This document shows, one piece after another, positions 1-64,000 of a stretch of DNA of 64,000 nt. The position numbers were made by a program, and so were the translations under genes. Every line of letters starts with the position of its first letter. Position 1 is the first letter of the stretch. The DNA comes from a bacterium (lineage in GTDB: Archaea; Thermoplasmatota; E2; JACPAO01; JAHFTW01): assembly GCA_040390065.1 (NCBI GenBank), contig JAZJZE010000006.1, forward strand, positions 32,001 through 96,000, in the 5' to 3' direction. The notes under the pieces are model-generated. The model was not told the origin of the DNA. It ran no database searches and saw nothing but the letters and a program-made list of their open reading frames with translations.

Positions 1-2
1 GC

Positions 3-194
3 AGCCGCAAGGGTGCCGACGTGTGCCATCTCATCGCCCGCGACTTTTCCGGGGGCGGCCACCCGAACGCCTCAGGCGCCGACCTTGGCTTGTCGGGCCG
101 GTCCTACTGGTGGTATGTTCTCCGCCGCGGCCGCGTCGCCGTCGTCGAGAGACTCGCGGCGCGAGCCGTCGCAGCCCTGCGGGACGGTGCGTGA
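3..194 (+). CDS. 3' end of a DHH-family phosphoesterase (DHHA1 domain), truncated by the window edge
   Basis: Frame 3, translated by hand: SRKGADVCHLIARDFSGGGHPNASGAD...RDGA*, containing the DHHA1 GGGHxxAxG motif. Its TGA overlaps the next ATG (TGATG at 192-196). Confidence 0.75.
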   Translation, partial: SRKGADVCHLIARDFSGGGHPNASGADLGLSGRSYWWYVLRRGRVAVVERLAARAVAALRDGA

Positions 195-1177
195 TGGCCA
201 AGCCGCGGCCGGCGCAAGGCGTCGTGCAAGGCGACGCGGTCGTCGTGAAGGACGAGGCGCAGGCCAACCGCCTGCACAACCGCGGTTATCTCGGCGCCCC
301 GCAGCCCGGCAACACGTTGCGCCTGACGCTCACGGAAGCTTCCTGGGCCGTGGCCGAGGGGCGACTCGTCGTGCAGCAAGACGGGAAGGGGTTGGGCTTG
401 CCGACGTTGCTGGATTTCGCAGCCAATCGGGACCTCACGGCGGCGGCCCAATACGCCGTCTATCGTGACCTGCGCGAGCGTGGCCTCGTCGTGCGCCATG
501 TTGCCGCCGGCCTTGCCGCATGGCCTCGTGGCAAAGGGATCGACGGCGAGCCGGATTTCGTCGTGCGGCCGCATTCCGAGGACGATGGCATCCCCGCCAC
601 AGACCTGTGGGTGTCGAACGGCATGGTGCACGCCATCGTAGACGCCGACGGCGCAGTCACGTACTTTCGCGCTACGACGGCATCCCCGGAGGGAACGACG
701 GTCGAGCCGCGTTTTCCCAAAACGGCCGGCCAGCGCATCGGTGGCCAGGTGCTCGTCACCGACCCCACTGCCTGCCAGGCCATGACGGCGGCGTTCGTGG
801 GGGCCGCGGGGCTGGGCGGTGTCGTTCTCTCCCGCGCGGAGGCAGCATGGCTGGAGGGCCGAGGCATCCTGGACGTCGCCGGCGGCGCAGACGACGGCGC
901 GGCGCCAACTGTCGCGGCGACCCTGGCGTCCCTCCGAGCCCGCGGCATCGTCGTGCGGTCCGGCTTCCGTTTCGGCACGCACCTGCGCGGCTACCGAGGA
1001 GACCCGGATGCCGGGCACGCTGAGTGGATCGTGACCTGCTGCAATGCAGACGACGAGCTCCCATGGAGGCTACTCGCGCGGGCCATCCGTGTAGCGCATG
1101 GCGTGCGCAAGACGTTCCTTGTCGCCCTGGCCGCGGCAGACGTGCAGTATGTCGCGCTCGCCTGGTTCAAACCGTAA
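194..1177 (+). CDS. endA: tRNA-intron endonuclease (two-unit, homodimeric type)
   Basis: Two tandem units (YRDLRERG...; LRARGIVVRSGFRFGTHLRGY...HAEW...RVAHGVRK). The C-terminal unit has the Tyr-His-Lys triad. ATG at 194 is coupled to the upstream stop. Confidence 0.9.
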   Translation: MAKPRPAQGVVQGDAVVVKDEAQANRLHNRGYLGAPQPGNTLRLTLTEASWAVAEGRLVVQQDGKGLGLPTLLDFAANRDLTAAAQYAVYRDLRERGLVVRHVAAGLAAWPRGKGIDGEPDFVVRPHSEDDGIPATDLWVSNGMVHAIVDADGAVTYFRATTASPEGTTVEPRFPKTAGQRIGGQVLVTDPTACQAMTAAFVGAAGLGGVVLSRAEAAWLEGRGILDVAGGADDGAAPTVAATLASLRARGIVVRSGFRFGTHLRGYRGDPDAGHAEWIVTCCNADDELPWRLLARAIRVAHGVRKTFLVALAAADVQYVALAWFKP

Positions 1178-1274
1178 CGCGGCATCCCCTTGAGGCTGGG
1201 GTGGAGGTGGCCAAACTCGCACACGCCTTGGCCGGTCCTTTCACCCCTAAGGCCGGCCGGTGCCTGCGCCCATC

Positions 1275-2480
1275 ATGCGCGTGTCCATTGCCGTCCTCGC
1301 CGCCGTCCTGCTCATCGCCCCGCCCATCCCCGTCGGCGGCCAGGCGCAGCCGTCGGGCGTGCGGATTTCCGAGATCATGTCCGATCCGGATACAACGGCG
1401 GGCCAGCGCGAGTTCATCGAGGTGTGGAACACCGGCCAATCGGCGGTCGCCCTGGCGGGCTGGAAGTTGCACGATGCCGCGACCGCATCGGGATCGGTGA
1501 ACACCTTCACCTTTCCGCCATGGAGCCTGCCCCCCAACGGCCGGGTCGTCGTCTGGGGTGGCGGCGTCGGAGACGGCCGCGGGCCCGCGTGGAGCAACTC
1601 CGCGGTCTGGAACAATGCAGGCGATGGCGTGAGCCTCGTCGACAGTGGAGGTGCCACCATCGACTGGGTGGGCTACGGGTCGGCCGTACCGCCGCCAGGG
1701 TTTGGCAATCAATCCGTCCCCGCCGCGCCGCCCCGGGGGCAATCGTTGCAGCTCGATGGCAGTGCCTGGGCACCCGGCGCGCCCACGCCTGGCAGCGCCC
1801 CCGGCGCCGTCGGCGGATCGCTCACGATTGAGGTCGCCAATGTTGCACCGTCCGTGGCCTTCGCCGCCACGCCGGTAAGCGCTCGTCCCGGTTCTAGCAT
1901 CGCCGTGTCGTTCGTCGTGGATGACCCGAACGGCCCCTCGGATGTCGTCACGTGGCGCCTCTCGTCAGGGCAGGGGATCCTCGCAACTGGGACTGCGACA
2001 GGAACCCGGACCTTGCACCTCGCGGCGCCCCCGTCACCCGGGGCCTGGGTGCTCAACCTGACGGCGACCGATGCGGCCGGGGCCAGTGCCGCAGCCGCGG
2101 CCATCATCCAAGTGCGGAACACGGACCTCGTCGTGACGATCCCGGCGGGTGCGCTCCAGTTCGGTCAGGCCGCCCCCGGCGAGTCCGAGGTCACGGGCGT
2201 GGGCGCCGTCGACGTCACGAACGACGGCGACGCGGACGTGACGCCGCTTTTGGACGTCTCCGGATTCGCGGGGTCCGGCGGGCTGGCGTTTCCCGCCGAG
2301 GGCCATGTACGCGTGACCTGGGATGCAGGCAACCAGACCATCGCTTACGTTCACCCCCTGACGGCGCTTTCGCCCCTCGCGCCGCACGGTCACGCGACGC
2401 TGCGCTTCCATCTCGTCGATGTCCCCGCGGGATTGGCCGCAGGAACCTATGGCGCTTCGTTCACGTTGGTCGCGCAATGA
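1275..2480 (+). CDS. Secreted lamin-tail-domain protein with downstream Ig/PKD-like regions
   Basis: Signal peptide MRVSIAVLAAVLLIA; LTD-type motifs VRISEIMSDP..EFIEVWNTG..LAGWKLHD..WNNAGDGVSLVD..IDWVGYG; PTPG. Confidence 0.8.
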   Translation: MRVSIAVLAAVLLIAPPIPVGGQAQPSGVRISEIMSDPDTTAGQREFIEVWNTGQSAVALAGWKLHDAATASGSVNTFTFPPWSLPPNGRVVVWGGGVGDGRGPAWSNSAVWNNAGDGVSLVDSGGATIDWVGYGSAVPPPGFGNQSVPAAPPRGQSLQLDGSAWAPGAPTPGSAPGAVGGSLTIEVANVAPSVAFAATPVSARPGSSIAVSFVVDDPNGPSDVVTWRLSSGQGILATGTATGTRTLHLAAPPSPGAWVLNLTATDAAGASAAAAAIIQVRNTDLVVTIPAGALQFGQAAPGESEVTGVGAVDVTNDGDADVTPLLDVSGFAGSGGLAFPAEGHVRVTWDAGNQTIAYVHPLTALSPLAPHGHATLRFHLVDVPAGLAAGTYGASFTLVAQ

Positions 2481-2857
2481 TGCACGTCCTGGTTGCCGTC
2501 GTCATCCTTCATCCGGTCCTGGCGGAGCCGGGGGACGTGCGGCTGGTCGCCGCCGGGACGGGCGGGGCGAGTACGGAGTGGGCGGTCGACGGCGCGCACG
2601 TCGCATCGACGGCAGACCGGGAGGCCGCCGTCGTGCACCTACAGGCCGGCGGGCACCGCATCGAGGCCGAAAGCCATGCGTCGCGTGCGTGGATCGCCAT
2701 CGCCCGAGTGGTCCCGGCACAACCCGGCCTCGCCTACGTCCCATCGTGGAGCGGCGGAGCGGCAGGGGAAGCTACGCGGCCAATCCCCGTCGACCTTCCC
2801 GTGGTGGGCGTGGCCGTCGCAGCCGCGGGGTTGCGCCGTCATTCGAAGGGGCCTTGA
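2477..2857 (+). CDS. Small exported protein with hydrophobic-plus-basic C-terminal anchor
   Basis: ATGA overlap with the LTD gene; hydrophobic N-terminus; C-terminus PVVGVAVAAAGLRRHSKGP. Confidence 0.55.
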   Translation: MMHVLVAVVILHPVLAEPGDVRLVAAGTGGASTEWAVDGAHVASTADREAAVVHLQAGGHRIEAESHASRAWIAIARVVPAQPGLAYVPSWSGGAAGEATRPIPVDLPVVGVAVAAAGLRRHSKGP

Positions 2858-2880
2858 AGCCCGGCCGGCATGGCTTGCGC

Positions 2881-4212
2881 GTGCAGATCGACCCGTGGGG
2901 CAGCGGGCAGGTGAAGGACTACGCGCGCTTGCGCGACGAGTTCGGCATCGCGGCCTTCGGCGTCGCCGAGTACAGCGTCTTCGCCAAGCCGCACAACCTG
3001 TTCAGGCGCGGCGTCGTCTTTGGCCACCGCGACTTCGAACGGGTCGCGGACGCCGTCAAGGCGCAGGACGCATGGTCCGTGATGACGGGCTTCATGCCGT
3101 CCGGCGATCTGCACATGGGCCACAAGATGGTCCTGGAACAGGTCATCGCCCATCAAGCGGAAGGGGCCGACGTCCACCTGGCCTTGGCCGACTTCGAGGC
3201 CGTGGCTGCGCGCGGCTTTACCCTGGAGAAGGCCCGCGAAGTCGCCGTGGACCAATACGTGCGCAATGCGTTGGCCCTCGGCCTTTCGCCCGGCAATGCG
3301 GAATTCTACTTCCAGACGAAGCGCAAACGGGTGACCGATCTGGCGCACCGTTTTGCGCAGAAGGTCAACCTGTCCCAGATGCAGGCCCTGTACGGATTTG
3401 CCGGCGAGACGTCGGTCGCGCACGTGCTGGCCCCAATCATCCAGGCCGCGGACATCCTGCACGTCCAGGGCGACGAGGCGGGGGCGCGGCCCGTGCTCGT
3501 CCCAGTCGGCGTCGACCAGGATCCGCACGTTCGCTTGACGCGTGACATCGCAGCGGATTGGCGTTGGTTTGGCGTGACCTGGATGAAGGGCGACGGCGGG
3601 TCGCAGCTGACCGTGAGCGTGCGCCGCGGCGGCGACAAGAAGGCCGCGCTCGACCTGGCGGAGAGGGCGCTGCGCGACAACGGATACGGCGAACTGCGGC
3701 GCAACGACGCGTACGGAACGATGGAGGTGCGCGGGGGCACGGCGAAGGACGAGCGGCGGATCGACTTGGCCTTGGCGCGGGCCGAGCGCGCTGCGGGGAA
3801 CGAGACCGCCCTGTTGCGTCCGGCGGCAACGTTCCACCGGTTCATGACGGGCCTGCAGGGTGGCAAGATGTCATCGTCCAAACCGGAGACGTCCATCTAT
3901 CTCACGGAGGATCCGAAGGCGGCGGAGAGGAAGCTTAAGGCTTCCGTCACCGGCGGCCGCGCGACGGCGGAGGAGCAGCGCAAACTCGGCGCCGACCCAA
4001 CGGTCTGCCCGGTCTACGAGATGTACTTGTACCACTTGGCCACCGACGACGCACACTTGCAGGTCGTCTATGACGAATGCCGCAGCGGTGCGCGGCTCTG
4101 CGGCCAGTGCAAGGGTGAAGCGGCGGGCCTGCTTCTCGGTTTCCTCAAGTCCCACAAGGAGAAACGCGACGCGACCGCGCACCTCGTGCCCGAGGTCCTC
4201 GCCACCGACTGA
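2881..4212 (+). CDS. trpS: Tryptophan--tRNA ligase
   Basis: IDPWGS start; TGFMPSGDLHMGH (HIGH-like); QAADIL; VPVGVDQDPHVRLTRD; KMSSS; C-terminal C..C..CGQCK. Confidence 0.95.
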   Translation: MQIDPWGSGQVKDYARLRDEFGIAAFGVAEYSVFAKPHNLFRRGVVFGHRDFERVADAVKAQDAWSVMTGFMPSGDLHMGHKMVLEQVIAHQAEGADVHLALADFEAVAARGFTLEKAREVAVDQYVRNALALGLSPGNAEFYFQTKRKRVTDLAHRFAQKVNLSQMQALYGFAGETSVAHVLAPIIQAADILHVQGDEAGARPVLVPVGVDQDPHVRLTRDIAADWRWFGVTWMKGDGGSQLTVSVRRGGDKKAALDLAERALRDNGYGELRRNDAYGTMEVRGGTAKDERRIDLALARAERAAGNETALLRPAATFHRFMTGLQGGKMSSSKPETSIYLTEDPKAAERKLKASVTGGRATAEEQRKLGADPTVCPVYEMYLYHLATDDAHLQVVYDECRSGARLCGQCKGEAAGLLLGFLKSHKEKRDATAHLVPEVLATD

Positions 4213-4247
4213 GGGCTCAGGCCAGAAAAGGTTTCAACGTCTGCGCC

Positions 4248-5936
4248 GTGCAATCGGCGTTGCGCGTCCTCCTCCTGGCAATGCTCCTCGTCGCTCCAGC
4301 CCTGTCCGGCTGCTTCGGCTTCGGCCCCCAATGCAGCTACCATGTGGCCATCACGCCCATCAGCGACAACGCCCTCACCACCGACAACCGCTTCCGCGTC
4401 GAAGTCACCGAGGACGAGCCGGTGCACATCGAAGCCACCGCGTCGGACGGCCGTTTCGTGCAACAGGACGGTCAGCAGAAGGCTACGCTCGTCATGCCCG
4501 ACGGCACGTGGGACGTCTCCTACAGTGTCCACGGCAACCGCTGCAATTCGTACTCGGGCGTCCGCGTGGATACCACACCGCCGACGATCACGGGGCTGCA
4601 GGCGCTGGCCAACGCGGATTCGGGGCGGCATTACCGTCTCGGCGTCGGCGTCACGATTTCTGGCGCAGCCTCGACGCGCGTCATGGACCTGCGTGACAAT
4701 TCCCTCATCGCCACGAGCCTCCCCGTGGACCTCAACAACCTCGCCGACGGGGTCTCGGCGTACCTGGTCTCCGCGCGGGACGAAGCGGGGAACTACGCCA
4801 ACGCGACCGTGCAGGTCCGCGTCGGCTCCGCCGTCGACCTGCCGGCGGGCAAGTACACGTTCGGCGTGGTGGCGCGGTACTCCAACGACCTCATCCTGTG
4901 GGACATCACCGACCCGGCGTCGTACATGACGGTGGCGCAAGCTTCGGCGGCCACCGGCGGGCATGATCTCGGAGCCGGATATGGCGTCACACCGGCCGAC
5001 GCAGAGGTCCAGCGCGTCGTCGCGGCCACAGTGACGCCCGGCATGACGAGCGCCGAGCGCGCGCTCGCCTTGCTGAAGTACATGATGCGCAACCTGCACT
5101 ACGACACGTCGCGCCTGGACAATGACCACCTGTTGACACCGCACCAAGTCCTCCTCGACATGGAAGACTCGGCTGGCCGGGACTGCACCGACGCCTCGGG
5201 CAAGGCGCCGGATTGCGACGGCCTCGTCATGGACGGCAGTGGCAACGGTGTCAAGGGAGGCATCTGCCGAGACCTCGCCGCCACCTACGTCAGCCTTCTG
5301 CGCGCGGCCGGTGTCCCCGCTCGCTTGGTCTCCGGCTACGTCGCCGGCAACGTCAACGGCTTCCACGCCTGGGCCGAGTTCTACGGGGGCGCACCAGCCG
5401 CGCACCCGGGCCAAGCACCGTGGGTCCCGGTGGACGTGAGCAACGTCGACGGCACCTATTCCGATTCCGTGCTGCTGCAGTCGTTTGGCATCCAGTTGCC
5501 CGAGTACCTGACGTTGCGCGCGGTGCCGGAGACGTCCGAAGTGCAGGGCTGGAGCACGGCGCTCGGCGTACACTACCAGTACCCCCAAGGCACGCCGGAG
5601 CCCAAGATCACGTTCCAGAAATCCGTGGCCGCCGACTTCACGCGCCCGGGTGTCCTGTGCTTCGACCCGCAGACGCGCAGCCGCGCCCCCGCCGACAGCG
5701 AGTCGGCGTGCACCTCCTTCGGGTTCTACTTGCCGCATTTCACTCTGTCCACGACGCGCAGCATCGACTACGGCATTCTCGTCGAATCCGCCGCCAAGGG
5801 GACGCAAGTGAGAGCCGAGGTCGCCTATCCGTTCCCGGAATCGGTGGCGCCGAACCACGTCGACTTCCTGTTCTACGGCCCCCTCGACGGCCAAGACAAG
5901 GTGGCCGGCAAGGCCGACGCTAACTTCACTGTCTGA
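4248..5936 (+). CDS. Lipoprotein with Ig-like region and transglutaminase-like domain
   Basis: Lipobox ALSGC; catalytic triad motifs GICRDLA, FHAWAEF and WVPVD; LLRAAGVPARLVSGY. Confidence 0.85.
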   Translation: MQSALRVLLLAMLLVAPALSGCFGFGPQCSYHVAITPISDNALTTDNRFRVEVTEDEPVHIEATASDGRFVQQDGQQKATLVMPDGTWDVSYSVHGNRCNSYSGVRVDTTPPTITGLQALANADSGRHYRLGVGVTISGAASTRVMDLRDNSLIATSLPVDLNNLADGVSAYLVSARDEAGNYANATVQVRVGSAVDLPAGKYTFGVVARYSNDLILWDITDPASYMTVAQASAATGGHDLGAGYGVTPADAEVQRVVAATVTPGMTSAERALALLKYMMRNLHYDTSRLDNDHLLTPHQVLLDMEDSAGRDCTDASGKAPDCDGLVMDGSGNGVKGGICRDLAATYVSLLRAAGVPARLVSGYVAGNVNGFHAWAEFYGGAPAAHPGQAPWVPVDVSNVDGTYSDSVLLQSFGIQLPEYLTLRAVPETSEVQGWSTALGVHYQYPQGTPEPKITFQKSVAADFTRPGVLCFDPQTRSRAPADSESACTSFGFYLPHFTLSTTRSIDYGILVESAAKGTQVRAEVAYPFPESVAPNHVDFLFYGPLDGQDKVAGKADANFTV

Positions 5937-5947
5937 TGCGAGGCCAC

Positions 5948-6910
5948 ATGCAGAAGCCTGAAGACTCCCGACCCGAGTCGCTGCGCGTGGATGTCCGGAC
6001 CGCCGTCATGGCCGTCGTCCTTGCGGCCCTCGTCGCCGGCTGCGCCGGAGCACCGTCGGCCAAGGCCGGTGACGATGCCCGCGCGGCGCTCGCCGCAGTC
6101 CACTTCCCCTCCATGCTCGTGAAGGTCACGCCCGACGAGCCGTTCGAGACGGTCACCGAATCGACCATCGCCTGGGGGGATGGCGCGTTCGGCGTGCTCT
6201 CGGCTGACCCGCACAGCGGGCTCTATCGCATGAACGTGTATTCCGATGGCAAATCCTACGGCTCGAATCTCGGCATGGGCTGGGTCAGCGCCGAATACCC
6301 CGGACAGCTCGATGGTTCGGCACACGGCTCCCCCTTCCTCGCCTTGTGGAACCTCAGGGACGTCGCAAACGATCCAGCGATGGCCGTCACGATGGCCGAC
6401 GGTGGCCAGAACTTCACCGTGGTCGGTGTCCTGGCCCGGGGCGGTGTCTCCTTCGTCCTCCACATCGACCTTGGCGTCCAATCCGGCACGGCGGTATGGG
6501 CGAGAATGGTCGCCCAAGGAACACGTGAATCTCCATTCACGTTTCATGCCGGAGGGGAGCTCGGCTTCCCGTTGACGGTGCCAGCCAACGCCATGGACAT
6601 CCAGGGAGTCGTGGCCGGCGAGACCGTCGCCAAGAACGGCCACAAGATCATCATGGACTTGATCAAGGACTACACCGACCGCCGCGGCAGCGTCCCGGAT
6701 TCCGTCGACCCCCAGACGCTGCAGCTGGAGCGCATCGCGGCCAACAAGGAGTGGCCAGCCAACCCGTTCAAGGGCGGCGACATGCAGAACGCGCGCCAGG
6801 CGGGCGACTTCGTCTGGACGAAGTGCTCCGACAAGCTGGGCTCCTATGTCGGTCTCGGATGGGACGGCTCCGTCTCCAGCCGCAATTACGGCGGCCAGAA
6901 CTGTCCGTGA
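5948..6910 (+). CDS. Hypothetical lipoprotein
   Basis: Lipobox LVAGC after a hydrophobic stretch; codon usage like its neighbours; directly follows the transglutaminase gene. Confidence 0.7.
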   Translation: MQKPEDSRPESLRVDVRTAVMAVVLAALVAGCAGAPSAKAGDDARAALAAVHFPSMLVKVTPDEPFETVTESTIAWGDGAFGVLSADPHSGLYRMNVYSDGKSYGSNLGMGWVSAEYPGQLDGSAHGSPFLALWNLRDVANDPAMAVTMADGGQNFTVVGVLARGGVSFVLHIDLGVQSGTAVWARMVAQGTRESPFTFHAGGELGFPLTVPANAMDIQGVVAGETVAKNGHKIIMDLIKDYTDRRGSVPDSVDPQTLQLERIAANKEWPANPFKGGDMQNARQAGDFVWTKCSDKLGSYVGLGWDGSVSSRNYGGQNCP

Positions 6911-7030
6911 GGGCAGCCGCCGAGGCCCGCAAACGACTCTCCGCAACGGAGGGGGCGCATCAGAAAGCTTATAGTGGCTCAGGGTCCCTGCAACTTGCTC
7001 CGGAACGGCGCATGCCGGGCCGGGGCCACC

Positions 7031-9493
7031 GTGGTGCACAACGTGGTCGCTGTCCAATCCCTTCGCAAATTGCCCATCGTCGCCGTCGCCTTGGTGATGT
7101 TGGCATCCGCGCTCATCCTGCCGCCATCGCACATCGTTTCGCCCGCGGACGCGACCGCCACCCCGACGTCGACGAAGTTCGGCATGTCGGGCGCGCGCAT
7201 CTGGAACAACTACAACCTTGCGACCGTCACGGCGGTCGGAGAGGCGGGTCCGAGCGGCGCCTGCGGCTGCGAGCCCACGATGGGCGTCGACTGGGTGCAC
7301 GGCAACGGCAAGGACGCCATTTACCAGGCGATGACCGAGACCTTCTGCCTCTCCTGGGACGACAACCAGCCGATTGGCGTCCCGCCGCAGCTCACGATGA
7401 CGCGCTGCACGTCGCAATTCAACAACTACGGCGCCACGTACGGCGGCGGCGCCGTCCAGCCCAACTACGACCCGATCCTCTATACGGACTTCGACGGCGG
7501 CCGCACCTTCGCCGGCGGCCTCGTCATCAACCCGCCCCCGCCGGCCAACCCGGTGACGCCGATTGTCTGCGGCGTCCTGCCTTACCCCGCCGGCTGCACC
7601 TACGGCTGCAGCGAACTCTCCTTCACCGACACCAACGACGGCTCCGACGGTTGGATGCCCGTCACCGACGCCTGCGCCCTGCCTTCGTGGGATCATGAGA
7701 CGATCAGCGGTGGACCCTGGGCCTTCCCGCCCCCGAGCTGGGCGGCCCCCGGCTCGCGTGCCGTCTATTACTGCGCGCAAGTCGGCGAGATCGCCTGCTG
7801 GACCTCGTACGACGGCGGCGTCACCTTCTCACCGACGAACCTCGCAAACGACCCGAGCAACGACGACTGCACCGGCATCCACGGCCACATGCGCATCGGC
7901 CGCATGTACAAGGGCGACGACGTCGGCGAATCCGGCAGCGACCCGCAGGACGGCCTCGGCTACGCCTACTTGCCCGACAAGGCTTGCAGCATCGGGTCTG
8001 CCGCGGCCGCCGCGGCTTCCACGCCGCCCACGCCGCCTGCCTGCAAGGTCAACCCCGGCAACCTGCCGTGCAAGACCGGCTTCGTCTACAGCAAGGACAA
8101 CGCCCTTTCCTTCATCGAGCGCGAGCGCCCGGACACGAGCTCGACCGACTGCAGCACGAACCCGCCCCCGGCCGGCCCCATCCTGCGCCCCGGCCACATG
8201 GACCCCTCCATCGCGCCGTCCCTTGACAACGGCTGGATCTACCTCGGCGCCGGCGAGCAGGGCGCGACGGCCGGGCAGCCCGGCGGCGCCTACATCGCCA
8301 TGAGCAAGACGAACGGCGCAACGTGGGAAGACGTCGGCGTCGGCAACGGAGCCTGCCCCGGTACGAAATACTTCAACGTCGGCGCCCTCGCTGGCGTCCA
8401 GCAGGCCACGATGGCGGACGTCATGGTCGGCGACGACGACCGCGCAGCCTTCGCTTTCCTTGGCAGCACGGCATCCACCGCGGACTACGACAGTTGCGGC
8501 GGCGGCGCGTCGGCGCACATCTTCAACCTCTACGTCGCCTTGACCTACGATGCGGGCAAGACGTGGACCGTGGACAAGGTCACGACCGACCCCGTGCAGC
8601 GCGGCGGCATCTGGCCCTACGGCGGCGGCGCAACGTGCCGCAACCTCCTCGACTTCAACGACATCGTGACGGACTACCAAGGACGCATCATGATGGCCTA
8701 CAGCGACGGTTGCGTCGGCACTTGCGCCGGGCCGACCGGAACCTCCGGCATGTCGACGAGCGCGGACGCCGCGGTTGCTCGTCAGACGACGGGTCGTGGT
8801 CTGTTGAAGGCGTATGACATTCCGGATCCTCCGCCAACGCCGTTGCCGGATGATTCTTCGTCGCCCAGTTCCGCGGGCCCCGTGCAGTATCAACCGTATG
8901 GGCCGGAAGTGACGGATACGAATGACCAGGATGGCGATGGCGTCATCGATGCCAACGACGACTGCAAGACCGTCCCCAACGCAGACCAGAAGGACACTGA
9001 CATGGATTCCTTCGGCGATGCGTGTGATGCGGATGATGATGGCGATGGTATCCTCGATGGTGCCGACAATTGCCAATTCGTCCCTAACGCGCAGCAACTC
9101 GATGCCAACCACAACAAACTCGGTGACGTCTGCGATGCGGATGCGGACGGCGACGGCAAATTGAATGCCGCCGACGATTGTTGGCTCATGCCGAATGCGG
9201 ATCAAGTCGACTTGGATCGCGACGGCATCGGCGATGTTTGCGACAAGGACCGCGACGGCGACGGTGTCCCCGACTCCAGCGACGCCTACCCTGATGACCA
9301 GTCGCGTTGGAACGGCGACCTCGTGGATGCCGCGGGCGCTCCGCAGACCATCGGCGAAGACCACCGCCCCATGAATGGCGTCGAAGCCAAGACGGCCGGC
9401 AGCACCAGCAGCATGCCCGTCCTCATGATCGCCGGAGCCCTCGTCATCGCAAGCATGCTCGCCCTCATGCTCCTCATGCTGCGGCGAAAGTAA
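7031..9493 (+). CDS. Membrane-anchored surface protein: BNR/Asp-box propeller plus thrombospondin type-3 Ca-binding repeats
   Basis: Signal peptide; Asp-boxes SYDGGVTF, SKDNALSF, SKTNGATW, TYDAGKTW; TSP3 repeats (DQDGDGVIDANDDC..PNADQ.D.D....GDACD); C-terminal TM followed by RRK. GTG start is approximate; CTTATA lies upstream near 6970. Confidence 0.85.
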   Translation: MVHNVVAVQSLRKLPIVAVALVMLASALILPPSHIVSPADATATPTSTKFGMSGARIWNNYNLATVTAVGEAGPSGACGCEPTMGVDWVHGNGKDAIYQAMTETFCLSWDDNQPIGVPPQLTMTRCTSQFNNYGATYGGGAVQPNYDPILYTDFDGGRTFAGGLVINPPPPANPVTPIVCGVLPYPAGCTYGCSELSFTDTNDGSDGWMPVTDACALPSWDHETISGGPWAFPPPSWAAPGSRAVYYCAQVGEIACWTSYDGGVTFSPTNLANDPSNDDCTGIHGHMRIGRMYKGDDVGESGSDPQDGLGYAYLPDKACSIGSAAAAAASTPPTPPACKVNPGNLPCKTGFVYSKDNALSFIERERPDTSSTDCSTNPPPAGPILRPGHMDPSIAPSLDNGWIYLGAGEQGATAGQPGGAYIAMSKTNGATWEDVGVGNGACPGTKYFNVGALAGVQQATMADVMVGDDDRAAFAFLGSTASTADYDSCGGGASAHIFNLYVALTYDAGKTWTVDKVTTDPVQRGGIWPYGGGATCRNLLDFNDIVTDYQGRIMMAYSDGCVGTCAGPTGTSGMSTSADAAVARQTTGRGLLKAYDIPDPPPTPLPDDSSSPSSAGPVQYQPYGPEVTDTNDQDGDGVIDANDDCKTVPNADQKDTDMDSFGDACDADDDGDGILDGADNCQFVPNAQQLDANHNKLGDVCDADADGDGKLNAADDCWLMPNADQVDLDRDGIGDVCDKDRDGDGVPDSSDAYPDDQSRWNGDLVDAAGAPQTIGEDHRPMNGVEAKTAGSTSSMPVLMIAGALVIASMLALMLLMLRRK

Positions 9494-9614
9494 GGCGCTT
9501 CATCGGCCGAAACCAGCCGAAACTGCCCTCGCTGCGCGTTCCACCGGCCGCTTGCCACCCTGTTGCCAGCCCAATCGGCAAGTTGCGTAGCATCGGCCAA
9601 ACTCCTTCGGTGGC

Positions 9615-9625
9615 GTTTTAAATAC
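9615..9625 (+). promoter_or_regulatory. TATA box of giant surface protein 1
   Basis: GTTTTAAATAC, identical to the box at 17315; an SD-like GAGGT at 9686 precedes ATG 9697. Confidence 0.7.
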
Positions 9626-9696
9626 CCCCATCATGGTTCAACCTGCCATTGTCCCTAGGGAGACCATCCCAAGGGCCAATTGATCGAGGTCCCACG

Positions 9697-12600
9697 ATGC
9701 AGCGCACGCAACCCACCGGCCGCCTGAACAGGTTCTCGGCCCTGACCCTGACGTCTCTCCTGGTAGTCGCCGGGCTTTTCGTCATCCCCCTGCTGGCCCC
9801 GAACGTCAGCGCTGCACCGCCCGTGGTCGCCAAACAATGGTACCAGGACCTCGACTGCAACGGCCACGTCGACGCGGTCACCATTGTCTTCAACGACCCG
9901 CTCGGCACCGCCGTGGCGATGAAGGACGACTCGATCCGTCCCTCCGACTTCACCCTCACCTACGCCCTCGGCACGGGCACCATCAGCATTCCCGCCAACG
10001 GCTTCATGACGACGGCACCCGTCCCCGGCTCCGGCTACCCCGCCGCCGGTTGCGTTGCCGGTGTCACCGCAGGCCTACCGTCCTCTCCCGGCACGAACCA
10101 ACCGACGGCGGCCAACGGCTGCCCCGCCGGAGCCGGCATCGACGACTCGTGCTTCACCCTCCTGTTCCCTGAAGGCCTCAACCCGGACGGCGGCCCCACG
10201 AACAACGGCGGCACGGCCTACAACCCGCCAGCCATCACGTACAACCCTGACGCTGCGGCACCGGCGCACACCGTCGCGGGCATCAACCTCGCGTCGCTTG
10301 GCGCTTGCGCCTCCGGCACCTGCCGGTTCGACGCGACCGCGCCGACGCTGCGCGCGGCCTACGCCAAGACCGGCGATTCGACCATCACCGTCCTGTTCTC
10401 CGAGAACGTCGGCGTCGGCGCCAACGCCGGCACCGTCCCGGCCGCCACGGACTTCTGCGTCACCGGCGCCGCGCAACTCGCGGGCAGCCCCCCTGTCTCC
10501 GTCCCGTCCGGAAGCCTGCCCAACCGCGGCTTCAAACTGACGCTCACGGCGCCCATTGCCAACCCCGCGGCCGTCACCGTCGGCGTCGGCAGCGGCACCT
10601 GCACCTCCAACATCGTCGACACCGCCGGCAACATCGTCCCCGGCCGCACGGTCACGACGGGCGCGCCCTTCGTCAACCGCGTCTATGCGAGCGCCGGCGA
10701 CGCGACCCTCGTGATCGAGTTCAACGGCCCCGTCTGGGACGGCACGACCGACATCACGCAGATTCAGAGCACCTTCGAGGTCATCACGGGTTCCGGCTCC
10801 GGCCTCACCGGCCTGCAGAGCACGGGCTTCCACACGAGCGGCTCCGACCGCGTCCAGGTCTCGGCCCAAGGCTCGCCGCCTAACAAGTGCGACATCACCC
10901 AGTCGGCGACCGATTGCGGTTCCGCCAACGCGGGCACCCGCATCCGCATCGCGGCCAACAAGATCTTCGGCTTCAAGGCGACCGGCATTCCTGAACAGCC
11001 CACCGGCACTCCGGTCGGCCCGTGCGTCTTCACCAACACCGCGGAGGATTTCTGCCTCAACGACCCCGTCAATGTCCCGACGCCTCCCGCCGGGGTCTCG
11101 GGCTCCATCACGGCGCCGCGCGTCGTGCAGTTCATGACCGAGGACACCAACCAGAACGGTTGCCTGGACACCATCAAGGTCACGTGGAACGAGAAGATGG
11201 ACGACAGCACGATTGGAGGAACGGGCTGGCGCGTCTTCTTCCCCAACGAGGTCGTGCAGACGCTGCCGACGATGCAGTCGCTTGAGCCGACGACCGGCGC
11301 CGGCGCGGCGAACGACCAGTACACGTACCTCAACTTCCTTGCGGGAGAGACCTGCACCGGCTCCACCCCGTCGCCCTACGGCAACACGGGCGTCCTGCCC
11401 CGGGTGTCCTTCTGCGACGGCATCGATGTCTCGCGCTCCGGCGCCTGCCTCACATCGACCAAGGACTTTTCGGGCCTGTTGAACACTGGCAGCCAAATGG
11501 TCGCCGGCAACAACATGGCTCTCAAGAATTACATCTACCGCGCCCCGACGGTCGACGGCGCCAAGCCTGTCATCGTGGCGGCTTCGACGCGCGACACGGC
11601 CCCCAACGACGGCTACCTCGACGCAATCAAGATCCAGTTCTCCGAGGGCATTGATGCAACCACGGTCGACGCGACGCAGTGGACGGCGGTCATCCCCGCC
11701 TGGACCGTCGCGGCCCGCTGCCCGCGCGCCGTCGGCTTCACCTACTCGGTGACGAGCGTCACGACGACCAACTCCAACCCGCAGACCCAGCCCGCGCTGC
11801 CGACCCTCGGCACACTCGCAGGCGACGTCATCCTCAACCTCGCGGCCACCCCGGTCACGAACCCGGTTGGCGACTCGGGCTGCGTCCCCGACGTCACGTA
11901 CACGGGCGGCGCCAAGTTCGTCAAGGAGTCCAGCGCCACACCGGGCGGCCTGCTGGCCAACAACGTCCCGGCGGACACGTCGATTGGCGTCTGCGCAGCG
12001 GACGGCACGCTCGGCGGCAACGGCAACACGTTCACCAACAACAAGCTGTGCGAGAACGATGGTGCGCCCCCCGTCATCATCCCGTCCCTGACGTTGGGCA
12101 CGGTCGGTTCCGACACGGCGTACGTCACGATGAGCGAGCCAGTGTTCGGTTCGGGCGGCGGTGCGCCTCCGGCAACCTGCGGCACGCCGGCGGCCGGTGG
12201 CACATGGGCGGCTAGCCAAGGCTTCCTGCGCGCCTCCGACTTCGACTACCAGGACAACTCCAACGGTGGCGCCACGGGCATCGCCGGAGTGAGCTCCATC
12301 AGCAGCGACTGCCGCAAGTGGCAGATCACCCTCAACGTCCCGAACGGCGGCGGCCTCAGCAGCTCGGACCAACTCGCCGACTGCATCCAGTCGCGCATTC
12401 CCACGTCGTCTGCCCAGGAAGGCATCCGCGATGCGGTCCCCGCAGCGCCTTGGGTCTCGCCCCCGGCCACACCGACCGGCATCGGCAACGTCGGCTACCC
12501 GACGGACGGCGCAACCATTCCCTGCGTCAAGTTCACGACTGGACCCTCGCCGGTCTCCGGCGCCGTCACGATGGACTCCGACAGGGACGGCTCCCTCGAC

Positions 12601-15600
12601 GCCATCCAAGTCACGTTCACGTCGAGCGTCAAGGACATCGTCACCAATGCGGCGACACCGGCCTTCGTGGCCGCCGCCTGTCCGGGTGACGCGGACTGTG
12701 GCGCCGCGTTCAAGGCCATCAGCGGATCGCTGGTCTGCCGCGTCGACGTCCTTCCGACTGCCGCTGGCACCGTCGGCCCCGAGGACCGCTTCTACGCCCA
12801 CGTGGGCGGCACATGCACGGCCACCGTCGCGGACGGAGACTTCCGTTACTCCGGAATGCCGGGCACGGCCGCCATCAACAAGAAGGCAGGGACCCCGGTC
12901 GTCTGTGTCGGCACGGCGGACGCTGACTGCGGCAATACCCTCACCGGCGTCACGGGAGGCACTCTGCGCCGGGTGGGTGGCCCAGGCAGCGGTGGCGCTC
13001 CCACGGCGACGGACCTGCTTTACAACGACGTCGGCGGCTCAAGCACGACGAACGTCGAGAACGGCGACTTCCGCCTGTCCGGCGCCGACTCGCGCGCCTG
13101 GTCCGTGACCTTCCCGTCCGGCGTCGCCATCGTGAGCGGTGTGAGCAGCGGCCAGGCCACCGGCCCCGGCACGCACTCCAACACGTTCGGCACCGCCCCC
13201 ACCGGCGCCGCCTGCCACGACTCGACGATCCTGACGGCCAACGTCGCCAACGACAACATCCTCTACATCTGCTTCGAGGAACTGCGCGACGCGGCCGGCA
13301 AGCTCATCCCGAACACGGGCGCGGTCCCGACGTTCAGCTACATGGGATCGACCCTGCTTGACTCGACGGGCGGCGTGATTGGTGTCTTCAACAACCAGGC
13401 GACGGTCGACGGCGCGCAGCCAGTCCTGGTCTCCGCCTTCGTCGGCACGGTTGCCACCGGCGCGTTGCCGATCCTCGGCGCGCAGCCCAAGACGATCACG
13501 GCCACGTTCAGCGAGCCGGTCACCGAGACGGGTGGCAACGCTCTCTTGGTCTCCGACTTCGCTTACACGAACGGCAACGCAGGTGCGGCCAACACGAACT
13601 GCCCCAGCGGCGCCGCGAGCCTTGCATCGCTCGTCTCCGGCGGCACGGCGCCCACGGGAACGCTCAGCCAGACGCACACGGTCGTGCTCACGACGGACGG
13701 GCCCATCACGACCTTCGACGTGGGGCCGAACCCCGTCACGGGCGTCTTCCTCGCCGGCGGCGGCACATGCCTGACAGTGTTCGACAGCGTCCGCGCCATC
13801 TCTGGCCAAGTGGTCGAGAAGGCGGCTCCGCACGCGACCGTCTACACGCCGGCCTCGGCCCTGCGCCTCACGGACGCGGAAGCTCCGAGCATCGCGAGCG
13901 CTGGTTTCATCGACGCCAACGGCGACGGCATCATCGACGCGGTCCAGGTCAAGTTCAACGAAATGGTCAACGACGCTCCGCTGACGGCCGCCGACTGGTC
14001 GGTCAAGATCGGAACGCAAGCGCTGACCATCAAGGCCGTGACGACGGGCCAAGACGGCACCGAAACCGTCGACGGGCCGGGCGTCTGCCAGAACACGTAT
14101 TCGCTCGCGACGGGCACGGGCGCCGTGAAGACGGTCTTCGCGCTGTACCCGGACGAGGTCACGCCCGCAACCGGATTCGGCAAGGGCCTCTTCGACGACA
14201 CCATCTTCCTCTGCCTCAACCCCGACGCGGCGACCGCCAACGGCGGCACCAAGACGCTGGGCACGGGAGCCACGGGCTCGCTGCTGTACTCCGCCGCTGC
14301 CCCCGCAAGCCGCATCACGGACGTCCAGATGGCGACGAACAAGTTGCAGGACCTCGCCGCGGCGGTCACCATCGCAGACCTGGCTCGCCCCGTCATCCTG
14401 AACAACTGCCGCGTCGGCTCGGTCCAAGCCGGGGCCACCTGCCCCGCAGATGTGTCCGACGTCAGCGTCGAGACGGTTGACCTCAACAGCAACGGCAAGA
14501 TTGACGCGCTGAAGGTCACGTTCTCGGAGAAGGTCAAGGACAGCACGTTCACGGTCGGCCAATGGAACCTCGCCGCACGCGCGCTCACGGGCATGCAGAG
14601 CGGCTCCATCGTCCCGACGCCGGCCGGCGAAGTCGACGACGCAACCATCTACCTCACCTTCGCCGAGGCCTCGTCGCTCGACAGCGGCACGGGCCGCTAC
14701 GGCTCGGCCACCATCCCCGACGTCGCGTACTTCGGTTCCGGCTCGATGAAGGACCTCAACAACAACCTGCTTCGCGGGGTGAGTCCCGGCGCGTGCAACG
14801 CACCGACCGTCGGCTGCTCCGACGAACGCGACGGCGCTGCCCCGACCATCGTATCCATCACGGCTGCGCCCGGCACGAACCTGGTCACCATCCAGTTCAG
14901 CGAGAACGTCGGCACGGGTGCGACGGGCACGGGCGCCATCGGCACGGCCGACCTGGCGTACGTCAACACTGCCTCGGGCGGTGCCTCCAGCATCAACAGC
15001 ATCAGCCACGCCGTCGGCAGCTCGACCCTGACGCTCACGCTGAATGCCAACCTGAACTCGGCCGATGTGGCAAGCGGCGGAGACAAGATCGTCTTCACAC
15101 CGGGCAACATCAAGGAGTTCAACTGCGGCGCCCACACGCCCCCGTACGCTTACCCCATCGTCGGCCCTGCGGCGCCCAACTCGTGCTACCGCGAAATCGC
15201 GATCACGCAGTCCAGCGTCGAACTCGCAGGTGTCAAGAGCCACGCGCCGCCGACCGCCCCGGTCCTCACGAAGGACCCAACCGGTGACACGGCAACGGGC
15301 GCCAAGTTCACCTGGACGGTCCCGACGACATCCGGTGGCGCGACCCTGGCATCCTACGAGTTCTTCGTGTGCCAGGCCCCGACGCTCCCCGCGTCGCACG
15401 CGGGCTGTGTTGCTCCGACCGGCGGCCAACCCGCCGCCTCGGCCACGTCGCTCACGGTGACCGGCCTTACGACGGGCAGCACGTACAGCTTCGGCATCCG
15501 TGCCATCGACTCGGACGGCCTGGCTGGCGCCGACTCCAACGGCATCAACGGTTATGTCCCGGCCGCGCCGGACACCGATCCGCCCTGCGCCATCACCGAC

Positions 15601-17061
15601 CTCTCGGTCGGCACGACGACCAGCAACTCGGTCACCCTGACATTCCAGTCGCCGTTCGAGGACTGCGCCGCCCACGCGGGCAAGGTCAAGAGCTACAAGG
15701 TTGCCGTCTCGACGGGCACCGCGATCGGTTCGCAGGCGCAGTTCGATGCAGCCGTCGCGACGACGGGCCTGTCGTTCAGCCCCGCCACGCCGCAAGCGAA
15801 CCCGACGCTTCAGGGGCTGACGGTCAGCAACCTCCAGCCCGGCCAGCAGTACCTCATCAGCGTCGAGGCCGTCGACGACGCCACCCCGACGGCCAACGTC
15901 GGTCCCCTCGGCGCCGCCGTCCCCGCAACGCCGTCGGCTCCTGGTGGGACGCCCGCCAAGATCGTCGACCTCGCCGTCACGGCCGGGTCGGCCTTCGGCA
16001 GCGTCGACCTTTCATGGTCAGCGCCGCCCAAGGACAGCCTCCTCGGAACGGGCACCGTGACGGGCTACGATGTCCGCATCACGACCTCGCCCGGTGGCCT
16101 CGGTGTCCCGGTGAGCAGCAGCGACCTGAGCTTCGGCTTCGGAACGCCGGGAGCACCGGGCCAACCGCAGAGCGCCACCATCTCGGGTCTGTCCGCCGAC
16201 ACGACGTACTACATCACCGTCGCCGGCAAGAACCTCGGCACGACCGGAACGCCGTCGACCCCCGCGTCGATCACGATCGGTTCCGACCCCAACGCGCTCA
16301 CCGTCGCGGCACTGACCGCGTTCGAGACCAGCTTCGCGAACACCCTCAAGGTCACGAACTCGGGCGGCACGAACACGCTGACCTGGGACACGCCGCCGGG
16401 CGACGCGACGCACGCGGCCGAGGGCATCCAGATCTGGAAGTCCACGAACGGCGGCCCGTACACGCTGGTCAAGACCATCTCGTCGCTCAGCCCCGAGTAC
16501 GGCCTGAAGTCGATGACGGACCCCGGCTCGTCCTCGGACAAGTACCGCGGGACGGTCTACTACGGCAACACGGCGGCCAGCGGGTTTGCCGCCAACGGCG
16601 ACCCCAACAGCATCCCGGGTTTCTCGAGCCTCCACGAGGCCAGCGCATCGTCCAACTTCCTGGGTCTCGACCCCATGATCTGGTGGATCATCATCGCGGC
16701 CGTCGGCCTGCTGTTGCTGCTGCTCATCATCCTCCTCATCGTCCGCAGCCGCCGCAACAAGGGCGGCGACTTCGCCGAGGAAGACGACGACGGAGGCTTT
16801 GCCGCGGTCGACGAGGGTGCCGAGGCGGCGCCTGCCATGGAAGCGCCCGATGCCCCGCCGGCGGATGCAGCCGCGGATGCGGCCGCAGCTTCGGCCGCCG
16901 TAGCCGCCGCCGCAGAGACGCCGCCGCCCGCGCAACCACAGGCCTCGGCCGAAAAGCACTACCTCACGTGCCCCAAGTGCACGACCGAGTTCACGGCCAT
17001 GGGTGTCAAGCCGCTTGCCATCCAATGCCCGAACTGCGGTGTCCGCGGCACGCTCCGTTAG
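9697..17061 (+). CDS. Giant surface protein 1 (~2454 aa): six DxDxDG Ig-like modules, three FN3-like domains, TM helix, C-terminal zinc ribbon
   Basis: Signal peptide; motifs DLDCNGHVD, DTNQNGCLD, DTAPNDGYLD, DSDRDGSLD, DANGDGIID and DLNSNGKID, each followed by a strand ending in F/W, usually F(S/N)E; FN3-like LTTGSTYSF, LQPGQQY, LSADTTYY; TM IWWIIIAAVGLLLLLLIILLIV; CPKC-x15-CPNC. Confidence 0.9.
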   Translation: MQRTQPTGRLNRFSALTLTSLLVVAGLFVIPLLAPNVSAAPPVVAKQWYQDLDCNGHVDAVTIVFNDPLGTAVAMKDDSIRPSDFTLTYALGTGTISIPANGFMTTAPVPGSGYPAAGCVAGVTAGLPSSPGTNQPTAANGCPAGAGIDDSCFTLLFPEGLNPDGGPTNNGGTAYNPPAITYNPDAAAPAHTVAGINLASLGACASGTCRFDATAPTLRAAYAKTGDSTITVLFSENVGVGANAGTVPAATDFCVTGAAQLAGSPPVSVPSGSLPNRGFKLTLTAPIANPAAVTVGVGSGTCTSNIVDTAGNIVPGRTVTTGAPFVNRVYASAGDATLVIEFNGPVWDGTTDITQIQSTFEVITGSGSGLTGLQSTGFHTSGSDRVQVSAQGSPPNKCDITQSATDCGSANAGTRIRIAANKIFGFKATGIPEQPTGTPVGPCVFTNTAEDFCLNDPVNVPTPPAGVSGSITAPRVVQFMTEDTNQNGCLDTIKVTWNEKMDDSTIGGTGWRVFFPNEVVQTLPTMQSLEPTTGAGAANDQYTYLNFLAGETCTGSTPSPYGNTGVLPRVSFCDGIDVSRSGACLTSTKDFSGLLNTGSQMVAGNNMALKNYIYRAPTVDGAKPVIVAASTRDTAPNDGYLDAIKIQFSEGIDATTVDATQWTAVIPAWTVAARCPRAVGFTYSVTSVTTTNSNPQTQPALPTLGTLAGDVILNLAATPVTNPVGDSGCVPDVTYTGGAKFVKESSATPGGLLANNVPADTSIGVCAADGTLGGNGNTFTNNKLCENDGAPPVIIPSLTLGTVGSDTAYVTMSEPVFGSGGGAPPATCGTPAAGGTWAASQGFLRASDFDYQDNSNGGATGIAGVSSISSDCRKWQITLNVPNGGGLSSSDQLADCIQSRIPTSSAQEGIRDAVPAAPWVSPPATPTGIGNVGYPTDGATIPCVKFTTGPSPVSGAVTMDSDRDGSLDAIQVTFTSSVKDIVTNAATPAFVAAACPGDADCGAAFKAISGSLVCRVDVLPTAAGTVGPEDRFYAHVGGTCTATVADGDFRYSGMPGTAAINKKAGTPVVCVGTADADCGNTLTGVTGGTLRRVGGPGSGGAPTATDLLYNDVGGSSTTNVENGDFRLSGADSRAWSVTFPSGVAIVSGVSSGQATGPGTHSNTFGTAPTGAACHDSTILTANVANDNILYICFEELRDAAGKLIPNTGAVPTFSYMGSTLLDSTGGVIGVFNNQATVDGAQPVLVSAFVGTVATGALPILGAQPKTITATFSEPVTETGGNALLVSDFAYTNGNAGAANTNCPSGAASLASLVSGGTAPTGTLSQTHTVVLTTDGPITTFDVGPNPVTGVFLAGGGTCLTVFDSVRAISGQVVEKAAPHATVYTPASALRLTDAEAPSIASAGFIDANGDGIIDAVQVKFNEMVNDAPLTAADWSVKIGTQALTIKAVTTGQDGTETVDGPGVCQNTYSLATGTGAVKTVFALYPDEVTPATGFGKGLFDDTIFLCLNPDAATANGGTKTLGTGATGSLLYSAAAPASRITDVQMATNKLQDLAAAVTIADLARPVILNNCRVGSVQAGATCPADVSDVSVETVDLNSNGKIDALKVTFSEKVKDSTFTVGQWNLAARALTGMQSGSIVPTPAGEVDDATIYLTFAEASSLDSGTGRYGSATIPDVAYFGSGSMKDLNNNLLRGVSPGACNAPTVGCSDERDGAAPTIVSITAAPGTNLVTIQFSENVGTGATGTGAIGTADLAYVNTASGGASSINSISHAVGSSTLTLTLNANLNSADVASGGDKIVFTPGNIKEFNCGAHTPPYAYPIVGPAAPNSCYREIAITQSSVELAGVKSHAPPTAPVLTKDPTGDTATGAKFTWTVPTTSGGATLASYEFFVCQAPTLPASHAGCVAPTGGQPAASATSLTVTGLTTGSTYSFGIRAIDSDGLAGADSNGINGYVPAAPDTDPPCAITDLSVGTTTSNSVTLTFQSPFEDCAAHAGKVKSYKVAVSTGTAIGSQAQFDAAVATTGLSFSPATPQANPTLQGLTVSNLQPGQQYLISVEAVDDATPTANVGPLGAAVPATPSAPGGTPAKIVDLAVTAGSAFGSVDLSWSAPPKDSLLGTGTVTGYDVRITTSPGGLGVPVSSSDLSFGFGTPGAPGQPQSATISGLSADTTYYITVAGKNLGTTGTPSTPASITIGSDPNALTVAALTAFETSFANTLKVTNSGGTNTLTWDTPPGDATHAAEGIQIWKSTNGGPYTLVKTISSLSPEYGLKSMTDPGSSSDKYRGTVYYGNTAASGFAANGDPNSIPGFSSLHEASASSNFLGLDPMIWWIIIAAVGLLLLLLIILLIVRSRRNKGGDFAEEDDDGGFAAVDEGAEAAPAMEAPDAPPADAAADAAAASAAVAAAAETPPPAQPQASAEKHYLTCPKCTTEFTAMGVKPLAIQCPNCGVRGTLR

Positions 17062-17071
17062 GCCGGTCCAG

Positions 17072-17093
17072 CCTTTTCTCCCCTTTTCCCCCC
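17072..17093 (+). terminator. Pyrimidine/oligo-T tract after giant 1
   Basis: CCTTTTCTCCCCTTTTCCCCCC starts about 10 nt after the stop, as expected for an archaeal T-rich terminator. Confidence 0.5.
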
Positions 17094-17117
17094 GTGCCGT
17101 CACCGCCAACCTACGGC

Positions 17118-17325
17118 GTCCGCGGATTTGCCTGAAATACCGTGCAGGACCGGTTTGGCCCACGCGCATCTTGCGAGGCCGCGGACTGGGAGCACATTTT
17201 GCCGATTTTGGCGTACCGTTTTGGTCAATCGGCGCACTCCAGATGGATGACGAACTGGAAGGCATCTGCGCAATGGAGCCCGCGGTTCGGTCGGGTCCGA
17301 ATCTGTTGCTTGTTGTTTTAAATAC
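17118..17325 (+). repeat. Dispersed non-coding element, copy A (left part, 33-bp core and promoter-proximal part with TATA)
   Basis: Core TCCAGATGGATGACGAACTGGAAGGCATCTGCG at 17238-17270 is identical to 31049-31081. GCGGACTGGGAGCA..TT..GCCGATT is shared with the minus-strand copy at 58091-58120. TATA GTTTTAAATAC at 17315. Confidence 0.85.
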
Positions 17326-17400
17326 GTCCAGGGATGGGACGGACCAGCAACGCTGATTGCGTGCCGCGAGGGCCGCGTCGGTGTGCCTTGAGGCAACAAC

Positions 17401-20400
17401 ATGGTGGCTGGTTCCCCGAAGCCAAAGTACCGCGCCCCGGCGCGCATCCTGATGGTCGCCGCCGTGCTGCTCCTTGGCAGCCTGATGCCCGCCATCGGCC
17501 CCGCCGCAGCGCAGTCCGGCAGCACGACGCTCATGACCGGCCCGTTCTTCGACGACGCCGGATCGCAGACGTTCCCGCACTGTCCGACGACGCCGACGAA
17601 CCCCGCCCTCAAGGCGCAGAACGACGACGGCATCTGGCAGGTCCGCCAAGTCACTGTCATCTCCTCCACGGACGTCAACCAAGTCACCTTCGATTACGTC
17701 GTCGGCACCGGCACGGGTGTGGGCGCCAACCAGCGCATCGAATGGGGCACGTCCACCGCAGGCAGCAAGGCCGCCGGCTGGCCGAGCATCTCCGTCTCCA
17801 ACGGCGCAGCGTCCGGCAACCTGAACCGCCTCACGTTTTCGGGCGGCACACTGTCGCACCTCAGCCTCGCCGGCCAAGTCTTCACGATCGCGTTCCGCGT
17901 CATCGGAAGCCCCGCGGCCGACGTCTACACGCAGCTGGGCGCCGGCAAGGTCAGCGTCACCGCAGGCAGCAAGGACGTCGTCGGCACCGGCACGGCCTTC
18001 ACGCAGTTCTTCGCCGTCGGCAACACCTTCAAGGTGAGCGGCGACGCGCACCAGTACAAGGTCGCAAGCATCCAGGACGCGACCCACCTCAAGCTCACGG
18101 ACAAGCTGGTCGGCTCCTCCATCACGCCGACGACGGCGCTCAACTACACCAAGATTGACCCGGCCACGACGACCACGCCCGCGACGTTCCCCGTCAAGGT
18201 GGACAACGACGCCAGCATCTGCATCGTCATCGACATGACGCCGCCGCACGTCATCTCGGCCTACACGCGCGACACGAACTTCAACGGTCTCTTGGACGAG
18301 ATGGTCCTCACCTTCGACGAGGAGATGGACCCGACGACGCTGAACCCCGCCTCGTTCGCCGTCAACGCGAGCTCCAGCGGCGAACCCATCCCCTACTCCG
18401 TGCTCCCGTCCAACGGCAAGAGCCTGGTCAAAGGACTGGGCAGCGACGACGGCCATTTCTCCGACCCGGCATGCACCACGGCCTCACCGCCCGCCAATGC
18501 CTGCGTCAACCTCGAGAAGACCCTGAAGTTGTCGCTCGCGGAGGGTTACAAGTACGACACGGGCGTCTTGCCTGAGGTCACGTACCCGAAGGCCGGCGAG
18601 TCGGCGACGTTCTCGGACCTTGCGCACAACCCTCTCGCCAACATCACGAACTCCGACCTCACCGAAGTCGACGGCGCCAAGCCCGTCCTGGTGAGCGTCT
18701 TCGACTTCGAGGGCGCCACCTCGATGATCGCCACGTTCAGCGAACCCGTCACGGGCTCGGGCCCCAAGTCGGGCGCCCAGGCCGGCGACGTCGACAACTG
18801 CATCGGTGGTCTCGGCTGCGTCCGGACGACCGACTTCTTCTACTACGATCGCTGCGCCGGAAAACTCAGCAGCGACAGCCAGTGCAACCCGGCCACGGGC
18901 CTCAGCCACATGTCGGGCACGAATTGCATCACCGCGCAATCCGGTCTTTCCCCTGAGATCGGCGTCTCCATGCACACGCCTGGCCCAACGAACGGCAACA
19001 CGGTGACGCTGCCCGTCATCGCTGTCGCCTCGGACCCTGGCTGCGATGTGGCCGGCAAGGGGCAAGGCGTCAAGGGCTACGTCGGCAAGGGCGACGCTCA
19101 GCAGGCGCTCGGTGATGTCATCGCGCTCAACACAATGGCCTCCGAACCCGTGAGTTCCATCACTTGCCCCGGCATCGACTTCCTGCCCTGCGGCGCCCTC
19201 GTACGCGACGCCACCGGCCTGCGCGGCGTCCCCACGGCTCCGTGCAGCATCGCCAACGTGTGCAACGCCGGCGCCGGCCCCGGCGGCGGCGCCAACGGCA
19301 TCAAGGGCGCAACCTCGTCGCTGCCCCTCGTTGTCGACGCGGTCGTCAACATCGACACCTTCCAAGTCACGCTCAACTTCAACGGTCCCGTGAGCGACGC
19401 CTCCGGCGACGACAAGCCCCTTACGCTGCAGGACCTCACCGTCATCTCGGCCGACGGTCCCAGCAACTCGCAGGGGCCGGGCGGCATCACGCAGATCCTG
19501 CACCGGGCCGGCGCCTCGCGCGCCATCCTGACGCTGGACAAGAAGGTCCGGCCGACGGACGTCGACGACACGCCGACCAAGATCGGCATCAAGTGCAATG
19601 CCATCAAGGGCACGCGGCAGGCGGCGTTCGTGCCGTGCGGCGATCCTGACGGCACGGGCGGATCGGGAGTGGCCCTCATCGACAACGTTCTGCCCGCCAT
19701 CCTCAAGGCCGAGACGGTCGACATGGACCGCGACGGCCAGGTGGACGGTTTGTTCCTGGAGTTCAACGAGCCGGTCGACGACACGACGTTCTGTCAGCTT
19801 GGCAACGCGCCGCCCCCGGCCGAATGCTACCCCGGTTCCGGCGGCGTCGGCCTGCAGGTGGGCAAGTACCACCACCCCGCGGACGCGACGGGTCCGGAGA
19901 CGAAGTACGTCTTCGACACGGACGCCAGCCCCGGAGGCGTTGGCGCGCCCATCAGCGTCGACCAAGGCAACGGCCAGCCCAACGACCGCTTTGGCATCAT
20001 CAAGTTCGTGAACCCGTTCAAGCAGCCCATCGGCCTCGGCACTGCCGACCCGGCCGACACGGCCATCACGACGACCGCCGCAGGCCTGTTCTCCGACCTG
20101 TCCCATCCGGGGCCGCCGACGCAGCCGCCGTACGCCCAGGCCAAGCAGATGGCACAGATCTGCCCCACCGGATGCCTCGGCTCGGTCAAGCTCCTGGACG
20201 GCGCGCCGCCGGTGCTGCTCTCGGCCTTGACGGTCGACACGCGGCTCACGGTTCCTGGAGCCCCCACGGTCAACGACCTGGAAGGGGACGGCTACCTCGA
20301 CGGATACCGCATGACGTTCAGCGAACCCGTGCTCGACAAGTCGTTCTGCCACAACAACCTGCAGACCGGCCCCGTCTACCTGTGCAACTCGGTGGAGTGG

Positions 20401-22596
20401 GCTGTCGAGGGCCACAAGGTCATCGGCATGCGCACCCGCGACCCGAACGTCGTCGACCTCACCGGCCTCACGAACGTCGACAACGAGGTCACGCTGCTCT
20501 TTGCCCCGGGCGACCACCCGGATACCGGCGAGCGGCCCAAGCTCACGTACTTCGGCCCGTCGCAGCCCACGTACGGCTTCAAGGATCTGCAAGGCGTCCA
20601 GATGCTGCCCCTGCAGCCGATCGACGGCTTCGAGGAGGACGATGCAGCACCGGTCATCACGTTGGTCGAGGGCTTCCTCGGCCGCAACAACGTGACCATC
20701 CGCTTCAGCGAGCCCGTCGACAACGGCCAGAAAGGCGCCCTCGGGCGCTCCAGCCTGCTGTACTTCAACATCGACCACTTGCCCGACGGCGTCTCCGGAT
20801 TGTCCTCGCAGGACGCAGTCGTGCACTTCGCCGCCACGGACAACCTGATTGCGCACCTGAACTGCCCCGTCAACGCGCCCAAGACGGTGCCGGACTGCGG
20901 CAACATCGGCTTGCAGGTGCACGACATCCAGAACGACACCATCTCGGCCGAGCTGAACTCCATCTGGGAAACGTCCCCCAGCGTCCCGTCGCCGCATGTC
21001 GTTTCCAAGAAGTCCGTGTCGGTGAAGAACCACCACCTCGGCAACGCCATCGACATCTTCCGCCCCGCCAACGTCACGCAGTTCCAGGTCGTGAAGCAGC
21101 TGACGTCCGCCAACTCGGTGACCCTGAGCTGGAAGGCGCCCGGCAACGACGGCAACGGCTTCGGCTCGGTGCGCGGCTACCGCATCAAGGTGTCGACGCA
21201 GAAGATCGCCCCCGGCGACTTCAACGTCTCGTCGGCGCCGGGCAGCTACGGCCTTGGCGACTCGAACCCGAACGCCACCCTCAACGCCGACGGCAGCGCC
21301 AATATCGTGCGGCTGCGCGGCGACCAGGTCTACGCCATCCTCAGCCCCGACGCGGGCGGACTGGCCGGTCCTGGCGAGTACCAGCAGGCGACCATCATCG
21401 GCCTGCAGGCCCAGACCACGTACCACTTCGCCGTCGAGGCGTTCGATGCCGCGACGCTGCCGCCGTGCTACACGACGGATGCAGGTCACACGACGTTTGC
21501 CGCCCCAGTGGCCGCTTGCCCCTCGACCAACACGAAGCGCGTCGACTTCCGCCACTTCTCCGGCATGCGACCGGATGACGTCTCGATTGCCGCGACGCAG
21601 TACGACGTCTCCACGGCGACCGGCATCGACCTGACGCCGCCGGTCCCGACACCGGTCATCGCAAGCACGACGCACCCGGCGAACCGCCCCGACCCGAAGA
21701 TGACCGCCATCTTCAGCTGGACGAACGCGACGGACGGCGAGTCGACGGTGAACTACCACTACGCGCTCAACACGGACCCGCAGTACAAGGTCCTCGTCAC
21801 GGACTTGGTCTACACGGGCGCTGCCAACCTGCCGAGCGTCTCGATCCCCATCCCGAGCCGCGGCACGTGGTACTTCCACGTCGCGGCCTTCAGCGGCGGC
21901 GGCTCGACGGCGACGGCGCACTACACCATCATCGTGGACCGCCCGACCATCGACCCCGCGGACATCCGCGAACGCAACGACCTCGTGCTCACGAACGCGA
22001 CGCGCGACGGCGCGACCAACTCGGTGACGTGGCACCTGCCGGACCAGGCGCTCCTGCCCCCCGGCGGCCAACTCGAGGGCGTCGACATCTACGCCATCGA
22101 AGGATGCGGCTCCTCGACGGGCTGCACGGTCGTCAACGCCCACTCGATCACCGGCACGTACGACCAACTGCAGTCGGGCACGTGGACGGACGACCGCGCG
22201 ACGGCCGGAAGCGTCACGGGCTACCGCGTCGAGATGGTCTTCGCCAACGCGCAGACGCAGACGCCGACCGGCGGGAGCCACAGCGTCCAGGGTTTCGCCG
22301 CCATCCAGGAACAACCCGGCCACGACAACTCCGCGCTCTGGTGGCTCCTGGCCGCTGTCCTACTGGTTCTCGTGGCGGCCGGCATCGCCTTCCTGGTGAT
22401 CCGCAGCAAGCGCGCCAACGCTGCAGCCTTCGAGGAGATCCCCTCGGAATCGACCGCGGCGGGCATGGACCCCGTGACCGGCCTGCCGGCACATGACGTG
22501 CGCTGCCCCTCGTGCCAGACGGCGTTCCAGGCGGTCGGCAACCTGCCGCTGCAGATCACCTGCCCCAACTGCGGTGTTTCGGGCCTGCTGCAGTAG
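17401..22596 (+). CDS. Giant surface protein 2 (1731 aa), paralog of giants 1 and 3
   Basis: Signal peptide; DTNFNGLLD, DMDRDGQVD and EGDGYLDG modules; FN3 (TLSWKAPGNDG..LQAQTTYHFAV); GTWYFHVAA; TM; CPSC-x15-CPNC. Confidence 0.9.
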   Translation: MVAGSPKPKYRAPARILMVAAVLLLGSLMPAIGPAAAQSGSTTLMTGPFFDDAGSQTFPHCPTTPTNPALKAQNDDGIWQVRQVTVISSTDVNQVTFDYVVGTGTGVGANQRIEWGTSTAGSKAAGWPSISVSNGAASGNLNRLTFSGGTLSHLSLAGQVFTIAFRVIGSPAADVYTQLGAGKVSVTAGSKDVVGTGTAFTQFFAVGNTFKVSGDAHQYKVASIQDATHLKLTDKLVGSSITPTTALNYTKIDPATTTTPATFPVKVDNDASICIVIDMTPPHVISAYTRDTNFNGLLDEMVLTFDEEMDPTTLNPASFAVNASSSGEPIPYSVLPSNGKSLVKGLGSDDGHFSDPACTTASPPANACVNLEKTLKLSLAEGYKYDTGVLPEVTYPKAGESATFSDLAHNPLANITNSDLTEVDGAKPVLVSVFDFEGATSMIATFSEPVTGSGPKSGAQAGDVDNCIGGLGCVRTTDFFYYDRCAGKLSSDSQCNPATGLSHMSGTNCITAQSGLSPEIGVSMHTPGPTNGNTVTLPVIAVASDPGCDVAGKGQGVKGYVGKGDAQQALGDVIALNTMASEPVSSITCPGIDFLPCGALVRDATGLRGVPTAPCSIANVCNAGAGPGGGANGIKGATSSLPLVVDAVVNIDTFQVTLNFNGPVSDASGDDKPLTLQDLTVISADGPSNSQGPGGITQILHRAGASRAILTLDKKVRPTDVDDTPTKIGIKCNAIKGTRQAAFVPCGDPDGTGGSGVALIDNVLPAILKAETVDMDRDGQVDGLFLEFNEPVDDTTFCQLGNAPPPAECYPGSGGVGLQVGKYHHPADATGPETKYVFDTDASPGGVGAPISVDQGNGQPNDRFGIIKFVNPFKQPIGLGTADPADTAITTTAAGLFSDLSHPGPPTQPPYAQAKQMAQICPTGCLGSVKLLDGAPPVLLSALTVDTRLTVPGAPTVNDLEGDGYLDGYRMTFSEPVLDKSFCHNNLQTGPVYLCNSVEWAVEGHKVIGMRTRDPNVVDLTGLTNVDNEVTLLFAPGDHPDTGERPKLTYFGPSQPTYGFKDLQGVQMLPLQPIDGFEEDDAAPVITLVEGFLGRNNVTIRFSEPVDNGQKGALGRSSLLYFNIDHLPDGVSGLSSQDAVVHFAATDNLIAHLNCPVNAPKTVPDCGNIGLQVHDIQNDTISAELNSIWETSPSVPSPHVVSKKSVSVKNHHLGNAIDIFRPANVTQFQVVKQLTSANSVTLSWKAPGNDGNGFGSVRGYRIKVSTQKIAPGDFNVSSAPGSYGLGDSNPNATLNADGSANIVRLRGDQVYAILSPDAGGLAGPGEYQQATIIGLQAQTTYHFAVEAFDAATLPPCYTTDAGHTTFAAPVAACPSTNTKRVDFRHFSGMRPDDVSIAATQYDVSTATGIDLTPPVPTPVIASTTHPANRPDPKMTAIFSWTNATDGESTVNYHYALNTDPQYKVLVTDLVYTGAANLPSVSIPIPSRGTWYFHVAAFSGGGSTATAHYTIIVDRPTIDPADIRERNDLVLTNATRDGATNSVTWHLPDQALLPPGGQLEGVDIYAIEGCGSSTGCTVVNAHSITGTYDQLQSGTWTDDRATAGSVTGYRVEMVFANAQTQTPTGGSHSVQGFAAIQEQPGHDNSALWWLLAAVLLVLVAAGIAFLVIRSKRANAAAFEEIPSESTAAGMDPVTGLPAHDVRCPSCQTAFQAVGNLPLQITCPNCGVSGLLQ

Positions 22597-22603
22597 GCCA
22601 CAA

Positions 22604-22638
22604 CCCCCATTTTCCCTCCTTTTCCCTCGTCCTTTCCT
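22604..22638 (+). terminator. Pyrimidine tract after giant 2
   Basis: CCCCCATTTTCCCTCCTTTTCCCTCGTCCTTTCC right after the stop. Confidence 0.5.
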
Positions 22639-22756
22639 GTCCGTCCGGGCGCCGACGCCTTGCCCGCCATCCCTGGGAGAGTGGGTCAGCTCCGGGGGGC
22701 TATGGCGGCCGGGCCGGCGCCAGACCGGGGCCAACCAGGGGGTCGCCCAGGAGGGG

Positions 22757-22852
22757 CAATCTGCGGGGAATCCAGCTGGATTGCGAACGGGAAGGCATCT
22801 GCGAAATGCCCGTTCGGTTGACTCCGAATCTGTTCCTTGGCGTTTTTAATAC
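22757..22852 (+). repeat. Dispersed non-coding element, copy B (core and promoter-proximal part with TATA)
   Basis: CAATCTGCG, then core TCCAGCTGGATTGCGAACGGGAAGGCATCTGCG (22771-22803, 4 mismatches to copies A and C); GTTCGGT....TCCGAATCTGTT shared with copy A; TATA GTTTTTAATAC at 22842. Confidence 0.8.
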
Positions 22853-22921
22853 CCCCCAGATTGGAGAACCATGGGACCGGTGCGCCTTTTGGTGACGCCG
22901 GCCTCAAGACGAGGTCAAATC

Positions 22922-25900
22922 ATGGCATCGAAGTCGAGCCGAATGGGTCAGCTGCTGGGTCCCCTGGTGCTGGCGTTCCTGATGGTCTTCACGGTCCTTG
23001 CGACGGTGACACCGCAAGCACAGGCTGCCGTGACGAGCCGACCGGAAGGCAAGGTCCTGATCACCACGGAGCCCGACTTCAACCTCCCCAACTACGACCA
23101 GATGGGGCCCACCGGGTCGATCTTCTACCCGTGGCAGGCGCAGCCGCCCGGACCGACGACGCAGCCGCCGCAGGTCGTCAACAACCCCTTGGCGACGTAT
23201 CCGAAGAACCCGGCGACCGTGTACGTCAACACGAAGCACCAGGACCCGGACGGCAAGTGTCCGGGCTGCTTCCAGCGCACGGTGCGCGTCGCCTTCAACG
23301 ACATGGCCGTGACCCGCATCGACTTCGTCGCCCCGACCCGCGACGCCTTCTCGACGCCGGTCTGCAGCAACACCCCGGTGGATGCCTGGGCCGCCGCGAT
23401 GGACCCGTGCAAGGACCACGGCATGCTGCGCTGGCGCCCCGAGTATTCCTACGCCACCCGGCCTGGCTGGGCCGTGAGCGTCAACGCGGAGAACGCGAAG
23501 AAGAGCCAATGCGACGACCCGATCAAGTGCGCCATGGGCGACGACACGCCGCCGGCGCGCATCATGAGCTTCACGTCCGACGTGCCGAACCCGGTGCCCA
23601 GCCTGCTCTTGGGAACGACGCCGGGCGACGCTCGCCTCGCCAACGCCCTCGATATCGTGCTTGCCTTCTCCATCGATGGCACGCCTTCTGGCGACGACGG
23701 CATGCAGACGTTCCCGCAGACGCCCGCCGACGAATTCCACGTCCAGATCAACGTGACACCGTCGGGAAACCCCAACATCCCGTTCGAGACGACCTGCCCT
23801 GCATGGAACTCGGCCACCGGCGTCAACGGCAACCCGCAAAGCCCCTTCACCTGCGTCTACACCAACCCGCCGTTCAAGGGACCTGCGCCCGTCAACTTCC
23901 CGGCTGAGTTCATCGCCGACCCGCGCTTCTCGTCCGTCGACTGCGGTGTCCCGGGCGGCTTGTGCACCGGCACTCCTGGCCTCGTGATCCGCGTCGACAA
24001 CACGCCGCCGGAAGTCCACGAGACGTCCAACGGCGACGCCCGCGTGGCTGCCGGAAACGGCGGTCCCATCCCGTGTGTCTGCAGTTTCTTCTCGCAGGAC
24101 GTCGACCACAACGGCCACATCGACCGCTTCATCGTCTCGTTCACCGAGCCGCTGAACCCGAACACCTTCGACTTCCGCCAGTTCAGCATCCAGACGAAGG
24201 GCCGCGACCGCCCCTACACGATCACGAACGCCTTCTTCGAGCAGCAGAGGGCCGGCCCCGGCCCCGAGGAAGGCCTGTGCTTGCAAGGGCTCACGACCCC
24301 GCCCGCGCAGACGCCGCCTCTCACGCCGATTCGCATCACGTACCCTGGCTCGACGTGCCGCGTCGACTTCCTCGTGGCGGAGATGCCCTTCATGGACTCC
24401 GGCGACACGCCGAACCTGAAGTATCCCTGTGACCTCTGCCCCGCGACGGCCACGGACCGCGCCGGCAACCCGCTCAAGAAGATGACTGGCACGACCATCC
24501 TCGCCGTCGACCGCGCCCCACCGATCCTCTACTCGACGTACGCACTCGACGCCGCCCACAACGGTGGCGTCCCCTACGCGCAGACGGAACTGCAGGTCTT
24601 CTTCTCCGAGAACGTCATGGGCTCTGGCTGCAACGACCCGCAGGCCGGCCCGCCCGCAACCTGCGGCACGCGCCCCGTCCAGTTCAACGACTTGTGCTAC
24701 ATGGACAATGTCTCGCCCGGCGGTGCCGGCGACGTGATCGGCAAGCCGACGCCAGACCTGCCCTCGGGTGGCCGCGTCATCACGAGCATCACGACGACCA
24801 TCAATCCGTCCGACACGCTGAACTTCGCGACGGGCCCCGTCATCACGGCCGGCCAGATCTACTACATCGGCACCGTAACATCGGGAACGACGACCGGCGG
24901 CGGCGCCACCAGGCTCATCGACACGAGCAAGAACTTCGCAGCCATCGGCGTCACGGTCGGCATGATCATCGACTTCAGCGGCGGATGCTCGGCGCCCATC
25001 GGCGCATGCACCGGCTGCTTCTCCCTCGATACGCCGTATGACACGACATCGGCCGTCTGCCAGCCCGCACCCAAGTGCCGCTACTTCGACCTCGTCGACC
25101 ACACGCCGGCACCGGGTGCCAGCTCCGTCGGCACGGCTGGCGACGGCTGGAAGATGCGCGTGCTGACGATGCTCAACCCGACGGACACCAACAACCGACT
25201 CATGTACGGTTCGGCCGACGTGCATCCGTTCAACGGCGACATGATCACGGTCAACGTCGCGCCGCACGGACTGACGCGCGGCTGCTTCGCCGTCATGCTG
25301 GAGCAAGGCATCCTCGGCACCGACCCGTGCAACGCCGACGTCCGCGACCTGCACGACAACGGCGCCTGGTACCCGACCGGCCTGCCGCGCGTGGCCTACC
25401 CGCGCCCGCCCGCCTTGGCGCATGTGACGTTCCCGATGGTCAAGTCGGCGACCGTCGATTCAAGCAACCCCAGTTGCCCGCAGTCCACGCCCGGCAAGGG
25501 CGTCGGTCCCGGTGACCTCACGGACACGGTTGCCTGCCACTACTGGCTGAAGCTGCAGTTCAATGGCCCGGTGCGCGGCCCCAACGGCCCCGCCTCGTGC
25601 GACACGACGACCGGCAGCGGCAAGACGGCGAAGCCGTTCTTCGCCTGCAACCTCGACATCAAGGCCGCCACCGGCAAGGAGCTCGGCCAAGGCCCGCAGG
25701 GCTTCTTCGGCCCGGCGCCGCCGTCCACGACCGGCTCAAGCAGCACGGCCACGCAGGCGCCCTACTACCTGATGGGCGACAACGACCAGGCAGTCCTGCA
25801 GATGGACTACGCCGCCCGACCCATCGACGTCTCCCTGAGCGGAGCGCGCGTCAAGCTCGTCTGCAACACCATCTTCGCAACCCCGGGCTGGGTCAGCAAG

Positions 25901-28900
25901 TACAGCCTCGACCCGAGCACGACCGGCGTCAACCCGCTGGTCGGCGCCATCCCCTGCGACGACCCCGACCAGTACTACGGTCCGCAGGAAGACTTTGGCG
26001 GCGTCGTGCAGCGCCCCGACATCGACATCGTCGACCTGACGCCGCCTCGCATCCTCGAGGCCCGCACCGTCGATGCCGACCACAACGGCTACCTCGACGG
26101 CGTGCAGCTGACCTTCAGCGAGCCCATCGACGACGGCAGCTACTGCGGCAACGACCCGTCCGCGCAGGCCGCGCCCAACTTCTGCCCTGACACCGAATCC
26201 GGCGCCGGCACGGGCTACATCACGTTCTCGCGTTGGACTTCGCAGGAGATGATCCGCGCCATGACGGACGTGCACGAGGAAGAGTGCTTCGCCTCGTCCG
26301 GTACACTGGACGGCACCGACACGGGCACGCCCTACACGGACGGCTTCAAGTGGGACACGGGCACGCTGTCCAACGACAACGTCGGCACCATCCTGCACGT
26401 GCGCACACTGACGCAGCAGGACGGCTCTTACATCACGCGTCCGCAGGACTGCAACGAATACTTCCGTGGCGTCCGCATGGATGGCCTGCCAAACCCGCCT
26501 GCCCCCAACGGCGACGGCGCGACGCGGCCCCTGCAGCGCTGGCCGACGGATTCGCTCCTGCACATCACTTCCCCGGTGCCCGGCCTCTTCTCGGATCTGG
26601 CGACCCATCCGTTCCACGACAACTCGGACATCTTCAGCCCGCCCAACTCGCCGCCGGTTGCCAACCCCAACCAGTTGCCGCGCATCTGCCAGTTCGAGTC
26701 GCGCGCCATGACGGGCCAGGCGGGCACCTACAACCAGGTGCAGAGCCACCCGAGTGCGGCGTGCGACACGACGCAGATCACGGTGGATTCCGTGCGTGTG
26801 ACGGACGGCGCGCCGCCCGTGCTCTGGAAGGCGCAGACGTACGACACGCCTGTCCTCGATGTCAACGGCATCCCCGACACCAAGAACTTCTGGAACAACC
26901 TGTTCGGCGACGGCACCATCGACGGCTACCGCCTGACCTTCAGCGAACGGGTCAACGACGGAAGCTTTGTCGCCGCCGACTGGCACGTGGCGGGCCACGA
27001 CACGCTGGAGTTCACCAACCCGACGGGCTGCAGCAAGCCGGGCAAGACGACGTATGTCAACCACGAGGTCACGATCGACACCGTCATCCCGGGCAAGGCC
27101 CTCATGCGGACGCGGGACACGACGCTGAACCCGTTCGACCCGCTGCAGAACGACCAGATCTCGCAGGGCCAGAGCGACGACCAGTTCATCCTGCTGTTCA
27201 CGCCGGCGAAGACCATCTTCACCAAGCCGGACGGCTGCAAGGAGTTGCACGCCGCGTACGACACGGAGACGAAGCCTGAACTGACGGCGTCCGGCCCCAA
27301 CGGCCACTTGCACATGGCGGACCGCGCCGGCCTCCTGAAGCCGAACCCGATCTGCCCCAGCAACACCGCCAACTGCTGCCCAGGCGGGCCGTCCATCAAC
27401 AACTGCATGGTCGACTTCGACACCTTCGCCGTGCAGGAAGAGGACCGCGCCGGTCCACAGATCGTGCGCATCGAGGGCTTCGCCGGAACGAACCACATCG
27501 ACGTGCGCTTCAGCGAACCCGTCGACGACGGCAGCCACAGTGGCCTGGTGCGCGACGACTTCCAGTACTTCGACAAGAACGCCAAGGACGTGGCGGGCTT
27601 CTCCAGCACGGAGCCCGTGGAGTCCACGGCCGGTGGCCGCAACTCCACCATCCACCTCGGCCAGCTTCTGACGGTCTCCGACCAGACGTCGGACAAGATC
27701 GCCGCCAGGACCTGTCGCATCTACGAGGTCGCTCCGTCGGTCAGCCCGTCGCAGCGCCAATGCGTGCCGAGTTACCCGCGCTCGCTCGTGCCCGAGAACG
27801 ACACCGCCGCGCCCGGCGCCCTGTCCGACTTCCGCATCGTGGCCGAGCTCACGAACGCCAACAGCCTGACAGCGAGCTGGACCGCGCCTGCCGACGACGG
27901 CACGGCCGGCAAGCCAGTGTCGGGCTACACGTGCCTCGTCGGTACGCGCACGATCCTCGGCAACGAGACGAACGACAACCGCATCAGCTTCTCGTACGAC
28001 CCGCCGGTGTCGTCGCTTGCCGGACCGGGCCTCACGCAGACCGTCCGCATCGCAGGCCTCGACTCGGAAGCCAAGTACTACATCGCCTGCTACGCCAAGG
28101 ACGATCTCGGCAACCTGTCGCCGCTGTCCGAGGTGGCGTCCGGGACGACGACGCGCGATGTCACGCCGCCGACCGGCACCATCACCATCAAGTCGCCGTC
28201 GCACCCCGCCGGCGTCCCGACGGCTGGCAACACCATCTCGTTCACCTGGAACGCCATCACGAAGGCGCAGGAGCCCGAGTCGACCGTGGTGTACCACTAC
28301 GCGCTCAACACGAACCCGAACTACGTGGTTCTCGCCACCGACGGTGCAACCCAGGACACGAAGGTGACGCAACTCGCTCCGGGCGACGGCACGTACTACT
28401 TCCACGTCGCGGCCATGAGTGGCGGCGGCTCGACGCTCACGGCCCACTACCAGGTCGTGGTCGGCTTGCCCCCGCTGACGGTCGCCTCGATCGAGTCGGC
28501 CAACGACCTCGTCAAGACCGAGCCGTTCCGCCAGGAGCAGGAGTTGAACGGCCAGACGGTCGTCCTCAACAACGTCACCTGGACGCTGCCGCCGGACACG
28601 ACCCCTCCCGGCTTGGACATCAGCGGCGTCGAGATCTGGCGCGAGGACCACGGCATCTTCACGAAACTGAACCTCGCCGACACGGACCCGAAGATCTGCT
28701 CGCACCCGCTGTCGGGCTCGTACGACGACCTGAAGAGCGGTCACTGCTGGGACACGAGCCTAGGCGCCACCGCCGACTCGAAGTACAAGGTCACGATGGT
28801 CTTCGCGACCCCCCCGCACACGCAGGGCGAACCCGTGAAGGGCTACGCCGGCCTCGTGGACCAGACACCGGGAGTCGTCCCGCCGTGGATCTGGATTCTG

Positions 28901-29161
28901 GCCGGCATCGCGCTGGCGCTCATCCTGTCGGGTCTCGTGATCTTCGTGATCCTGAAGCGCCGCTCCAAGCTCGAAGCCACCGGCGGCACCGCCTACAGCT
29001 GGGAGTCGGCCAACCCCGAACTCCTCGGCATCGACGAGGCCACCGGCCTGCCCGTGCACGAAGTGCGCTGCCCGTCCTGCAACAACCCGTTCCAGGCCGT
29101 CGGCGCTCTCCCCTTGCCGGTCACGTGCCCGACTTGCGGCACGACCGGGGAACTCGAATAG
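22922..29161 (+). CDS. Giant surface protein 3 (~2079 aa), colinear paralog of giant 2
   Basis: GAGGT SD at 22911; signal peptide; DVDHNGHID, DADHNGYLD and FGDGTIDG modules; FN3; YHYALNT.P.Y.VL.TD and YFHVAA.SGGGST.TAHY shared with giant 2; TM; CPSC-x15-CPTC. Confidence 0.9.
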   Translation: MASKSSRMGQLLGPLVLAFLMVFTVLATVTPQAQAAVTSRPEGKVLITTEPDFNLPNYDQMGPTGSIFYPWQAQPPGPTTQPPQVVNNPLATYPKNPATVYVNTKHQDPDGKCPGCFQRTVRVAFNDMAVTRIDFVAPTRDAFSTPVCSNTPVDAWAAAMDPCKDHGMLRWRPEYSYATRPGWAVSVNAENAKKSQCDDPIKCAMGDDTPPARIMSFTSDVPNPVPSLLLGTTPGDARLANALDIVLAFSIDGTPSGDDGMQTFPQTPADEFHVQINVTPSGNPNIPFETTCPAWNSATGVNGNPQSPFTCVYTNPPFKGPAPVNFPAEFIADPRFSSVDCGVPGGLCTGTPGLVIRVDNTPPEVHETSNGDARVAAGNGGPIPCVCSFFSQDVDHNGHIDRFIVSFTEPLNPNTFDFRQFSIQTKGRDRPYTITNAFFEQQRAGPGPEEGLCLQGLTTPPAQTPPLTPIRITYPGSTCRVDFLVAEMPFMDSGDTPNLKYPCDLCPATATDRAGNPLKKMTGTTILAVDRAPPILYSTYALDAAHNGGVPYAQTELQVFFSENVMGSGCNDPQAGPPATCGTRPVQFNDLCYMDNVSPGGAGDVIGKPTPDLPSGGRVITSITTTINPSDTLNFATGPVITAGQIYYIGTVTSGTTTGGGATRLIDTSKNFAAIGVTVGMIIDFSGGCSAPIGACTGCFSLDTPYDTTSAVCQPAPKCRYFDLVDHTPAPGASSVGTAGDGWKMRVLTMLNPTDTNNRLMYGSADVHPFNGDMITVNVAPHGLTRGCFAVMLEQGILGTDPCNADVRDLHDNGAWYPTGLPRVAYPRPPALAHVTFPMVKSATVDSSNPSCPQSTPGKGVGPGDLTDTVACHYWLKLQFNGPVRGPNGPASCDTTTGSGKTAKPFFACNLDIKAATGKELGQGPQGFFGPAPPSTTGSSSTATQAPYYLMGDNDQAVLQMDYAARPIDVSLSGARVKLVCNTIFATPGWVSKYSLDPSTTGVNPLVGAIPCDDPDQYYGPQEDFGGVVQRPDIDIVDLTPPRILEARTVDADHNGYLDGVQLTFSEPIDDGSYCGNDPSAQAAPNFCPDTESGAGTGYITFSRWTSQEMIRAMTDVHEEECFASSGTLDGTDTGTPYTDGFKWDTGTLSNDNVGTILHVRTLTQQDGSYITRPQDCNEYFRGVRMDGLPNPPAPNGDGATRPLQRWPTDSLLHITSPVPGLFSDLATHPFHDNSDIFSPPNSPPVANPNQLPRICQFESRAMTGQAGTYNQVQSHPSAACDTTQITVDSVRVTDGAPPVLWKAQTYDTPVLDVNGIPDTKNFWNNLFGDGTIDGYRLTFSERVNDGSFVAADWHVAGHDTLEFTNPTGCSKPGKTTYVNHEVTIDTVIPGKALMRTRDTTLNPFDPLQNDQISQGQSDDQFILLFTPAKTIFTKPDGCKELHAAYDTETKPELTASGPNGHLHMADRAGLLKPNPICPSNTANCCPGGPSINNCMVDFDTFAVQEEDRAGPQIVRIEGFAGTNHIDVRFSEPVDDGSHSGLVRDDFQYFDKNAKDVAGFSSTEPVESTAGGRNSTIHLGQLLTVSDQTSDKIAARTCRIYEVAPSVSPSQRQCVPSYPRSLVPENDTAAPGALSDFRIVAELTNANSLTASWTAPADDGTAGKPVSGYTCLVGTRTILGNETNDNRISFSYDPPVSSLAGPGLTQTVRIAGLDSEAKYYIACYAKDDLGNLSPLSEVASGTTTRDVTPPTGTITIKSPSHPAGVPTAGNTISFTWNAITKAQEPESTVVYHYALNTNPNYVVLATDGATQDTKVTQLAPGDGTYYFHVAAMSGGGSTLTAHYQVVVGLPPLTVASIESANDLVKTEPFRQEQELNGQTVVLNNVTWTLPPDTTPPGLDISGVEIWREDHGIFTKLNLADTDPKICSHPLSGSYDDLKSGHCWDTSLGATADSKYKVTMVFATPPHTQGEPVKGYAGLVDQTPGVVPPWIWILAGIALALILSGLVIFVILKRRSKLEATGGTAYSWESANPELLGIDEATGLPVHEVRCPSCNNPFQAVGALPLPVTCPTCGTTGELE

Positions 29162-29226
29162 CCCAGAACGGGTTCGTGCGGCGGTCGCGCTCGGCCGCGC
29201 GCCCGCCGACGGAACCCATTCTGGGC
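29161..29226. terminator. Long imperfect hairpin immediately after the giant 3 stop
   Basis: GCCCAGAACGGGTTC..GCGGCGG...CCGCCG..GGAACCCATTCTGGGC forms an extended inverted repeat. Confidence 0.5.
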
Positions 29227-29501
29227 GATGCCAAGCCAGGGCACTAGGGGGCGCCGTTCGTGTCATGCTCCACTTGGGCCATAGGGTGGTGTCAGCCCCT
29301 AAGACCCCCCAGCGGACGGCGCAGCGTCGCCCGGCGCCGCTGCGCCGGCCATCGCACCGGGCCCTCCCGGGCCACCTCCCCCACCATTCGGTAGGCACGC
29401 CAGCGCGTCGCAGCGCCTCGCGGGCCGCGATGCCCCCGTCGCACGAAGCGGTCCTTTCCACCTAAATAGCGAAAAACCCCTGTGCCGACCATGGGGCCGC
29501 C

Positions 29502-30899
29502 ATGCGTTGGGGAGGATTCCGCATGAGGCACGGCCGCGGCGCGGCATCGACCCTGGCCCGTGGCTGGCTGCGCGACGGTCGCCGCTGGTCCCTCGGCTCC
29601 TCCCTCGTCCTGGCTGGCACTCTCATCGCCATGGTCGGGACGGCCGGCATCCTGGATGGAACGCGCGACGTCACCCTGGACCGAGTGTCCGATTTCTACA
29701 CGGGCGACCTTCGCATCACACCCGTCAGCCAAGGTGCCATGCCGGCTGGGTGGTTCGCCCTCAATGCATCGGCTGCCGGCCCCGGCGCGGCCAAGGAATT
29801 GCAGGCGAGCGGTCTCACCGTCTCGACGCGCGTCGAAGCGCAGTTCGTCATGAGTCGGCAAGGCCTCATCGCGAGCGCCATCGACCAGTTCCTGCAAAAT
29901 GGCCAGATTCCCGTGGAAACCCCCGGCAGCGGGGGCACGGATGCAAACAAGGCGCTGGTCGTGGGAGGTCTCGTCGGCATCGAGGCCGGCGACCACGCCT
30001 CGACCCGCATCGCGGAGCACCTCATCGACGGGCGCCTGCCGCGGCCGACGACGGACGGCACCGTCGAGGTCGCCATGTCGGTGCGCCGCCTCGAGGGCCT
30101 CCTGACGCCCGACGAACGCGCCCGCCTGCCCAGCCCACCGCCTCTGTCGGCCCTGTGCCACCGGGACGCCGTGACCAAGTCCACGCCATGCGACATCACG
30201 GCCGGCAAGACGCGCACGGGATCCTACTACGAGCCCTTCGTCGACCGGCCCGTCGACATCGTCGGCCTCTTCGAAACGGGCATCGACGTCCTCGACATGA
30301 CGACGCTCGTCGCGGCCGCGCCGCAAGTGCGCGAGCTTCTGGGACGGGGTGCTGATGAACCGATCGCCAACGCCTTGCTGGTCCAATCTGGCAGCCCAGC
30401 GGCGGCGCAAGCCATCGCCGACAAGCACCACTGGGCCACCGAGGGCACCGAGCACTTTGCCGGCAGTTACGTGGGCCAGCTGCTTGCCGTCCTCTCCGCC
30501 GTCGTCTTCCTCGTCGGCGCGCTCCTGTTCTTCCTGCCGACCTTCCTCGTCAGCCACGGCATCTCGCGGCAGTTGGCCATGCAGCAACGTGAACTTGCCG
30601 TGTGCACGGCCATCGGCGTGCCGACGTCCACGCTGCGCAAGGCGCTCGCCTTCCAGGTCCTGCTGATTGCCGCCGTGGGCGCCGGCGTGGCGCTTGTCGT
30701 CTCCCTTGCGGCCGCGGCCATCCTCCCTGGCGTCCTCGCCCAAGTCAAGGGGACGCCGTTGCCAGCAGGCTTCACCATCACGTGGACGACTGCAGTGCTG
30801 GCCGTCCTTGTCACGGTCGTCGCGATGGCCGTCGGTTGGGGACTTGGACTGCGGGCGCGCAGCCGCCTCCCGCTCACGGCGCAGTTGCGCTCCGCGTAG
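29502..30899 (+). CDS. FtsX/LolE/MacB-like ABC permease
   Basis: N-terminal TM, large extracellular domain (IVGLFETGIDVLD), then ..QRELAVCTAIG and three C-terminal TM helices. No ATPase gene is adjacent. Confidence 0.8.
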   Translation: MRWGGFRMRHGRGAASTLARGWLRDGRRWSLGSSLVLAGTLIAMVGTAGILDGTRDVTLDRVSDFYTGDLRITPVSQGAMPAGWFALNASAAGPGAAKELQASGLTVSTRVEAQFVMSRQGLIASAIDQFLQNGQIPVETPGSGGTDANKALVVGGLVGIEAGDHASTRIAEHLIDGRLPRPTTDGTVEVAMSVRRLEGLLTPDERARLPSPPPLSALCHRDAVTKSTPCDITAGKTRTGSYYEPFVDRPVDIVGLFETGIDVLDMTTLVAAAPQVRELLGRGADEPIANALLVQSGSPAAAQAIADKHHWATEGTEHFAGSYVGQLLAVLSAVVFLVGALLFFLPTFLVSHGISRQLAMQQRELAVCTAIGVPTSTLRKALAFQVLLIAAVGAGVALVVSLAAAAILPGVLAQVKGTPLPAGFTITWTTAVLAVLVTVVAMAVGWGLGLRARSRLPLTAQLRSA

Positions 30900-30926
30900 T
30901 GTTGCTGCGTCGGAAAGGCCCCGCTC

Positions 30927-31088
30927 ATCCACAGATTCCGCTGAGACATCTGGCATGGTGCTGGTGAGCTCTTGCACGTCTTGCACGCACTCCGACGAGG
31001 GGCAGAACACGCAGATTGTGTCAAACCGGCATGGTCAATCTGCGGGTATCCAGATGGATGACGAACTGGAAGGCATCTGCGAAATGCC
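30927..31088 (+). repeat. Dispersed non-coding element, copy C (left part and core)
   Basis: The 33-bp core at 31049-31081 is identical to copy A. GCTCTTGCACGTCTTGCACGCAC (30968-30990) is the exact reverse complement of 58121-58143. Confidence 0.85.
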
Positions 31089-31132
31089 GGGGCAAAGCCC
31101 TGAAAACCCCCCGCCTCGTCGCTACGGCGTCC

Positions 31133-32275
31133 ATGGAGTTCAAGCCGACCTCGGAGCAGGAGCTCATCCGGCAGACCGTGCGGGATTTCGCCGAGAACGA
31201 GGTCAAGCCCATCGCGGCGAAGATGGACGAGGACGACTGGTGGCCGGCCGAGCTTGTCCCGCGCATGGCCGAGCTTGGGCTGATGGGCATGACGGTCGCC
31301 GAGAAGGACGGCGGGTCCGGTCTCGACACGGTCTCCTACAACATCGCCATCGAGGAGGTCGCGCGCGTCTCCGGTTCGCTGGCCTTGTCGCTTGCAGCCC
31401 ACAACGGCCTCGGCATCAGCCAACTGTACAGGTTCGGCGGAGCGGAGCTCGTGTCAAAGTACATCCCGGACCTTGCCGCCGGCCGCAAGATCGGCGCCTG
31501 GGCCTTGACGGAACCGGGCTCCGGCTCCGACGCCGCCGGCCTCGCCACGACCGCCGTGCGCGAGGGCGACGGCTGGACCCTGTCGGGGCAGAAGCAGTTC
31601 ATCACCAACGGGCACGTCGCCTCCGTCTTCACGCTCATGGCCCGCAACGACCCGGCCAAAGGGTCGCAAGGCATCTCGGCCTTCGTCGCGCCCGCAGGCG
31701 CAAAGGGCCTGCGACTCGGCAAGAAGGAGGACAAGCTCGGCATGCGGGGCAGCATCACGAGCCAGATCTATCTCGAGGACCTGTGGATCCCCGACGACCA
31801 CGTCGTCGGCGAGGTCGGCCAAGGCTTCGTCGGCGCCATGCAGACGCTCGATGCCGGCCGCATCGCAATCGGCAGCCTCGCCCTCGGCCTCGCCCAGGGC
31901 GCCTTCGACGCGAGCCTCGCGTACAGCCAGGAGCGCAAGCAATTCGGCAAGCCCATCTCGGCGAACCAGGCCATCCAATGGAAGTTGGCCGACATGGCCA
32001 CACAGATCGACGCCGCCCGCCTCTTGCTGCAACGCGCCGCCACCCGCAAGGACCAGGGACTCCCGTACACGCGCGAAGCCTCGATGGGCAAACTCTACGC
32101 CAGCGAGGTCGCCATGTGGGTCACGACCCAGGCCATCCAAGTGCACGGCGGCAATGGCTACACACGGGACTATCCGGTCGAGCGCATGTTCCGCGACGCG
32201 AAACTGTGTGAGATCGGCGAAGGTTCGTCCGAAGTGCAGCGCATGATCATCGCCAAATCCATCGGGCTGCGGTAG
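31133..32275 (+). CDS. Acyl-CoA dehydrogenase
   Basis: [57 protein letters not shown]. Confidence 0.95.
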
Positions 32276-32375
32276 CAAACCCGGATTCGACCGCGCCGAG
32301 CGCAGCGCGGGAACGCGCCGGCTGAACCTGCTCGGCCGGGGCGCCATCGCGATACAGATCGGCTTGACGGGCTAG

Positions 32376-34034
32376 CTAGCGCCGCCGGGCCGCGAACGCG
32401 ACGGCGATGGCTGCCAGAGCGAAGACCGTCGCGGGCGCAGGTGAGCCGTGGGCCTGGCCGTCTTCGGTTGCAGGAGGCGTCGGCGCCGCCGCCATCGGGT
32501 ATCCCGGTCCCCCGCCGACGTCGAAGATGACGAGCTGCAGCGGGCACATCTCGCCTGGCCCGCCGCTGTTGCACTGGTTGCCGTAGAACGTCATCGTCGG
32601 CCGCGGCTCGAGCGCAAAGGGCGACAGCAGGAGTTGGTACAGTCCAGACGGCAGGCTGACGTTGACGTCGAAGGTGCCGGTCTCGTGCGTGTGCAGTTTG
32701 CCGGCAGCCACCGTGATGAAGCGGTTGTCCCCGGACAGGAGGTTACGGATCGCATAGTCGACCTCCGAGTGCTGCAGCGGGTTTCCGGCGGCGTCATGGA
32801 TGAACAGGTGCAGCTTGAACGGGATGCCGTTTGCGTGGCCGTTCAGGCCGGAGATGTCGACGTACTCGATGGGTGAGGCAAGCGACAGCGGGACCGTCCC
32901 TTGTCCAGGCAAGGCCGCATCGATTGGTGGGACGACGGCGTACGGCAGGTCGATGTGGGCCGACCAGTTGCCGCGGGTGGCGTCGACGGACAGGACGTAC
33001 TCGCCGACCGGCTCGACGGCCGTGAACTCGTAGATGCCGTCGTACTCATGCAGCGTCTTCGAAGTGAAGATCGTGTACCCGGTGCCGCGTTGCGTCAGGG
33101 TCGCGACGACGTTGACGTGCGGCACGGGGTGATGGGTGATCGGGTCCATGGCCAGTGCCGTGAGGCGCATCTGCGTCTGCGGGCCGACCGTGGTCCACGG
33201 GTCGTACGTGCCGACGAGGGAGTACAGCCCGCCGGCCGGGGATTGCACGACGGCATTGCTTTGCGGCTCGTCGGGCTGAACGATTGGCCCCGGCATGAAC
33301 GCGGTCCCGACGACGCCCGGGGCAATCGTGACCAGCTTCGACGAGGTCACGGGTTCGAACAGGGTCGTGCCGGGCCCGGGGAACGCGATGAAGCCCGTCA
33401 CCGTGACGGTAAACGACGGCTCGTTGCCGGTGTACAGGTAGGAGACCTCCATGGCCTCCGTGTGTGTGTGCGTCTTGGTGCGGAACTGCAAGCCGGAGGC
33501 GTCGCGCACCTCGAACCACGCGTCCGTGTGGTTGAGCGTTCGGCCGTGGTCGAGGAGTTGGAAGGTGAAGGTCGAGGGGACGCCGGGCGTGAAGGTTTCC
33601 GGCCCGGTCAGGGGCAACGTTGGGTAGCGCAAGACGGGGTCCTCCGGCGCGTCCATGACCGTGCCATTGAACATGGCCAGCATCGTGCCCGCCTCGTCGT
33701 AGTCCGCGACCGTGTACGTCCCGGCGGCCGGGAAGGTGACGTCGAACATGTTGACGCCGTCGTAGTCGTGGCCCGAGTCCGGCGTCGTCTCGAGGATCGG
33801 CACGCCGTTCAAGGTGACCTTGATGTGGTTCTGCTGGTGGTAGTCCGGGACGACGTCGTCGCCCAGGTCCAGCACGCCGAAATGGGCGAGGTTGCCGACG
33901 AACTCGACGCCGTCCGCATTGGCGTCATGCGCAATGACCACCGCGGTCGCGGCGCCGTGCTCGTGCTGGGCGGATACGCTTGGCATCGCGAGGGCGAGAA
34001 GGACGACGGCGGCAAGGCCGGCGCGGCGCAACAT
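32376..34034 (-). CDS. Secreted His-rich four-domain protein with PGF-CTERM-like anchor, probably metal-binding
   Basis: Signal peptide MLRRAGLAAVVLLALAMPSVSA-QHEH; motifs HDYDG, KTHTH, LHEYDG, KLHTH; C-terminus SPAPATVFALAAIAVAFAARRR. Confidence 0.75.
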   Translation of the reverse strand: MLRRAGLAAVVLLALAMPSVSAQHEHGAATAVVIAHDANADGVEFVGNLAHFGVLDLGDDVVPDYHQQNHIKVTLNGVPILETTPDSGHDYDGVNMFDVTFPAAGTYTVADYDEAGTMLAMFNGTVMDAPEDPVLRYPTLPLTGPETFTPGVPSTFTFQLLDHGRTLNHTDAWFEVRDASGLQFRTKTHTHTEAMEVSYLYTGNEPSFTVTVTGFIAFPGPGTTLFEPVTSSKLVTIAPGVVGTAFMPGPIVQPDEPQSNAVVQSPAGGLYSLVGTYDPWTTVGPQTQMRLTALAMDPITHHPVPHVNVVATLTQRGTGYTIFTSKTLHEYDGIYEFTAVEPVGEYVLSVDATRGNWSAHIDLPYAVVPPIDAALPGQGTVPLSLASPIEYVDISGLNGHANGIPFKLHLFIHDAAGNPLQHSEVDYAIRNLLSGDNRFITVAAGKLHTHETGTFDVNVSLPSGLYQLLLSPFALEPRPTMTFYGNQCNSGGPGEMCPLQLVIFDVGGGPGYPMAAAPTPPATEDGQAHGSPAPATVFALAAIAVAFAARRR

Positions 34035-34131
34035 GCCACGGCACCTTGGGGATGGCCTCTTAAGCGCTGTCGTGCCGCCCGTGCGACCTCGGTCAACCGT
34101 CTTTATAGGGCATGCGGGACGTTTGCCCGCA

Positions 34132-35583
34132 ATGGCGGACGTCGCCGCGGTCTTCCTCGCCGTTGCGGGCATCACTCTCATCGGCTTCATCGCGGGCCGC
34201 ATCTTCGAACGCACGGGATTCCCAGACATCCCGCTGCTGTTGGGCATCGGCCTGTTGGCTGGGCCCGTCAACCGCCTTGCCGTGGCAAACGGCGGCGGAC
34301 TGCCCTGGCTCGACCACGCCATCGGCCAAGACACACTCCGCGCCGTCGGCCCCTACATGTCGGGTCTTGGCCTGGTCGTCATCCTCTTCGAGTCCGGACT
34401 GAAACTGGAGTTCCGCGGCTTCCGTTCGTCGATCGGCCCCGCGCTGCTGCACACGCTGCCGATCTTCCTCGTGACCGTCGCGGGCATCGCCGCCATCGGC
34501 CACTGGGTGCTGGGGATGCCGAGCCTCGTTGCCGTCGTCCTCGGCGTCACGCTCTCCAACGTCGGCCAGACGGTCTCGGCGGCGCTCATGCGCAGCATGT
34601 CGCTCTCGGCCGAGACGAAGGCCATCGGCTTCCTCGAGATGGCCCTCTACGACCTCATCAGCATCCCCATCCTGGTGTCGCTCTTCTCCTTCTCCGGTGG
34701 CGTGGGCGGCGAGGCCGTCGGCGCGTCCGTTCGCAGCTTCTTCCAACTCGCGTCCATCTCGCTCGTGATCGGCGCCGCCTGCGGCATGGCGTGGATCCTT
34801 GCCTTGCGCCGCCTTGGCAACCACCCGCAAGCCTACATGCTCACGTTGGCGGTCCTTCTCGGGTTGTACGGGGTCACGCAGTTCCTCGGCGGTTCGGGCG
34901 CAATCGCAGTGCTGCTGTTCGGTCTCATGGTCGGCAACCGGTCGGCCCTTGCCAAGGTCTTCGGCACGGAGCCCGGCTCTGCGGCGGGGTCGCAACGCGT
35001 CGAGGCGTTCCACGACGAGATCAGCTTCTTCGTGCGCACGGTCTTCTTCCTGTACCTGGGCGCCAGTTTCTCCCTGGCGGTCACGGGTACGTGGCCGGTC
35101 ACGACCGCTCTGCCCATCCTGTCCGCATTCAACAACCAAGGCGCCCTGTTTGCCATCGGTGCGATCCTGGTCGTGGCCTGGTTCGTCGCCGCCCGGTGGA
35201 TCTGCATCAGCCTCATCTCGGTGCGCATCCGGCCGGCCACGCGCGGCCTCATCCCGGTCTTCGGGCACGGCTTGGGCACGGCCGTGCTGGCGACGCTCCC
35301 GTTCGTCGCCGTGCAGTACCAGCCGGGGACGCACTTCTACGAGCAGTTCAACCCGTGGGAACAGATGTTCCTGAACCTGGCCCTTCTCATCATCCTCGCG
35401 ACCGTGCTTCTCTCTAGCATCCTGGTGTGGATGCAGGAAAGGCCCGTGCGACAACGCAGGGCGGCCCGTGCCGAGCTCGCGTCGCGCGAGGACAAGCCGG
35501 CCGCGGCCGCGACGCCTTCGGCTCGACCGGCACCCGCCGCCAGCAAGCCGTCGGCGCCCGCGCCGCCACGGCGCAAGGCCTGA
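34132..35583 (+). CDS. Cation:proton antiporter (NhaP/CPA1-like)
   Basis: About 12 hydrophobic segments; FPDIPLLLGIGLLAGP, ILFESGL, FHDEISFFVRTVFFLYLG; TTTATA at 34102. Confidence 0.9.
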   Translation: MADVAAVFLAVAGITLIGFIAGRIFERTGFPDIPLLLGIGLLAGPVNRLAVANGGGLPWLDHAIGQDTLRAVGPYMSGLGLVVILFESGLKLEFRGFRSSIGPALLHTLPIFLVTVAGIAAIGHWVLGMPSLVAVVLGVTLSNVGQTVSAALMRSMSLSAETKAIGFLEMALYDLISIPILVSLFSFSGGVGGEAVGASVRSFFQLASISLVIGAACGMAWILALRRLGNHPQAYMLTLAVLLGLYGVTQFLGGSGAIAVLLFGLMVGNRSALAKVFGTEPGSAAGSQRVEAFHDEISFFVRTVFFLYLGASFSLAVTGTWPVTTALPILSAFNNQGALFAIGAILVVAWFVAARWICISLISVRIRPATRGLIPVFGHGLGTAVLATLPFVAVQYQPGTHFYEQFNPWEQMFLNLALLIILATVLLSSILVWMQERPVRQRRAARAELASREDKPAAAATPSARPAPAASKPSAPAPPRRKA

Positions 35584-35585
35584 CC

Positions 35586-35936
35586 TCAGGACTTGCCGTC
35601 CGCCCGGTCCGCCAGGACGCCGGCCCGTCGTGTCAGCGCGGCAAGGGTTCCGCTCGTCGACAAGGTCACCACGGTCAGGGCATGCCGCGCTCCGCCTTCC
35701 CTGACTGCCGCGATGCGCGGCAGCAAGCGGCGCGCGGCGGCGAGGCGCTCGTGCGGCACGCGGACGGCGGCGTGCGGCCAGGCAAAGCGCGTGAGTTGCG
35801 GGACGTCCGCCTCCAGCCAACCGTCGGCGAGCGCCTGCTCGCGTAGGGCGGCGGCAAACGCGCGGCGCCCGACGGGCGTCTGCGCGGCCAACTGCACGAG
35901 GACATGCCGCGGCCGGTCCATCGCGACTTTGCTCAT
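35586..35936 (-). CDS. Divergent Rpp14/Pop5-family protein (RNase P component 2-like)
   Basis: 116 aa with RPRHVLVQL, AAVRVPH and VTLSTSGTLAAL, matching the Pop5 pattern RY....; IVR..H; TL..SGT. Confidence 0.65.
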   Translation of the reverse strand: MSKVAMDRPRHVLVQLAAQTPVGRRAFAAALREQALADGWLEADVPQLTRFAWPHAAVRVPHERLAAARRLLPRIAAVREGGARHALTVVTLSTSGTLAALTRRAGVLADRADGKS

Positions 35937-36793
35937 GCGGCGCCCCCTTGGCGTTCGTGCTCGGCCACCTTGGCGAGGCGGTTGAGGATGGCGTTGCGGC
36001 GCCGCGACCGCAGCCAACTCTGCAGGCTCGTCAGCAGCGGAAGGACGAGGGCGAGGGGCAGGGCGGTCGCAAGGGGCATGTGGGCGGCGCCAGCCAGCAG
36101 CCAGAGCACCGGGGCGGCGCAGGCGAAGAGGAAGACGATGGCGAAGAACGGCAGGAACGGGCGGCGGGCCTCGGCGAGCAGACGGTCCCGGCTTGCCGCG
36201 TCGAGGTGCTCGGCGGTGGCGACGAGAGGACGCCCTTGCTGGGCAAAGATGGCCCGCACCACATCCATGCCCTCGCGGTAGCCGCGGCTGCGGCGCGTGT
36301 TCTCGGCAAAACGCGTCGGGGTGAAGCGGACGGTCTCGAACGATCCATCGCGCAGTTCCAGGCCGAGGCCCGTCTGGGTTACCTTCCCGTCGGACGAGGC
36401 AAACGGCGAGACGAAGGCGCCGGTCACGTCGTAGCTGGCGGGGAAGGCAGCGGCAACCTCTTCCCAGCGCACGAACGGGCGGTGCCACCGCGCGGCCAGG
36501 AAGCGGCTGGGGGCGAGGCCCTGCTCATGGATGCGGATCGGGCTACGCCAGAGGGCGATCATGAAGAGCAGGACGGCCGCGACGGGGGCAGCGTACACGG
36601 CATACAGAAGCGGACGGTTGTCCCGGAGGGCGTTCTCCAGCGACCCCATGGCGCAGACGGCAAGCGTCACGATGAGGCCGGCGTACAGGATGGGATGGGC
36701 CCGAGGCGGCCGGTATTCCCAGAGGATGGCCCCACGTTCCTGCACGAGCGGCCGAGGCTCCGTGGCCACAAGGGTTTGCCGGCCAGACGGCAT
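35933..36793 (-). CDS. Hypothetical membrane protein (about 4 TM)
   Basis: Two pairs of hydrophobic helices flank a soluble region; 4-bp overlap with the Pop5-like start. Start is uncertain (36793 or 36817). Confidence 0.7.
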   Translation of the reverse strand: MPSGRQTLVATEPRPLVQERGAILWEYRPPRAHPILYAGLIVTLAVCAMGSLENALRDNRPLLYAVYAAPVAAVLLFMIALWRSPIRIHEQGLAPSRFLAARWHRPFVRWEEVAAAFPASYDVTGAFVSPFASSDGKVTQTGLGLELRDGSFETVRFTPTRFAENTRRSRGYREGMDVVRAIFAQQGRPLVATAEHLDAASRDRLLAEARRPFLPFFAIVFLFACAAPVLWLLAGAAHMPLATALPLALVLPLLTSLQSWLRSRRRNAILNRLAKVAEHERQGGAA

Positions 36794-36843
36794 GCAGGGG
36801 CCAGCCTCTACGCTCATCAACCGGCCCGTTTGTCGCCAACCCC

Positions 36844-39273
36844 GTGCCCCCGCCGCCTGAGGGCCCCATCCGCCGCGTCGTTGCCGACCCCAAGGCGGAG
36901 GCGCGTTGGCAAAAGGCGATGGAGCGCTCCCGCGAGATTCAGGCCAAGCGTGAGGCCAAGGGGAAGGCCAAGCAGGAGAAGGCGGCGGCGCGCCAGGCTC
37001 GCGGCGGACTCTTCGGCAAGATGATGGGGCGAAAGGTCCGCGAGGCCGCCCCCGACCTATCCCCTTCAGCCACGAGGCCGCCCCCGCCGCCGCCAGACGC
37101 GCCATCCGACTGGGGCGAGTCGGTTGCCGTTGCGCTCCCGCCGCCGCAGCCCGCCCGACCCAGGGTGACCGCGGCCCCCCGGGTCCCGCAGTGGCACGCA
37201 TCGCCGGAGCCCGAGCCCCTCGTGACGGCGCCCAAGAAGGCCCGGCCAGCCAAGCCTGGCAAACCTACCGCGCGCAAGTCCAAGCCCGCCCTCCAACTTC
37301 CCCCGCCGGACGCGCGCGACGACGAGAGGCGGCAACTCGAACGCGAGAAGGCGGCCCTCGAGCAGGAGCGCGCCCGTCTCGCCGGGGAGTTGGAGCAGGC
37401 GCAGCGCCGCGCCGCGGAAGCCGAGCGCCACCGCAGCGAGGAAGAGCGCCGGCGCCACCGCGAGGAGCAGCGGCGAGCCGACGAGGAGCAGCGCCGCAAG
37501 GAGGCCGAGCGGCAGCGCAAGGAGGCCGACGCCTCGCGCGGCGAGGCGGAGAAGGAAGCGCGGCGCCTGCAGGCCCTTGCGGATGAGCACCGCTTGCGCG
37601 AGAAGGAAAGCCGGAAGGCCGTCTTGGAGGGCGAACGCGAGCGCAAGCGCCTCGAGGGGGAGAGCGGGCGCGCCATGCGTGAGGCCCGAACGGCCCACGA
37701 TGAGGCGGCCAAGGCCCGCGTTGCCTTGGATGCCGTGGAGGCGCAGCGCAAGGAACTGGAGGGGGAGAGGCAAGCGCTGACGGTCCGCATGGCCGCCGCC
37801 CAACGACGCGAGGTGACCGCGGAAGCCCAGCGTATCCGCGACCGCGAAGCGATCCTGCAGCAATCGGCCGAGGCGCTGCGCCGCGAGCACGACCGCTTGG
37901 CGCAGGAGGCTCGCTTGCGCGAGGAAGCGCAGCGGCGTTCCCAGGAGGCCGTTGCCGAGGCCGGCGCGCGTGCCGAGGCTGCAGCCGCCGCCGAAGGCGC
38001 CCTTGCTGCAGAACGCGCCCGCGTGCAGGAGCTTTCGCAGGCCCGCGAGCGCGACCGCCAGGACGCCGAGCGGCGCTTGCGGGAGCAGGAGCTGGCCGTG
38101 AAGGGCGCCCGCGCCGAGCTCGAACGCGCCCAGGCCCTCCGGAAGGCGCGCGAAGGAGAAATGGAGGAGCTGCGCTCAACTGCGGCCCGCCTGCGCGACG
38201 AGGCCGCAGCGAGCCGCGTCGTCGTCGATCGCATGCAAGGCGAACAGGCCGCGGCTCGCAGGGAGGCGGCGGAGCACCAGAAGCGGGTGGCCGACCTGCA
38301 GGCGCAGGCCCGGCAAGCCGCCGCCGACGCCGAGCGGCTCGCTGCGACGGCCGCGGAGGCGGCAAAGCGCCAGGCCGCGCTCGAGGCGCGCGCCGCGCAG
38401 CAGGCGACGGCAATCTCCAAGCTCGAGCGCGAGCGCCGCGAGGCCGTCGAAGGCCGGCGCGAGACGGCGCAGGAGGTCGAGCGGCGCATCGCCGAGGCCC
38501 AACGCCTGCAGCTGGACAGCGAGGCGACGCGGCGCGAACTGGCCGCCCAGCGCGAGGCAGCTGTTGCCATCCGGGAAGAGCAGGAGGCCTCACGTGCCGA
38601 GGTGGAGGCGTTGCGCCGCCAGGAGGCGATCGCGGCGGAGCGGGGTCGGGCGTTGGCTCAGGTCGAGCGGGAGCGCGCCGATGCCGAGGCCCGACTGCGG
38701 CGCTCGCAGGAAGAGCGGGCCAAGGCGGAGGCCGCGCTTGCCGCCGAGGTCGAGGCCGTGCGCCGCGAGGCCGCGCGGTCCCGTCTCGCCCTCGAGCAAC
38801 GTTTGGCGGAGGCCGAAGCCGCTGCCGCCGGTGCGGCCGTGCCCGCCGCCGTTCCTCTCCTGCCGACGCCGGCCGAACCGCCCGCACCCGCAGCCGACGC
38901 CGGGGTCCGGGGTCGGCTGGGCCATCTCGTCAAGGAGGCGCGCTCCATGCCGGCGCACGAAGTGGTGCAGCCCCGTGGCAAGGCTCCTGCGCCCGGCGGT
39001 CGGGCCATCGAGCCCTGGGAGGATGCAGCGGCGTGGGAGCAGGACAAGGAGCGGGCCGTGCAAGAGGCCGAGGAGCGACTGCGCAAGCAGCGCGAGGAGT
39101 CGAAGTGGCGGGCGCGCAACTTGGCGGTGAGCGGCATGGAACTGGATGCGGCCGCTGGCGTCATGCCGACAGAGGCGCCCGACGATCCCACCCTCCCGCC
39201 GCATGGCAAAGGAGCCGCGGGGCATGCGCCCAAGAAGAAGGGGCGGCGCGCCGACGACCGGCGCTGGGGTTGA
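36844..39273 (+). CDS. Long coiled-coil protein with Pro-rich head and tail
   Basis: 809 aa; roughly 500 central residues are E/R/A/Q-rich with no Pro; no Walker A motif, TM helix or signal peptide seen. Confidence 0.75.
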   Translation: MPPPPEGPIRRVVADPKAEARWQKAMERSREIQAKREAKGKAKQEKAAARQARGGLFGKMMGRKVREAAPDLSPSATRPPPPPPDAPSDWGESVAVALPPPQPARPRVTAAPRVPQWHASPEPEPLVTAPKKARPAKPGKPTARKSKPALQLPPPDARDDERRQLEREKAALEQERARLAGELEQAQRRAAEAERHRSEEERRRHREEQRRADEEQRRKEAERQRKEADASRGEAEKEARRLQALADEHRLREKESRKAVLEGERERKRLEGESGRAMREARTAHDEAAKARVALDAVEAQRKELEGERQALTVRMAAAQRREVTAEAQRIRDREAILQQSAEALRREHDRLAQEARLREEAQRRSQEAVAEAGARAEAAAAAEGALAAERARVQELSQARERDRQDAERRLREQELAVKGARAELERAQALRKAREGEMEELRSTAARLRDEAAASRVVVDRMQGEQAAARREAAEHQKRVADLQAQARQAAADAERLAATAAEAAKRQAALEARAAQQATAISKLERERREAVEGRRETAQEVERRIAEAQRLQLDSEATRRELAAQREAAVAIREEQEASRAEVEALRRQEAIAAERGRALAQVERERADAEARLRRSQEERAKAEAALAAEVEAVRREAARSRLALEQRLAEAEAAAAGAAVPAAVPLLPTPAEPPAPAADAGVRGRLGHLVKEARSMPAHEVVQPRGKAPAPGGRAIEPWEDAAAWEQDKERAVQEAEERLRKQREESKWRARNLAVSGMELDAAAGVMPTEAPDDPTLPPHGKGAAGHAPKKKGRRADDRRWG

Positions 39274-39279
39274 CGGGCG

Positions 39280-39663
39280 CTACGACAAGTTCAGGATGGC
39301 CTGCGCCAGGTCGCCGTCGGTCTCCAGCAAGGCCTTGCGGGCTGCCGCCTCGGATGCGCTTGCCGCCTGCATGACGGTCTGGATGTCCTCCGGCGTGGGG
39401 GCGTATGCCGGGCTTGGCGCCTCCGCCGGTTGGGGCTTCGCTGCGGGCGCCGACCCTGCACGCTCGGAGACGTCCGGCTTGCCGACGACGGTCCAAGTCT
39501 CCTGGCCCTGCGCCTTCATCACCGAGACCTGGGCCTTGCGGAAGCGGTACTCCCTGTCGAGCGTGCGGATGGTGACCTCCTCGACGCCTTCGATGTCGCG
39601 CACGTCGATGCCCATGCGCTTCATCGCAGCCGCCATCGCCCGGGGGTCCATTCCCATCGCCAT
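39280..39663 (-). CDS. nac: Nascent polypeptide-associated complex protein
   Basis: MDPRAMAAAMKRMGIDVRDIEGVEEVTI..MKAQGQETW; C-terminal UBA EDIQTVMQAA..ARKALLETDGDLAQAI. Confidence 0.92.
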   Translation of the reverse strand: MAMGMDPRAMAAAMKRMGIDVRDIEGVEEVTIRTLDREYRFRKAQVSVMKAQGQETWTVVGKPDVSERAGSAPAAKPQPAEAPSPAYAPTPEDIQTVMQAASASEAAARKALLETDGDLAQAILNLS

Positions 39664-39707
39664 TGCAAAGGCCAAGCCTCAAGCCTCCTTGACGTTTTTG
39701 ACGCCCC

Positions 39708-41177
39708 GTGACAGGCGCCCCACCGGCGGCCATCCCATTGAGCGCCCGCGACGTGCGCCGCCTCGACGGCAACGCGGAGGAACTCGGCGTCCCCGTCGCA
39801 ACCCTGATGGCCAACGCGGGCCAGGCCGTCGCAGAAGCCGTCATGGATCATGTGCGCAAGGGCGGCGAGGCCCTCGTCATGGTGGGCAAGGGCAACAACG
39901 GCGGCGACGGGCTGGCCGCCGCGGTCGAGCTGCAGAGCCTCGGCCGCAAGGCGTGGGTCGTGCTTGCGGAGCCCCCCGAGCGGCTGTCGCGGCCGGCCGC
40001 CTCCTTCTTCAAGCGCCTCAAGCCCGGCTCCTGGATGGTGTGGACCGGTCGCCCCGCGCCCGGCTGGGCCAAGGTGCCGGTCGTCGTCGACGCCCTGCTG
40101 GGCATCGGCCTGTCGGGCCCGCCCCGGCCGCCCTACGCGCAGATGATCGAGTGGATGAACGCCCGCCGCCAGGCCGGCACGGAGGTCATCTCCTGCGACG
40201 TGCCAAGCGGCCTCGGTCACAAGCCCGCGGTACGCCCAACGCGCACCATCACCTTCCATGGCATCAAGGAAGGCATGCATGACCGCAACTGCGGCGCAAT
40301 CGAAGTCGCGGAGATCGGCATCCCGCCCGCCGCCGAGACGGACGTCGGCTTCGGCGACCTCGTCGTCGGCTATCCGGTCCCGGCCGCCGACTCGCACAAG
40401 GGCCAAAACGGCGTGCTCCTCATGATTGCCGGCTCGATCCCGTACTCGGGCGCGCCGTTCTATTCGGGGACCGCCGCCTACCGGACCGGCTGCGACCTGG
40501 TGCACGTCGCGACGGCTCTCGACGCCGCCCAAGCCATCCGTGGCTATGGGCCGCACATCATCGTGCACGACGTCTGCAAGGGCCCGCGGCTGCAGGTCGA
40601 GGCCATCCCGAACATCCGCCGGCTCTTGCCCCGCGCCTCGGCCGTCCTCGTGGGTCCGGGACTCGGCGACGACGCCCGGACACGGCGCGCCGTGGCCCAA
40701 GTCCTCAAGGATGCGGCCCGCCGCGACCTGCCCATCGTGGTCGACGCCGACGGACTCGACGCCATCACCCCTGCGCTTCTTGCCCGGCATGGACACAAGA
40801 TGGTCCTCACGCCGCATACCCGCGAGTTCGAGGACCTGACGGGCAAACCGGCGACGGACGGCAACGTGCAGGCTTACGCCGCCCAGTCGGGCGTCACCGT
40901 CTTGTGCAAGGGTGCCGTGCGCATCATCTCCGATGGCACTCGCATGCGATGGTGCCGCCGCGGCCATCCGACCCTGACAGTCGGCGGCATCGGCGACGTC
41001 ATCGCGGGCACGACGGCGGCTCTCATGGCCAAAGGTGCAGCGCCGTTCGATGCGGCCTGCGCGGCATCGTATCTCGTGGGCTGCGCTGGCGAGCAGGCCG
41101 CGGAGATGTGGAGCTACGGCGCGACCGCGACCGACGTGGCCAACGCGATTCCCGCCGTCCTGCGACGCCTACCGTGA
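39708..41177 (+). CDS. nnr: Bifunctional NAD(P)H-hydrate epimerase/dehydratase
   Basis: LMANAG, GKGNNGGDG, DALLGIG, DVPSG, SHKGQNG, VGPGLG, VDADGL, LTPHTREF, GGIGDVIAG. Confidence 0.93.
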   Translation: MTGAPPAAIPLSARDVRRLDGNAEELGVPVATLMANAGQAVAEAVMDHVRKGGEALVMVGKGNNGGDGLAAAVELQSLGRKAWVVLAEPPERLSRPAASFFKRLKPGSWMVWTGRPAPGWAKVPVVVDALLGIGLSGPPRPPYAQMIEWMNARRQAGTEVISCDVPSGLGHKPAVRPTRTITFHGIKEGMHDRNCGAIEVAEIGIPPAAETDVGFGDLVVGYPVPAADSHKGQNGVLLMIAGSIPYSGAPFYSGTAAYRTGCDLVHVATALDAAQAIRGYGPHIIVHDVCKGPRLQVEAIPNIRRLLPRASAVLVGPGLGDDARTRRAVAQVLKDAARRDLPIVVDADGLDAITPALLARHGHKMVLTPHTREFEDLTGKPATDGNVQAYAAQSGVTVLCKGAVRIISDGTRMRWCRRGHPTLTVGGIGDVIAGTTAALMAKGAAPFDAACAASYLVGCAGEQAAEMWSYGATATDVANAIPAVLRRLP

Positions 41178-41233
41178 CGCACAGGCCGAGGCCTGACCGA
41201 ATCAGGCCATGAGACGACGCGCGTTCCTTGCAT

Positions 41234-41827
41234 GTGCGCTGGCGCCTACGTCCCCTCCTCATCGCGGCAATCCTGGAACTAGCGGGCCTCGCATGGCTGG
41301 CCCACGGCAGCCCCATCCTCGACATCGCGCCAGCCGATGCCGCGGGCTTCGAAGGCCAAGGCCCCGTGCGCATCGCGGGCATGGCCTCCGATGTTGCGCC
41401 GGCCCCTTCGGGCTCGACCAGATTCCTGCTTCGCGCGGACGGTGCTGCCATCGCCGTGCAAGTCGATGGACCTGTGGCGCTGGGCGACGGTGTCTGGGTC
41501 GCCGCGCAGGGCCGCGTCATGCGTCAAGGCGGACGGCTCACGCTCGCCGTCGGGTCCGCCGACGACGTGCATGCCGAAGCCGGGCCAGATCCGCAGACGC
41601 CGTCATGGGCCCAACTGGCGGCATCACCGTCAGCCTGGCATGACCGACGCATCCGCCTGGCGGGAGACATCGACCGGGGCAGCCTCGCGGACAAAGACGG
41701 CCACCGCATCCAACTCGGCGCCGGGGACTGGCCCAAGGTCGGCGCCGTCGAAGCCACCGGCTTCATCGAGTACGCGGCCGGCTGCCTGTGCGAACGCATG
41801 GTCGCCTCTCTGGTGCGCCTGACCTGA
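41234..41827 (+). CDS. Hypothetical membrane-anchored protein, possibly two OB-fold-like units
   Basis: N-terminal TM; VRIAG...VAAQGRV and IRLAG...VEATG patterns; its stop overlaps the next ATG. Confidence 0.6.
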   Translation: MRWRLRPLLIAAILELAGLAWLAHGSPILDIAPADAAGFEGQGPVRIAGMASDVAPAPSGSTRFLLRADGAAIAVQVDGPVALGDGVWVAAQGRVMRQGGRLTLAVGSADDVHAEAGPDPQTPSWAQLAASPSAWHDRRIRLAGDIDRGSLADKDGHRIQLGAGDWPKVGAVEATGFIEYAAGCLCERMVASLVRLT

Positions 41828-43074
41828 TGGACGTCTGGGCCGTGTCCGGTTGGACCGCGTTGGGCGCGCTTGCTGGAGCGACGGGCTTGCTCCCGGGCTT
41901 CCACGTCAACACCTTGGTCGCGCTCGCTTTGGCGGCCGCTTGGACCGGGACCGGCCCCGCCCTCGCCTTCGTGGCGGCAGCCGCGTCCCATGCCGTCTTT
42001 GCGGTCCTGCCCGCGACGTACGTCGGCGTCCCGGGCGATGACACGGCCATCGCCGTCCTTCCCGCCCAGCGCCTGGCACGCGACGGCCGCGGCCGCGAAG
42101 CGGTCCGCATCGGTACGGACGCCGTGTTGTTGGCGACGGTATTGGCCATCGTCGTGCTCCTGCCGGCCAAGTGGCTGCTTGCCGAGCCCGTGGGTTTAGC
42201 AGGCCGCATCGCAGGTGCCCTTCCCTGGATCTTGGCCGCCAGTCTGCTCGTGCTGCTATTGGGCGAACGCCGCAAGGGCTGGCCCCGCGTCGCCTGGGCT
42301 GCCGGCGTGCAACTCGCCGCGGGCTGCGTTGGACTTCTCGCAAGCGGCATGCACATGGGTGGACTCATTGCCATGCCGTCGCCACAACTTCTGCCTCTCT
42401 TTGCCGGCCTCTTCGGCGCAGCGGGCCTCGCAGCCAGTCTCGCGTCCGCGCGCCCCATCCCGACGGCGGTCGTCGAGACCAACCCGACGGTGAGCCGTCG
42501 CCTCACGGCGGCCGGAGTGCGCGGCGTCGCAGCCGGTCTGTGCACGGTCGCCGTCCCCGGCCTGACCCCGGCCGTCGCAGCCAGCATTGCCTACGGACGG
42601 CAACGCGACGACCCGAGGCCGGCGCTCGCAGCCCTCACGGCGACGGCCACGGCGCATCAGACCCTCGCCGTCGGCCTCTTGTTCGTCACCCTCCATGCAC
42701 GCACGGGACTGGCGGCCGGCGTCGCCGGGCCCAGCGGCGTCGACCCATGGACGGTCGGTCGACCACCGCCGCAGCTGCTCGACCTCCTCGTGGCCGCATT
42801 GCTGGCCACCCTCCTCGCATGGTGGGTCGTGCGGCGCATCGAACGAGCCGTCCGCCGCGGTCTGGCATGGTTGCCCCATCGCCTGCCGGAATGGCTGGCG
42901 CTTGCGTTCCTCGTCGCGCTCGTCATCACGCTGAGCGGCGCATCGGGCCTCGCGCTCTTCGCCACCTCGGCAACCATCGGCCTTCTGCCAATCGTCCTCG
43001 GGACACGCCGCGTGCACCTCGTGGCGTGCGTCGCGCTGCCCCTTCTGGCATCGCAACTCGGGCTTACGCCTTGA
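41827..43074 (+). CDS. Tripartite tricarboxylate transporter TctA-family permease (archaeal type)
   Basis: TGLLPGFHVNTL, PATYVGVP, VLPAQRL..GRG.EAV, LLPLFAGLFG, IGLLP...RRVHL. Confidence 0.85.
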   Translation: MDVWAVSGWTALGALAGATGLLPGFHVNTLVALALAAAWTGTGPALAFVAAAASHAVFAVLPATYVGVPGDDTAIAVLPAQRLARDGRGREAVRIGTDAVLLATVLAIVVLLPAKWLLAEPVGLAGRIAGALPWILAASLLVLLLGERRKGWPRVAWAAGVQLAAGCVGLLASGMHMGGLIAMPSPQLLPLFAGLFGAAGLAASLASARPIPTAVVETNPTVSRRLTAAGVRGVAAGLCTVAVPGLTPAVAASIAYGRQRDDPRPALAALTATATAHQTLAVGLLFVTLHARTGLAAGVAGPSGVDPWTVGRPPPQLLDLLVAALLATLLAWWVVRRIERAVRRGLAWLPHRLPEWLALAFLVALVITLSGASGLALFATSATIGLLPIVLGTRRVHLVACVALPLLASQLGLTP

Positions 43075-43522
43075 TGCCCGCCGCCTCGCCCACGTCAAGG
43101 CCAGCCTCGGCGGCAAGCCACAGAAGCGCCGCCCAAGCCGTGAGCAAGCCGCCCATGCGCGCCTGGCGTTCGGCGACGGCCGCAAGAACCGCGGGTCGTC
43201 CCGCGTTGGTCCGTTGCGCGACTTTGTCAAGCCACGTCGCAAAGGGGTCCGCTGCGGCGGTCGGCGCCTCGGCGGGGGCGGCTGCTGCCGGGCGAAAACC
43301 CCGCGGCGCGTCGACGGAATCCGCAGGGAATGCCAAACGCAAGGCCTCGCCGTCAACGCGAAGCACGCCAGCCGCGGTGGCTCGCGTGACGAAGGTGCGC
43401 GCCTCCCCCGGCGCCATCCAGCCCAGGCCGAGGGACAGGTGGTGAGCCCAATCCGCCGCCGGCATCGCGGCGCGGCCGCTGCGCCGCGCCACGAAGGCCA
43501 AGGCGGTCTCGACGTCTCCCAC
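43064..43522 (-). CDS. DUF2240-like archaeal protein
   Basis: LSLGLGWMAPGEARTFVTRA...GVL...PRGFRP pattern; convergent with TctA (11-bp overlap). Confidence 0.7.
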   Translation of the reverse strand: MGDVETALAFVARRSGRAAMPAADWAHHLSLGLGWMAPGEARTFVTRATAAGVLRVDGEALRLAFPADSVDAPRGFRPAAAAPAEAPTAAADPFATWLDKVAQRTNAGRPAVLAAVAERQARMGGLLTAWAALLWLAAEAGLDVGEAAGIKA

Positions 43523-43573
43523 AACCAGTTCGACCAGGCGCGCCTATGTAAGCGCCGTGGGCATCGAAGGGGC

Positions 43574-43634
43574 GCCGCGATGATGATGACTCCCGCGACT
43601 GAACCGTGACGAGAAGACGGGCGGGCTGAGCGGC
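43574..43634 (+). ncRNA. Box C/D methylation-guide sRNA
   Basis: 5-bp terminal stem GCCGC/GCGGC; C box ATGATGA (43580); 12-nt guide; D' CTGA (43599); C' GTGACGA (43606); 13-nt guide; D CTGA (43626). Intergenic, with AT-rich TATGTAA about 30 nt upstream. Confidence 0.85.
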
Positions 43635-43697
43635 ACGACCTGCAAACAGGTCGATCATTTGTGCGTGGGGCCTCGCCGTGCTCGGCCCCACAGAACC

Positions 43698-43755
43698 GCG
43701 GGGGGCGCTGCCCCCCGCCCCTAGCCCCCCGCGCGGGGGCGCTCCCGCCCCCGCG
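43698..43755. repeat. Twin GC-rich hairpins (REP-like)
   Basis: GCGGGGGG-CGCTG-CCCCCCGC (43698-43718) and CGCGGGGGCG-CTCC-CGCCCCCGCG (43732-43755). Confidence 0.55.
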
Positions 43756-43892
43756 ACCCCCTGAGAGCTCGCGCCCCCCGGGCGCTCGCGCGGACGCACG
43801 CATCGCCAGGCATGTCCCCGAGGAGGGCAACCGCTTCTGCCTTCACGGAACCGACAACAACCCTTATCGCCGCGGCTGGCCGACGCGGAGGC

Positions 43893-44432
43893 ATGCGCAT
43901 GATCATGGCCATGGGGGCGGCGTTTGCAATGATGCTTGCCGGATGCAGCGGCGGCAACAACGACACCGGCACCTCCGGAGGCGACGGCTCGGGCTGCGCC
44001 GGCACCGAGTGCACGAGCGGCGGCCCGACCGACCCGGGACCGGGCGGCGGGTCGGCAGCATCTGCGGGCCCGCATTGGAGCCAGCAGAACGTCACGCACC
44101 AATTCACTGCGACGGCGGCCGGGTCGTCGGGCGCCCTCGGCTCCCTCGTCACCTTCACGCTTCCTGAGAACACGACGGCGGTCTGGTTCAATGTCACCAT
44201 CACCGCTAGCGTGCCGGGCGGCACCCCAGCCACGGAGTTCGTGTGCGACTTCCAGGACTCGGACCACTTCACGCCCACCGCCGAAACCCAAGCCACGTTC
44301 ACGACGTCCAACGACGCGGGCCAAGTCAAGGTGTCCAAGCCGATGCAGGGGGACTGGCGCATCGCGATTACCTCCACCGGCGCGCCGAATCAGGGAACCT
44401 TCGTCCTCAACGTCAACAGCCTGGTGCCGTAG
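43893..44432 (+). CDS. Hypothetical lipoprotein with a C-terminal beta-sandwich
   Basis: Lipobox MLAGC, Gly/Ser/Thr linker, PMQGDWRIAI motif. Confidence 0.75.
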   Translation: MRMIMAMGAAFAMMLAGCSGGNNDTGTSGGDGSGCAGTECTSGGPTDPGPGGGSAASAGPHWSQQNVTHQFTATAAGSSGALGSLVTFTLPENTTAVWFNVTITASVPGGTPATEFVCDFQDSDHFTPTAETQATFTTSNDAGQVKVSKPMQGDWRIAITSTGAPNQGTFVLNVNSLVP

Positions 44433-44493
44433 AGAAACGACGCAACCTGCCACCGGCGTCCTCTTATATCGCGGGTTTTTGGGCCGACCCAAC

Positions 44494-44564
44494 GCGCCCG
44501 TAGTCTAGTGGTAGGACTTTACCTTGCCAAGGTAAAAGCGTGGGTTCAAATCCCGCCGGGCGCA
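44494..44564 (+). tRNA. tRNA-Gly(GCC), no intron, CCA not encoded
   Basis: Acceptor stem GCGCCCG/CGGGCGC-A; D arm GTCT-AGTGGT-AGGAC; anticodon stem TTACC/GGTAA with loop TTGCCAA; T loop TTCAAAT; TTATAT promoter at 44464. Confidence 0.97.
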
Positions 44565-44852
44565 CTGAAGCGAGCCGAGGCGGGCCCGCGGCCGTGCCCA
44601 TGGCTGCTGAGGTTGCGGACGGCGGGATTTGCCGAGCGCCCCGCCGAAGCGGCGCGATGGGAACGGCCCGGCCGAACTCGTTCGGCCGGGCCGCCAAATC
44701 CCGCCGGGCGCACTGGACAAGGCGGCCGTGGCGCCGCTGCGCACGGCCCGCCGTTGCGACTGGCGGGTTTGCCAAGCGCCATGCAAAGCGGCGCGATGGG
44801 AACGGGCCGGCCGAACTCGTTCGGCCGGGCCGCCAAATCCCGCCGGGCGCAC
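44565..44852 (+). repeat. Two tandem ~140-150-bp units, each ending in the tRNA-Gly 3' end
   Basis: CAAATCCCGCCGGGCGCAC at 44547, 44695 and 44834. The 67-bp blocks 44647-44713 and 44786-44852 differ at one base and contain a 14-bp inverted repeat. Confidence 0.9.
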
Positions 44853-44865
44853 CGAATCCACCCCG

Positions 44866-45255
44866 TCAGTGGAACGTCTTGGTCCGCTTGAGTTGGCCGT
44901 CCTTCCCATAGAACTTCCACAGGCCGATGCGCTTGCCGTGGTTCCAGAGGCCCTTGTCGCAAACGACGCCCGTGCCGCCGAAGCAGCGCGTCCAGATGCC
45001 ATGCTGCTGGCCGTCCTTGAACGGACCCCACTGCCGCAGCGTGCCGTTCTCGGCGTTCCATTTCCACATTCCCTCGTATTGGCCTGCAACAAGCCGGCCC
45101 CACGCCTTCAAGTTCCCGTTGCGCAAATAGAATTTCCACGGGCCGTGGCGCTTGCCCGCGACGTAGCGGCCGACAGATTCGAGCTGGCCGTTTGCGAAGT
45201 AGGCCTTGACGAGGCCGGGGGGCTTGGCGCGTTCCCCTTTCGGTTTGCCCTGCAT
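44866..45255 (-). CDS. MORN-variant repeat protein (YwqK-like)
   Basis: Repeats of Y..NG.L...G.Y..GKRHGPWKFY. Confidence 0.8.
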   Translation of the reverse strand: MQGKPKGERAKPPGLVKAYFANGQLESVGRYVAGKRHGPWKFYLRNGNLKAWGRLVAGQYEGMWKWNAENGTLRQWGPFKDGQQHGIWTRCFGGTGVVCDKGLWNHGKRIGLWKFYGKDGQLKRTKTFH

Positions 45256-45259
45256 GGCA

Positions 45260-46816
45260 TCACAGCGGGATGTTGCCGTGCTTGCGCTTCGGCCCGTCGC
45301 TTCTCTTGTTGACCAGCGTCTCGAGGGCGCGGATGAGCGCCGGCCGCGTCTCCTGCGGTTCGATGACGTCGTCGATGTAGCCCTTGCGCGCGGCGACGTA
45401 GGGGCTTGCGAACTTGGCGCGGTAGTCGGCGACGAGTTGGTCGCGTTTGCGCTTCAAGTCGGCGCCGTGCAGGCCCTTGAGTTCGTTGCGGAAGACGATG
45501 TTGACGGCGCCTTCGGGCCCCATCACGGCGATTTCTGCCGTCGGCCAGGCGACGTTGTAGTCTGCGCGGACGTGTTTGCTGCACATGACATCGTAGGCGC
45601 CGCCGTACGCCTTGCGCGTGATGACCGTGAGTTTCGGCACCGTCGCCTCCGCGTACGCGTACAGGAGTTTGGCGCCGTGGCGGATGATGCCGCCGAGTTC
45701 CTGCTGCACGCCGGGGAGGAAGCCGGGGACGTCGACGAAGGTGACGAGCGGGATGTTGAAGGCGTCGCAGAAGCGGACGAAGCGCGCGGCCTTGACGGAG
45801 GCGTTGATGTCCAGGACGCCGGCGAGGTGGTTGGGCTGGTTTGCCACGATGCCGACGCTGTGGCCGTTGAGGCGCGCGAATCCGACCACGATGTTCTTGG
45901 CGAAGTCGGGTTGGATCTCGAGGAACTTGGCGTTGTCGACGACGGCGCGCACGACGGCGGTGATGTCGTACGGTTTGTCGGGGGAATCAGGGACGAGTCG
46001 GGGCAGGTTCTCGTCCATGCGGTTGGGCGAGTCGTTGGCCTCGACGAGTGGCGGTTCGGCGAGGTTGTTCGATGGCATGAACGACAAGAGTTCGCGAACA
46101 CCGCGCAGGCATGCCTCTTCGTCCTCGAAGGAAAGGTGGGCGACGCCGGACGTCGCCGCGTGGGTGTGCGCTCCGCCGAGTTCGTCGAAGGTGACCTCCT
46201 CGCCGGTCACGGTCTTGATGACTTCCGGGCCGGTGATGAACATATGGCTCGTGCCCTCGACCATGCAGACAAAATCCGTGATGGCCGGCGAGTAGACTGC
46301 GCCGCCGGCGCAAGGGCCGAGGATGGCGCTGATCTGCGGCACGACGCCCGAGGCTCGCGTATTGCGCCAGAAGATCTCCGCGTAGCCTCCGAGGGCCACG
46401 ACGCCTTCCTGGATGCGGGCGCCGCCGGAATCGTTCAGGCCGACGACGGGTGCGCCGTTCTGCACGGCGAGGTCCATGACCTTGCAGATCTTCTCGGCGT
46501 ACACGCCGCCGAGGCTGCCGCCAAGGACCGTGAAGTCCTGCGAGAAGACGTAGACGACGCGGCCCTCGACCGTTCCCCAGCCAGTCACGACGCCGTCGCC
46601 GAGGAAGAGCTTCTTGTCCATGCCGAAGTCGTGGCTGTCGTGCTCGCGCAAGGCGTCGAGTTCGACGAAGGAGCCTGGGTCGAGGAGGATCTCGAGCCTT
46701 TCGCGGGCCGTGTACTTGCCCGCTTGGTGCTGCTTCTCGACGCGCTCGGCGCCGCCGCCGGCCAGGGACTCCGCCTTGCGGGTGCGAAGCTGGGCGACCT
46801 TCTCTTCGACGCTCAA
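45260..46816 (-). CDS. pccB: Acyl-CoA carboxylase carboxyltransferase subunit (PccB/MmdA-like)
   Basis: [69 protein letters not shown]; TTG start. Confidence 0.92.
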
Positions 46817-46849
46817 GGCGAAGTGCCCAGTGGTGGGGACTAGGAGTAG

Positions 46850-47746
46850 TTAACGGCCGCCGCCCCGTTGCACGAGGTGGAGGAGAACCAGACCGCATGC
46901 CGTTGCGTATAGGCCGAGACTTGCCGCCCGAGCCATGCGTCGGCCCGTGGAGACTTGCACGTGTGCAACGACTGCCAGCAGCCCCACGACGATGGCGACG
47001 CCGACGGCCGCGATCGTGCCCGACCACAGGCTCGCGACCCCGAGGCACAGGGCGGCCTCCAGGCCCCACGCGTACAACTCGGCGCCGGACGTTCCGAAGC
47101 GCACGGCCAAGGTGCGTTTTCCCGCGGCCCCATCGGACTCCCGGGACGCAAGGTTATGGTGTACGAGCACGACCACGGCGGCCAGGCCCACCAGAATTCC
47201 TGGGAGCACCGCGGAGCCAGGAATCCATCCATCGCCCAGAGCGGCCGTTGCCCAGAGGGGGATCGGTCCGAACCCGAAGAACGTCACGAGCTCGCCCCAT
47301 CCACGATGGCTGAGCCGCAGCGGCGGGCCATGGTAGACGTAGAGCAGAACGACGCCGACGGTCGACAGCAGAGGCACGGTCCACGACGGGTGCCGCAGCC
47401 AGGGGAAGAGTCCGCAGGCGGCGGCGAGTGCCACGAGGATGGCCGCGGCGGCGAGGAGGGAGTTCGGAGCCGCAAGCCGTGCCATGCTGTGGCGCTTCAC
47501 GCGGTCCGCGCGCGTGGCCGCGTCGAAGGCGTCGTTGGCGACGTTCGTGGCCCCATGCAGAAGGAGGAAGCCCAAGATGGGGAAAAACCAAAGCGAAAGG
47601 GGAAAGGGGGAAGCGGTGGAGAGAGTCGACGCCGCGCCAACCAGGGGCGGCAACAGGCCAACGACGTAGATGGGCGGGTCGATGGCGCGCAGCCAGCGGC
47701 GCCACGACGGCGTTTCAACGGATGAAACCGATATTCGCGTTGACAT
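46850..47746 (-). CDS. menA: UbiA-family prenyltransferase, MenA-like
   Basis: HGATNVANDAFDAATRAD; YHGPPLRLSHRGWGE; HHNL...SD.AAGKRTLAVRFG; multiple TM helices. Start is uncertain. Confidence 0.75.
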   Translation of the reverse strand: MSTRISVSSVETPSWRRWLRAIDPPIYVVGLLPPLVGAASTLSTASPFPLSLWFFPILGFLLLHGATNVANDAFDAATRADRVKRHSMARLAAPNSLLAAAAILVALAAACGLFPWLRHPSWTVPLLSTVGVVLLYVYHGPPLRLSHRGWGELVTFFGFGPIPLWATAALGDGWIPGSAVLPGILVGLAAVVVLVHHNLASRESDGAAGKRTLAVRFGTSGAELYAWGLEAALCLGVASLWSGTIAAVGVAIVVGLLAVVAHVQVSTGRRMARAASLGLYATACGLVLLHLVQRGGGR

Positions 47747-47787
47747 CGGTGGCATCGGTTCCATCTGTTGACCCGCGGGCGGGGGCC

Positions 47788-48399
47788 CTAAGCCACCATC
47801 GGGTCTTCGAGCTTCAGCTTCGCCAAGGCCTCGGAGTACCACTTGGCGTGCTGGGCCTCACTGGCCTGGACGCACTCGTACATGGCGGCCAAGCGGACCT
47901 GGCCGGCGGCGTGGGCCGCGCGCGCGAACTCGGGGTACGTCTTGGTCGACTCGATGTTCTCGACCGAGATGGCCACATGCAGCATGCGCTCGGCGACCTG
48001 GCGGCGCAGCGCGGGCTCGTTGTGTACGCGGCGCGACACGGCGGCGACGAGTTCTTCCTGCTCGGCAATCTGGGCGCGGATCTGCTTCGCGGCCTCGGAC
48101 GGCGGCGCGTCGGCGGCGAAGGCCTTCGCCGTCAGTTCGGGGTCGGCTTCGCGCATCCAGATGGCGTGCAGTTTCTCCTCGCCGGCGACCTTCGCAAACA
48201 GGTTCGCAAGGTCTTCGTAGCCCGCGGCGCGCGCGACCTTCGAGAATCCGGTGTAGAGCGAGTCGTTCTCGTACTCCTCGACCTCGACGCCGGCGCGGAA
48301 GTTGTCGGCGATGGTGATGCCGACCTCGGCCTCGCGGAAGAAGCGTTCAATGGCATCCAGTTGTGCGTCCCCGGTGGGGACAAAGTCATCGTTGCTCAT
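47788..48399 (-). CDS. Rubrerythrin-family di-iron protein without a rubredoxin domain
   Basis: E..E...Y..F...A...G....A.LF...A.EEKLHA, then E..E...YPEFA..A...G....SEAQHA; no CxxC tail. Confidence 0.85.
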   Translation of the reverse strand: MSNDDFVPTGDAQLDAIERFFREAEVGITIADNFRAGVEVEEYENDSLYTGFSKVARAAGYEDLANLFAKVAGEEKLHAIWMREADPELTAKAFAADAPPSEAAKQIRAQIAEQEELVAAVSRRVHNEPALRRQVAERMLHVAISVENIESTKTYPEFARAAHAAGQVRLAAMYECVQASEAQHAKWYSEALAKLKLEDPMVA

Positions 48400-48477
48400 G
48401 GAGGGTGGCTCCATCCTCCTCTCATCGCCCCCCGAGTATAAGGAAGGCCGAAGGAAACAACTTGCGCGAAGTTGCAA

Positions 48478-49149
48478 TCACGCCTTCCGCATGGTCAGGA
48501 GGAACATGCCGGTCCAGGCGCCGTGGCGCAGCTCGACCGGCTCGAACCCGGCGCCGGCCGCGATTGCGGCGAGGCTGGTGGGCGTCGGGAACGTCTTGAG
48601 GCTGCGGCTGAGGTACGCGTACGCCTTTCTCCGGCCCGTGGCAAGGCCGCCAAGAATCGGCACGACGCCGTGGAAGTAGGCCTTGAAAAAACCGCGGCGC
48701 AGGCGGCCGGACGGATACGCGATCTCCAGGATGACGAGGCGCCCCCCAGGTTTCAGCACGCGGGCCGCGCAGGCGAAGAAGGCCGGCAGGTCGGCCAGGT
48801 TGCGCAGCAGGAATCCCGTCACGACGCCATCGGCGCACGCGGCAACGAGCGGAAGGTCTTCGGCGTCGCCGGCCGCGGCGTCGATCCCCGCGGGCATGTG
48901 GCCGGCGCGCAGCATGGGCAGACTCGCGTCGATGGCAATGGCCAGCGCTCCCGGTTCCGCGGCGACGATGCGTTTGGCCAAATCCCCGGTCCCGGCGCCC
49001 ACGTCGACGTAGACGCCGCCCGCGTGCACGGACAGCATGCCCACGGCCCGGCGTTTCCAACGCAAGTCCTGGCCAAGGCTTACGACGCGATTGCCGCGGT
49101 CGTACGTGAGGGCGAGCTGGTCGAAGATGTCTCCGGCCGGCCCATGCAT
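48478..49149 (-). CDS. menG: UbiE/MenG-family quinone methyltransferase
   Basis: FDQLALTYDRGNRVVSLGQDLRWKR, DVGAGTGD, GDAEDLP, FLLRN, RVLKPGGRLVILE, AYAYLSRS..FP. Confidence 0.85.
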   Translation of the reverse strand: MHGPAGDIFDQLALTYDRGNRVVSLGQDLRWKRRAVGMLSVHAGGVYVDVGAGTGDLAKRIVAAEPGALAIAIDASLPMLRAGHMPAGIDAAAGDAEDLPLVAACADGVVTGFLLRNLADLPAFFACAARVLKPGGRLVILEIAYPSGRLRRGFFKAYFHGVVPILGGLATGRRKAYAYLSRSLKTFPTPTSLAAIAAGAGFEPVELRHGAWTGMFLLTMRKA

Positions 49150-49307
49150 GCGGCGCCGCAGCCGCGCCGCCCTGAAAGAGCCGCGCCCCCCAGGACGGCC
49201 CGCCGCGACCGCCTTTTCCGGTCGGGCCCAATCTATCCAACGCGAGATTCAAAACGGAGGGGCCCATGCGACGCGGTCCATCCTCGATGGATGGGCAGTT
49301 GAGAACC

Positions 49308-49883
49308 ATGCGCATGAAACCCCTGATTGCAACGTCGCTTCTGGCCCTCGCGGCCATGTCCATTGCACCCGCCCCGGCGGCGGCGGACGGCCCCCTAGCC
49401 TGTGCCCCACCCTTGACCTCTGCCTGCAATTTCATCAACACGTGCACACCGCCGCCGTCCGGCGTCGGCGGCGTGGTCGGCGAGACCATCACCTATGCGG
49501 GCGATGTCGCCTCCATCGTGTGCAACGGTGCCAAGCAGGAAGTCGCCCTCGGTGGCGGGGCCGTCCAGGCGGCCTGCGGTGCCACGACCCAGTACCTGAC
49601 CGGCGGCGCCTGCACCATCCTCATCTGCAACGGCTGCACCCCCCCGTCCGAGGGCGGCGCCTCAGTCGGGAACTTCATCATCCTCAGCTGCGCCCCCGTG
49701 ATCGGCGGCGGCCCCGGCATCGTCGGCATGACGGAGACCTACGTCGGCAACATGTACTCCATCGCCTGCTCCACGGGCGTCGGCACCGCCTTTGTCGCCC
49801 TGGACATGACGATTGCCATCTGCAACGCAACGGGCGACTACCTCATCGGCGACAACTGGAGTTGCACCATCAGCACGACGTAA
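49308..49883 (+). CDS. Small secreted Cys-rich protein with an internal duplication
   Basis: Signal peptide; two similar halves (NF...C.P...G.VG.T.TY.G...SI.C...A.C.AT..YL.G...CTI); pyrimidine tract downstream. Confidence 0.75.
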   Translation: MRMKPLIATSLLALAAMSIAPAPAAADGPLACAPPLTSACNFINTCTPPPSGVGGVVGETITYAGDVASIVCNGAKQEVALGGGAVQAACGATTQYLTGGACTILICNGCTPPSEGGASVGNFIILSCAPVIGGGPGIVGMTETYVGNMYSIACSTGVGTAFVALDMTIAICNATGDYLIGDNWSCTISTT

Positions 49884-50016
49884 CCGTTCGAAACGCCCTT
49901 TCCCCCCTTCTTCCCGCGCCTGCACGCGCCGGCGCGCGCTCTTCCGGAGGCAGCCCGCGGCGCAGGATTCTCTTTATACCCCCTCCCTGTCGGCCGCATC
50001 AATCAGGTGAACGTCC

Positions 50017-50163
50017 ATGGCCTTCGCTGAAGCCGTCTCCCGCCGCCTCAAGAAGAAGATCTGCATGCACTGCAACGTCACCAACGCCAACACGGCGATC
50101 CGGTGCCGCAAGTGCCACCGCACCGACCTGCGCGTGAAGGCATTGGAACCCCGCGGCGCATAG
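50017..50163 (+). CDS. rpl40e: 50S ribosomal protein L40e
   Basis: Hand translation MAFAEAVSRRLKKKICMHCNVTNANTAIRCRKCHRTDLRVKALEPRGA; SD AGGTGA at 50005; TTTATA at 49973. Not listed as its own ORF in the track (48 aa). Confidence 0.93.
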   Translation: MAFAEAVSRRLKKKICMHCNVTNANTAIRCRKCHRTDLRVKALEPRGA

Positions 50164-50270
50164 TCCACTTTCCGGACGAAGGCCGCGGTTCGCGAATTCC
50201 TGCTTGTCGAAGACCTCCGACGGATTCGTCATACCTCCGACGGCGCGACGGCCACGACGGAATCCTGTTT

Positions 50271-50652
50271 GGCCAAGTGTGGGCGGCCTGGGATTTCGGG
50301 GAACCTGAGCGGCGATTGTTGGGATTGCAGCCCAGTCCCGAGAATCGCCGTTGCATCCTCGCAACCCCAGGCCGCCGGGCCTCAATCACAAGCCCTTCGT
50401 GCCGCCGGCGGCCCTCGCACGCCGCCATCGCTGCGCTTGGCGGCTGCTTGCCAAGCCCTCGCTCGGCGGCGCCTTGCGCGCCTCGCTCGCCCCGGCCGGC
50501 GGCATCCATTCCCAAATCCACCTTGAGGTCTTGGTGGTGGCGGTCGACGTCGGCGCAGTGGAAGACCTGCCGTCGGACGTTGAGAAGCAGGTGGATGCCA
50601 TTCCCCGAAATCCCAAGAATCCCTGGAATTCCAAGGCCTCCCACACTTGGCC
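50271..50652. mobile_element. MITE-like element or internally deleted IS with terminal inverted repeats
   Basis: Left end GGCCAAGTGTGGGcGGCCTgGGAtTT versus right-end reverse complement GGCCAAGTGTGGGaGGCCTtGGAaTT. A second perfect 15-bp IR: TGGGATTTCGGGGAA (50289) / TTCCCCGAAATCCCA (50601). Confidence 0.65.
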
Positions 50653-50660
50653 GCTCACGC

Positions 50661-53600
50661 CTACTTGAAATCGAAAAGTTTCGGCTTCTTCACTTTGTCA
50701 TTCGTGAACAGCGACTCGACGGCCTGCTCCAACAAAAGAATGCGTTGATGCGTGTACGGGTCGATCTTGTACCGCAATGAGATGGTCTTCGAGATCTCCA
50801 GGTATTTTCGCACCGACCCTTCGTGGACGGTGAGCGTCAGGTTCGGGTTGCCGCATGCGAGGCAGACGCCTTTGAGGGGCATGCGCCGGAACTTGGTGTT
50901 GCACTTCGGGCATCGCACACTCTGTTTGCTGAATTTCTTGAGGTTGCCCATGAGGTCGGGCAGGAAGTGCGTGCCGATGACGGCGGCCCCCACGGCGGCT
51001 TCGTCGACGGCGCGGATCTTGCGCGCGAGTTCCATCTGCGCCGTCATCTTGTCCATCATGGAGCCCAACGTCTTGTACGCGGAGGCGACCGGGCCGGCGG
51101 AGATGTCCGTCGTGTCGTGCGTGAAGCCCCAACCCTCGTATTGGGCCGGTTTGCCGATGCGGTCACCGACGAGGCCCATCTTCTTTGAAACGTCCTTGGC
51201 GGAGGCGTGGCGGCGCGTCGCGGCGTAGAATTCCAGAGGGTAGCGGGTCAGCGTGTCGACGTTGTGCGCTTCCTTGTCGACCTCGTTGGGGTCGAGGCGC
51301 GTCGACAGGACCAGCGGGAGATCCATGAGGCCGCCGCGCTTGTCGGGAACGTAGGCGCGACTGAAGTTGACGAGGCCATCCATGAGGAGCATGACGCCGT
51401 CCTCGTCGCCGTCGCAGTTGCGCCGCTTGGCTGCGTGGAAGACGGGGTGGCCGAAGTGGCACTGCGCCGACGTGTAGCCGATGATGCGTGACAGTACGCC
51501 GCCCGAGGTGTGCGGTGCCAGTGCGATGGTGAGGTGCCCGACCAGTGCCTGGCGCCGCGCGGCGAGGTCGCCGCCTTGCTGGCCGAAGCCCTCCACGCGC
51601 GTCGACGGCAGGTTGTAGAAGCGCTGCAGGCCGTAGAAGCGCTGCAGCAGGTCGTCCATGTAGTCGGCGGCGCGCGCCAGGTAATCGCCACAGGACTCCG
51701 CCACAATGATGTCCTGGACCCGGAGTTCCAGAAGTTGTTCCGGCGAGACAAGTGGTGCGCCTGCGGCGTCATGCGTGTAGCCCATCTCGACGAGGCGCGC
51801 GACGGGGGTGCCGACTTCGCGCGGCCGGAAGTGCGTGACCGGGACATCCGTCATGTCGAAGCGCACCGTGCCATCCTTGAAGGTGTAGACGCGGTGGCGC
51901 GCCCGCAGGATGCCCTTCTCGATGGGCTCGGGGACCTTCGTCACGCTCATCAGCCCCTTCACGAGCTTGACCTGCTCGGGGATGCCGAGCCCGAGGGCGG
52001 TGCGGGCGCGCTCGACTTCGGCGACGAGGGCAAGCGGTGTCAGCGTTTCTTCCTGGAACGCGCCTTCGCGACGTGGCGCCGGTTTCGCATCGGTGTGGCC
52101 GCCGCAGTCGCAGAACGTCCGCCACGCTGGCTTGCCGCAGCGCGTGCAGGTGCGCTCTCCGACACCAATCTGCACCGTGCCGACGGCGATGGCGTCGGAA
52201 AGCAGCCGCTGCAGACCACCCGCCTCGCCGAGGGGGAACAGTCCGTGGACGGGCACCTTCATCAGGCGGACGTCGGCCTTCTCGGGGCGGCCCATGCGGG
52301 CGCCGATGCGGCAAGGGGCCCGTGGCATGACCTTGAATCCCGACAGTCGCGACACGAGTTCGACCGTCGGGTGACGGCCCGGCAGGTCCGGCTGGCACGG
52401 GTCGTAGAGGATGGCGCGACGTGCCGTGTCCACGACGGGCCGGCCGCCTTCGGGGTCGTCGTCGCCGACGCCGAGGCCGAGGCCGCGCAGGAGCGGAATG
52501 GCGAGGCGCTCGTCGATGCGCAGCCGACCGTCCACGACGGTGTGCAGGCACAGGAGCTTGACCAAGGTCTCCTTGGGCTCCGCCTCGTTCGGCAGCCACA
52601 GCGCGCCGTCCTCGAACCAGCCGTTGCGCAGCGCGGCCTCGCCGAGCGACCGCACCTCCACCGCAGTGACGTCATGCCAAAGCAAGGTCCCGTCGGGGTG
52701 GAGCGCCACGCCCGTCGTCTCGGCAAGCCGCACCATGTCCGAGCCAGAGAGCGTGCCGGACTGGCCGACATCGGTGTTCGACTGTGTCGCGGCTTGGTGC
52801 TCCTGCACCCACCACTCCCAGGTCCACGACGCTTCGGGCAGGATGGCATTGTTCTCGGCGAACTCACCGTACGGGACCAGCATCTCGCCCACGTCGACAA
52901 TCTCGGCGATGGCGGTCCGGCGCTCGATGGCCTCGGCTGCCGATGCGATGCGTACCAGGTTGCCGTTGCGCAGCAACACGGTCGGCCCTTCGATGGTGTC
53001 GCACGGGGTTGCCACGGTCCCCTTCCCGGGACGCTCGACTTTGAGCTGCGTGCCCACGGCGAGGAAATCGTCCAGGACCGTCATGGTCGCTGGATGCAAC
53101 GCCGTCGAGGCGAGACCGCCGGTGCGGGCGCGGCCGTAGCGCAGACGGAACCCGCCGGGGCGCATGGGTTGGGCGAAGACTGGCCGGCCGGCAAGGATCT
53201 CCGCCATGAACTTGTGGTTGGCTGGGATCTCTGGGATGCCGTCGGCGCCAAGTTCGGCGGCCTTCTCCTTCTTGATGAGGCCCGTGAGGAAGTCCCAGCC
53301 TTCGACCTTGAGCGCCTCGACGTGCTTCAGGATCTTGGGCGCCTTGAGGATCATCCCCTCGGCCATGACGAGGCAGGCGCCGCCGCGCAGTTGGTTCGTT
53401 TCGACTCGCGCGAGGTCGCGGTTGCCCGACACTTCGATGCGCTCCGTGCCCTCGCCATTGATGCACACTGGGCAGCGACGCGCGATGAGTTCGATCTCCG
53501 CGGGCGTCGGGTTGTACTGCAGGTGCGCCTCCACCTTGTACGCCGCGATCTCTTCCTTGTAGCGCTCCACTTCCTCTTCCGTGACCTTGAACGTCCCGAT

Positions 53601-54212
53601 GCCAAGCGGCCGCCGCACCAGGTCCGCGATGAGGACGGACATGGCCTGGGCCGTGCCACCGGCCGCGCGGATGGGGCCGGCAAAGTACAGGTCCACGTAC
53701 TCGGTCCCGTCGGCGTTGGCGCCAATCTTGACGGCGGCGATGCCCTCGAGTGGAGCTACCAGCACGCCTTCGGTGAGGATGGAGAGTCCCGTGCGGACGG
53801 CCTGGTCCAGCGTCTTCTCGCGCGCCTCGCCCCGCTCGGTCATCTCCTTCGCGATGTCCTGCGCGACCAGCAACGAGACGACTTCGCGGTTGCCCAGGCG
53901 GGCGGTCGCGTCACGGACGCGCTGAGCGACGCCGGGCGGTCCGACTTGGGCCTCGACGCGGGCGGCAAGGTCTTCGGCCGGCGGAATCTCGACCTCGAGT
54001 GTCGGATCCTTGCCTTTGCGCCGTGCTTGCTTGGCGATGGCGTAGCAGCGCATGGCATCGGCGTGAAGGGATTCGAAATAGGCGCGGTAAGCAGGGCTTG
54101 CAGCCGGTCCTGTAGCCGGGGCGACACGTGAGCTTGAAGCCAACGTTTGCGGAGCGGCAGGCGCAGCCGGCACGGTGCTGACCTCGATGGCGTTCGCCGC
54201 GTCGCCTCCCAT
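50661..54212 (-). CDS. polC: DNA polymerase D large subunit DP2, intein-free
   Basis: ILTEGVLVAPLEGI, FAGPIRAAGGTAQA, GGFRLRYGR, RIGARMGRPEK, FKDGTVRFD, LAPHTSGG, uninterrupted HAAKRRNCDGDED, C-terminal CPKC..CLAC. Confidence 0.97.
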   Translation of the reverse strand: MGGDAANAIEVSTVPAAPAAPQTLASSSRVAPATGPAASPAYRAYFESLHADAMRCYAIAKQARRKGKDPTLEVEIPPAEDLAARVEAQVGPPGVAQRVRDATARLGNREVVSLLVAQDIAKEMTERGEAREKTLDQAVRTGLSILTEGVLVAPLEGIAAVKIGANADGTEYVDLYFAGPIRAAGGTAQAMSVLIADLVRRPLGIGTFKVTEEEVERYKEEIAAYKVEAHLQYNPTPAEIELIARRCPVCINGEGTERIEVSGNRDLARVETNQLRGGACLVMAEGMILKAPKILKHVEALKVEGWDFLTGLIKKEKAAELGADGIPEIPANHKFMAEILAGRPVFAQPMRPGGFRLRYGRARTGGLASTALHPATMTVLDDFLAVGTQLKVERPGKGTVATPCDTIEGPTVLLRNGNLVRIASAAEAIERRTAIAEIVDVGEMLVPYGEFAENNAILPEASWTWEWWVQEHQAATQSNTDVGQSGTLSGSDMVRLAETTGVALHPDGTLLWHDVTAVEVRSLGEAALRNGWFEDGALWLPNEAEPKETLVKLLCLHTVVDGRLRIDERLAIPLLRGLGLGVGDDDPEGGRPVVDTARRAILYDPCQPDLPGRHPTVELVSRLSGFKVMPRAPCRIGARMGRPEKADVRLMKVPVHGLFPLGEAGGLQRLLSDAIAVGTVQIGVGERTCTRCGKPAWRTFCDCGGHTDAKPAPRREGAFQEETLTPLALVAEVERARTALGLGIPEQVKLVKGLMSVTKVPEPIEKGILRARHRVYTFKDGTVRFDMTDVPVTHFRPREVGTPVARLVEMGYTHDAAGAPLVSPEQLLELRVQDIIVAESCGDYLARAADYMDDLLQRFYGLQRFYNLPSTRVEGFGQQGGDLAARRQALVGHLTIALAPHTSGGVLSRIIGYTSAQCHFGHPVFHAAKRRNCDGDEDGVMLLMDGLVNFSRAYVPDKRGGLMDLPLVLSTRLDPNEVDKEAHNVDTLTRYPLEFYAATRRHASAKDVSKKMGLVGDRIGKPAQYEGWGFTHDTTDISAGPVASAYKTLGSMMDKMTAQMELARKIRAVDEAAVGAAVIGTHFLPDLMGNLKKFSKQSVRCPKCNTKFRRMPLKGVCLACGNPNLTLTVHEGSVRKYLEISKTISLRYKIDPYTHQRILLLEQAVESLFTNDKVKKPKLFDFK

Positions 54213-54288
54213 CCGAATCACCCAGCAGAAGGCGGCCGTTAAGGCTTGGGGGCGGTGGGTCGATAAGCAGCGCTTCGATGCCCTTGTC

Positions 54289-55164
54289 ATGGTCGCCCCA
54301 GTCGTCCTCACGGGAGCCCGCTGGCTGCTCGGTCCCGACGGCATCAAGCTGGGCAGCGGGTTGTGGAGCCATCGCCAGGACATCGCCGCCGCGGTGGCGC
54401 AAGCGCGCGACCAGTGGGATGTTGCGACTTCCGAGCAGAAGCGCCCGGTCGCCAGATTCCTACAGGATACCTTTCCGCGCGGTGCCGTCCTCGAAGGCCG
54501 CACCGGCGATTTTGGCACCAGTCGACAGGGCAACGTCGACCGGTTCAAGGCCATCGACGGCCGCGAACCCGACGGCGCCCGCATCGTTGTTGGCGTACAA
54601 AACGATCGCATGGTCAGCATCGGCCTTTTGGCCGCCGTGGCCCGCCACCGAAGGAAGGAGGCCCTGGTGCCCGAGGAAGCCGAGGCCGTGGACCACGACC
54701 ACTGGGGCGGGTCCGGTTTCGTCGTCGGCGGGCCGATCCCCAATCCGCTGGCCGCGAGCTACCTCGATTGGTTGGCGGCGCAAGGCGATCGCTTCGGCTT
54801 TGCAACCGGCATCGAGTTCCCCGTTCTGCAGACCCCGATCGGCCACTTCGAACCGACCATGGATAAGGATCTGACCGACGGCCTGGACTACGGCCTGCTT
54901 GTCCGGTTGCCAAACTACTGGCGGCCGCAGAACCAGGTCGTCCTGGCCATGGGCTGCCTCCGTCATGGGACGGAGGCGGCGGCCGCGCTTGTGACGCGGC
55001 CCGACCTGACCGTCGGCCCGTCCTTGCGGGAAATCCGTAAGCGATACCGCCGCCGAAGCTTCTGGGCCGTCGTGTGTGGGCGGGTCGAGGGCGGCACGCT
55101 GCGGCGCATCGAGTGCGTGACGAGCGGTGGGTTGCCGAAGGCCGATGCCTGGCGGTCGCGTTAG
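54289..55164 (+). CDS. Hypothetical protein
   Basis: Divergent from DP2; globular-looking sequence with VVGGPIPNPLA and DYGLLVRLPN.W...LAMGC..HGT.AAA. Start is uncertain. Confidence 0.6.
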   Translation: MVAPVVLTGARWLLGPDGIKLGSGLWSHRQDIAAAVAQARDQWDVATSEQKRPVARFLQDTFPRGAVLEGRTGDFGTSRQGNVDRFKAIDGREPDGARIVVGVQNDRMVSIGLLAAVARHRRKEALVPEEAEAVDHDHWGGSGFVVGGPIPNPLAASYLDWLAAQGDRFGFATGIEFPVLQTPIGHFEPTMDKDLTDGLDYGLLVRLPNYWRPQNQVVLAMGCLRHGTEAAAALVTRPDLTVGPSLREIRKRYRRRSFWAVVCGRVEGGTLRRIECVTSGGLPKADAWRSR

Positions 55165-55394
55165 CTCCAATCCATCTGCGCCTTGCACGTCGGGCACTGC
55201 GTGTTGCCCGGGTTCACCATCATGCCGCAGCTCTTGCAGGTGCGACCGCCGGGCACGGTCTTGTTGCGGCCGGCCACGGCGCGCACGATGGCGACGATGC
55301 CCCAGACCAGGAGGCCGACGATGATGGCCCCCATGATTGTTCCCATGATGGCGACGTTCTGCCATCCGCCCATCCAGTCCCCGGGGTCTGCCAT
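55161..55394 (-). CDS. Small TM plus zinc-ribbon protein (77 aa)
   Basis: TM AIIVGLLVWGIVAIV followed by CKSC-x10-CPTC. Confidence 0.7.
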   Translation of the reverse strand: MADPGDWMGGWQNVAIMGTIMGAIIVGLLVWGIVAIVRAVAGRNKTVPGGRTCKSCGMMVNPGNTQCPTCKAQMDWS

Positions 55395-55472
55395 GCGCGT
55401 CCATTCTGGGCCTGCACCAAATGACCTGCGGTGCAAATCTCTTTTCGGCGCAGCGTCGTCGCCACGCCACCC

Positions 55473-56285
55473 GTGCCGGAGCTTCCCGAGGTCGAGACCA
55501 TCCGTCGCGGGCTGGAGCGCCTGCTTGCCGGCCATCGCATCGACGGCGTCGACTTCCGCCCCGAGAAGCGGCTGCGGTCCGTCGGCAAGCGGCCCCTCGA
55601 GGAGTTGGAAGGCCAGACGGTCCTGCGCATCGACCGCCACGGCAAGTTCCTCCTTTCGCGTCTGTCTGGCGGCGGCACGCTTCTCGTGCACCTCGGGATG
55701 ACGGGCAAGATCCTGTTTGCGGAGGCTGGCGAGGTCGAACGGCCGCACACCCACCTCGTGCTCGACCTCGACGACGGCCGGCAGCTGCGCTTCAGTGACC
55801 CGCGCCGCTTTGGCGCCCTCAAGGTCTACGCAAAGGGGCCGGTCCCAGACCTGCGAGGCTATGGACTCGACGCGCTCGACGCGGCGTTCACGGACGAGCA
55901 CCTTGCCTCCCTTCTCGCGGCGTCGTCGGCGCCACTGAAGGCCTTCCTCCTGGACCAGCGCAAGGTGGCGGGGTTGGGAAACATCTACGCGGTCGAAGCC
56001 CTGTGGCGCGCCGGGCTTAGTCCGCGACGCAAGGCGAGGACCACGCCCAAGGCCAAGGTCCCGACACTGCACGCCGCCATCGTCGCGGTGCTGCAGGATT
56101 CGCTGGCTGCCGGCGGCACGTCCTTCAACGACTACGTGGACCACATCGGCCAGCCAGGCAAGTTCGTCGCCGACCTCGCCGTCTTCCAGCGCGAGGGCGA
56201 GCCGTGTCCGCGCTGCGGCGAGTCGGTGCGGCGAATCGTCCAGAGCGGGCGCAGTACCTTCTATTGCGGGCGATGCCAACGATGA
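55473..56285 (+). CDS. mutM: Formamidopyrimidine-DNA glycosylase
   Basis: (M)PELPEVET, RHGKFL, HLGMTG, DPRRFG, LLDQ..VAGLGNIY, zinc finger CPRC..RSTFYCGRCQ. Confidence 0.95.
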   Translation: MPELPEVETIRRGLERLLAGHRIDGVDFRPEKRLRSVGKRPLEELEGQTVLRIDRHGKFLLSRLSGGGTLLVHLGMTGKILFAEAGEVERPHTHLVLDLDDGRQLRFSDPRRFGALKVYAKGPVPDLRGYGLDALDAAFTDEHLASLLAASSAPLKAFLLDQRKVAGLGNIYAVEALWRAGLSPRRKARTTPKAKVPTLHAAIVAVLQDSLAAGGTSFNDYVDHIGQPGKFVADLAVFQREGEPCPRCGESVRRIVQSGRSTFYCGRCQR

Positions 56286-56311
56286 AATCCGGGGCCGGCG
56301 GTCGTGCTGCG

Positions 56312-56638
56312 ATGACCGAGTACCGCACGATGGCGGAGTTCTGGCCGTTCTACTTGAGGGAACACGACCATCCGGCAACGAAGGCACTGCACGTCGCCGG
56401 CTCCATCCTGTCGTTCCTCCTGGTCATGCTGGCCATCGGCTGGCGCAATCCATGGCTCCTGCTGGCCGCCGTCGTCGTCGGGTACGGCTTCGCCTGGACT
56501 GCCCATCTTGCCATCGAGCACAACCGTCCAGCAACGTTCCGCTATCCCGTGAAGTCGTTCTTGGCCGACTGGCGCCTCGTCTGGGTCACCCTCACCGGCC
56601 AACTGGACCGCGAACTGGAGAGGCACGGCCTGCGCTAG
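56312..56638 (+). CDS. DUF962/Mpo1-like small membrane protein
   Basis: EFWPFYLREH...LHVAG...GYGFAW.AH..IEHNRPATFRYP..SF.AD. Confidence 0.85.
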   Translation: MTEYRTMAEFWPFYLREHDHPATKALHVAGSILSFLLVMLAIGWRNPWLLLAAVVVGYGFAWTAHLAIEHNRPATFRYPVKSFLADWRLVWVTLTGQLDRELERHGLR

Positions 56639-56736
56639 CCGCCCCGCGAATCCCCATCGCGCGCCCCGGGATGCCCCGCCTTGCGACCCGTTCCGTTTTT
56701 CCACGCGCGGTGCCCTCCCGGCGCATCCACGGGACC

Positions 56737-57915
56737 ATGGCACTGAGTTTCACCAACACCGAGATCGCCTTCCAGTCGAAGACCGATGCCGCCCTGCGCC
56801 GCTCGTCCTGGATCTTCCGCGCGTTCGGCCATCCCTGGCTCGTGCGCACGGGCACGGCGCTCCTACGCGGCTCCCTCGCCCTCCACCTGCCCGTCCGCGG
56901 GCTCATCAAGCGCACGATGTTCCGCCAGTTCTGCGGCGGTGAGAGCATCGCAGAATGCGGCCCCACGATTGAGGCGCTCGCGCGTTACCGCATCGGCACA
57001 ATCCTCGACGTTGCTGTGGAAGGCCGCGAGGAGGAGGCGGAGTTCGATGGCACGGCGGACGAGGTCGAACGCACGATTGACCTTGCCGCCGGAAATCCAT
57101 CCATCCCGTTCTGCGTGTTCAAGCTCACGGGCGTGGCGCGCTTTGGGCTGCTCGAGCAAGTCAGTGGTGGAAGCCCGCTTGCCCCGCGCGAGCGCGCGGA
57201 ATGGGAGCGCGTCACCGCCCGCGTTCGGCGTCTGTGCGCCCGCGCCCACGAAAAGCACGTGCGCATCTTCGTCGACGCCGAGGAGTCGTGGATCCAGGAC
57301 GCAGTCGACGCCGTCGCGACGGAGATGATGGCCACGTTCAACACGCAGACGGCCATCGTCTTCAACACCATCCAGCTCTACCGGCGGGGACGGCTGGAGT
57401 TTCTCCGCGAGAGTCTGCGGCACGCCACCGAGGGCCGCTACCGGCTCGGCCTCAAGCTCGTACGCGGCGCGTACATGGAGAAGGAGCGTGCCCGGTCTGC
57501 CCGGCTTGGGGTCGAGCCCAGCATCCTTCCCGACAAGACGGCGACGGATGCGGCCTACGACGAGGCTCTGGCGTTCTCGGTCGAGCACCTCGACCTCATC
57601 GACCTTGTCGCCGGCACGCACAACGAGGCCTCGACGCTCCTGCTCACCCGCCTCATGGAGAGCCGCGGACTGAAGCGTGACGACCCACGGGTCTTCTTCT
57701 CCCAGCTGCTTGGGATGAGCGACCACCTGTCCTACAACCTTGCGCATGACGGCTACAACGTCTGCAAGTACGTCCCGTACGGTCCGGTGCGAGCCGTCGT
57801 CCCGTACCTCACGCGGCGCGCCGCGGAGAACACGTCGATCCGAGGCCAGACCGGCCGCGAACTCGCGCTCATCCTGCAGGAGCGGCGCAGACGCCGGGCC
57901 CGCACGGCGAGCTAG
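56737..57915 (+). CDS. Monofunctional proline dehydrogenase
   Basis: QFCGGE, IFVDAEESWIQ, NTIQLY, KLVRGAYME, GTHNE, QLLGM, KYVPYGPV..VVPYLTRRAAEN. Confidence 0.92.
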   Translation: MALSFTNTEIAFQSKTDAALRRSSWIFRAFGHPWLVRTGTALLRGSLALHLPVRGLIKRTMFRQFCGGESIAECGPTIEALARYRIGTILDVAVEGREEEAEFDGTADEVERTIDLAAGNPSIPFCVFKLTGVARFGLLEQVSGGSPLAPRERAEWERVTARVRRLCARAHEKHVRIFVDAEESWIQDAVDAVATEMMATFNTQTAIVFNTIQLYRRGRLEFLRESLRHATEGRYRLGLKLVRGAYMEKERARSARLGVEPSILPDKTATDAAYDEALAFSVEHLDLIDLVAGTHNEASTLLLTRLMESRGLKRDDPRVFFSQLLGMSDHLSYNLAHDGYNVCKYVPYGPVRAVVPYLTRRAAENTSIRGQTGRELALILQERRRRRARTAS

Positions 57916-58090
57916 GCAGACGATCCGGCTGCGGATCCCAGCGGGCCGCCGCAAGCGGCCTGTGCGACGCCTGGCGCGCTAGGCCCGGTCCGTCTCCTGC
58001 GTCAGTGGGCAGGTTCCTACGACAAGCAGGCTCTGGGGCGTTTCAATGGGCTCGGTGAGTCCAGTGCTTGGTCAGCAGTCAGCCCTGAAA

Positions 58091-58184
58091 GTCAATCGGC
58101 GGAATCTGCTCCCAGTCCGCGTGCGTGCAAGACGTGCAAGAGCGAACCCGGGTGGATGCCTCGGCATCAGCGTCATCTGCGGAT
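58091..58184 (-). repeat. Dispersed non-coding element, copy D (left part only, minus strand)
   Basis: The reverse complement aligns without gaps to 30927-31020, including a perfect 23-mer, and shares GCGGACTGGGAGCA and GCCGATT with copy A. Confidence 0.8.
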
Positions 58185-58232
58185 ACATGGGCCGCCTCGC
58201 TCCGCCCAAGGCGGCCGCGCCTTGCCGGCGTC

Positions 58233-58361
58233 CTACATGTCGAGGCAGACGATGTCTTCTTCGGGCCGGTGCATGTCGCGCAGGCTCCGTAGCCACAGAC
58301 GCAAGGCGCGGCCGTCGGCATCGTCGGGAATTGCAGCCTCTTGCTTCGTGGAATCGTTCAT
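58233..58361 (-). CDS. Possible 42-aa small protein
   Basis: Hand translation MNDSTKQEAAIPDDADGRALRLWLRSLRDMHRPEEDIVCLDM with a purine-rich AAGGAAAG upstream; no recognisable family. Confidence 0.3.
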   Translation of the reverse strand: MNDSTKQEAAIPDDADGRALRLWLRSLRDMHRPEEDIVCLDM

Positions 58362-58615
58362 GGCTTTCCTTCGTCACTCCTCGTTGATGCCCGTAGCGTC
58401 GACCAGACAGGAACGGCCGGCTAGGGTGCAGTCCAACTGATGGGGATGGCATGGGCCAGGCCAGCCAGGTCGGAGCGGCCAAGGCGGCGCACCGCGACCA
58501 AGCGTCCGTCGGTCATCGCAATGTCGCCCAAGAAATCGGCCACGAGGTCGCATCTGCTTGCGTGCGACATACCCGTTCAGGGGCAAGACCTGGGGGACAC
58601 GGACACGGCGTCGGC

Positions 58616-59161
58616 TCAGCCGTACATGTCGCCGTCTTGCTCGGCCTCGTCGAGGGCTTCCTGCTCGTCCTGCTGGATGCCTTCTCCCTCGCGCTGCTCC
58701 TCTTGGCGCTGCTCCGCCTCGGCCTCGGCCAGGGCCTGCGCCTCCGCGGCGCGTTCGCCCCGGAACAGGCGAACCGTGATGGGGTCGTCGGCGATGGGGT
58801 CCGGCGTCTGGAGGGCGGGTGGCACGAGGCCCAGCTGTTCGATGGCAGGATCAGGTTGGGACGTCGTGGCCTCTTGCTGCCTGGTGCCGGGGGTGGCGGC
58901 GGTCTCGGCGTCGTGGAGTGCGCGGCGGGCGACCGACCAGAGATAGATAGGCTGCGTCGGATTGGCCGTGCGGTCGATGACGGCTTCGGGATGCAGGAGC
59001 GGCCCCGTCGGATCGGAGGCCTTTGTCAGCCAGCGCACCTCGACGTCGTCGGGTTGTCCGCCGCCGTCGCGAACGACGCGGGACAGCCGTGGGCGCGCTT
59101 GGTCGCCCGTCAGCGTGACGGGGACGTCATTCAGGTATACGACCGAAAATTCTGTTTTCAT
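58616..59161 (-). CDS. Hypothetical protein: N-terminal domain paralogous to 59900-60286, acidic tail
   Basis: VYLNDVPV.L.GD..RPRLS.VV..GG..P...DP.G.....E.VIDRTA.PT...YL. Confidence 0.7.
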   Translation of the reverse strand: MKTEFSVVYLNDVPVTLTGDQARPRLSRVVRDGGGQPDDVEVRWLTKASDPTGPLLHPEAVIDRTANPTQPIYLWSVARRALHDAETAATPGTRQQEATTSQPDPAIEQLGLVPPALQTPDPIADDPITVRLFRGERAAEAQALAEAEAEQRQEEQREGEGIQQDEQEALDEAEQDGDMYG

Positions 59162-59283
59162 GGCAAGCATCCAACGCGCAGCGGACCGGGCCTTCCGAGG
59201 AAGGCATGGGGTCCACGCGCACATTGGCTCCTGCCCTCGAACGACACAAGGTTTCTGGGACGACTCCGGGGGGCGCGGCCCCG

Positions 59284-59820
59284 TCAGAAGCCCAGGCTGA
59301 CGACGGCCACGATGGACGGCGGCGTCATGCTCTGAACGAGCGTGCCTTCCCAGTGCACCTTGGCACTGCGGCCAAGGCGGGCGAACGTGGTCCGGTTCAG
59401 GCTCTCGTTGACGAGCTGGATGAGGTCCTTGCCGTAGACTTCGCACTGGGCGTCGGTCAAGGCCAGGACGACGTGCACGTCGTGGTCGGACAGGTCTTGC
59501 AGGACGAGGCCGAGTTGCTCGATGACGTGAGCCCGGCGTGCTGCAGGCAACCCCGTGGCCGTGGCGGCCCACTCCTTGAAGAGCGGATGGCTGACGTGCA
59601 CGACAATCGAGCCAGTCGAGGCCTCGGCGCCGGCGCGCCCCGGGACGTCGCATCGGGCCGTGAAACACGTTGCAAAGAGGGTTCTCGGGTGGTCGAAGTG
59701 GCCCAGCGCGGAGTGCCGCGCCTGGTTCAGGAAGTGCAGGGTGGTCGCCTCGGGGCCGACGTCCTCGCGCTTGTTTGCGACGAGGAGTTCGGTCTGCCGG
59801 GGCTTGATGATTCCGTGCAT
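59284..59820 (-). CDS. Hypothetical protein
   Basis: 178-aa ORF with host-like codon usage between the two paralogs; family not recognised. Confidence 0.6.
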   Translation of the reverse strand: MHGIIKPRQTELLVANKREDVGPEATTLHFLNQARHSALGHFDHPRTLFATCFTARCDVPGRAGAEASTGSIVVHVSHPLFKEWAATATGLPAARRAHVIEQLGLVLQDLSDHDVHVVLALTDAQCEVYGKDLIQLVNESLNRTTFARLGRSAKVHWEGTLVQSMTPPSIVAVVSLGF

Positions 59821-59899
59821 GGTGGTACACCCTCTATGCATGCAGAAGGCCAAGTATGTCTGGACGCCCAAACCTGTCGGGTCCCGTCAAGCGCCGGGG

Positions 59900-60286
59900 T
59901 TACGGCTTCAGTGGCGCAATGGGTGACGGCAGGCGCGGTTCGTTGCCATCCATTGGGACGGGAACCTCTGGCGCAGAACCGACGGTGGAAGGGGCGCGCG
60001 GCGGGGCCGGCAGGTTCGTGGGGGTCGGACGGGCTGGCGCCCGGCTGACGCAAGTGAGATACACCGCAACCGTCGGTTCGGCAGTGCGATCGATGACCTC
60101 CTCCAATCCCACGGGCTGGCCGCCGGGGTCGTTGGCGGACCGTGCACGAAGCACTTGGACCAACTCTGGCCGTTTTCCTCCGGCCACGACAATCTTCGAG
60201 ACGCGCGGCCGCGGGTCGCCCATCAGTCCGACGGGTTCATTGTCGAGGTACACGGTCGCAAGCGTTGGGAGTTTCACGGGAGTCAC
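59900..60286 (-). CDS. Hypothetical protein: paralog of 58616-59161 with a Pro-rich tail
   Basis: VYLDNEPVGLMGDPRPRVSKIVVAGGKRPE...DPGG....EEVIDRTAEPTVAVYL. Confidence 0.7.
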   Translation of the reverse strand: MTPVKLPTLATVYLDNEPVGLMGDPRPRVSKIVVAGGKRPELVQVLRARSANDPGGQPVGLEEVIDRTAEPTVAVYLTCVSRAPARPTPTNLPAPPRAPSTVGSAPEVPVPMDGNEPRLPSPIAPLKP

Positions 60287-60412
60287 GGGCAGCCTTGGCG
60301 ATCGTGCGATGTCAGGCCCAACGGTGGGGCGGTAATAACCCGGGAAGATGGGCGAACATGTCGGGCCGCGGCGGCGTGCACCGCTGATTGGGGGCCCATC
60401 ACGCGGGCCAAC

Positions 60413-60577
60413 TCACCACGCCGGCGGCCGGCCGCAGTACGTTTCGCCGTGGTCGCTGGACACGTCGTGCAGGCGCACGCCGGGGGGCAACTGGTCTTGG
60501 CGCATCGTCCAGCCGCAATCGCCGCATTCCCAGGCCGCGGGCATACCCGAGGGAGGCGCTGCGATGCCGGTGGACAT
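60413..60577 (-). CDS. Possible 54-aa Cys/His micro-protein
   Basis: WECGDCG...H....H....C; lies just downstream of the wHTH gene on the same strand. Confidence 0.35.
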   Translation of the reverse strand: MSTGIAAPPSGMPAAWECGDCGWTMRQDQLPPGVRLHDVSSDHGETYCGRPPAW

Positions 60578-60615
60578 GCGCGTCGTCCGTGCGGGCCTGG
60601 AGGTTGGCGCCACGT

Positions 60616-61632
60616 CTACCACGCTCCCGGCACGGGCGTGGCGGCCAAGGCGGTGGGTCGGATGGTCACGACGGCGGCCACTGGGTCGAGCAAGGACAGG
60701 GCGGAATGCATGGCGATGGTGGGGCGGTAGATCCGGCTGCGGCCGTCGCGCTCTACGAGGACGAGTCCCTGTCCAGCGAATTGGCGAAGGTGCTTGGAGG
60801 CCGACGGATTGTTGAGGCCGAGGGTTTGGCAAATGGCGGTCTGGTCGAGGCCAGGCTGCTGGCTCACCAGGTTGGCGATGCGCCGCGCCGTGGGATGCAT
60901 GACGACGGCCATTGCCGTGCGTTGCGACGCGGCTGGCGTGTCGGCGGCGAAGTAGCGGCGGCGCGACAGTTGGCTGACCGACACGACCATGCCATTGTCC
61001 TCGAGGCGGCGCAGGTGATGCACGGCCGTTCCCCACGCGATTCCCGTGCGTGTACGCACGTCGCTGAGGGACAGGCCGGGGTCCTGTGTGATGACTTCGT
61101 GGACGCGGGCCCGCACGGGGTTGTCCAGCAGCTTGCCGCGTGCAATGCGGGAGAAGAGCGGCAGCCCGACGACGAGACCCGCGGCGGCGCGACCCAAGCG
61201 GCCGAAGAGCCCGGAGAGGCGAGCCTGGCCGGCCCGGACGCCGTCGATGCCATACGCCAAGGCCGCGAGGAGGAAGGCAGCAATGGCGCCGCCGGCCACC
61301 GGGACGGCGACTGCGCTCACTTGGTCTCCAAGTGACGGGCGGCTGGCCGCCGACGGGGAGGGCGAGTCTCCAGTGGTGACGTCGATGGGGGCTGCCAAGA
61401 CGGTCACCCGCCCCGTCGCACGCACTTGGACGTCCGCGACGCCAAGGTCCGCGACGGCGGCGGGAAGGGAAGTGTTCAGATGTGTGCCGTCGGCAAGCAC
61501 GGGCACGGCCGCGACGGCAGGGTCGACGGCCTGCAACGGTTGGTCCTGACCCACGGAGAGGGCCGCGACGACGGGGCAGCAGACAAGGGCAGCAAGGCCC
61601 AGCAGCCAGCGACACGTTCGGTTCGGCATCAC
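60616..61632 (-). CDS. Membrane-anchored tandem winged-HTH transcription regulator
   Basis: N-terminal signal peptide, TM segment, then LFSRI...LLDNPVRARV..I..DPG...GTAVHHL..LE and a second wHTH (QQPGL....I...L......SKHL..F...GLV). Confidence 0.85.
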   Translation of the reverse strand: MMPNRTCRWLLGLAALVCCPVVAALSVGQDQPLQAVDPAVAAVPVLADGTHLNTSLPAAVADLGVADVQVRATGRVTVLAAPIDVTTGDSPSPSAASRPSLGDQVSAVAVPVAGGAIAAFLLAALAYGIDGVRAGQARLSGLFGRLGRAAAGLVVGLPLFSRIARGKLLDNPVRARVHEVITQDPGLSLSDVRTRTGIAWGTAVHHLRRLEDNGMVVSVSQLSRRRYFAADTPAASQRTAMAVVMHPTARRIANLVSQQPGLDQTAICQTLGLNNPSASKHLRQFAGQGLVLVERDGRSRIYRPTIAMHSALSLLDPVAAVVTIRPTALAATPVPGAW

Positions 61633-61859
61633 CCTTGGTTCCGAGACCGGTGGTTATAGCCCGAAAGGGGCAAAGCCGAGCGGGCCTCCGTCACGCACGA
61701 CGCGTGTCCGGTGGACGGTGCGGACCGATCGCCCCCGCGCACGCACAGGTCGCGCGCGACGTAGACGCCATCGCCGCAAGCGAACAGCACTGCGTCATAT
61801 TCCCGTGGTATCGCGTTGGCTTATGGTCGTGGGCGTGGAGTGAGTGTTAGGTGTCTCAC

Positions 61860-62615
61860 ATGACCCGCAACACAACCCCTGACAACAAACCCGGCCGCAG
61901 CATCCGTATGCTGGCGCCGCTCCTGACCGGCTGCCTCCTGCTCTTGGTGGCAGGCTCAGTCAATGCCCTGCCCGGCCTCGGCGCCGACGCGGGTGCCGCG
62001 GCGAGTGCGACCGCGGATCTGGCTGGCATGGCCAACGTGGCTGGCTCCGCGCAAGCGGACGCCCAGCTCGACGCCTCCGCCGACGCCGGCGCTGAGCTGT
62101 CCGCCGATGTTTCGGCGCAGGCCGCCGTCGACGCCGCAATGGCGCAGGCCGACCTGGCCGCTGACGCGACGCTGACGGCCGACGCGAACGCCGATGTCTC
62201 CGCTGACGCGAAGGCCGACGCCAATGTCGCCGCCGATGCGAAGGCCGACGTCAAGGCCGACGCGAGCATCATGGGCAACGTCTTGGGCTTCTTCGGTGCA
62301 ATCGGCGCCGGCATCGCCGCGGGCGCCTCGGCAGCCGCGCAGGCGACTGCCTCGGTCACCGCTGGCGCCGTCGCGGCCATCACTGGCCACGCGGACGCCC
62401 AGGTTGACGCCTCGACGGACGTCGCAGTCGGCGCCCACGCGGACGCCGCGACGCACGTCGCCGCGGACTTGGCGGCCAACGCGGGCCTCACCGGCAACGT
62501 CGCCGGCACGGTCTCCGCCGCAACGCAGGTCGCCGGCTCGGCAACCGCCATGGTCGGCCCCCTCTCGGCCGCCGCCCAGGGCAGCGCCGCAGGCAGCCTC
62601 ACCGCCGGCCTGTAA
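61860..62615 (+). CDS. Secreted Ala/Asp-rich low-complexity repeat protein
   Basis: Signal peptide; runs such as ADANADVSADAKADANVAADAKADVKADA; pyrimidine terminator-like tract after the stop. Confidence 0.75.
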   Translation: MTRNTTPDNKPGRSIRMLAPLLTGCLLLLVAGSVNALPGLGADAGAAASATADLAGMANVAGSAQADAQLDASADAGAELSADVSAQAAVDAAMAQADLAADATLTADANADVSADAKADANVAADAKADVKADASIMGNVLGFFGAIGAGIAAGASAAAQATASVTAGAVAAITGHADAQVDASTDVAVGAHADAATHVAADLAANAGLTGNVAGTVSAATQVAGSATAMVGPLSAAAQGSAAGSLTAGL

Positions 62616-62780
62616 ACACAACCCAACAAACCCTTCCCCCCTCCTCCCATTTGTTCGCCCCTTTTCTTCGCCGCCATGTCCTCCTCCTTGGGAGGCGGCG
62701 CCATCGCCCGCGTCGGCGTGCCGACGGGCTGCGGGTCTTGTCCCCAAACGGATAACGTTGCGCGGGGTCGACCGTTTCCT

Positions 62781-62858
62781 ATGAGCACCATCGGTCTTGT
62801 CGTCGTCATCGTCCTCGTCCTCCTGTTCTTCGGCTTCATCACCGTCGGCCTCCGCTGA
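62781..62858 (+). CDS. 25-aa single-TM micro-protein
   Basis: MSTIGLVVVIVLVLLFFGFITVGLR with C-ending codon bias. Confidence 0.45.
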   Translation: MSTIGLVVVIVLVLLFFGFITVGLR

Positions 62859-62976
62859 ATGGCGGCGCTTGCCAAGGGTGCAACCGACGCACGCTGCCCT
62901 GCGCCTTCTGGCGGCCGGCTGCGAGGCCGCCACGCCACGGCGACGGTGCCGGCGCCCTGGCCGTGCGCAGGCTAGC

Positions 62977-63609
62977 ATGCAGCGAGAGTTCTTCCACGCC
63001 GCGTATCAGGGCCGTCGCGCCGCGTGGGACGTGCCGTTCCCGCAACCAGCCATCGTTGCCGCTGCAGCACACCGTGGTTTTGCGGGCCCTGTGCTCGACC
63101 TTGGCTGCGGAACGGGCGAGAACGCGTTGTTCCTGGCTGGCTTGGGTCTGCAGGTCACTGGCATCGACCTTGCGCCGCGAGCGATCCAAGAAGCCCGCCG
63201 CAAGGCCGAGGCGCGCGGCTCGTCCGCTGCATTCCGCGTCGGCGATGCGCTGCAGGCCAGTCTGCCTGCCCATGCGTTTGGCGCCATCATCGACAGCGGC
63301 TTCTTCCACGGGCTTTCTGCAGCGGAACGACGCGCATACTGGCGCTGCGCCGTGCGGGTCCTAGCGCCAGGCGGGCGGCTGCACATCCTGGGATTCAGCG
63401 ACCCCGTCACGAGAAGGATTGCCATGCAGTTCGCCGATGCGCCGGCGTCGCTTCGCCCCGCCGCGGCGACACCATCGTACTTCCTGCTGTCCGGCCAAGC
63501 TGGCATCGCGGGCATCCCCGCCACGCTCGCAACGTTCACTGCCACGCAGCATGGCACCCATCGGCGCGTCCGCCCCGACCGGGCACCGCGCAGTCGGCCT
63601 GCGACCTGA
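62977..63609 (+). CDS. Class I SAM-dependent methyltransferase
   Basis: WDVPFPQP, VLDLGCGTGEN, TGIDLAP, GDAL, IIDSGFFH, LAPGG. Confidence 0.85.
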   Translation: MQREFFHAAYQGRRAAWDVPFPQPAIVAAAAHRGFAGPVLDLGCGTGENALFLAGLGLQVTGIDLAPRAIQEARRKAEARGSSAAFRVGDALQASLPAHAFGAIIDSGFFHGLSAAERRAYWRCAVRVLAPGGRLHILGFSDPVTRRIAMQFADAPASLRPAAATPSYFLLSGQAGIAGIPATLATFTATQHGTHRRVRPDRAPRSRPAT

Positions 63610-63707
63610 GTCCGCGCCGCCCATCGTCCAGATCCGACGTCCGTTTGCGACCCAGCGCCGAGGCATGTCCTCGAACGGTTAAGTGGGCCGCGGCCAGACA
63701 CCTGCCC

Positions 63708-63875
63708 ATGGACGTCGACAACGAGGAATGCATGTTCTGCCACGAAGAGATCGCCGAGACGGCCGATGAGCCCGTCCACCTCGCTTTCATGGCCCACCTG
63801 CAGGCCCGCGAGCCGTGCCAGGACGCCTTCGACAACTGGAGCGAGAACATGGAATCCGATTTCCTGGGCGACTAA
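63708..63875 (+). CDS. Small acidic zinc-finger-like protein (55 aa)
   Basis: CMFC...FMAHL.....C...F..W..NM..D; GTTAAG about 30 nt upstream. Confidence 0.65.
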   Translation: MDVDNEECMFCHEEIAETADEPVHLAFMAHLQAREPCQDAFDNWSENMESDFLGD

Positions 63876-64000
63876 CCGCGTCGCCGCGGACCCCAGAGCC
63901 GGCTCGCTTGCCCGGCACCTCTTGCACGCACCCTCTCCGGACATGTTCGCCGCAGCAGGCGGGTCAAATCCTGACCACGCTCTCCTTCATTCAGCCGCAT

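Follow-up and report, generated by a model that had tools for sequence, protein, structure and literature searches.

Three tandem giant surface proteins of a Thermoplasmata archaeon share a transmembrane helix followed by a conserved, predicted cytoplasmic zinc ribbon

Organization of the Locus

The analyzed window is a stretch of 64,000 nucleotides (contig JAZJZE010000006.1, positions 32,001 to 96,000 of the forward strand) from an uncultured high-GC Thermoplasmata archaeon. The list of its open reading frames contains three neighbouring genes on the plus strand, 18.9 kb combined, for giant surface proteins 1 (9697..17061), 2 (17401..22596; 1731 aa), and 3 (22871..29161; 2096 aa), so that the tandem trio of adjacent paralogs described in an earlier, sequence-only reading is indeed present. 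The length of protein 1, 2470 aa, is counted from a TTG start at 9649; position 9697, taken as the start in that reading, is the first ATG of the ORF. The database copy of protein 3 starts 24 codons further in and has 2072 aa.

Protein 1 consists of a signal peptide, six Ig-like modules with a Ca-loop, plain Big_5-like modules, at least three FN3 domains, a transmembrane (TM) helix, a 71-aa acidic linker, and a zinc ribbon. Protein 2 has a signal peptide, three Ca-loop modules, Big_5, FN3, a TM helix, a 30-aa linker, and the ribbon; protein 3 has a signal peptide, three Ca-loop modules, FN3, a PKD-like region, a TM helix, a 34-aa linker, and the ribbon.

Ectodomains

The numbers of DxDxDG modules claimed previously, 6, 3, and 3 in proteins 1, 2, and 3, are reproduced with a slightly looser pattern; the strict pattern yields 5, 2, and 2. 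The FN3 domains are likewise recovered, as Pfam fn3 exceeds its cut-off of 25 in all three proteins (78.9, 25.6, and 26.3 bits); Big_5 exceeds its cut-off in protein 2 only (26.2 vs. 23.6). The ectodomains are as diverged as had been stated: proteins 2 and 3 are 33% identical across ~970 aa, and proteins 1 and 3 are 24% identical across ~550 C-terminal aa.

The description of the proteins as Cys-rich holds in part. The Cys content (2.0, 1.85, and 2.6%) is above the 1.19% that 1118 long genomic ORFs show overall (90th percentile 2.3%), but the enrichment is moderate only, and comparable values are seen for other large surface proteins encoded in the genome. Outside the ribbon the numbers of Cys are even (46, 28, and 50). 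N-x-S/T sequons number just 1, 10, and 7 in proteins 1, 2, and 3, fewer than would be usual in an archaeal S-layer glycoprotein of the classical kind.

AF2 models the repeat module as an Ig-like sandwich (pLDDT 66), for which SbsC is the best structural match (VIA Z 8.8, with an rmsd of 2.4 Å for 86 aa; Foldseek probability 0.99, E 0.037), ahead of Sap (Z 5.7 and 5.2) and EA1 (Z 4.7); hence, in the model, the ectodomain module most resembles the Ig domains of bacterial S-layer proteins.

Topology and Membrane Anchor

Besides a signal-like hydrophobic segment at the N-terminus, each protein contains exactly one strong hydrophobic segment, near the C-terminus. The latter corresponds to predicted TM helices at 16678..16743 (plus strand here and below; aa 2344–2365 of protein 1, beginning with IWW), 22336..22401 (aa 1646–1667 of protein 2), and 28886..28954 (aa 2006–2028 of protein 3), immediately followed by RSRRNK, RSKR, and KRRSK, respectively. 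Two or more K/R residues follow the TM helix in 102 of the 105 family members. For the C-terminal 110 aa of protein 3, AF2 gives a model (mean pLDDT 81) with the TM helix at residues 19–50 (pLDDT 97) and the strands of the ribbon at 75–109 (pLDDT ~90). The signal peptide, the single TM helix, the K/R rule, the four-Cys ribbon, and this model together support the proposed type I orientation, in which the tail is cytoplasmic. The structural comparisons that the sequence-only reading had called for thus give a TM helix plus a four-stranded ribbon for the tail and an Ig-like fold with SbsC as the best match for the repeat.

A P.W/W.W motif at the start of the TM helix is seen in 60/105 tails vs. 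2/62 plain C-terminal anchors of the genome. These 62 TM-anchored ORFs of all sizes, among them 12 others of at least 1000 aa (1000–2100 aa) that end with a TM helix and a basic stub, carry no ribbon, so that the ribbon is, as had been suggested, absent from ordinary anchored proteins of this genome. The acidic linker between the TM helix and the ribbon varies in the family from 23 to 164 aa (median 38), a range more consistent with a binding module on a tether than with a plug close to the membrane.

Terminal Zinc Ribbon

All three proteins end with the motif H-x3-CPxC-x15-CPxCG-x2-G-x-L-x-stop, located at 16957..17058 (aa 2437–2470 of protein 1; basic type, ending GVRGTLR), 22492..22593 (aa 1698–1731 of protein 2; ending GVSGLLQ), and 29057..29158 (aa 2063–2096 of protein 3; ending GTTGELE; four short strands with pLDDT ~90 in the AF2 model). 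The identical spacing, with the stop seven residues past the last Cys, is therefore exact in 3/3 proteins. A six-frame regular-expression scan of the 2.68-Mb genome finds 28 frames of at least 80 aa ending in a loose CxxC...CxxC, and the full motif in the trio only, which rules out chance. The x15/x7 spacing also occurs in a small 2-TM protein encoded elsewhere.

The C..C-x15-C..C-x7 arrangement stands exactly at the end of 109/154 proteins. In 107 tails that differ from one another, F, two P, and the final G are invariant (100%), another G is conserved in 99%, L in 97%, and H in 86%. Between orthologs whose ectodomains are 39–67% identical, identity of the tail is 79–97%, and the last 38 aa have 26–37 residues in common; hence, the tail is conserved far beyond the ectodomain, as expected from the initial analysis. 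By charge, two types of tail can be distinguished, ...KPL...G[VRK][KR]G.L[RN] and ...LPL...G..G.L[QED].

None of the curated family models matches the ribbon above its own threshold; Pfam Zn_ribbon_8 and Zn_ribbon_4 both score below theirs. Foldseek matches of the tail model are all weak (E≥0.3) and are zinc ribbons, i.e., ribosomal eS27, LysW, NrdR, and the ZitP finger 2nb9; a PDB profile search gives no match at E<0.1. By these scores, the ribbon is related, below threshold, to generic zinc ribbons and does not constitute a unique fold or family, and its conserved residues are largely those that the fold itself would require. No convincing match to characterized S-layer families or to curated models of C-terminal sorting signals is observed for the trio, in line with the expectation that the tail is not an already known sorting signal and the proteins are not a characterized S-layer family.

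Distribution of the Family

A profile of the TM helix plus tail matches every one of the 30 other genomes sampled from the order, i.e., 24/24 of the family and 6/6 of the order's other two families, so the search proposed earlier does recover a conserved unit; the matching segment ends a frame of at least 1000 aa in 19 of the order's 31 genomes. The number of tail cluster representatives is 830 at E≤1e-3, 223 at E≤1e-10, and one at E≤1e-30. Phylum-wide, matches to a large ectodomain followed by a TM helix and one to three cytoplasmic zinc ribbons are found in 85/201 genomes. The architecture had been presented as undescribed in archaea; no description was found in the literature searched, but related proteins occur across the phylum and are not peculiar to the trio.

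Trios of tail-bearing giants are present in genomes G004 and G007, and pairs in G016, G017, G018, G019, and G023; in other classes, pairs are seen at loci L110 and L108 (the first ORF of L108 is cut by the end of the locus). Single-copy genomes and lone tail-bearing giants also occur, and small 2-TM and polytopic membrane proteins carry similar tails.

Gene Neighbourhood

Upstream of the trio, all on the plus strand, are genes for a transglutaminase-like lipoprotein that recurs in relatives (4248..5936; lipobox LSGC), a lipoprotein-like protein of no known family that is also conserved upstream in G004 (5936..6910), and a surface protein with thrombospondin type 3 (Ca-binding) repeats (6974..9493), which has a plain C-terminal TM helix and RRK anchor without a ribbon. 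Downstream, at 29502..30899 (plus strand), lies a gene for an FtsX-like permease with one N-terminal TM helix, a large outside domain, and three C-terminal TM helices, and with no adjacent ATPase.

The synteny check suggested previously is borne out for two of these neighbours: of 18 genomes with an ortholog, 10 (at least four genera) have the FtsX-like gene 0.1–4.2 kb downstream of the last giant gene and sharing its contig and strand, and 11/28 carry the transglutaminase-like gene upstream of a giant gene and on its contig. In G002 and G006 the latter is on a different, long contig. However, no conserved cytoplasmic gene is seen beside the cluster, every conserved neighbour being an extracytoplasmic or membrane protein. 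Neither the FtsX-like nor the transglutaminase-like gene was found by tblastn beside the related giants of other classes (12 loci), and FtsX-like orthologs are weak or missing in two sister families of the order; hence, neither of these two neighbours can be a partner that the ribbon has universally. Ancestrally, a tandem pair of one basic-tail and one neutral/acidic-tail giant seems to have formed the unit, clustered with the transglutaminase-like lipoprotein upstream and the FtsX-like permease downstream.

Possible Role of the Giants and Their Tail

We interpret the trio, with a probability of roughly one half, as coat or adhesin proteins anchored in the membrane, with a cytoplasmic ribbon that would be a protein-docking module for a predicted partner. 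The giants would be type I membrane glycocalyx, S-layer-like, or adhesin proteins, a surface-coat role that we infer from their architecture. The ectodomain would be exported by Sec as a chain of Ig-like (Big_5/SbsC-like) modules followed by FN3 domains, probably with disulfides, and many modules would have a putative Ca-binding loop of the DxDxDG type between the first two strands; both Ca binding by these loops and Zn binding by the ribbon are suggested by their sequence patterns. The single TM helix, often starting with P-x-W-x-W and followed by a K/R cluster, would keep the protein in the membrane, and the flexible, net-acidic linker (23–164 aa) would present to the cytoplasm the 34-aa Cys4 ribbon, always the last element. 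The ribbon would tether or position the giants by docking a shared, conserved cytoplasmic or membrane-proximal partner, e.g., a scaffold, the cytoskeleton, or an assembly factor; the conserved cytoplasmic knob looks like a handle joining the outer coat to something in the cytoplasm.

Alternatively, the tails might be their own ligands: the basic and neutral/acidic tails of co-encoded giants would pair or cluster on the cytoplasmic face, thereby determining the stoichiometry or lattice of a surface layer with two or three components, with no separate partner. We regard such self-association as rather unlikely; the recurrence of tandem pairs and trios of tail-bearing giants, other classes included, and the systematic charge difference between the two tail types agree with it, but single-copy genomes and single tail-bearing giants exist, and the same kind of tail on small membrane proteins argues for a more general ligand. 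Somewhat less probable still is a function in biogenesis or quality control. As a stably folded stopper locked by Zn, the ribbon would impose the Nout-Cin orientation and keep the single TM helix from being drawn out under the pull of a 200-kDa ectodomain, or else it would be a mark by which a chaperone or protease controls insertion or turnover; the FtsX-like permease, having a MacB-type mechanotransmission fold, would help assembly. Here, the position of the ribbon at the extreme C-terminus, hence in the last part made, the conserved FtsX-like gene downstream in 10/18 genomes, and the restriction of the tail to the very largest surface proteins of the genome have to be set against linkers of up to 164 aa that place the ribbon far from the membrane, the 12 other ORFs of 1000–2100 aa anchored without it, similar tails on small 2-TM and polytopic proteins, and the lack of linkage of the FtsX-like gene in sister families and other classes.

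Cleavage of P-x-W-x-W, TM helix, and tail by an archaeosortase-like enzyme, leaving a lipid-anchored or released ectodomain, is very improbable. The genome does encode a protein of the exosortase/archaeosortase family (TIGR04178, 59 bits vs. a cut-off of 23), the motif at the outer TM boundary is semi-conserved, and the TM helix of protein 1 reaches the NCBIfam GG_III-CTERM cut-off in a six-frame search (24.9 vs. 22). However, in hmmscan this match is below the cut-off (18.2 vs. 22) and proteins 2 and 3 have none; the model has 28 positions and sub-threshold matches in 9/14 control genomes. Known CTERM signals end a few basic residues past the TM helix, while the trio has 64–105 more residues, including a strongly constrained domain; ~10 other proteins of the genome with a C-terminal signal of the PG[FLV] type, as recognized by eye, are likelier sortase substrates, and the P.W/W.W start occurs at just 2/62 plain anchors. 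Similarly, it is scarcely to be expected that the ribbon binds nucleic acid or membrane lipid and not protein, e.g., as a DNA/RNA tether or a sensor of the membrane surface. Zinc ribbons are often nucleic-acid binders, ribosomal proteins and NrdR are among the closest structural matches, and the N-terminal ribbon domain of CdpC is reported to mediate membrane binding through an amphipathic helix; yet binding of nucleic acid or anionic lipid is disfavoured by the net acidic linkers and by the neutral to acidic tails that proteins 2 and 3 carry, and the AF2 model predicts no amphipathic helix beside the ribbon.

Comparison With Known Systems

The docking of a shared partner is modelled on the membrane-attached zinc ribbons of ZitP (binding PopZ), GltJ (MglB and its own linker), and CdpC (FtsZ1). 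According to the respective papers, ZitP of Caulobacter crescentus is a bitopic protein whose cytoplasmic Cys4 ribbon docks PopZ (PMC5182065), and the ribbon of GltJ/AgmX of Myxococcus xanthus binds its own linker and recruits MglB in the focal-adhesion machine (PMC11135422). As described there, both resemble the trio in having one TM helix, a cytoplasmic CxxC...CxxC Cys4 ribbon, and a larger domain outside; they differ in being bacterial, with an N-terminal ribbon (type II topology) and small outside domains, and the spacing given for GltJ is x19 (PMC11135422) vs. x15 in the trio. The tail model finds the ZitP finger 2nb9 among its weak Foldseek matches. At the sequence level, TIGR02098 (MJ0042_CXXC) scores 13.5 bits, below the cut-off of 20.9, with no significant match to ZitP or GltJ, whose fingers (ZitP and AgmX) we take to be of the MJ0042 type.

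CdpC of Haloferax volcanii (HVO_0399, DUF7093) is archaeal: as reported, its C-terminal ribbon binds FtsZ1, Cys mutants lose binding, and distant multi-ribbon relatives are reported in all Thermoplasmatota classes (bioRxiv 10.64898/2026.07.16.738847). With ribbons compared by that description, CdpC shares with the trio a CPxCG ribbon at the extreme C-terminus behind a long disordered linker and attachment to the membrane; it is, however, a small peripheral protein held by the amphipathic helix of its N-terminal ribbon domain and not a giant type I surface protein, and its family gives no match at E≤0.1 in a Pfam search of the three giants.

On the outer side, a signal peptide, an Ig-like chain, and a C-terminal membrane anchor are shared with archaeal C-terminally anchored surface or S-layer glycoproteins, e.g., Haloferax volcanii csg with its PGF-CTERM, and with SbsC, Sap, and EA1; the trio differs by matching no S-layer family model and by having few N-glycosylation sequons. 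In known surface proteins the anchor stops a few basic residues on or is exchanged for lipid via archaeosortase, and no anchor with a folded cytoplasmic domain is described in the literature searched.

The giants of other Thermoplasmatota (P0102, P0104, P0120, P0134, P0077, and P0150; loci L105–L113), all unannotated or "hypothetical" in databases, have a PKD, beta-helix, or Big ectodomain, a TM helix, and two to three cytoplasmic Zn_ribbon_4 repeats. They differ from the trio by several ribbons with spacers of 13–17, scoring above the Pfam Zn_ribbon_4 threshold, by other ectodomain families, and by the absence of transglutaminase-like and FtsX-like neighbours; the plan is the same, and the signature CPxC-x3-F...[RK]P[LI]...CPxCG..G.[LI] is recognizably that of the trio.

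Architecture of the Giant Proteins

The host genome (2.68 Mb, 67% GC, 50 contigs, roughly 2,500 proteins, completeness estimate 89%; G000 below) is assigned to an archaeon by the genes for the PolD large subunit and for NAC within the window. In a lookup of sequencing data sets containing this DNA, no RNA run is listed, and the one entry is the probable source metagenome. Three adjacent plus-strand genes encode protein 1 (ORF 9649/9697–17061, 2470 aa), protein 2 (17401–22596, 1731 aa), and protein 3 (22871–29161, 2096 aa). Each protein has a signal-peptide-like N-terminal segment and a single further strong hydrophobic segment (aa 2344–2365, 1646–1667, and 2006–2028, respectively), directly followed by RSRRNK in protein 1, RSKR in protein 2, and KRRSK in protein 3. 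Linkers of 71, 30, and 34 residues, with acidic stretches inside, lead from this transmembrane (TM) helix to the ribbon, and all three proteins end with H-x3-CPxC-x15-CPxCG-x2-G-x-L-x-stop. Proteins 2 and 3 share 33% identity over about 970 aa; proteins 1 and 3, just 24% over roughly 550 C-terminal aa. Every structural detail of the sequence-only reading (the ORFs, the 6/3/3 loops, the TM helix, the linker, and the shared ending) is correct. Its term "Cys-rich" holds relative to the genome mean (1.85–2.6% vs 1.19%), but the excess is modest, and the other large surface proteins of the genome are no poorer in Cys. Outside the ribbon there are 46, 28, and 50 Cys residues, all even numbers and hence compatible with disulfides, as far as counts can tell. 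The three proteins contain few N-x-S/T sequons (1, 10, and 7). By module count, the Ig-like and FN3 domains number about 12 or more.

The loose calcium-loop pattern D-x-[DN]-x-[DN]-G-x-[ILV]-D occurs 6, 3, and 3 times in proteins 1–3, and the strict pattern, 5, 2, and 2 times; each loop leads into a strand ending in FSEPV-like residues. Across 34 aligned modules three loop positions (D, G, and D) are invariant, and the DxDxDG-type loops are predicted to bind Ca2+. The module consensus is P.i.sA.T.D.D.DG.iDa..ltFsEpvdD.tF....w.v ... DTG..P.l.Y ... D.aGN.l ... D.A.Pv, and its D.aGN.l end, as we take it, resembles the end of Pfam Big_5. Big_5 itself (PF13205, cutoff 23.6 bits) scores 26.2 bits in protein 2 and 17.2 in protein 1, with no match in protein 3, while fn3 (PF00041, gathering cutoff 25 bits) passes in all three proteins (78.9, 25.6, and 26.3 bits). 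In 93 large relatives there are 123 strict-pattern modules with a minimum spacing of approximately 108–140 aa; since 44 of the 93 have none, the tail goes with differing ectodomains.

The AF2 model of the repeat module, built from the 34-module alignment, is an Ig-like beta-sandwich (pLDDT 66). Its best structural match is the S-layer protein SbsC (Foldseek E 0.037, probability 0.99; VIA Z 8.8, rmsd 2.4 Å over 86 residues), although VIA Z values of 8–9 are barely above the level reached by unrelated models; the module is thus read as Ig-like and, according to the model, likely of S-layer type, and no further. Matches to the Sap S-layer (Z 5.7 and 5.2) and the EA1 S-layer (Z 4.7) are lower, and CopC and the MG domains of alpha-2-macroglobulin are also among the structural matches. 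Of the outcomes that would speak against the sequence-only reading, a match to a characterized S-layer family is not seen: Pfam and NCBIfam scans of proteins 1–3 yield no S-layer family at E≤0.1, and the likeness to SbsC, Sap, and EA1 concerns the Ig fold of one module only.

The Terminal Ribbon

The AF2 model of the last 110 aa (20-row alignment A2; mean pLDDT 81) consists of a helix at positions 19–50 (pLDDT 97) and four short strands at positions 75–109 (pLDDT about 90); the two predicted CxxC knuckles and the small strands are those of a zinc ribbon. Foldseek yields weak zinc-ribbon matches of this model (E at least 0.3) to eS27 and other small ribosomal proteins, LysW, NrdR, Tim15, and the ZitP finger 2nb9; at E≤0.001 neither the tail model nor the module model has a Foldseek match. 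A sequence-profile search of PDB with the tail gives nothing below E 0.1. The ESM Atlas provides a lead only, a score of 0.81 to a Thermoplasmatota Zn_ribbon_4/DUF7560 cluster.

Among curated models of Pfam and NCBIfam, none reaches its threshold on the tail. The tail of protein 3 scores 20.0 bits with Zn_ribbon_8 (PF09723, cutoff 34.4) and 19.8 bits with Zn_ribbon_4 (PF13717, cutoff 30.3); sub-threshold matches are seen for 20 of the 20 tails of A2 (best E 9e-6 for Zn_ribbon_8 and 7e-4 for Zn_ribbon_4). The NCBIfam matches are also below the cutoff: 13.5 vs 20.9 bits for TIGR02098 (MJ0042_CXXC) and 17.2 vs 31.3 bits for TIGR02605 (FmdB, CxxC_CxxC_SSSS). Given these sub-threshold matches and no solved structure found by sequence, the tail is, by its sequence, a distinct and tight subfamily of the generic zinc-ribbon clan. 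A cytoplasmic location of the ribbon is predicted from three features, namely, the signal peptide, the positive-inside rule, and the Cys4 site, so that the topology originally proposed, with one TM helix followed by Lys/Arg and an internal ribbon, agrees both with sequence rules and with the AF2 model.

Conservation and Distribution of the Tail

A profile of the TM helix and tail matches 24 of 24 further genomes from the family of G000 and 6 of 6 genomes from two sister families of the order; the search suggested by the sequence-only reading thus finds the tail in all 30 other genomes of the order sampled. The match lies at the end of an open frame of at least 1000 aa in 19 of 31 genomes (G000 counted), and in shorter frames, several of them on short contigs, in the remaining ones. 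Among 10 genomes sampled from the class outside this order, the better-scoring matches are mostly the ribbon alone in small frames. Among 1.84 billion cluster representatives, the 20-row profile matches 830 at E≤1e-3, 223 at E≤1e-10, and one at E≤1e-30. Other searches find little: a 3-row tail alignment retrieves just four true relatives and two spurious bacterial matches, and a word-indexed protein search, just nine close relatives, all unnamed or "hypothetical." The cluster lookup yields no names, and every named database relative is a "hypothetical protein."

The exact ending C..C-x15-C..C-x7-stop is seen in 109 of 154 collected proteins, and a looser C-terminal ribbon, in all 154. In 107 non-identical exact tails the CPxC pairs (CPxC-x15-CPxC), F(+4), P(+11), and G(−4) occur without exception (100%), another G is present in 99%, L(−2) in 97%, and the His four residues before the first Cys in 86%. 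At least two Lys or Arg residues are found within eight residues after the TM helix in 102 of the 105 tails with a clear helix; the helix starts with WxW or WW in 60 of the 105, often in a P-x-W-x-W context. The linkers are net acidic and vary from 23 to 164 aa (median 38). Between orthologs (G000 vs G004 or G007, two genomes of the same genus), the last 38 residues are identical at 26–37 positions, compared with 39–67% identity of the ectodomains, so the proposed contrast of a conserved tail and diverged ectodomains is borne out.

An aromatic–acidic motif is present in 51 of the 105 linkers, and repeated W–acidic motifs (WDD, WEE, DxW) in many, e.g., at the retrieved loci L014, L015, L016, and L019; such motifs may act as short linear binding sites in their own right or, like the GltJ linker, may pack back against the ribbon.

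The closest relative genome contains the same trio (CAZVJB010000007.1, loci L030/L033), with a tail that shares 88% identity with the 106-aa query. Its database label, "uncultured Halobacteriales archaeon," is probably wrong; other relatives are deposited as "Thermoplasmata archaeon" MAGs.

Related Architectures in the Phylum and in the Same Genome

At E≤1e-8, the profile matches 85 of 201 sampled genomes of the phylum. We examined 20 short stretches and 12 longer loci from other classes. These contain frames of 1000–2232 aa with a TM helix, an acidic or lysine-rich linker, and one to three ribbons; the ribbon spacers measured in these stretches are 15–17 residues long, and the common signature is CPxC-x3-F...[RK]P[LI]...CPxCG..G.[LI]. 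Some of these genes also come in tandem pairs, at L110 and at L108, the first ORF of the latter being truncated at the edge of the locus. The search of cluster representatives also retrieved proteins with PKD, right-handed beta-helix/NosD, and Big ectodomains, a TM helix, and two or three ribbons; in the multi-ribbon relatives P0102, P0104, P0120, P0134, P0077, and P0150 the ribbons pass the Zn_ribbon_4 threshold. The same plan at loci of other classes means that a large ectodomain, a TM helix, and one or more cytoplasmic ribbons are a widespread combination in the phylum, and the trio is its single-ribbon, strictly terminal form. A different kind of relative is P0148 (756 aa), a Hsp70/DnaK-like protein with several C-terminal zinc ribbons, the last of which carries the same signature.

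Similar endings are present on smaller membrane proteins of the same genome. A small protein with about two TM helices on contig C5 (G000:C5:254385–255347, minus strand) carries CxxC-x15-CxxC-x7-stop at its terminus, behind an acidic linker, and ends with MLR; the ribbon spacing is that of the giant proteins, and the protein is otherwise unrelated. A second tandem trio, on the minus strand of contig C13 (L008, G000:C13:26900–30208; ORFs 707–1912, 1498–2337, and 2365–3198 of the locus), encodes polytopic membrane proteins of 401, 279, and 277 aa that belong to no Pfam family and end, after a Pro/Ala-rich linker, in RRL[KR]CPxC-x13/14-CxxCG ribbons. A 454-aa polytopic protein on contig C9 (approximately 499511–500914) has the same kind of ending. 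Cytoplasmic ribbons at the ends of membrane proteins seem to be a general feature in this organism.

Gene Neighborhood

Upstream of the trio lie genes for a transglutaminase-like lipoprotein (4248–5936), a lipoprotein of no family (5936–6910), and, on the plus strand, a surface protein with thrombospondin type 3 repeats (6974–9493; Pfam TSP_3, 88.6 bits) and a plain anchor, a TM helix with RRK. The latter is a second predicted Ca-binding surface protein; its position directly upstream is kept in G004 and partly in G007. Downstream is a gene for an FtsX-like permease (29502–30899), with no ATPase gene beside it.

Orthologs of the FtsX-like gene are present in 18 genomes, 17 besides G000. In 10 of these (G000, G002, G004, G005, G006, G007, G008, G017, G019, and G022) the gene is located 0.1–4.2 kb downstream of a tail-bearing giant gene on the same contig and strand; in the remaining eight, the two genes are on different contigs, and in none of the 18 are they far apart on one contig. 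Of the 28 genomes with a transglutaminase-like homolog, 11 have it upstream, with contig and strand shared; in G002 and G006 it is on another long contig. Neither neighbor is found beside related genes at the 12 loci of other classes, and FtsX-like matches are weak in the sister families. With no linkage outside the family, we rejected the FtsX-like protein as a universal partner of the ribbon.

In two genera, represented by G007 (L023:52–2009) and G017 (L024:2905–4949), the last giant gene is separated from the FtsX-like gene by an inserted pair of genes, for a RimK-like ATP-grasp protein and an AstE/AspA-like deacylase; the pair is absent at that place in the window, and we judged it an unrelated insertion. 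In G017 a gene with a DAC (c-di-AMP cyclase-like) domain is there as well (L024:5456–6304).

The usual arrangement in the family is a pair, a giant gene with a basic tail, as in protein 1, and after it a giant gene whose tail is neutral or acidic, as in proteins 2 and 3. Three genes are seen in this genus (G000, G004, and G007), which suggests that the second gene was duplicated there.

Further features of the window are a region of higher GC content (36001–40000; 0.73–0.74 vs about 0.68 elsewhere, AT skew up to 0.31) with an 809-aa ORF (36844–39273, plus strand; first-position GC 0.85, no Pfam family), preceded by a stretch with no gene called (34335–36843), and tRNA-Gly(GCC) (44494–44565, plus strand), the only RNA gene identified in the window by ARAGORN and Rfam.

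Possible Roles of the Tail

The best-supported reading is that the proteins of the trio are membrane-anchored coat or adhesin proteins with a putative docking ribbon: a flexible acidic tether would hold the cytoplasmic ribbon, which would dock a conserved partner. This reading draws on the strong constraint on the tail, on its strict coupling to a TM helix and a tether of highly variable length, and on the lack of ribbons in ordinary anchored proteins of the same cell. The similar terminal ribbons of smaller membrane proteins (the 2-TM protein with x15/x7 spacing, the C13 trio, and the one on C9) suggest a common cytoplasmic ligand, and there are precedents among membrane-attached ribbons. Rival roles are tail–tail association, binding of nucleic acid or lipid, and a handle for biogenesis or anchoring; of the latter, the variant with the ribbon as a cytoplasmic plug is weakened by the long and variable linkers.

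Alternatively, the tail might be a C-terminal sorting signal cleaved by a sortase. The genome does encode an exosortase/archaeosortase-family protein (L102, G000:C9:466295–467341; TIGR04178, 59 bits vs cutoff 23), for which no curated subtype passes (ArtC, 65 vs 100), and GG_III-CTERM reaches 24.9 bits on the TM helix of protein 1 in a six-frame search (cutoff 22). In hmmscan, however, the same model scores 18.2 bits, in protein 1 only, and with its 28 positions it also hits 9 of 14 control genomes sub-threshold; no other CTERM model of NCBIfam matches proteins 1–3, and a literature search for "GGIII" gave nothing relevant. An archaeosortase CTERM consists of a signature motif, a TM helix, and a few basic residues that end the protein, recognized by a curated model, and the tails of the trio lack this organization. 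Instead, 64–105 residues follow the TM helix, bear a conserved domain, and include the best-conserved stretch of these proteins; cleavage as a sorting signal is therefore unlikely, and the tail differs from the CTERM sorting signals described, which agrees with the sequence-only reading. The likelier sortase substrates are other anchors of the genome: a filter selects 62 other ORFs with a C-terminal TM helix and a basic stub, only two of which have the P.W/W.W start of the helix, and about 10 show, by eye, a PG[FLV]-type motif before the helix. This motif resembles K-[ST]-PG[FLV]-E, and a PGF/PEF-CTERM-like system is possible in this Thermoplasmata lineage.

Comparison With Known Systems

In the usual picture, a C-terminal helix or a lipid anchors archaeal surface proteins passively, and no part of them acts inside the cell. 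Here, the largest envelope proteins would bear, judging from the models, a folded domain at the cytoplasmic end, far more constrained than the ectodomain and recurring throughout the order and, in looser form, throughout the phylum. The trio provides a concrete, testable case for physical coupling between envelope and cytoplasm in these uncultured archaea, and the 34-residue tail, a sharp probe for the partner (pull-downs, HMM, antibodies). The unannotated family, with 223 cluster representatives at E≤1e-10, is missed by present curated domain libraries.

Many Thermoplasmatota have no rigid wall. A broader reading, which we consider rather improbable, is transmembrane coupling throughout the phylum: surface giants would be tethered via C-terminal ribbons to a cytoskeleton or scaffold of FtsZ- or CetZ-type filaments, coordinating coat placement, shape, or division, with the basic and acidic tails as two halves of an adaptor. 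Such a tether would resemble the binding of FtsZ1 by the CdpC ribbon and be a prokaryotic analogue of integrin– or cadherin–cytoskeleton links. The FtsZ-type protein compared here is presumably FtsZ1 rather than FtsZ2, given its sequence hallmarks; the genome also encodes two CetZ-like tubulins, on contig C5. Complex prediction for the 68-aa tail (A2) and the FtsZ1-like protein (alignment A4, 24 orthologs) scores 0.00 in both runs, with an uncertain fold of the partner, a result that weighs neither toward nor away from binding.

The membrane-attached ribbon of ZitP binds PopZ (PMC5182065); the ribbon of GltJ works in bacterial focal adhesions (PMC11135422); and haloarchaeal CdpC binds FtsZ1 through its C-terminal ribbon, an interaction that depends on Cys residues, with distant multi-ribbon relatives reported in all Thermoplasmatota classes (bioRxiv 10.64898/2026.07.16.738847). 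The CdpC/DUF7093 family model has no match in the trio (Pfam, E≤0.1); the proposed likeness of the tail to these three ribbons is one of function. Searches of literature on zinc ribbons, Thermoplasmata, and S-layer or surface proteins gave no report of archaeal surface proteins that end in a cytoplasmic ribbon, nor an archaeal system with this architecture, in line with the sequence-only reading. Nearest in print are the N-terminal Zn_ribbon_4 extensions of some Thermoplasmatales heliorhodopsins (bioRxiv 10.1101/2021.02.01.429150). Thus, bitopic membrane proteins with cytoplasmic ribbons are already known, as are surface proteins with Ig chains and a C-terminal anchor, while the defined, unannotated tail family and the phylum-wide architecture are, by these searches, new.
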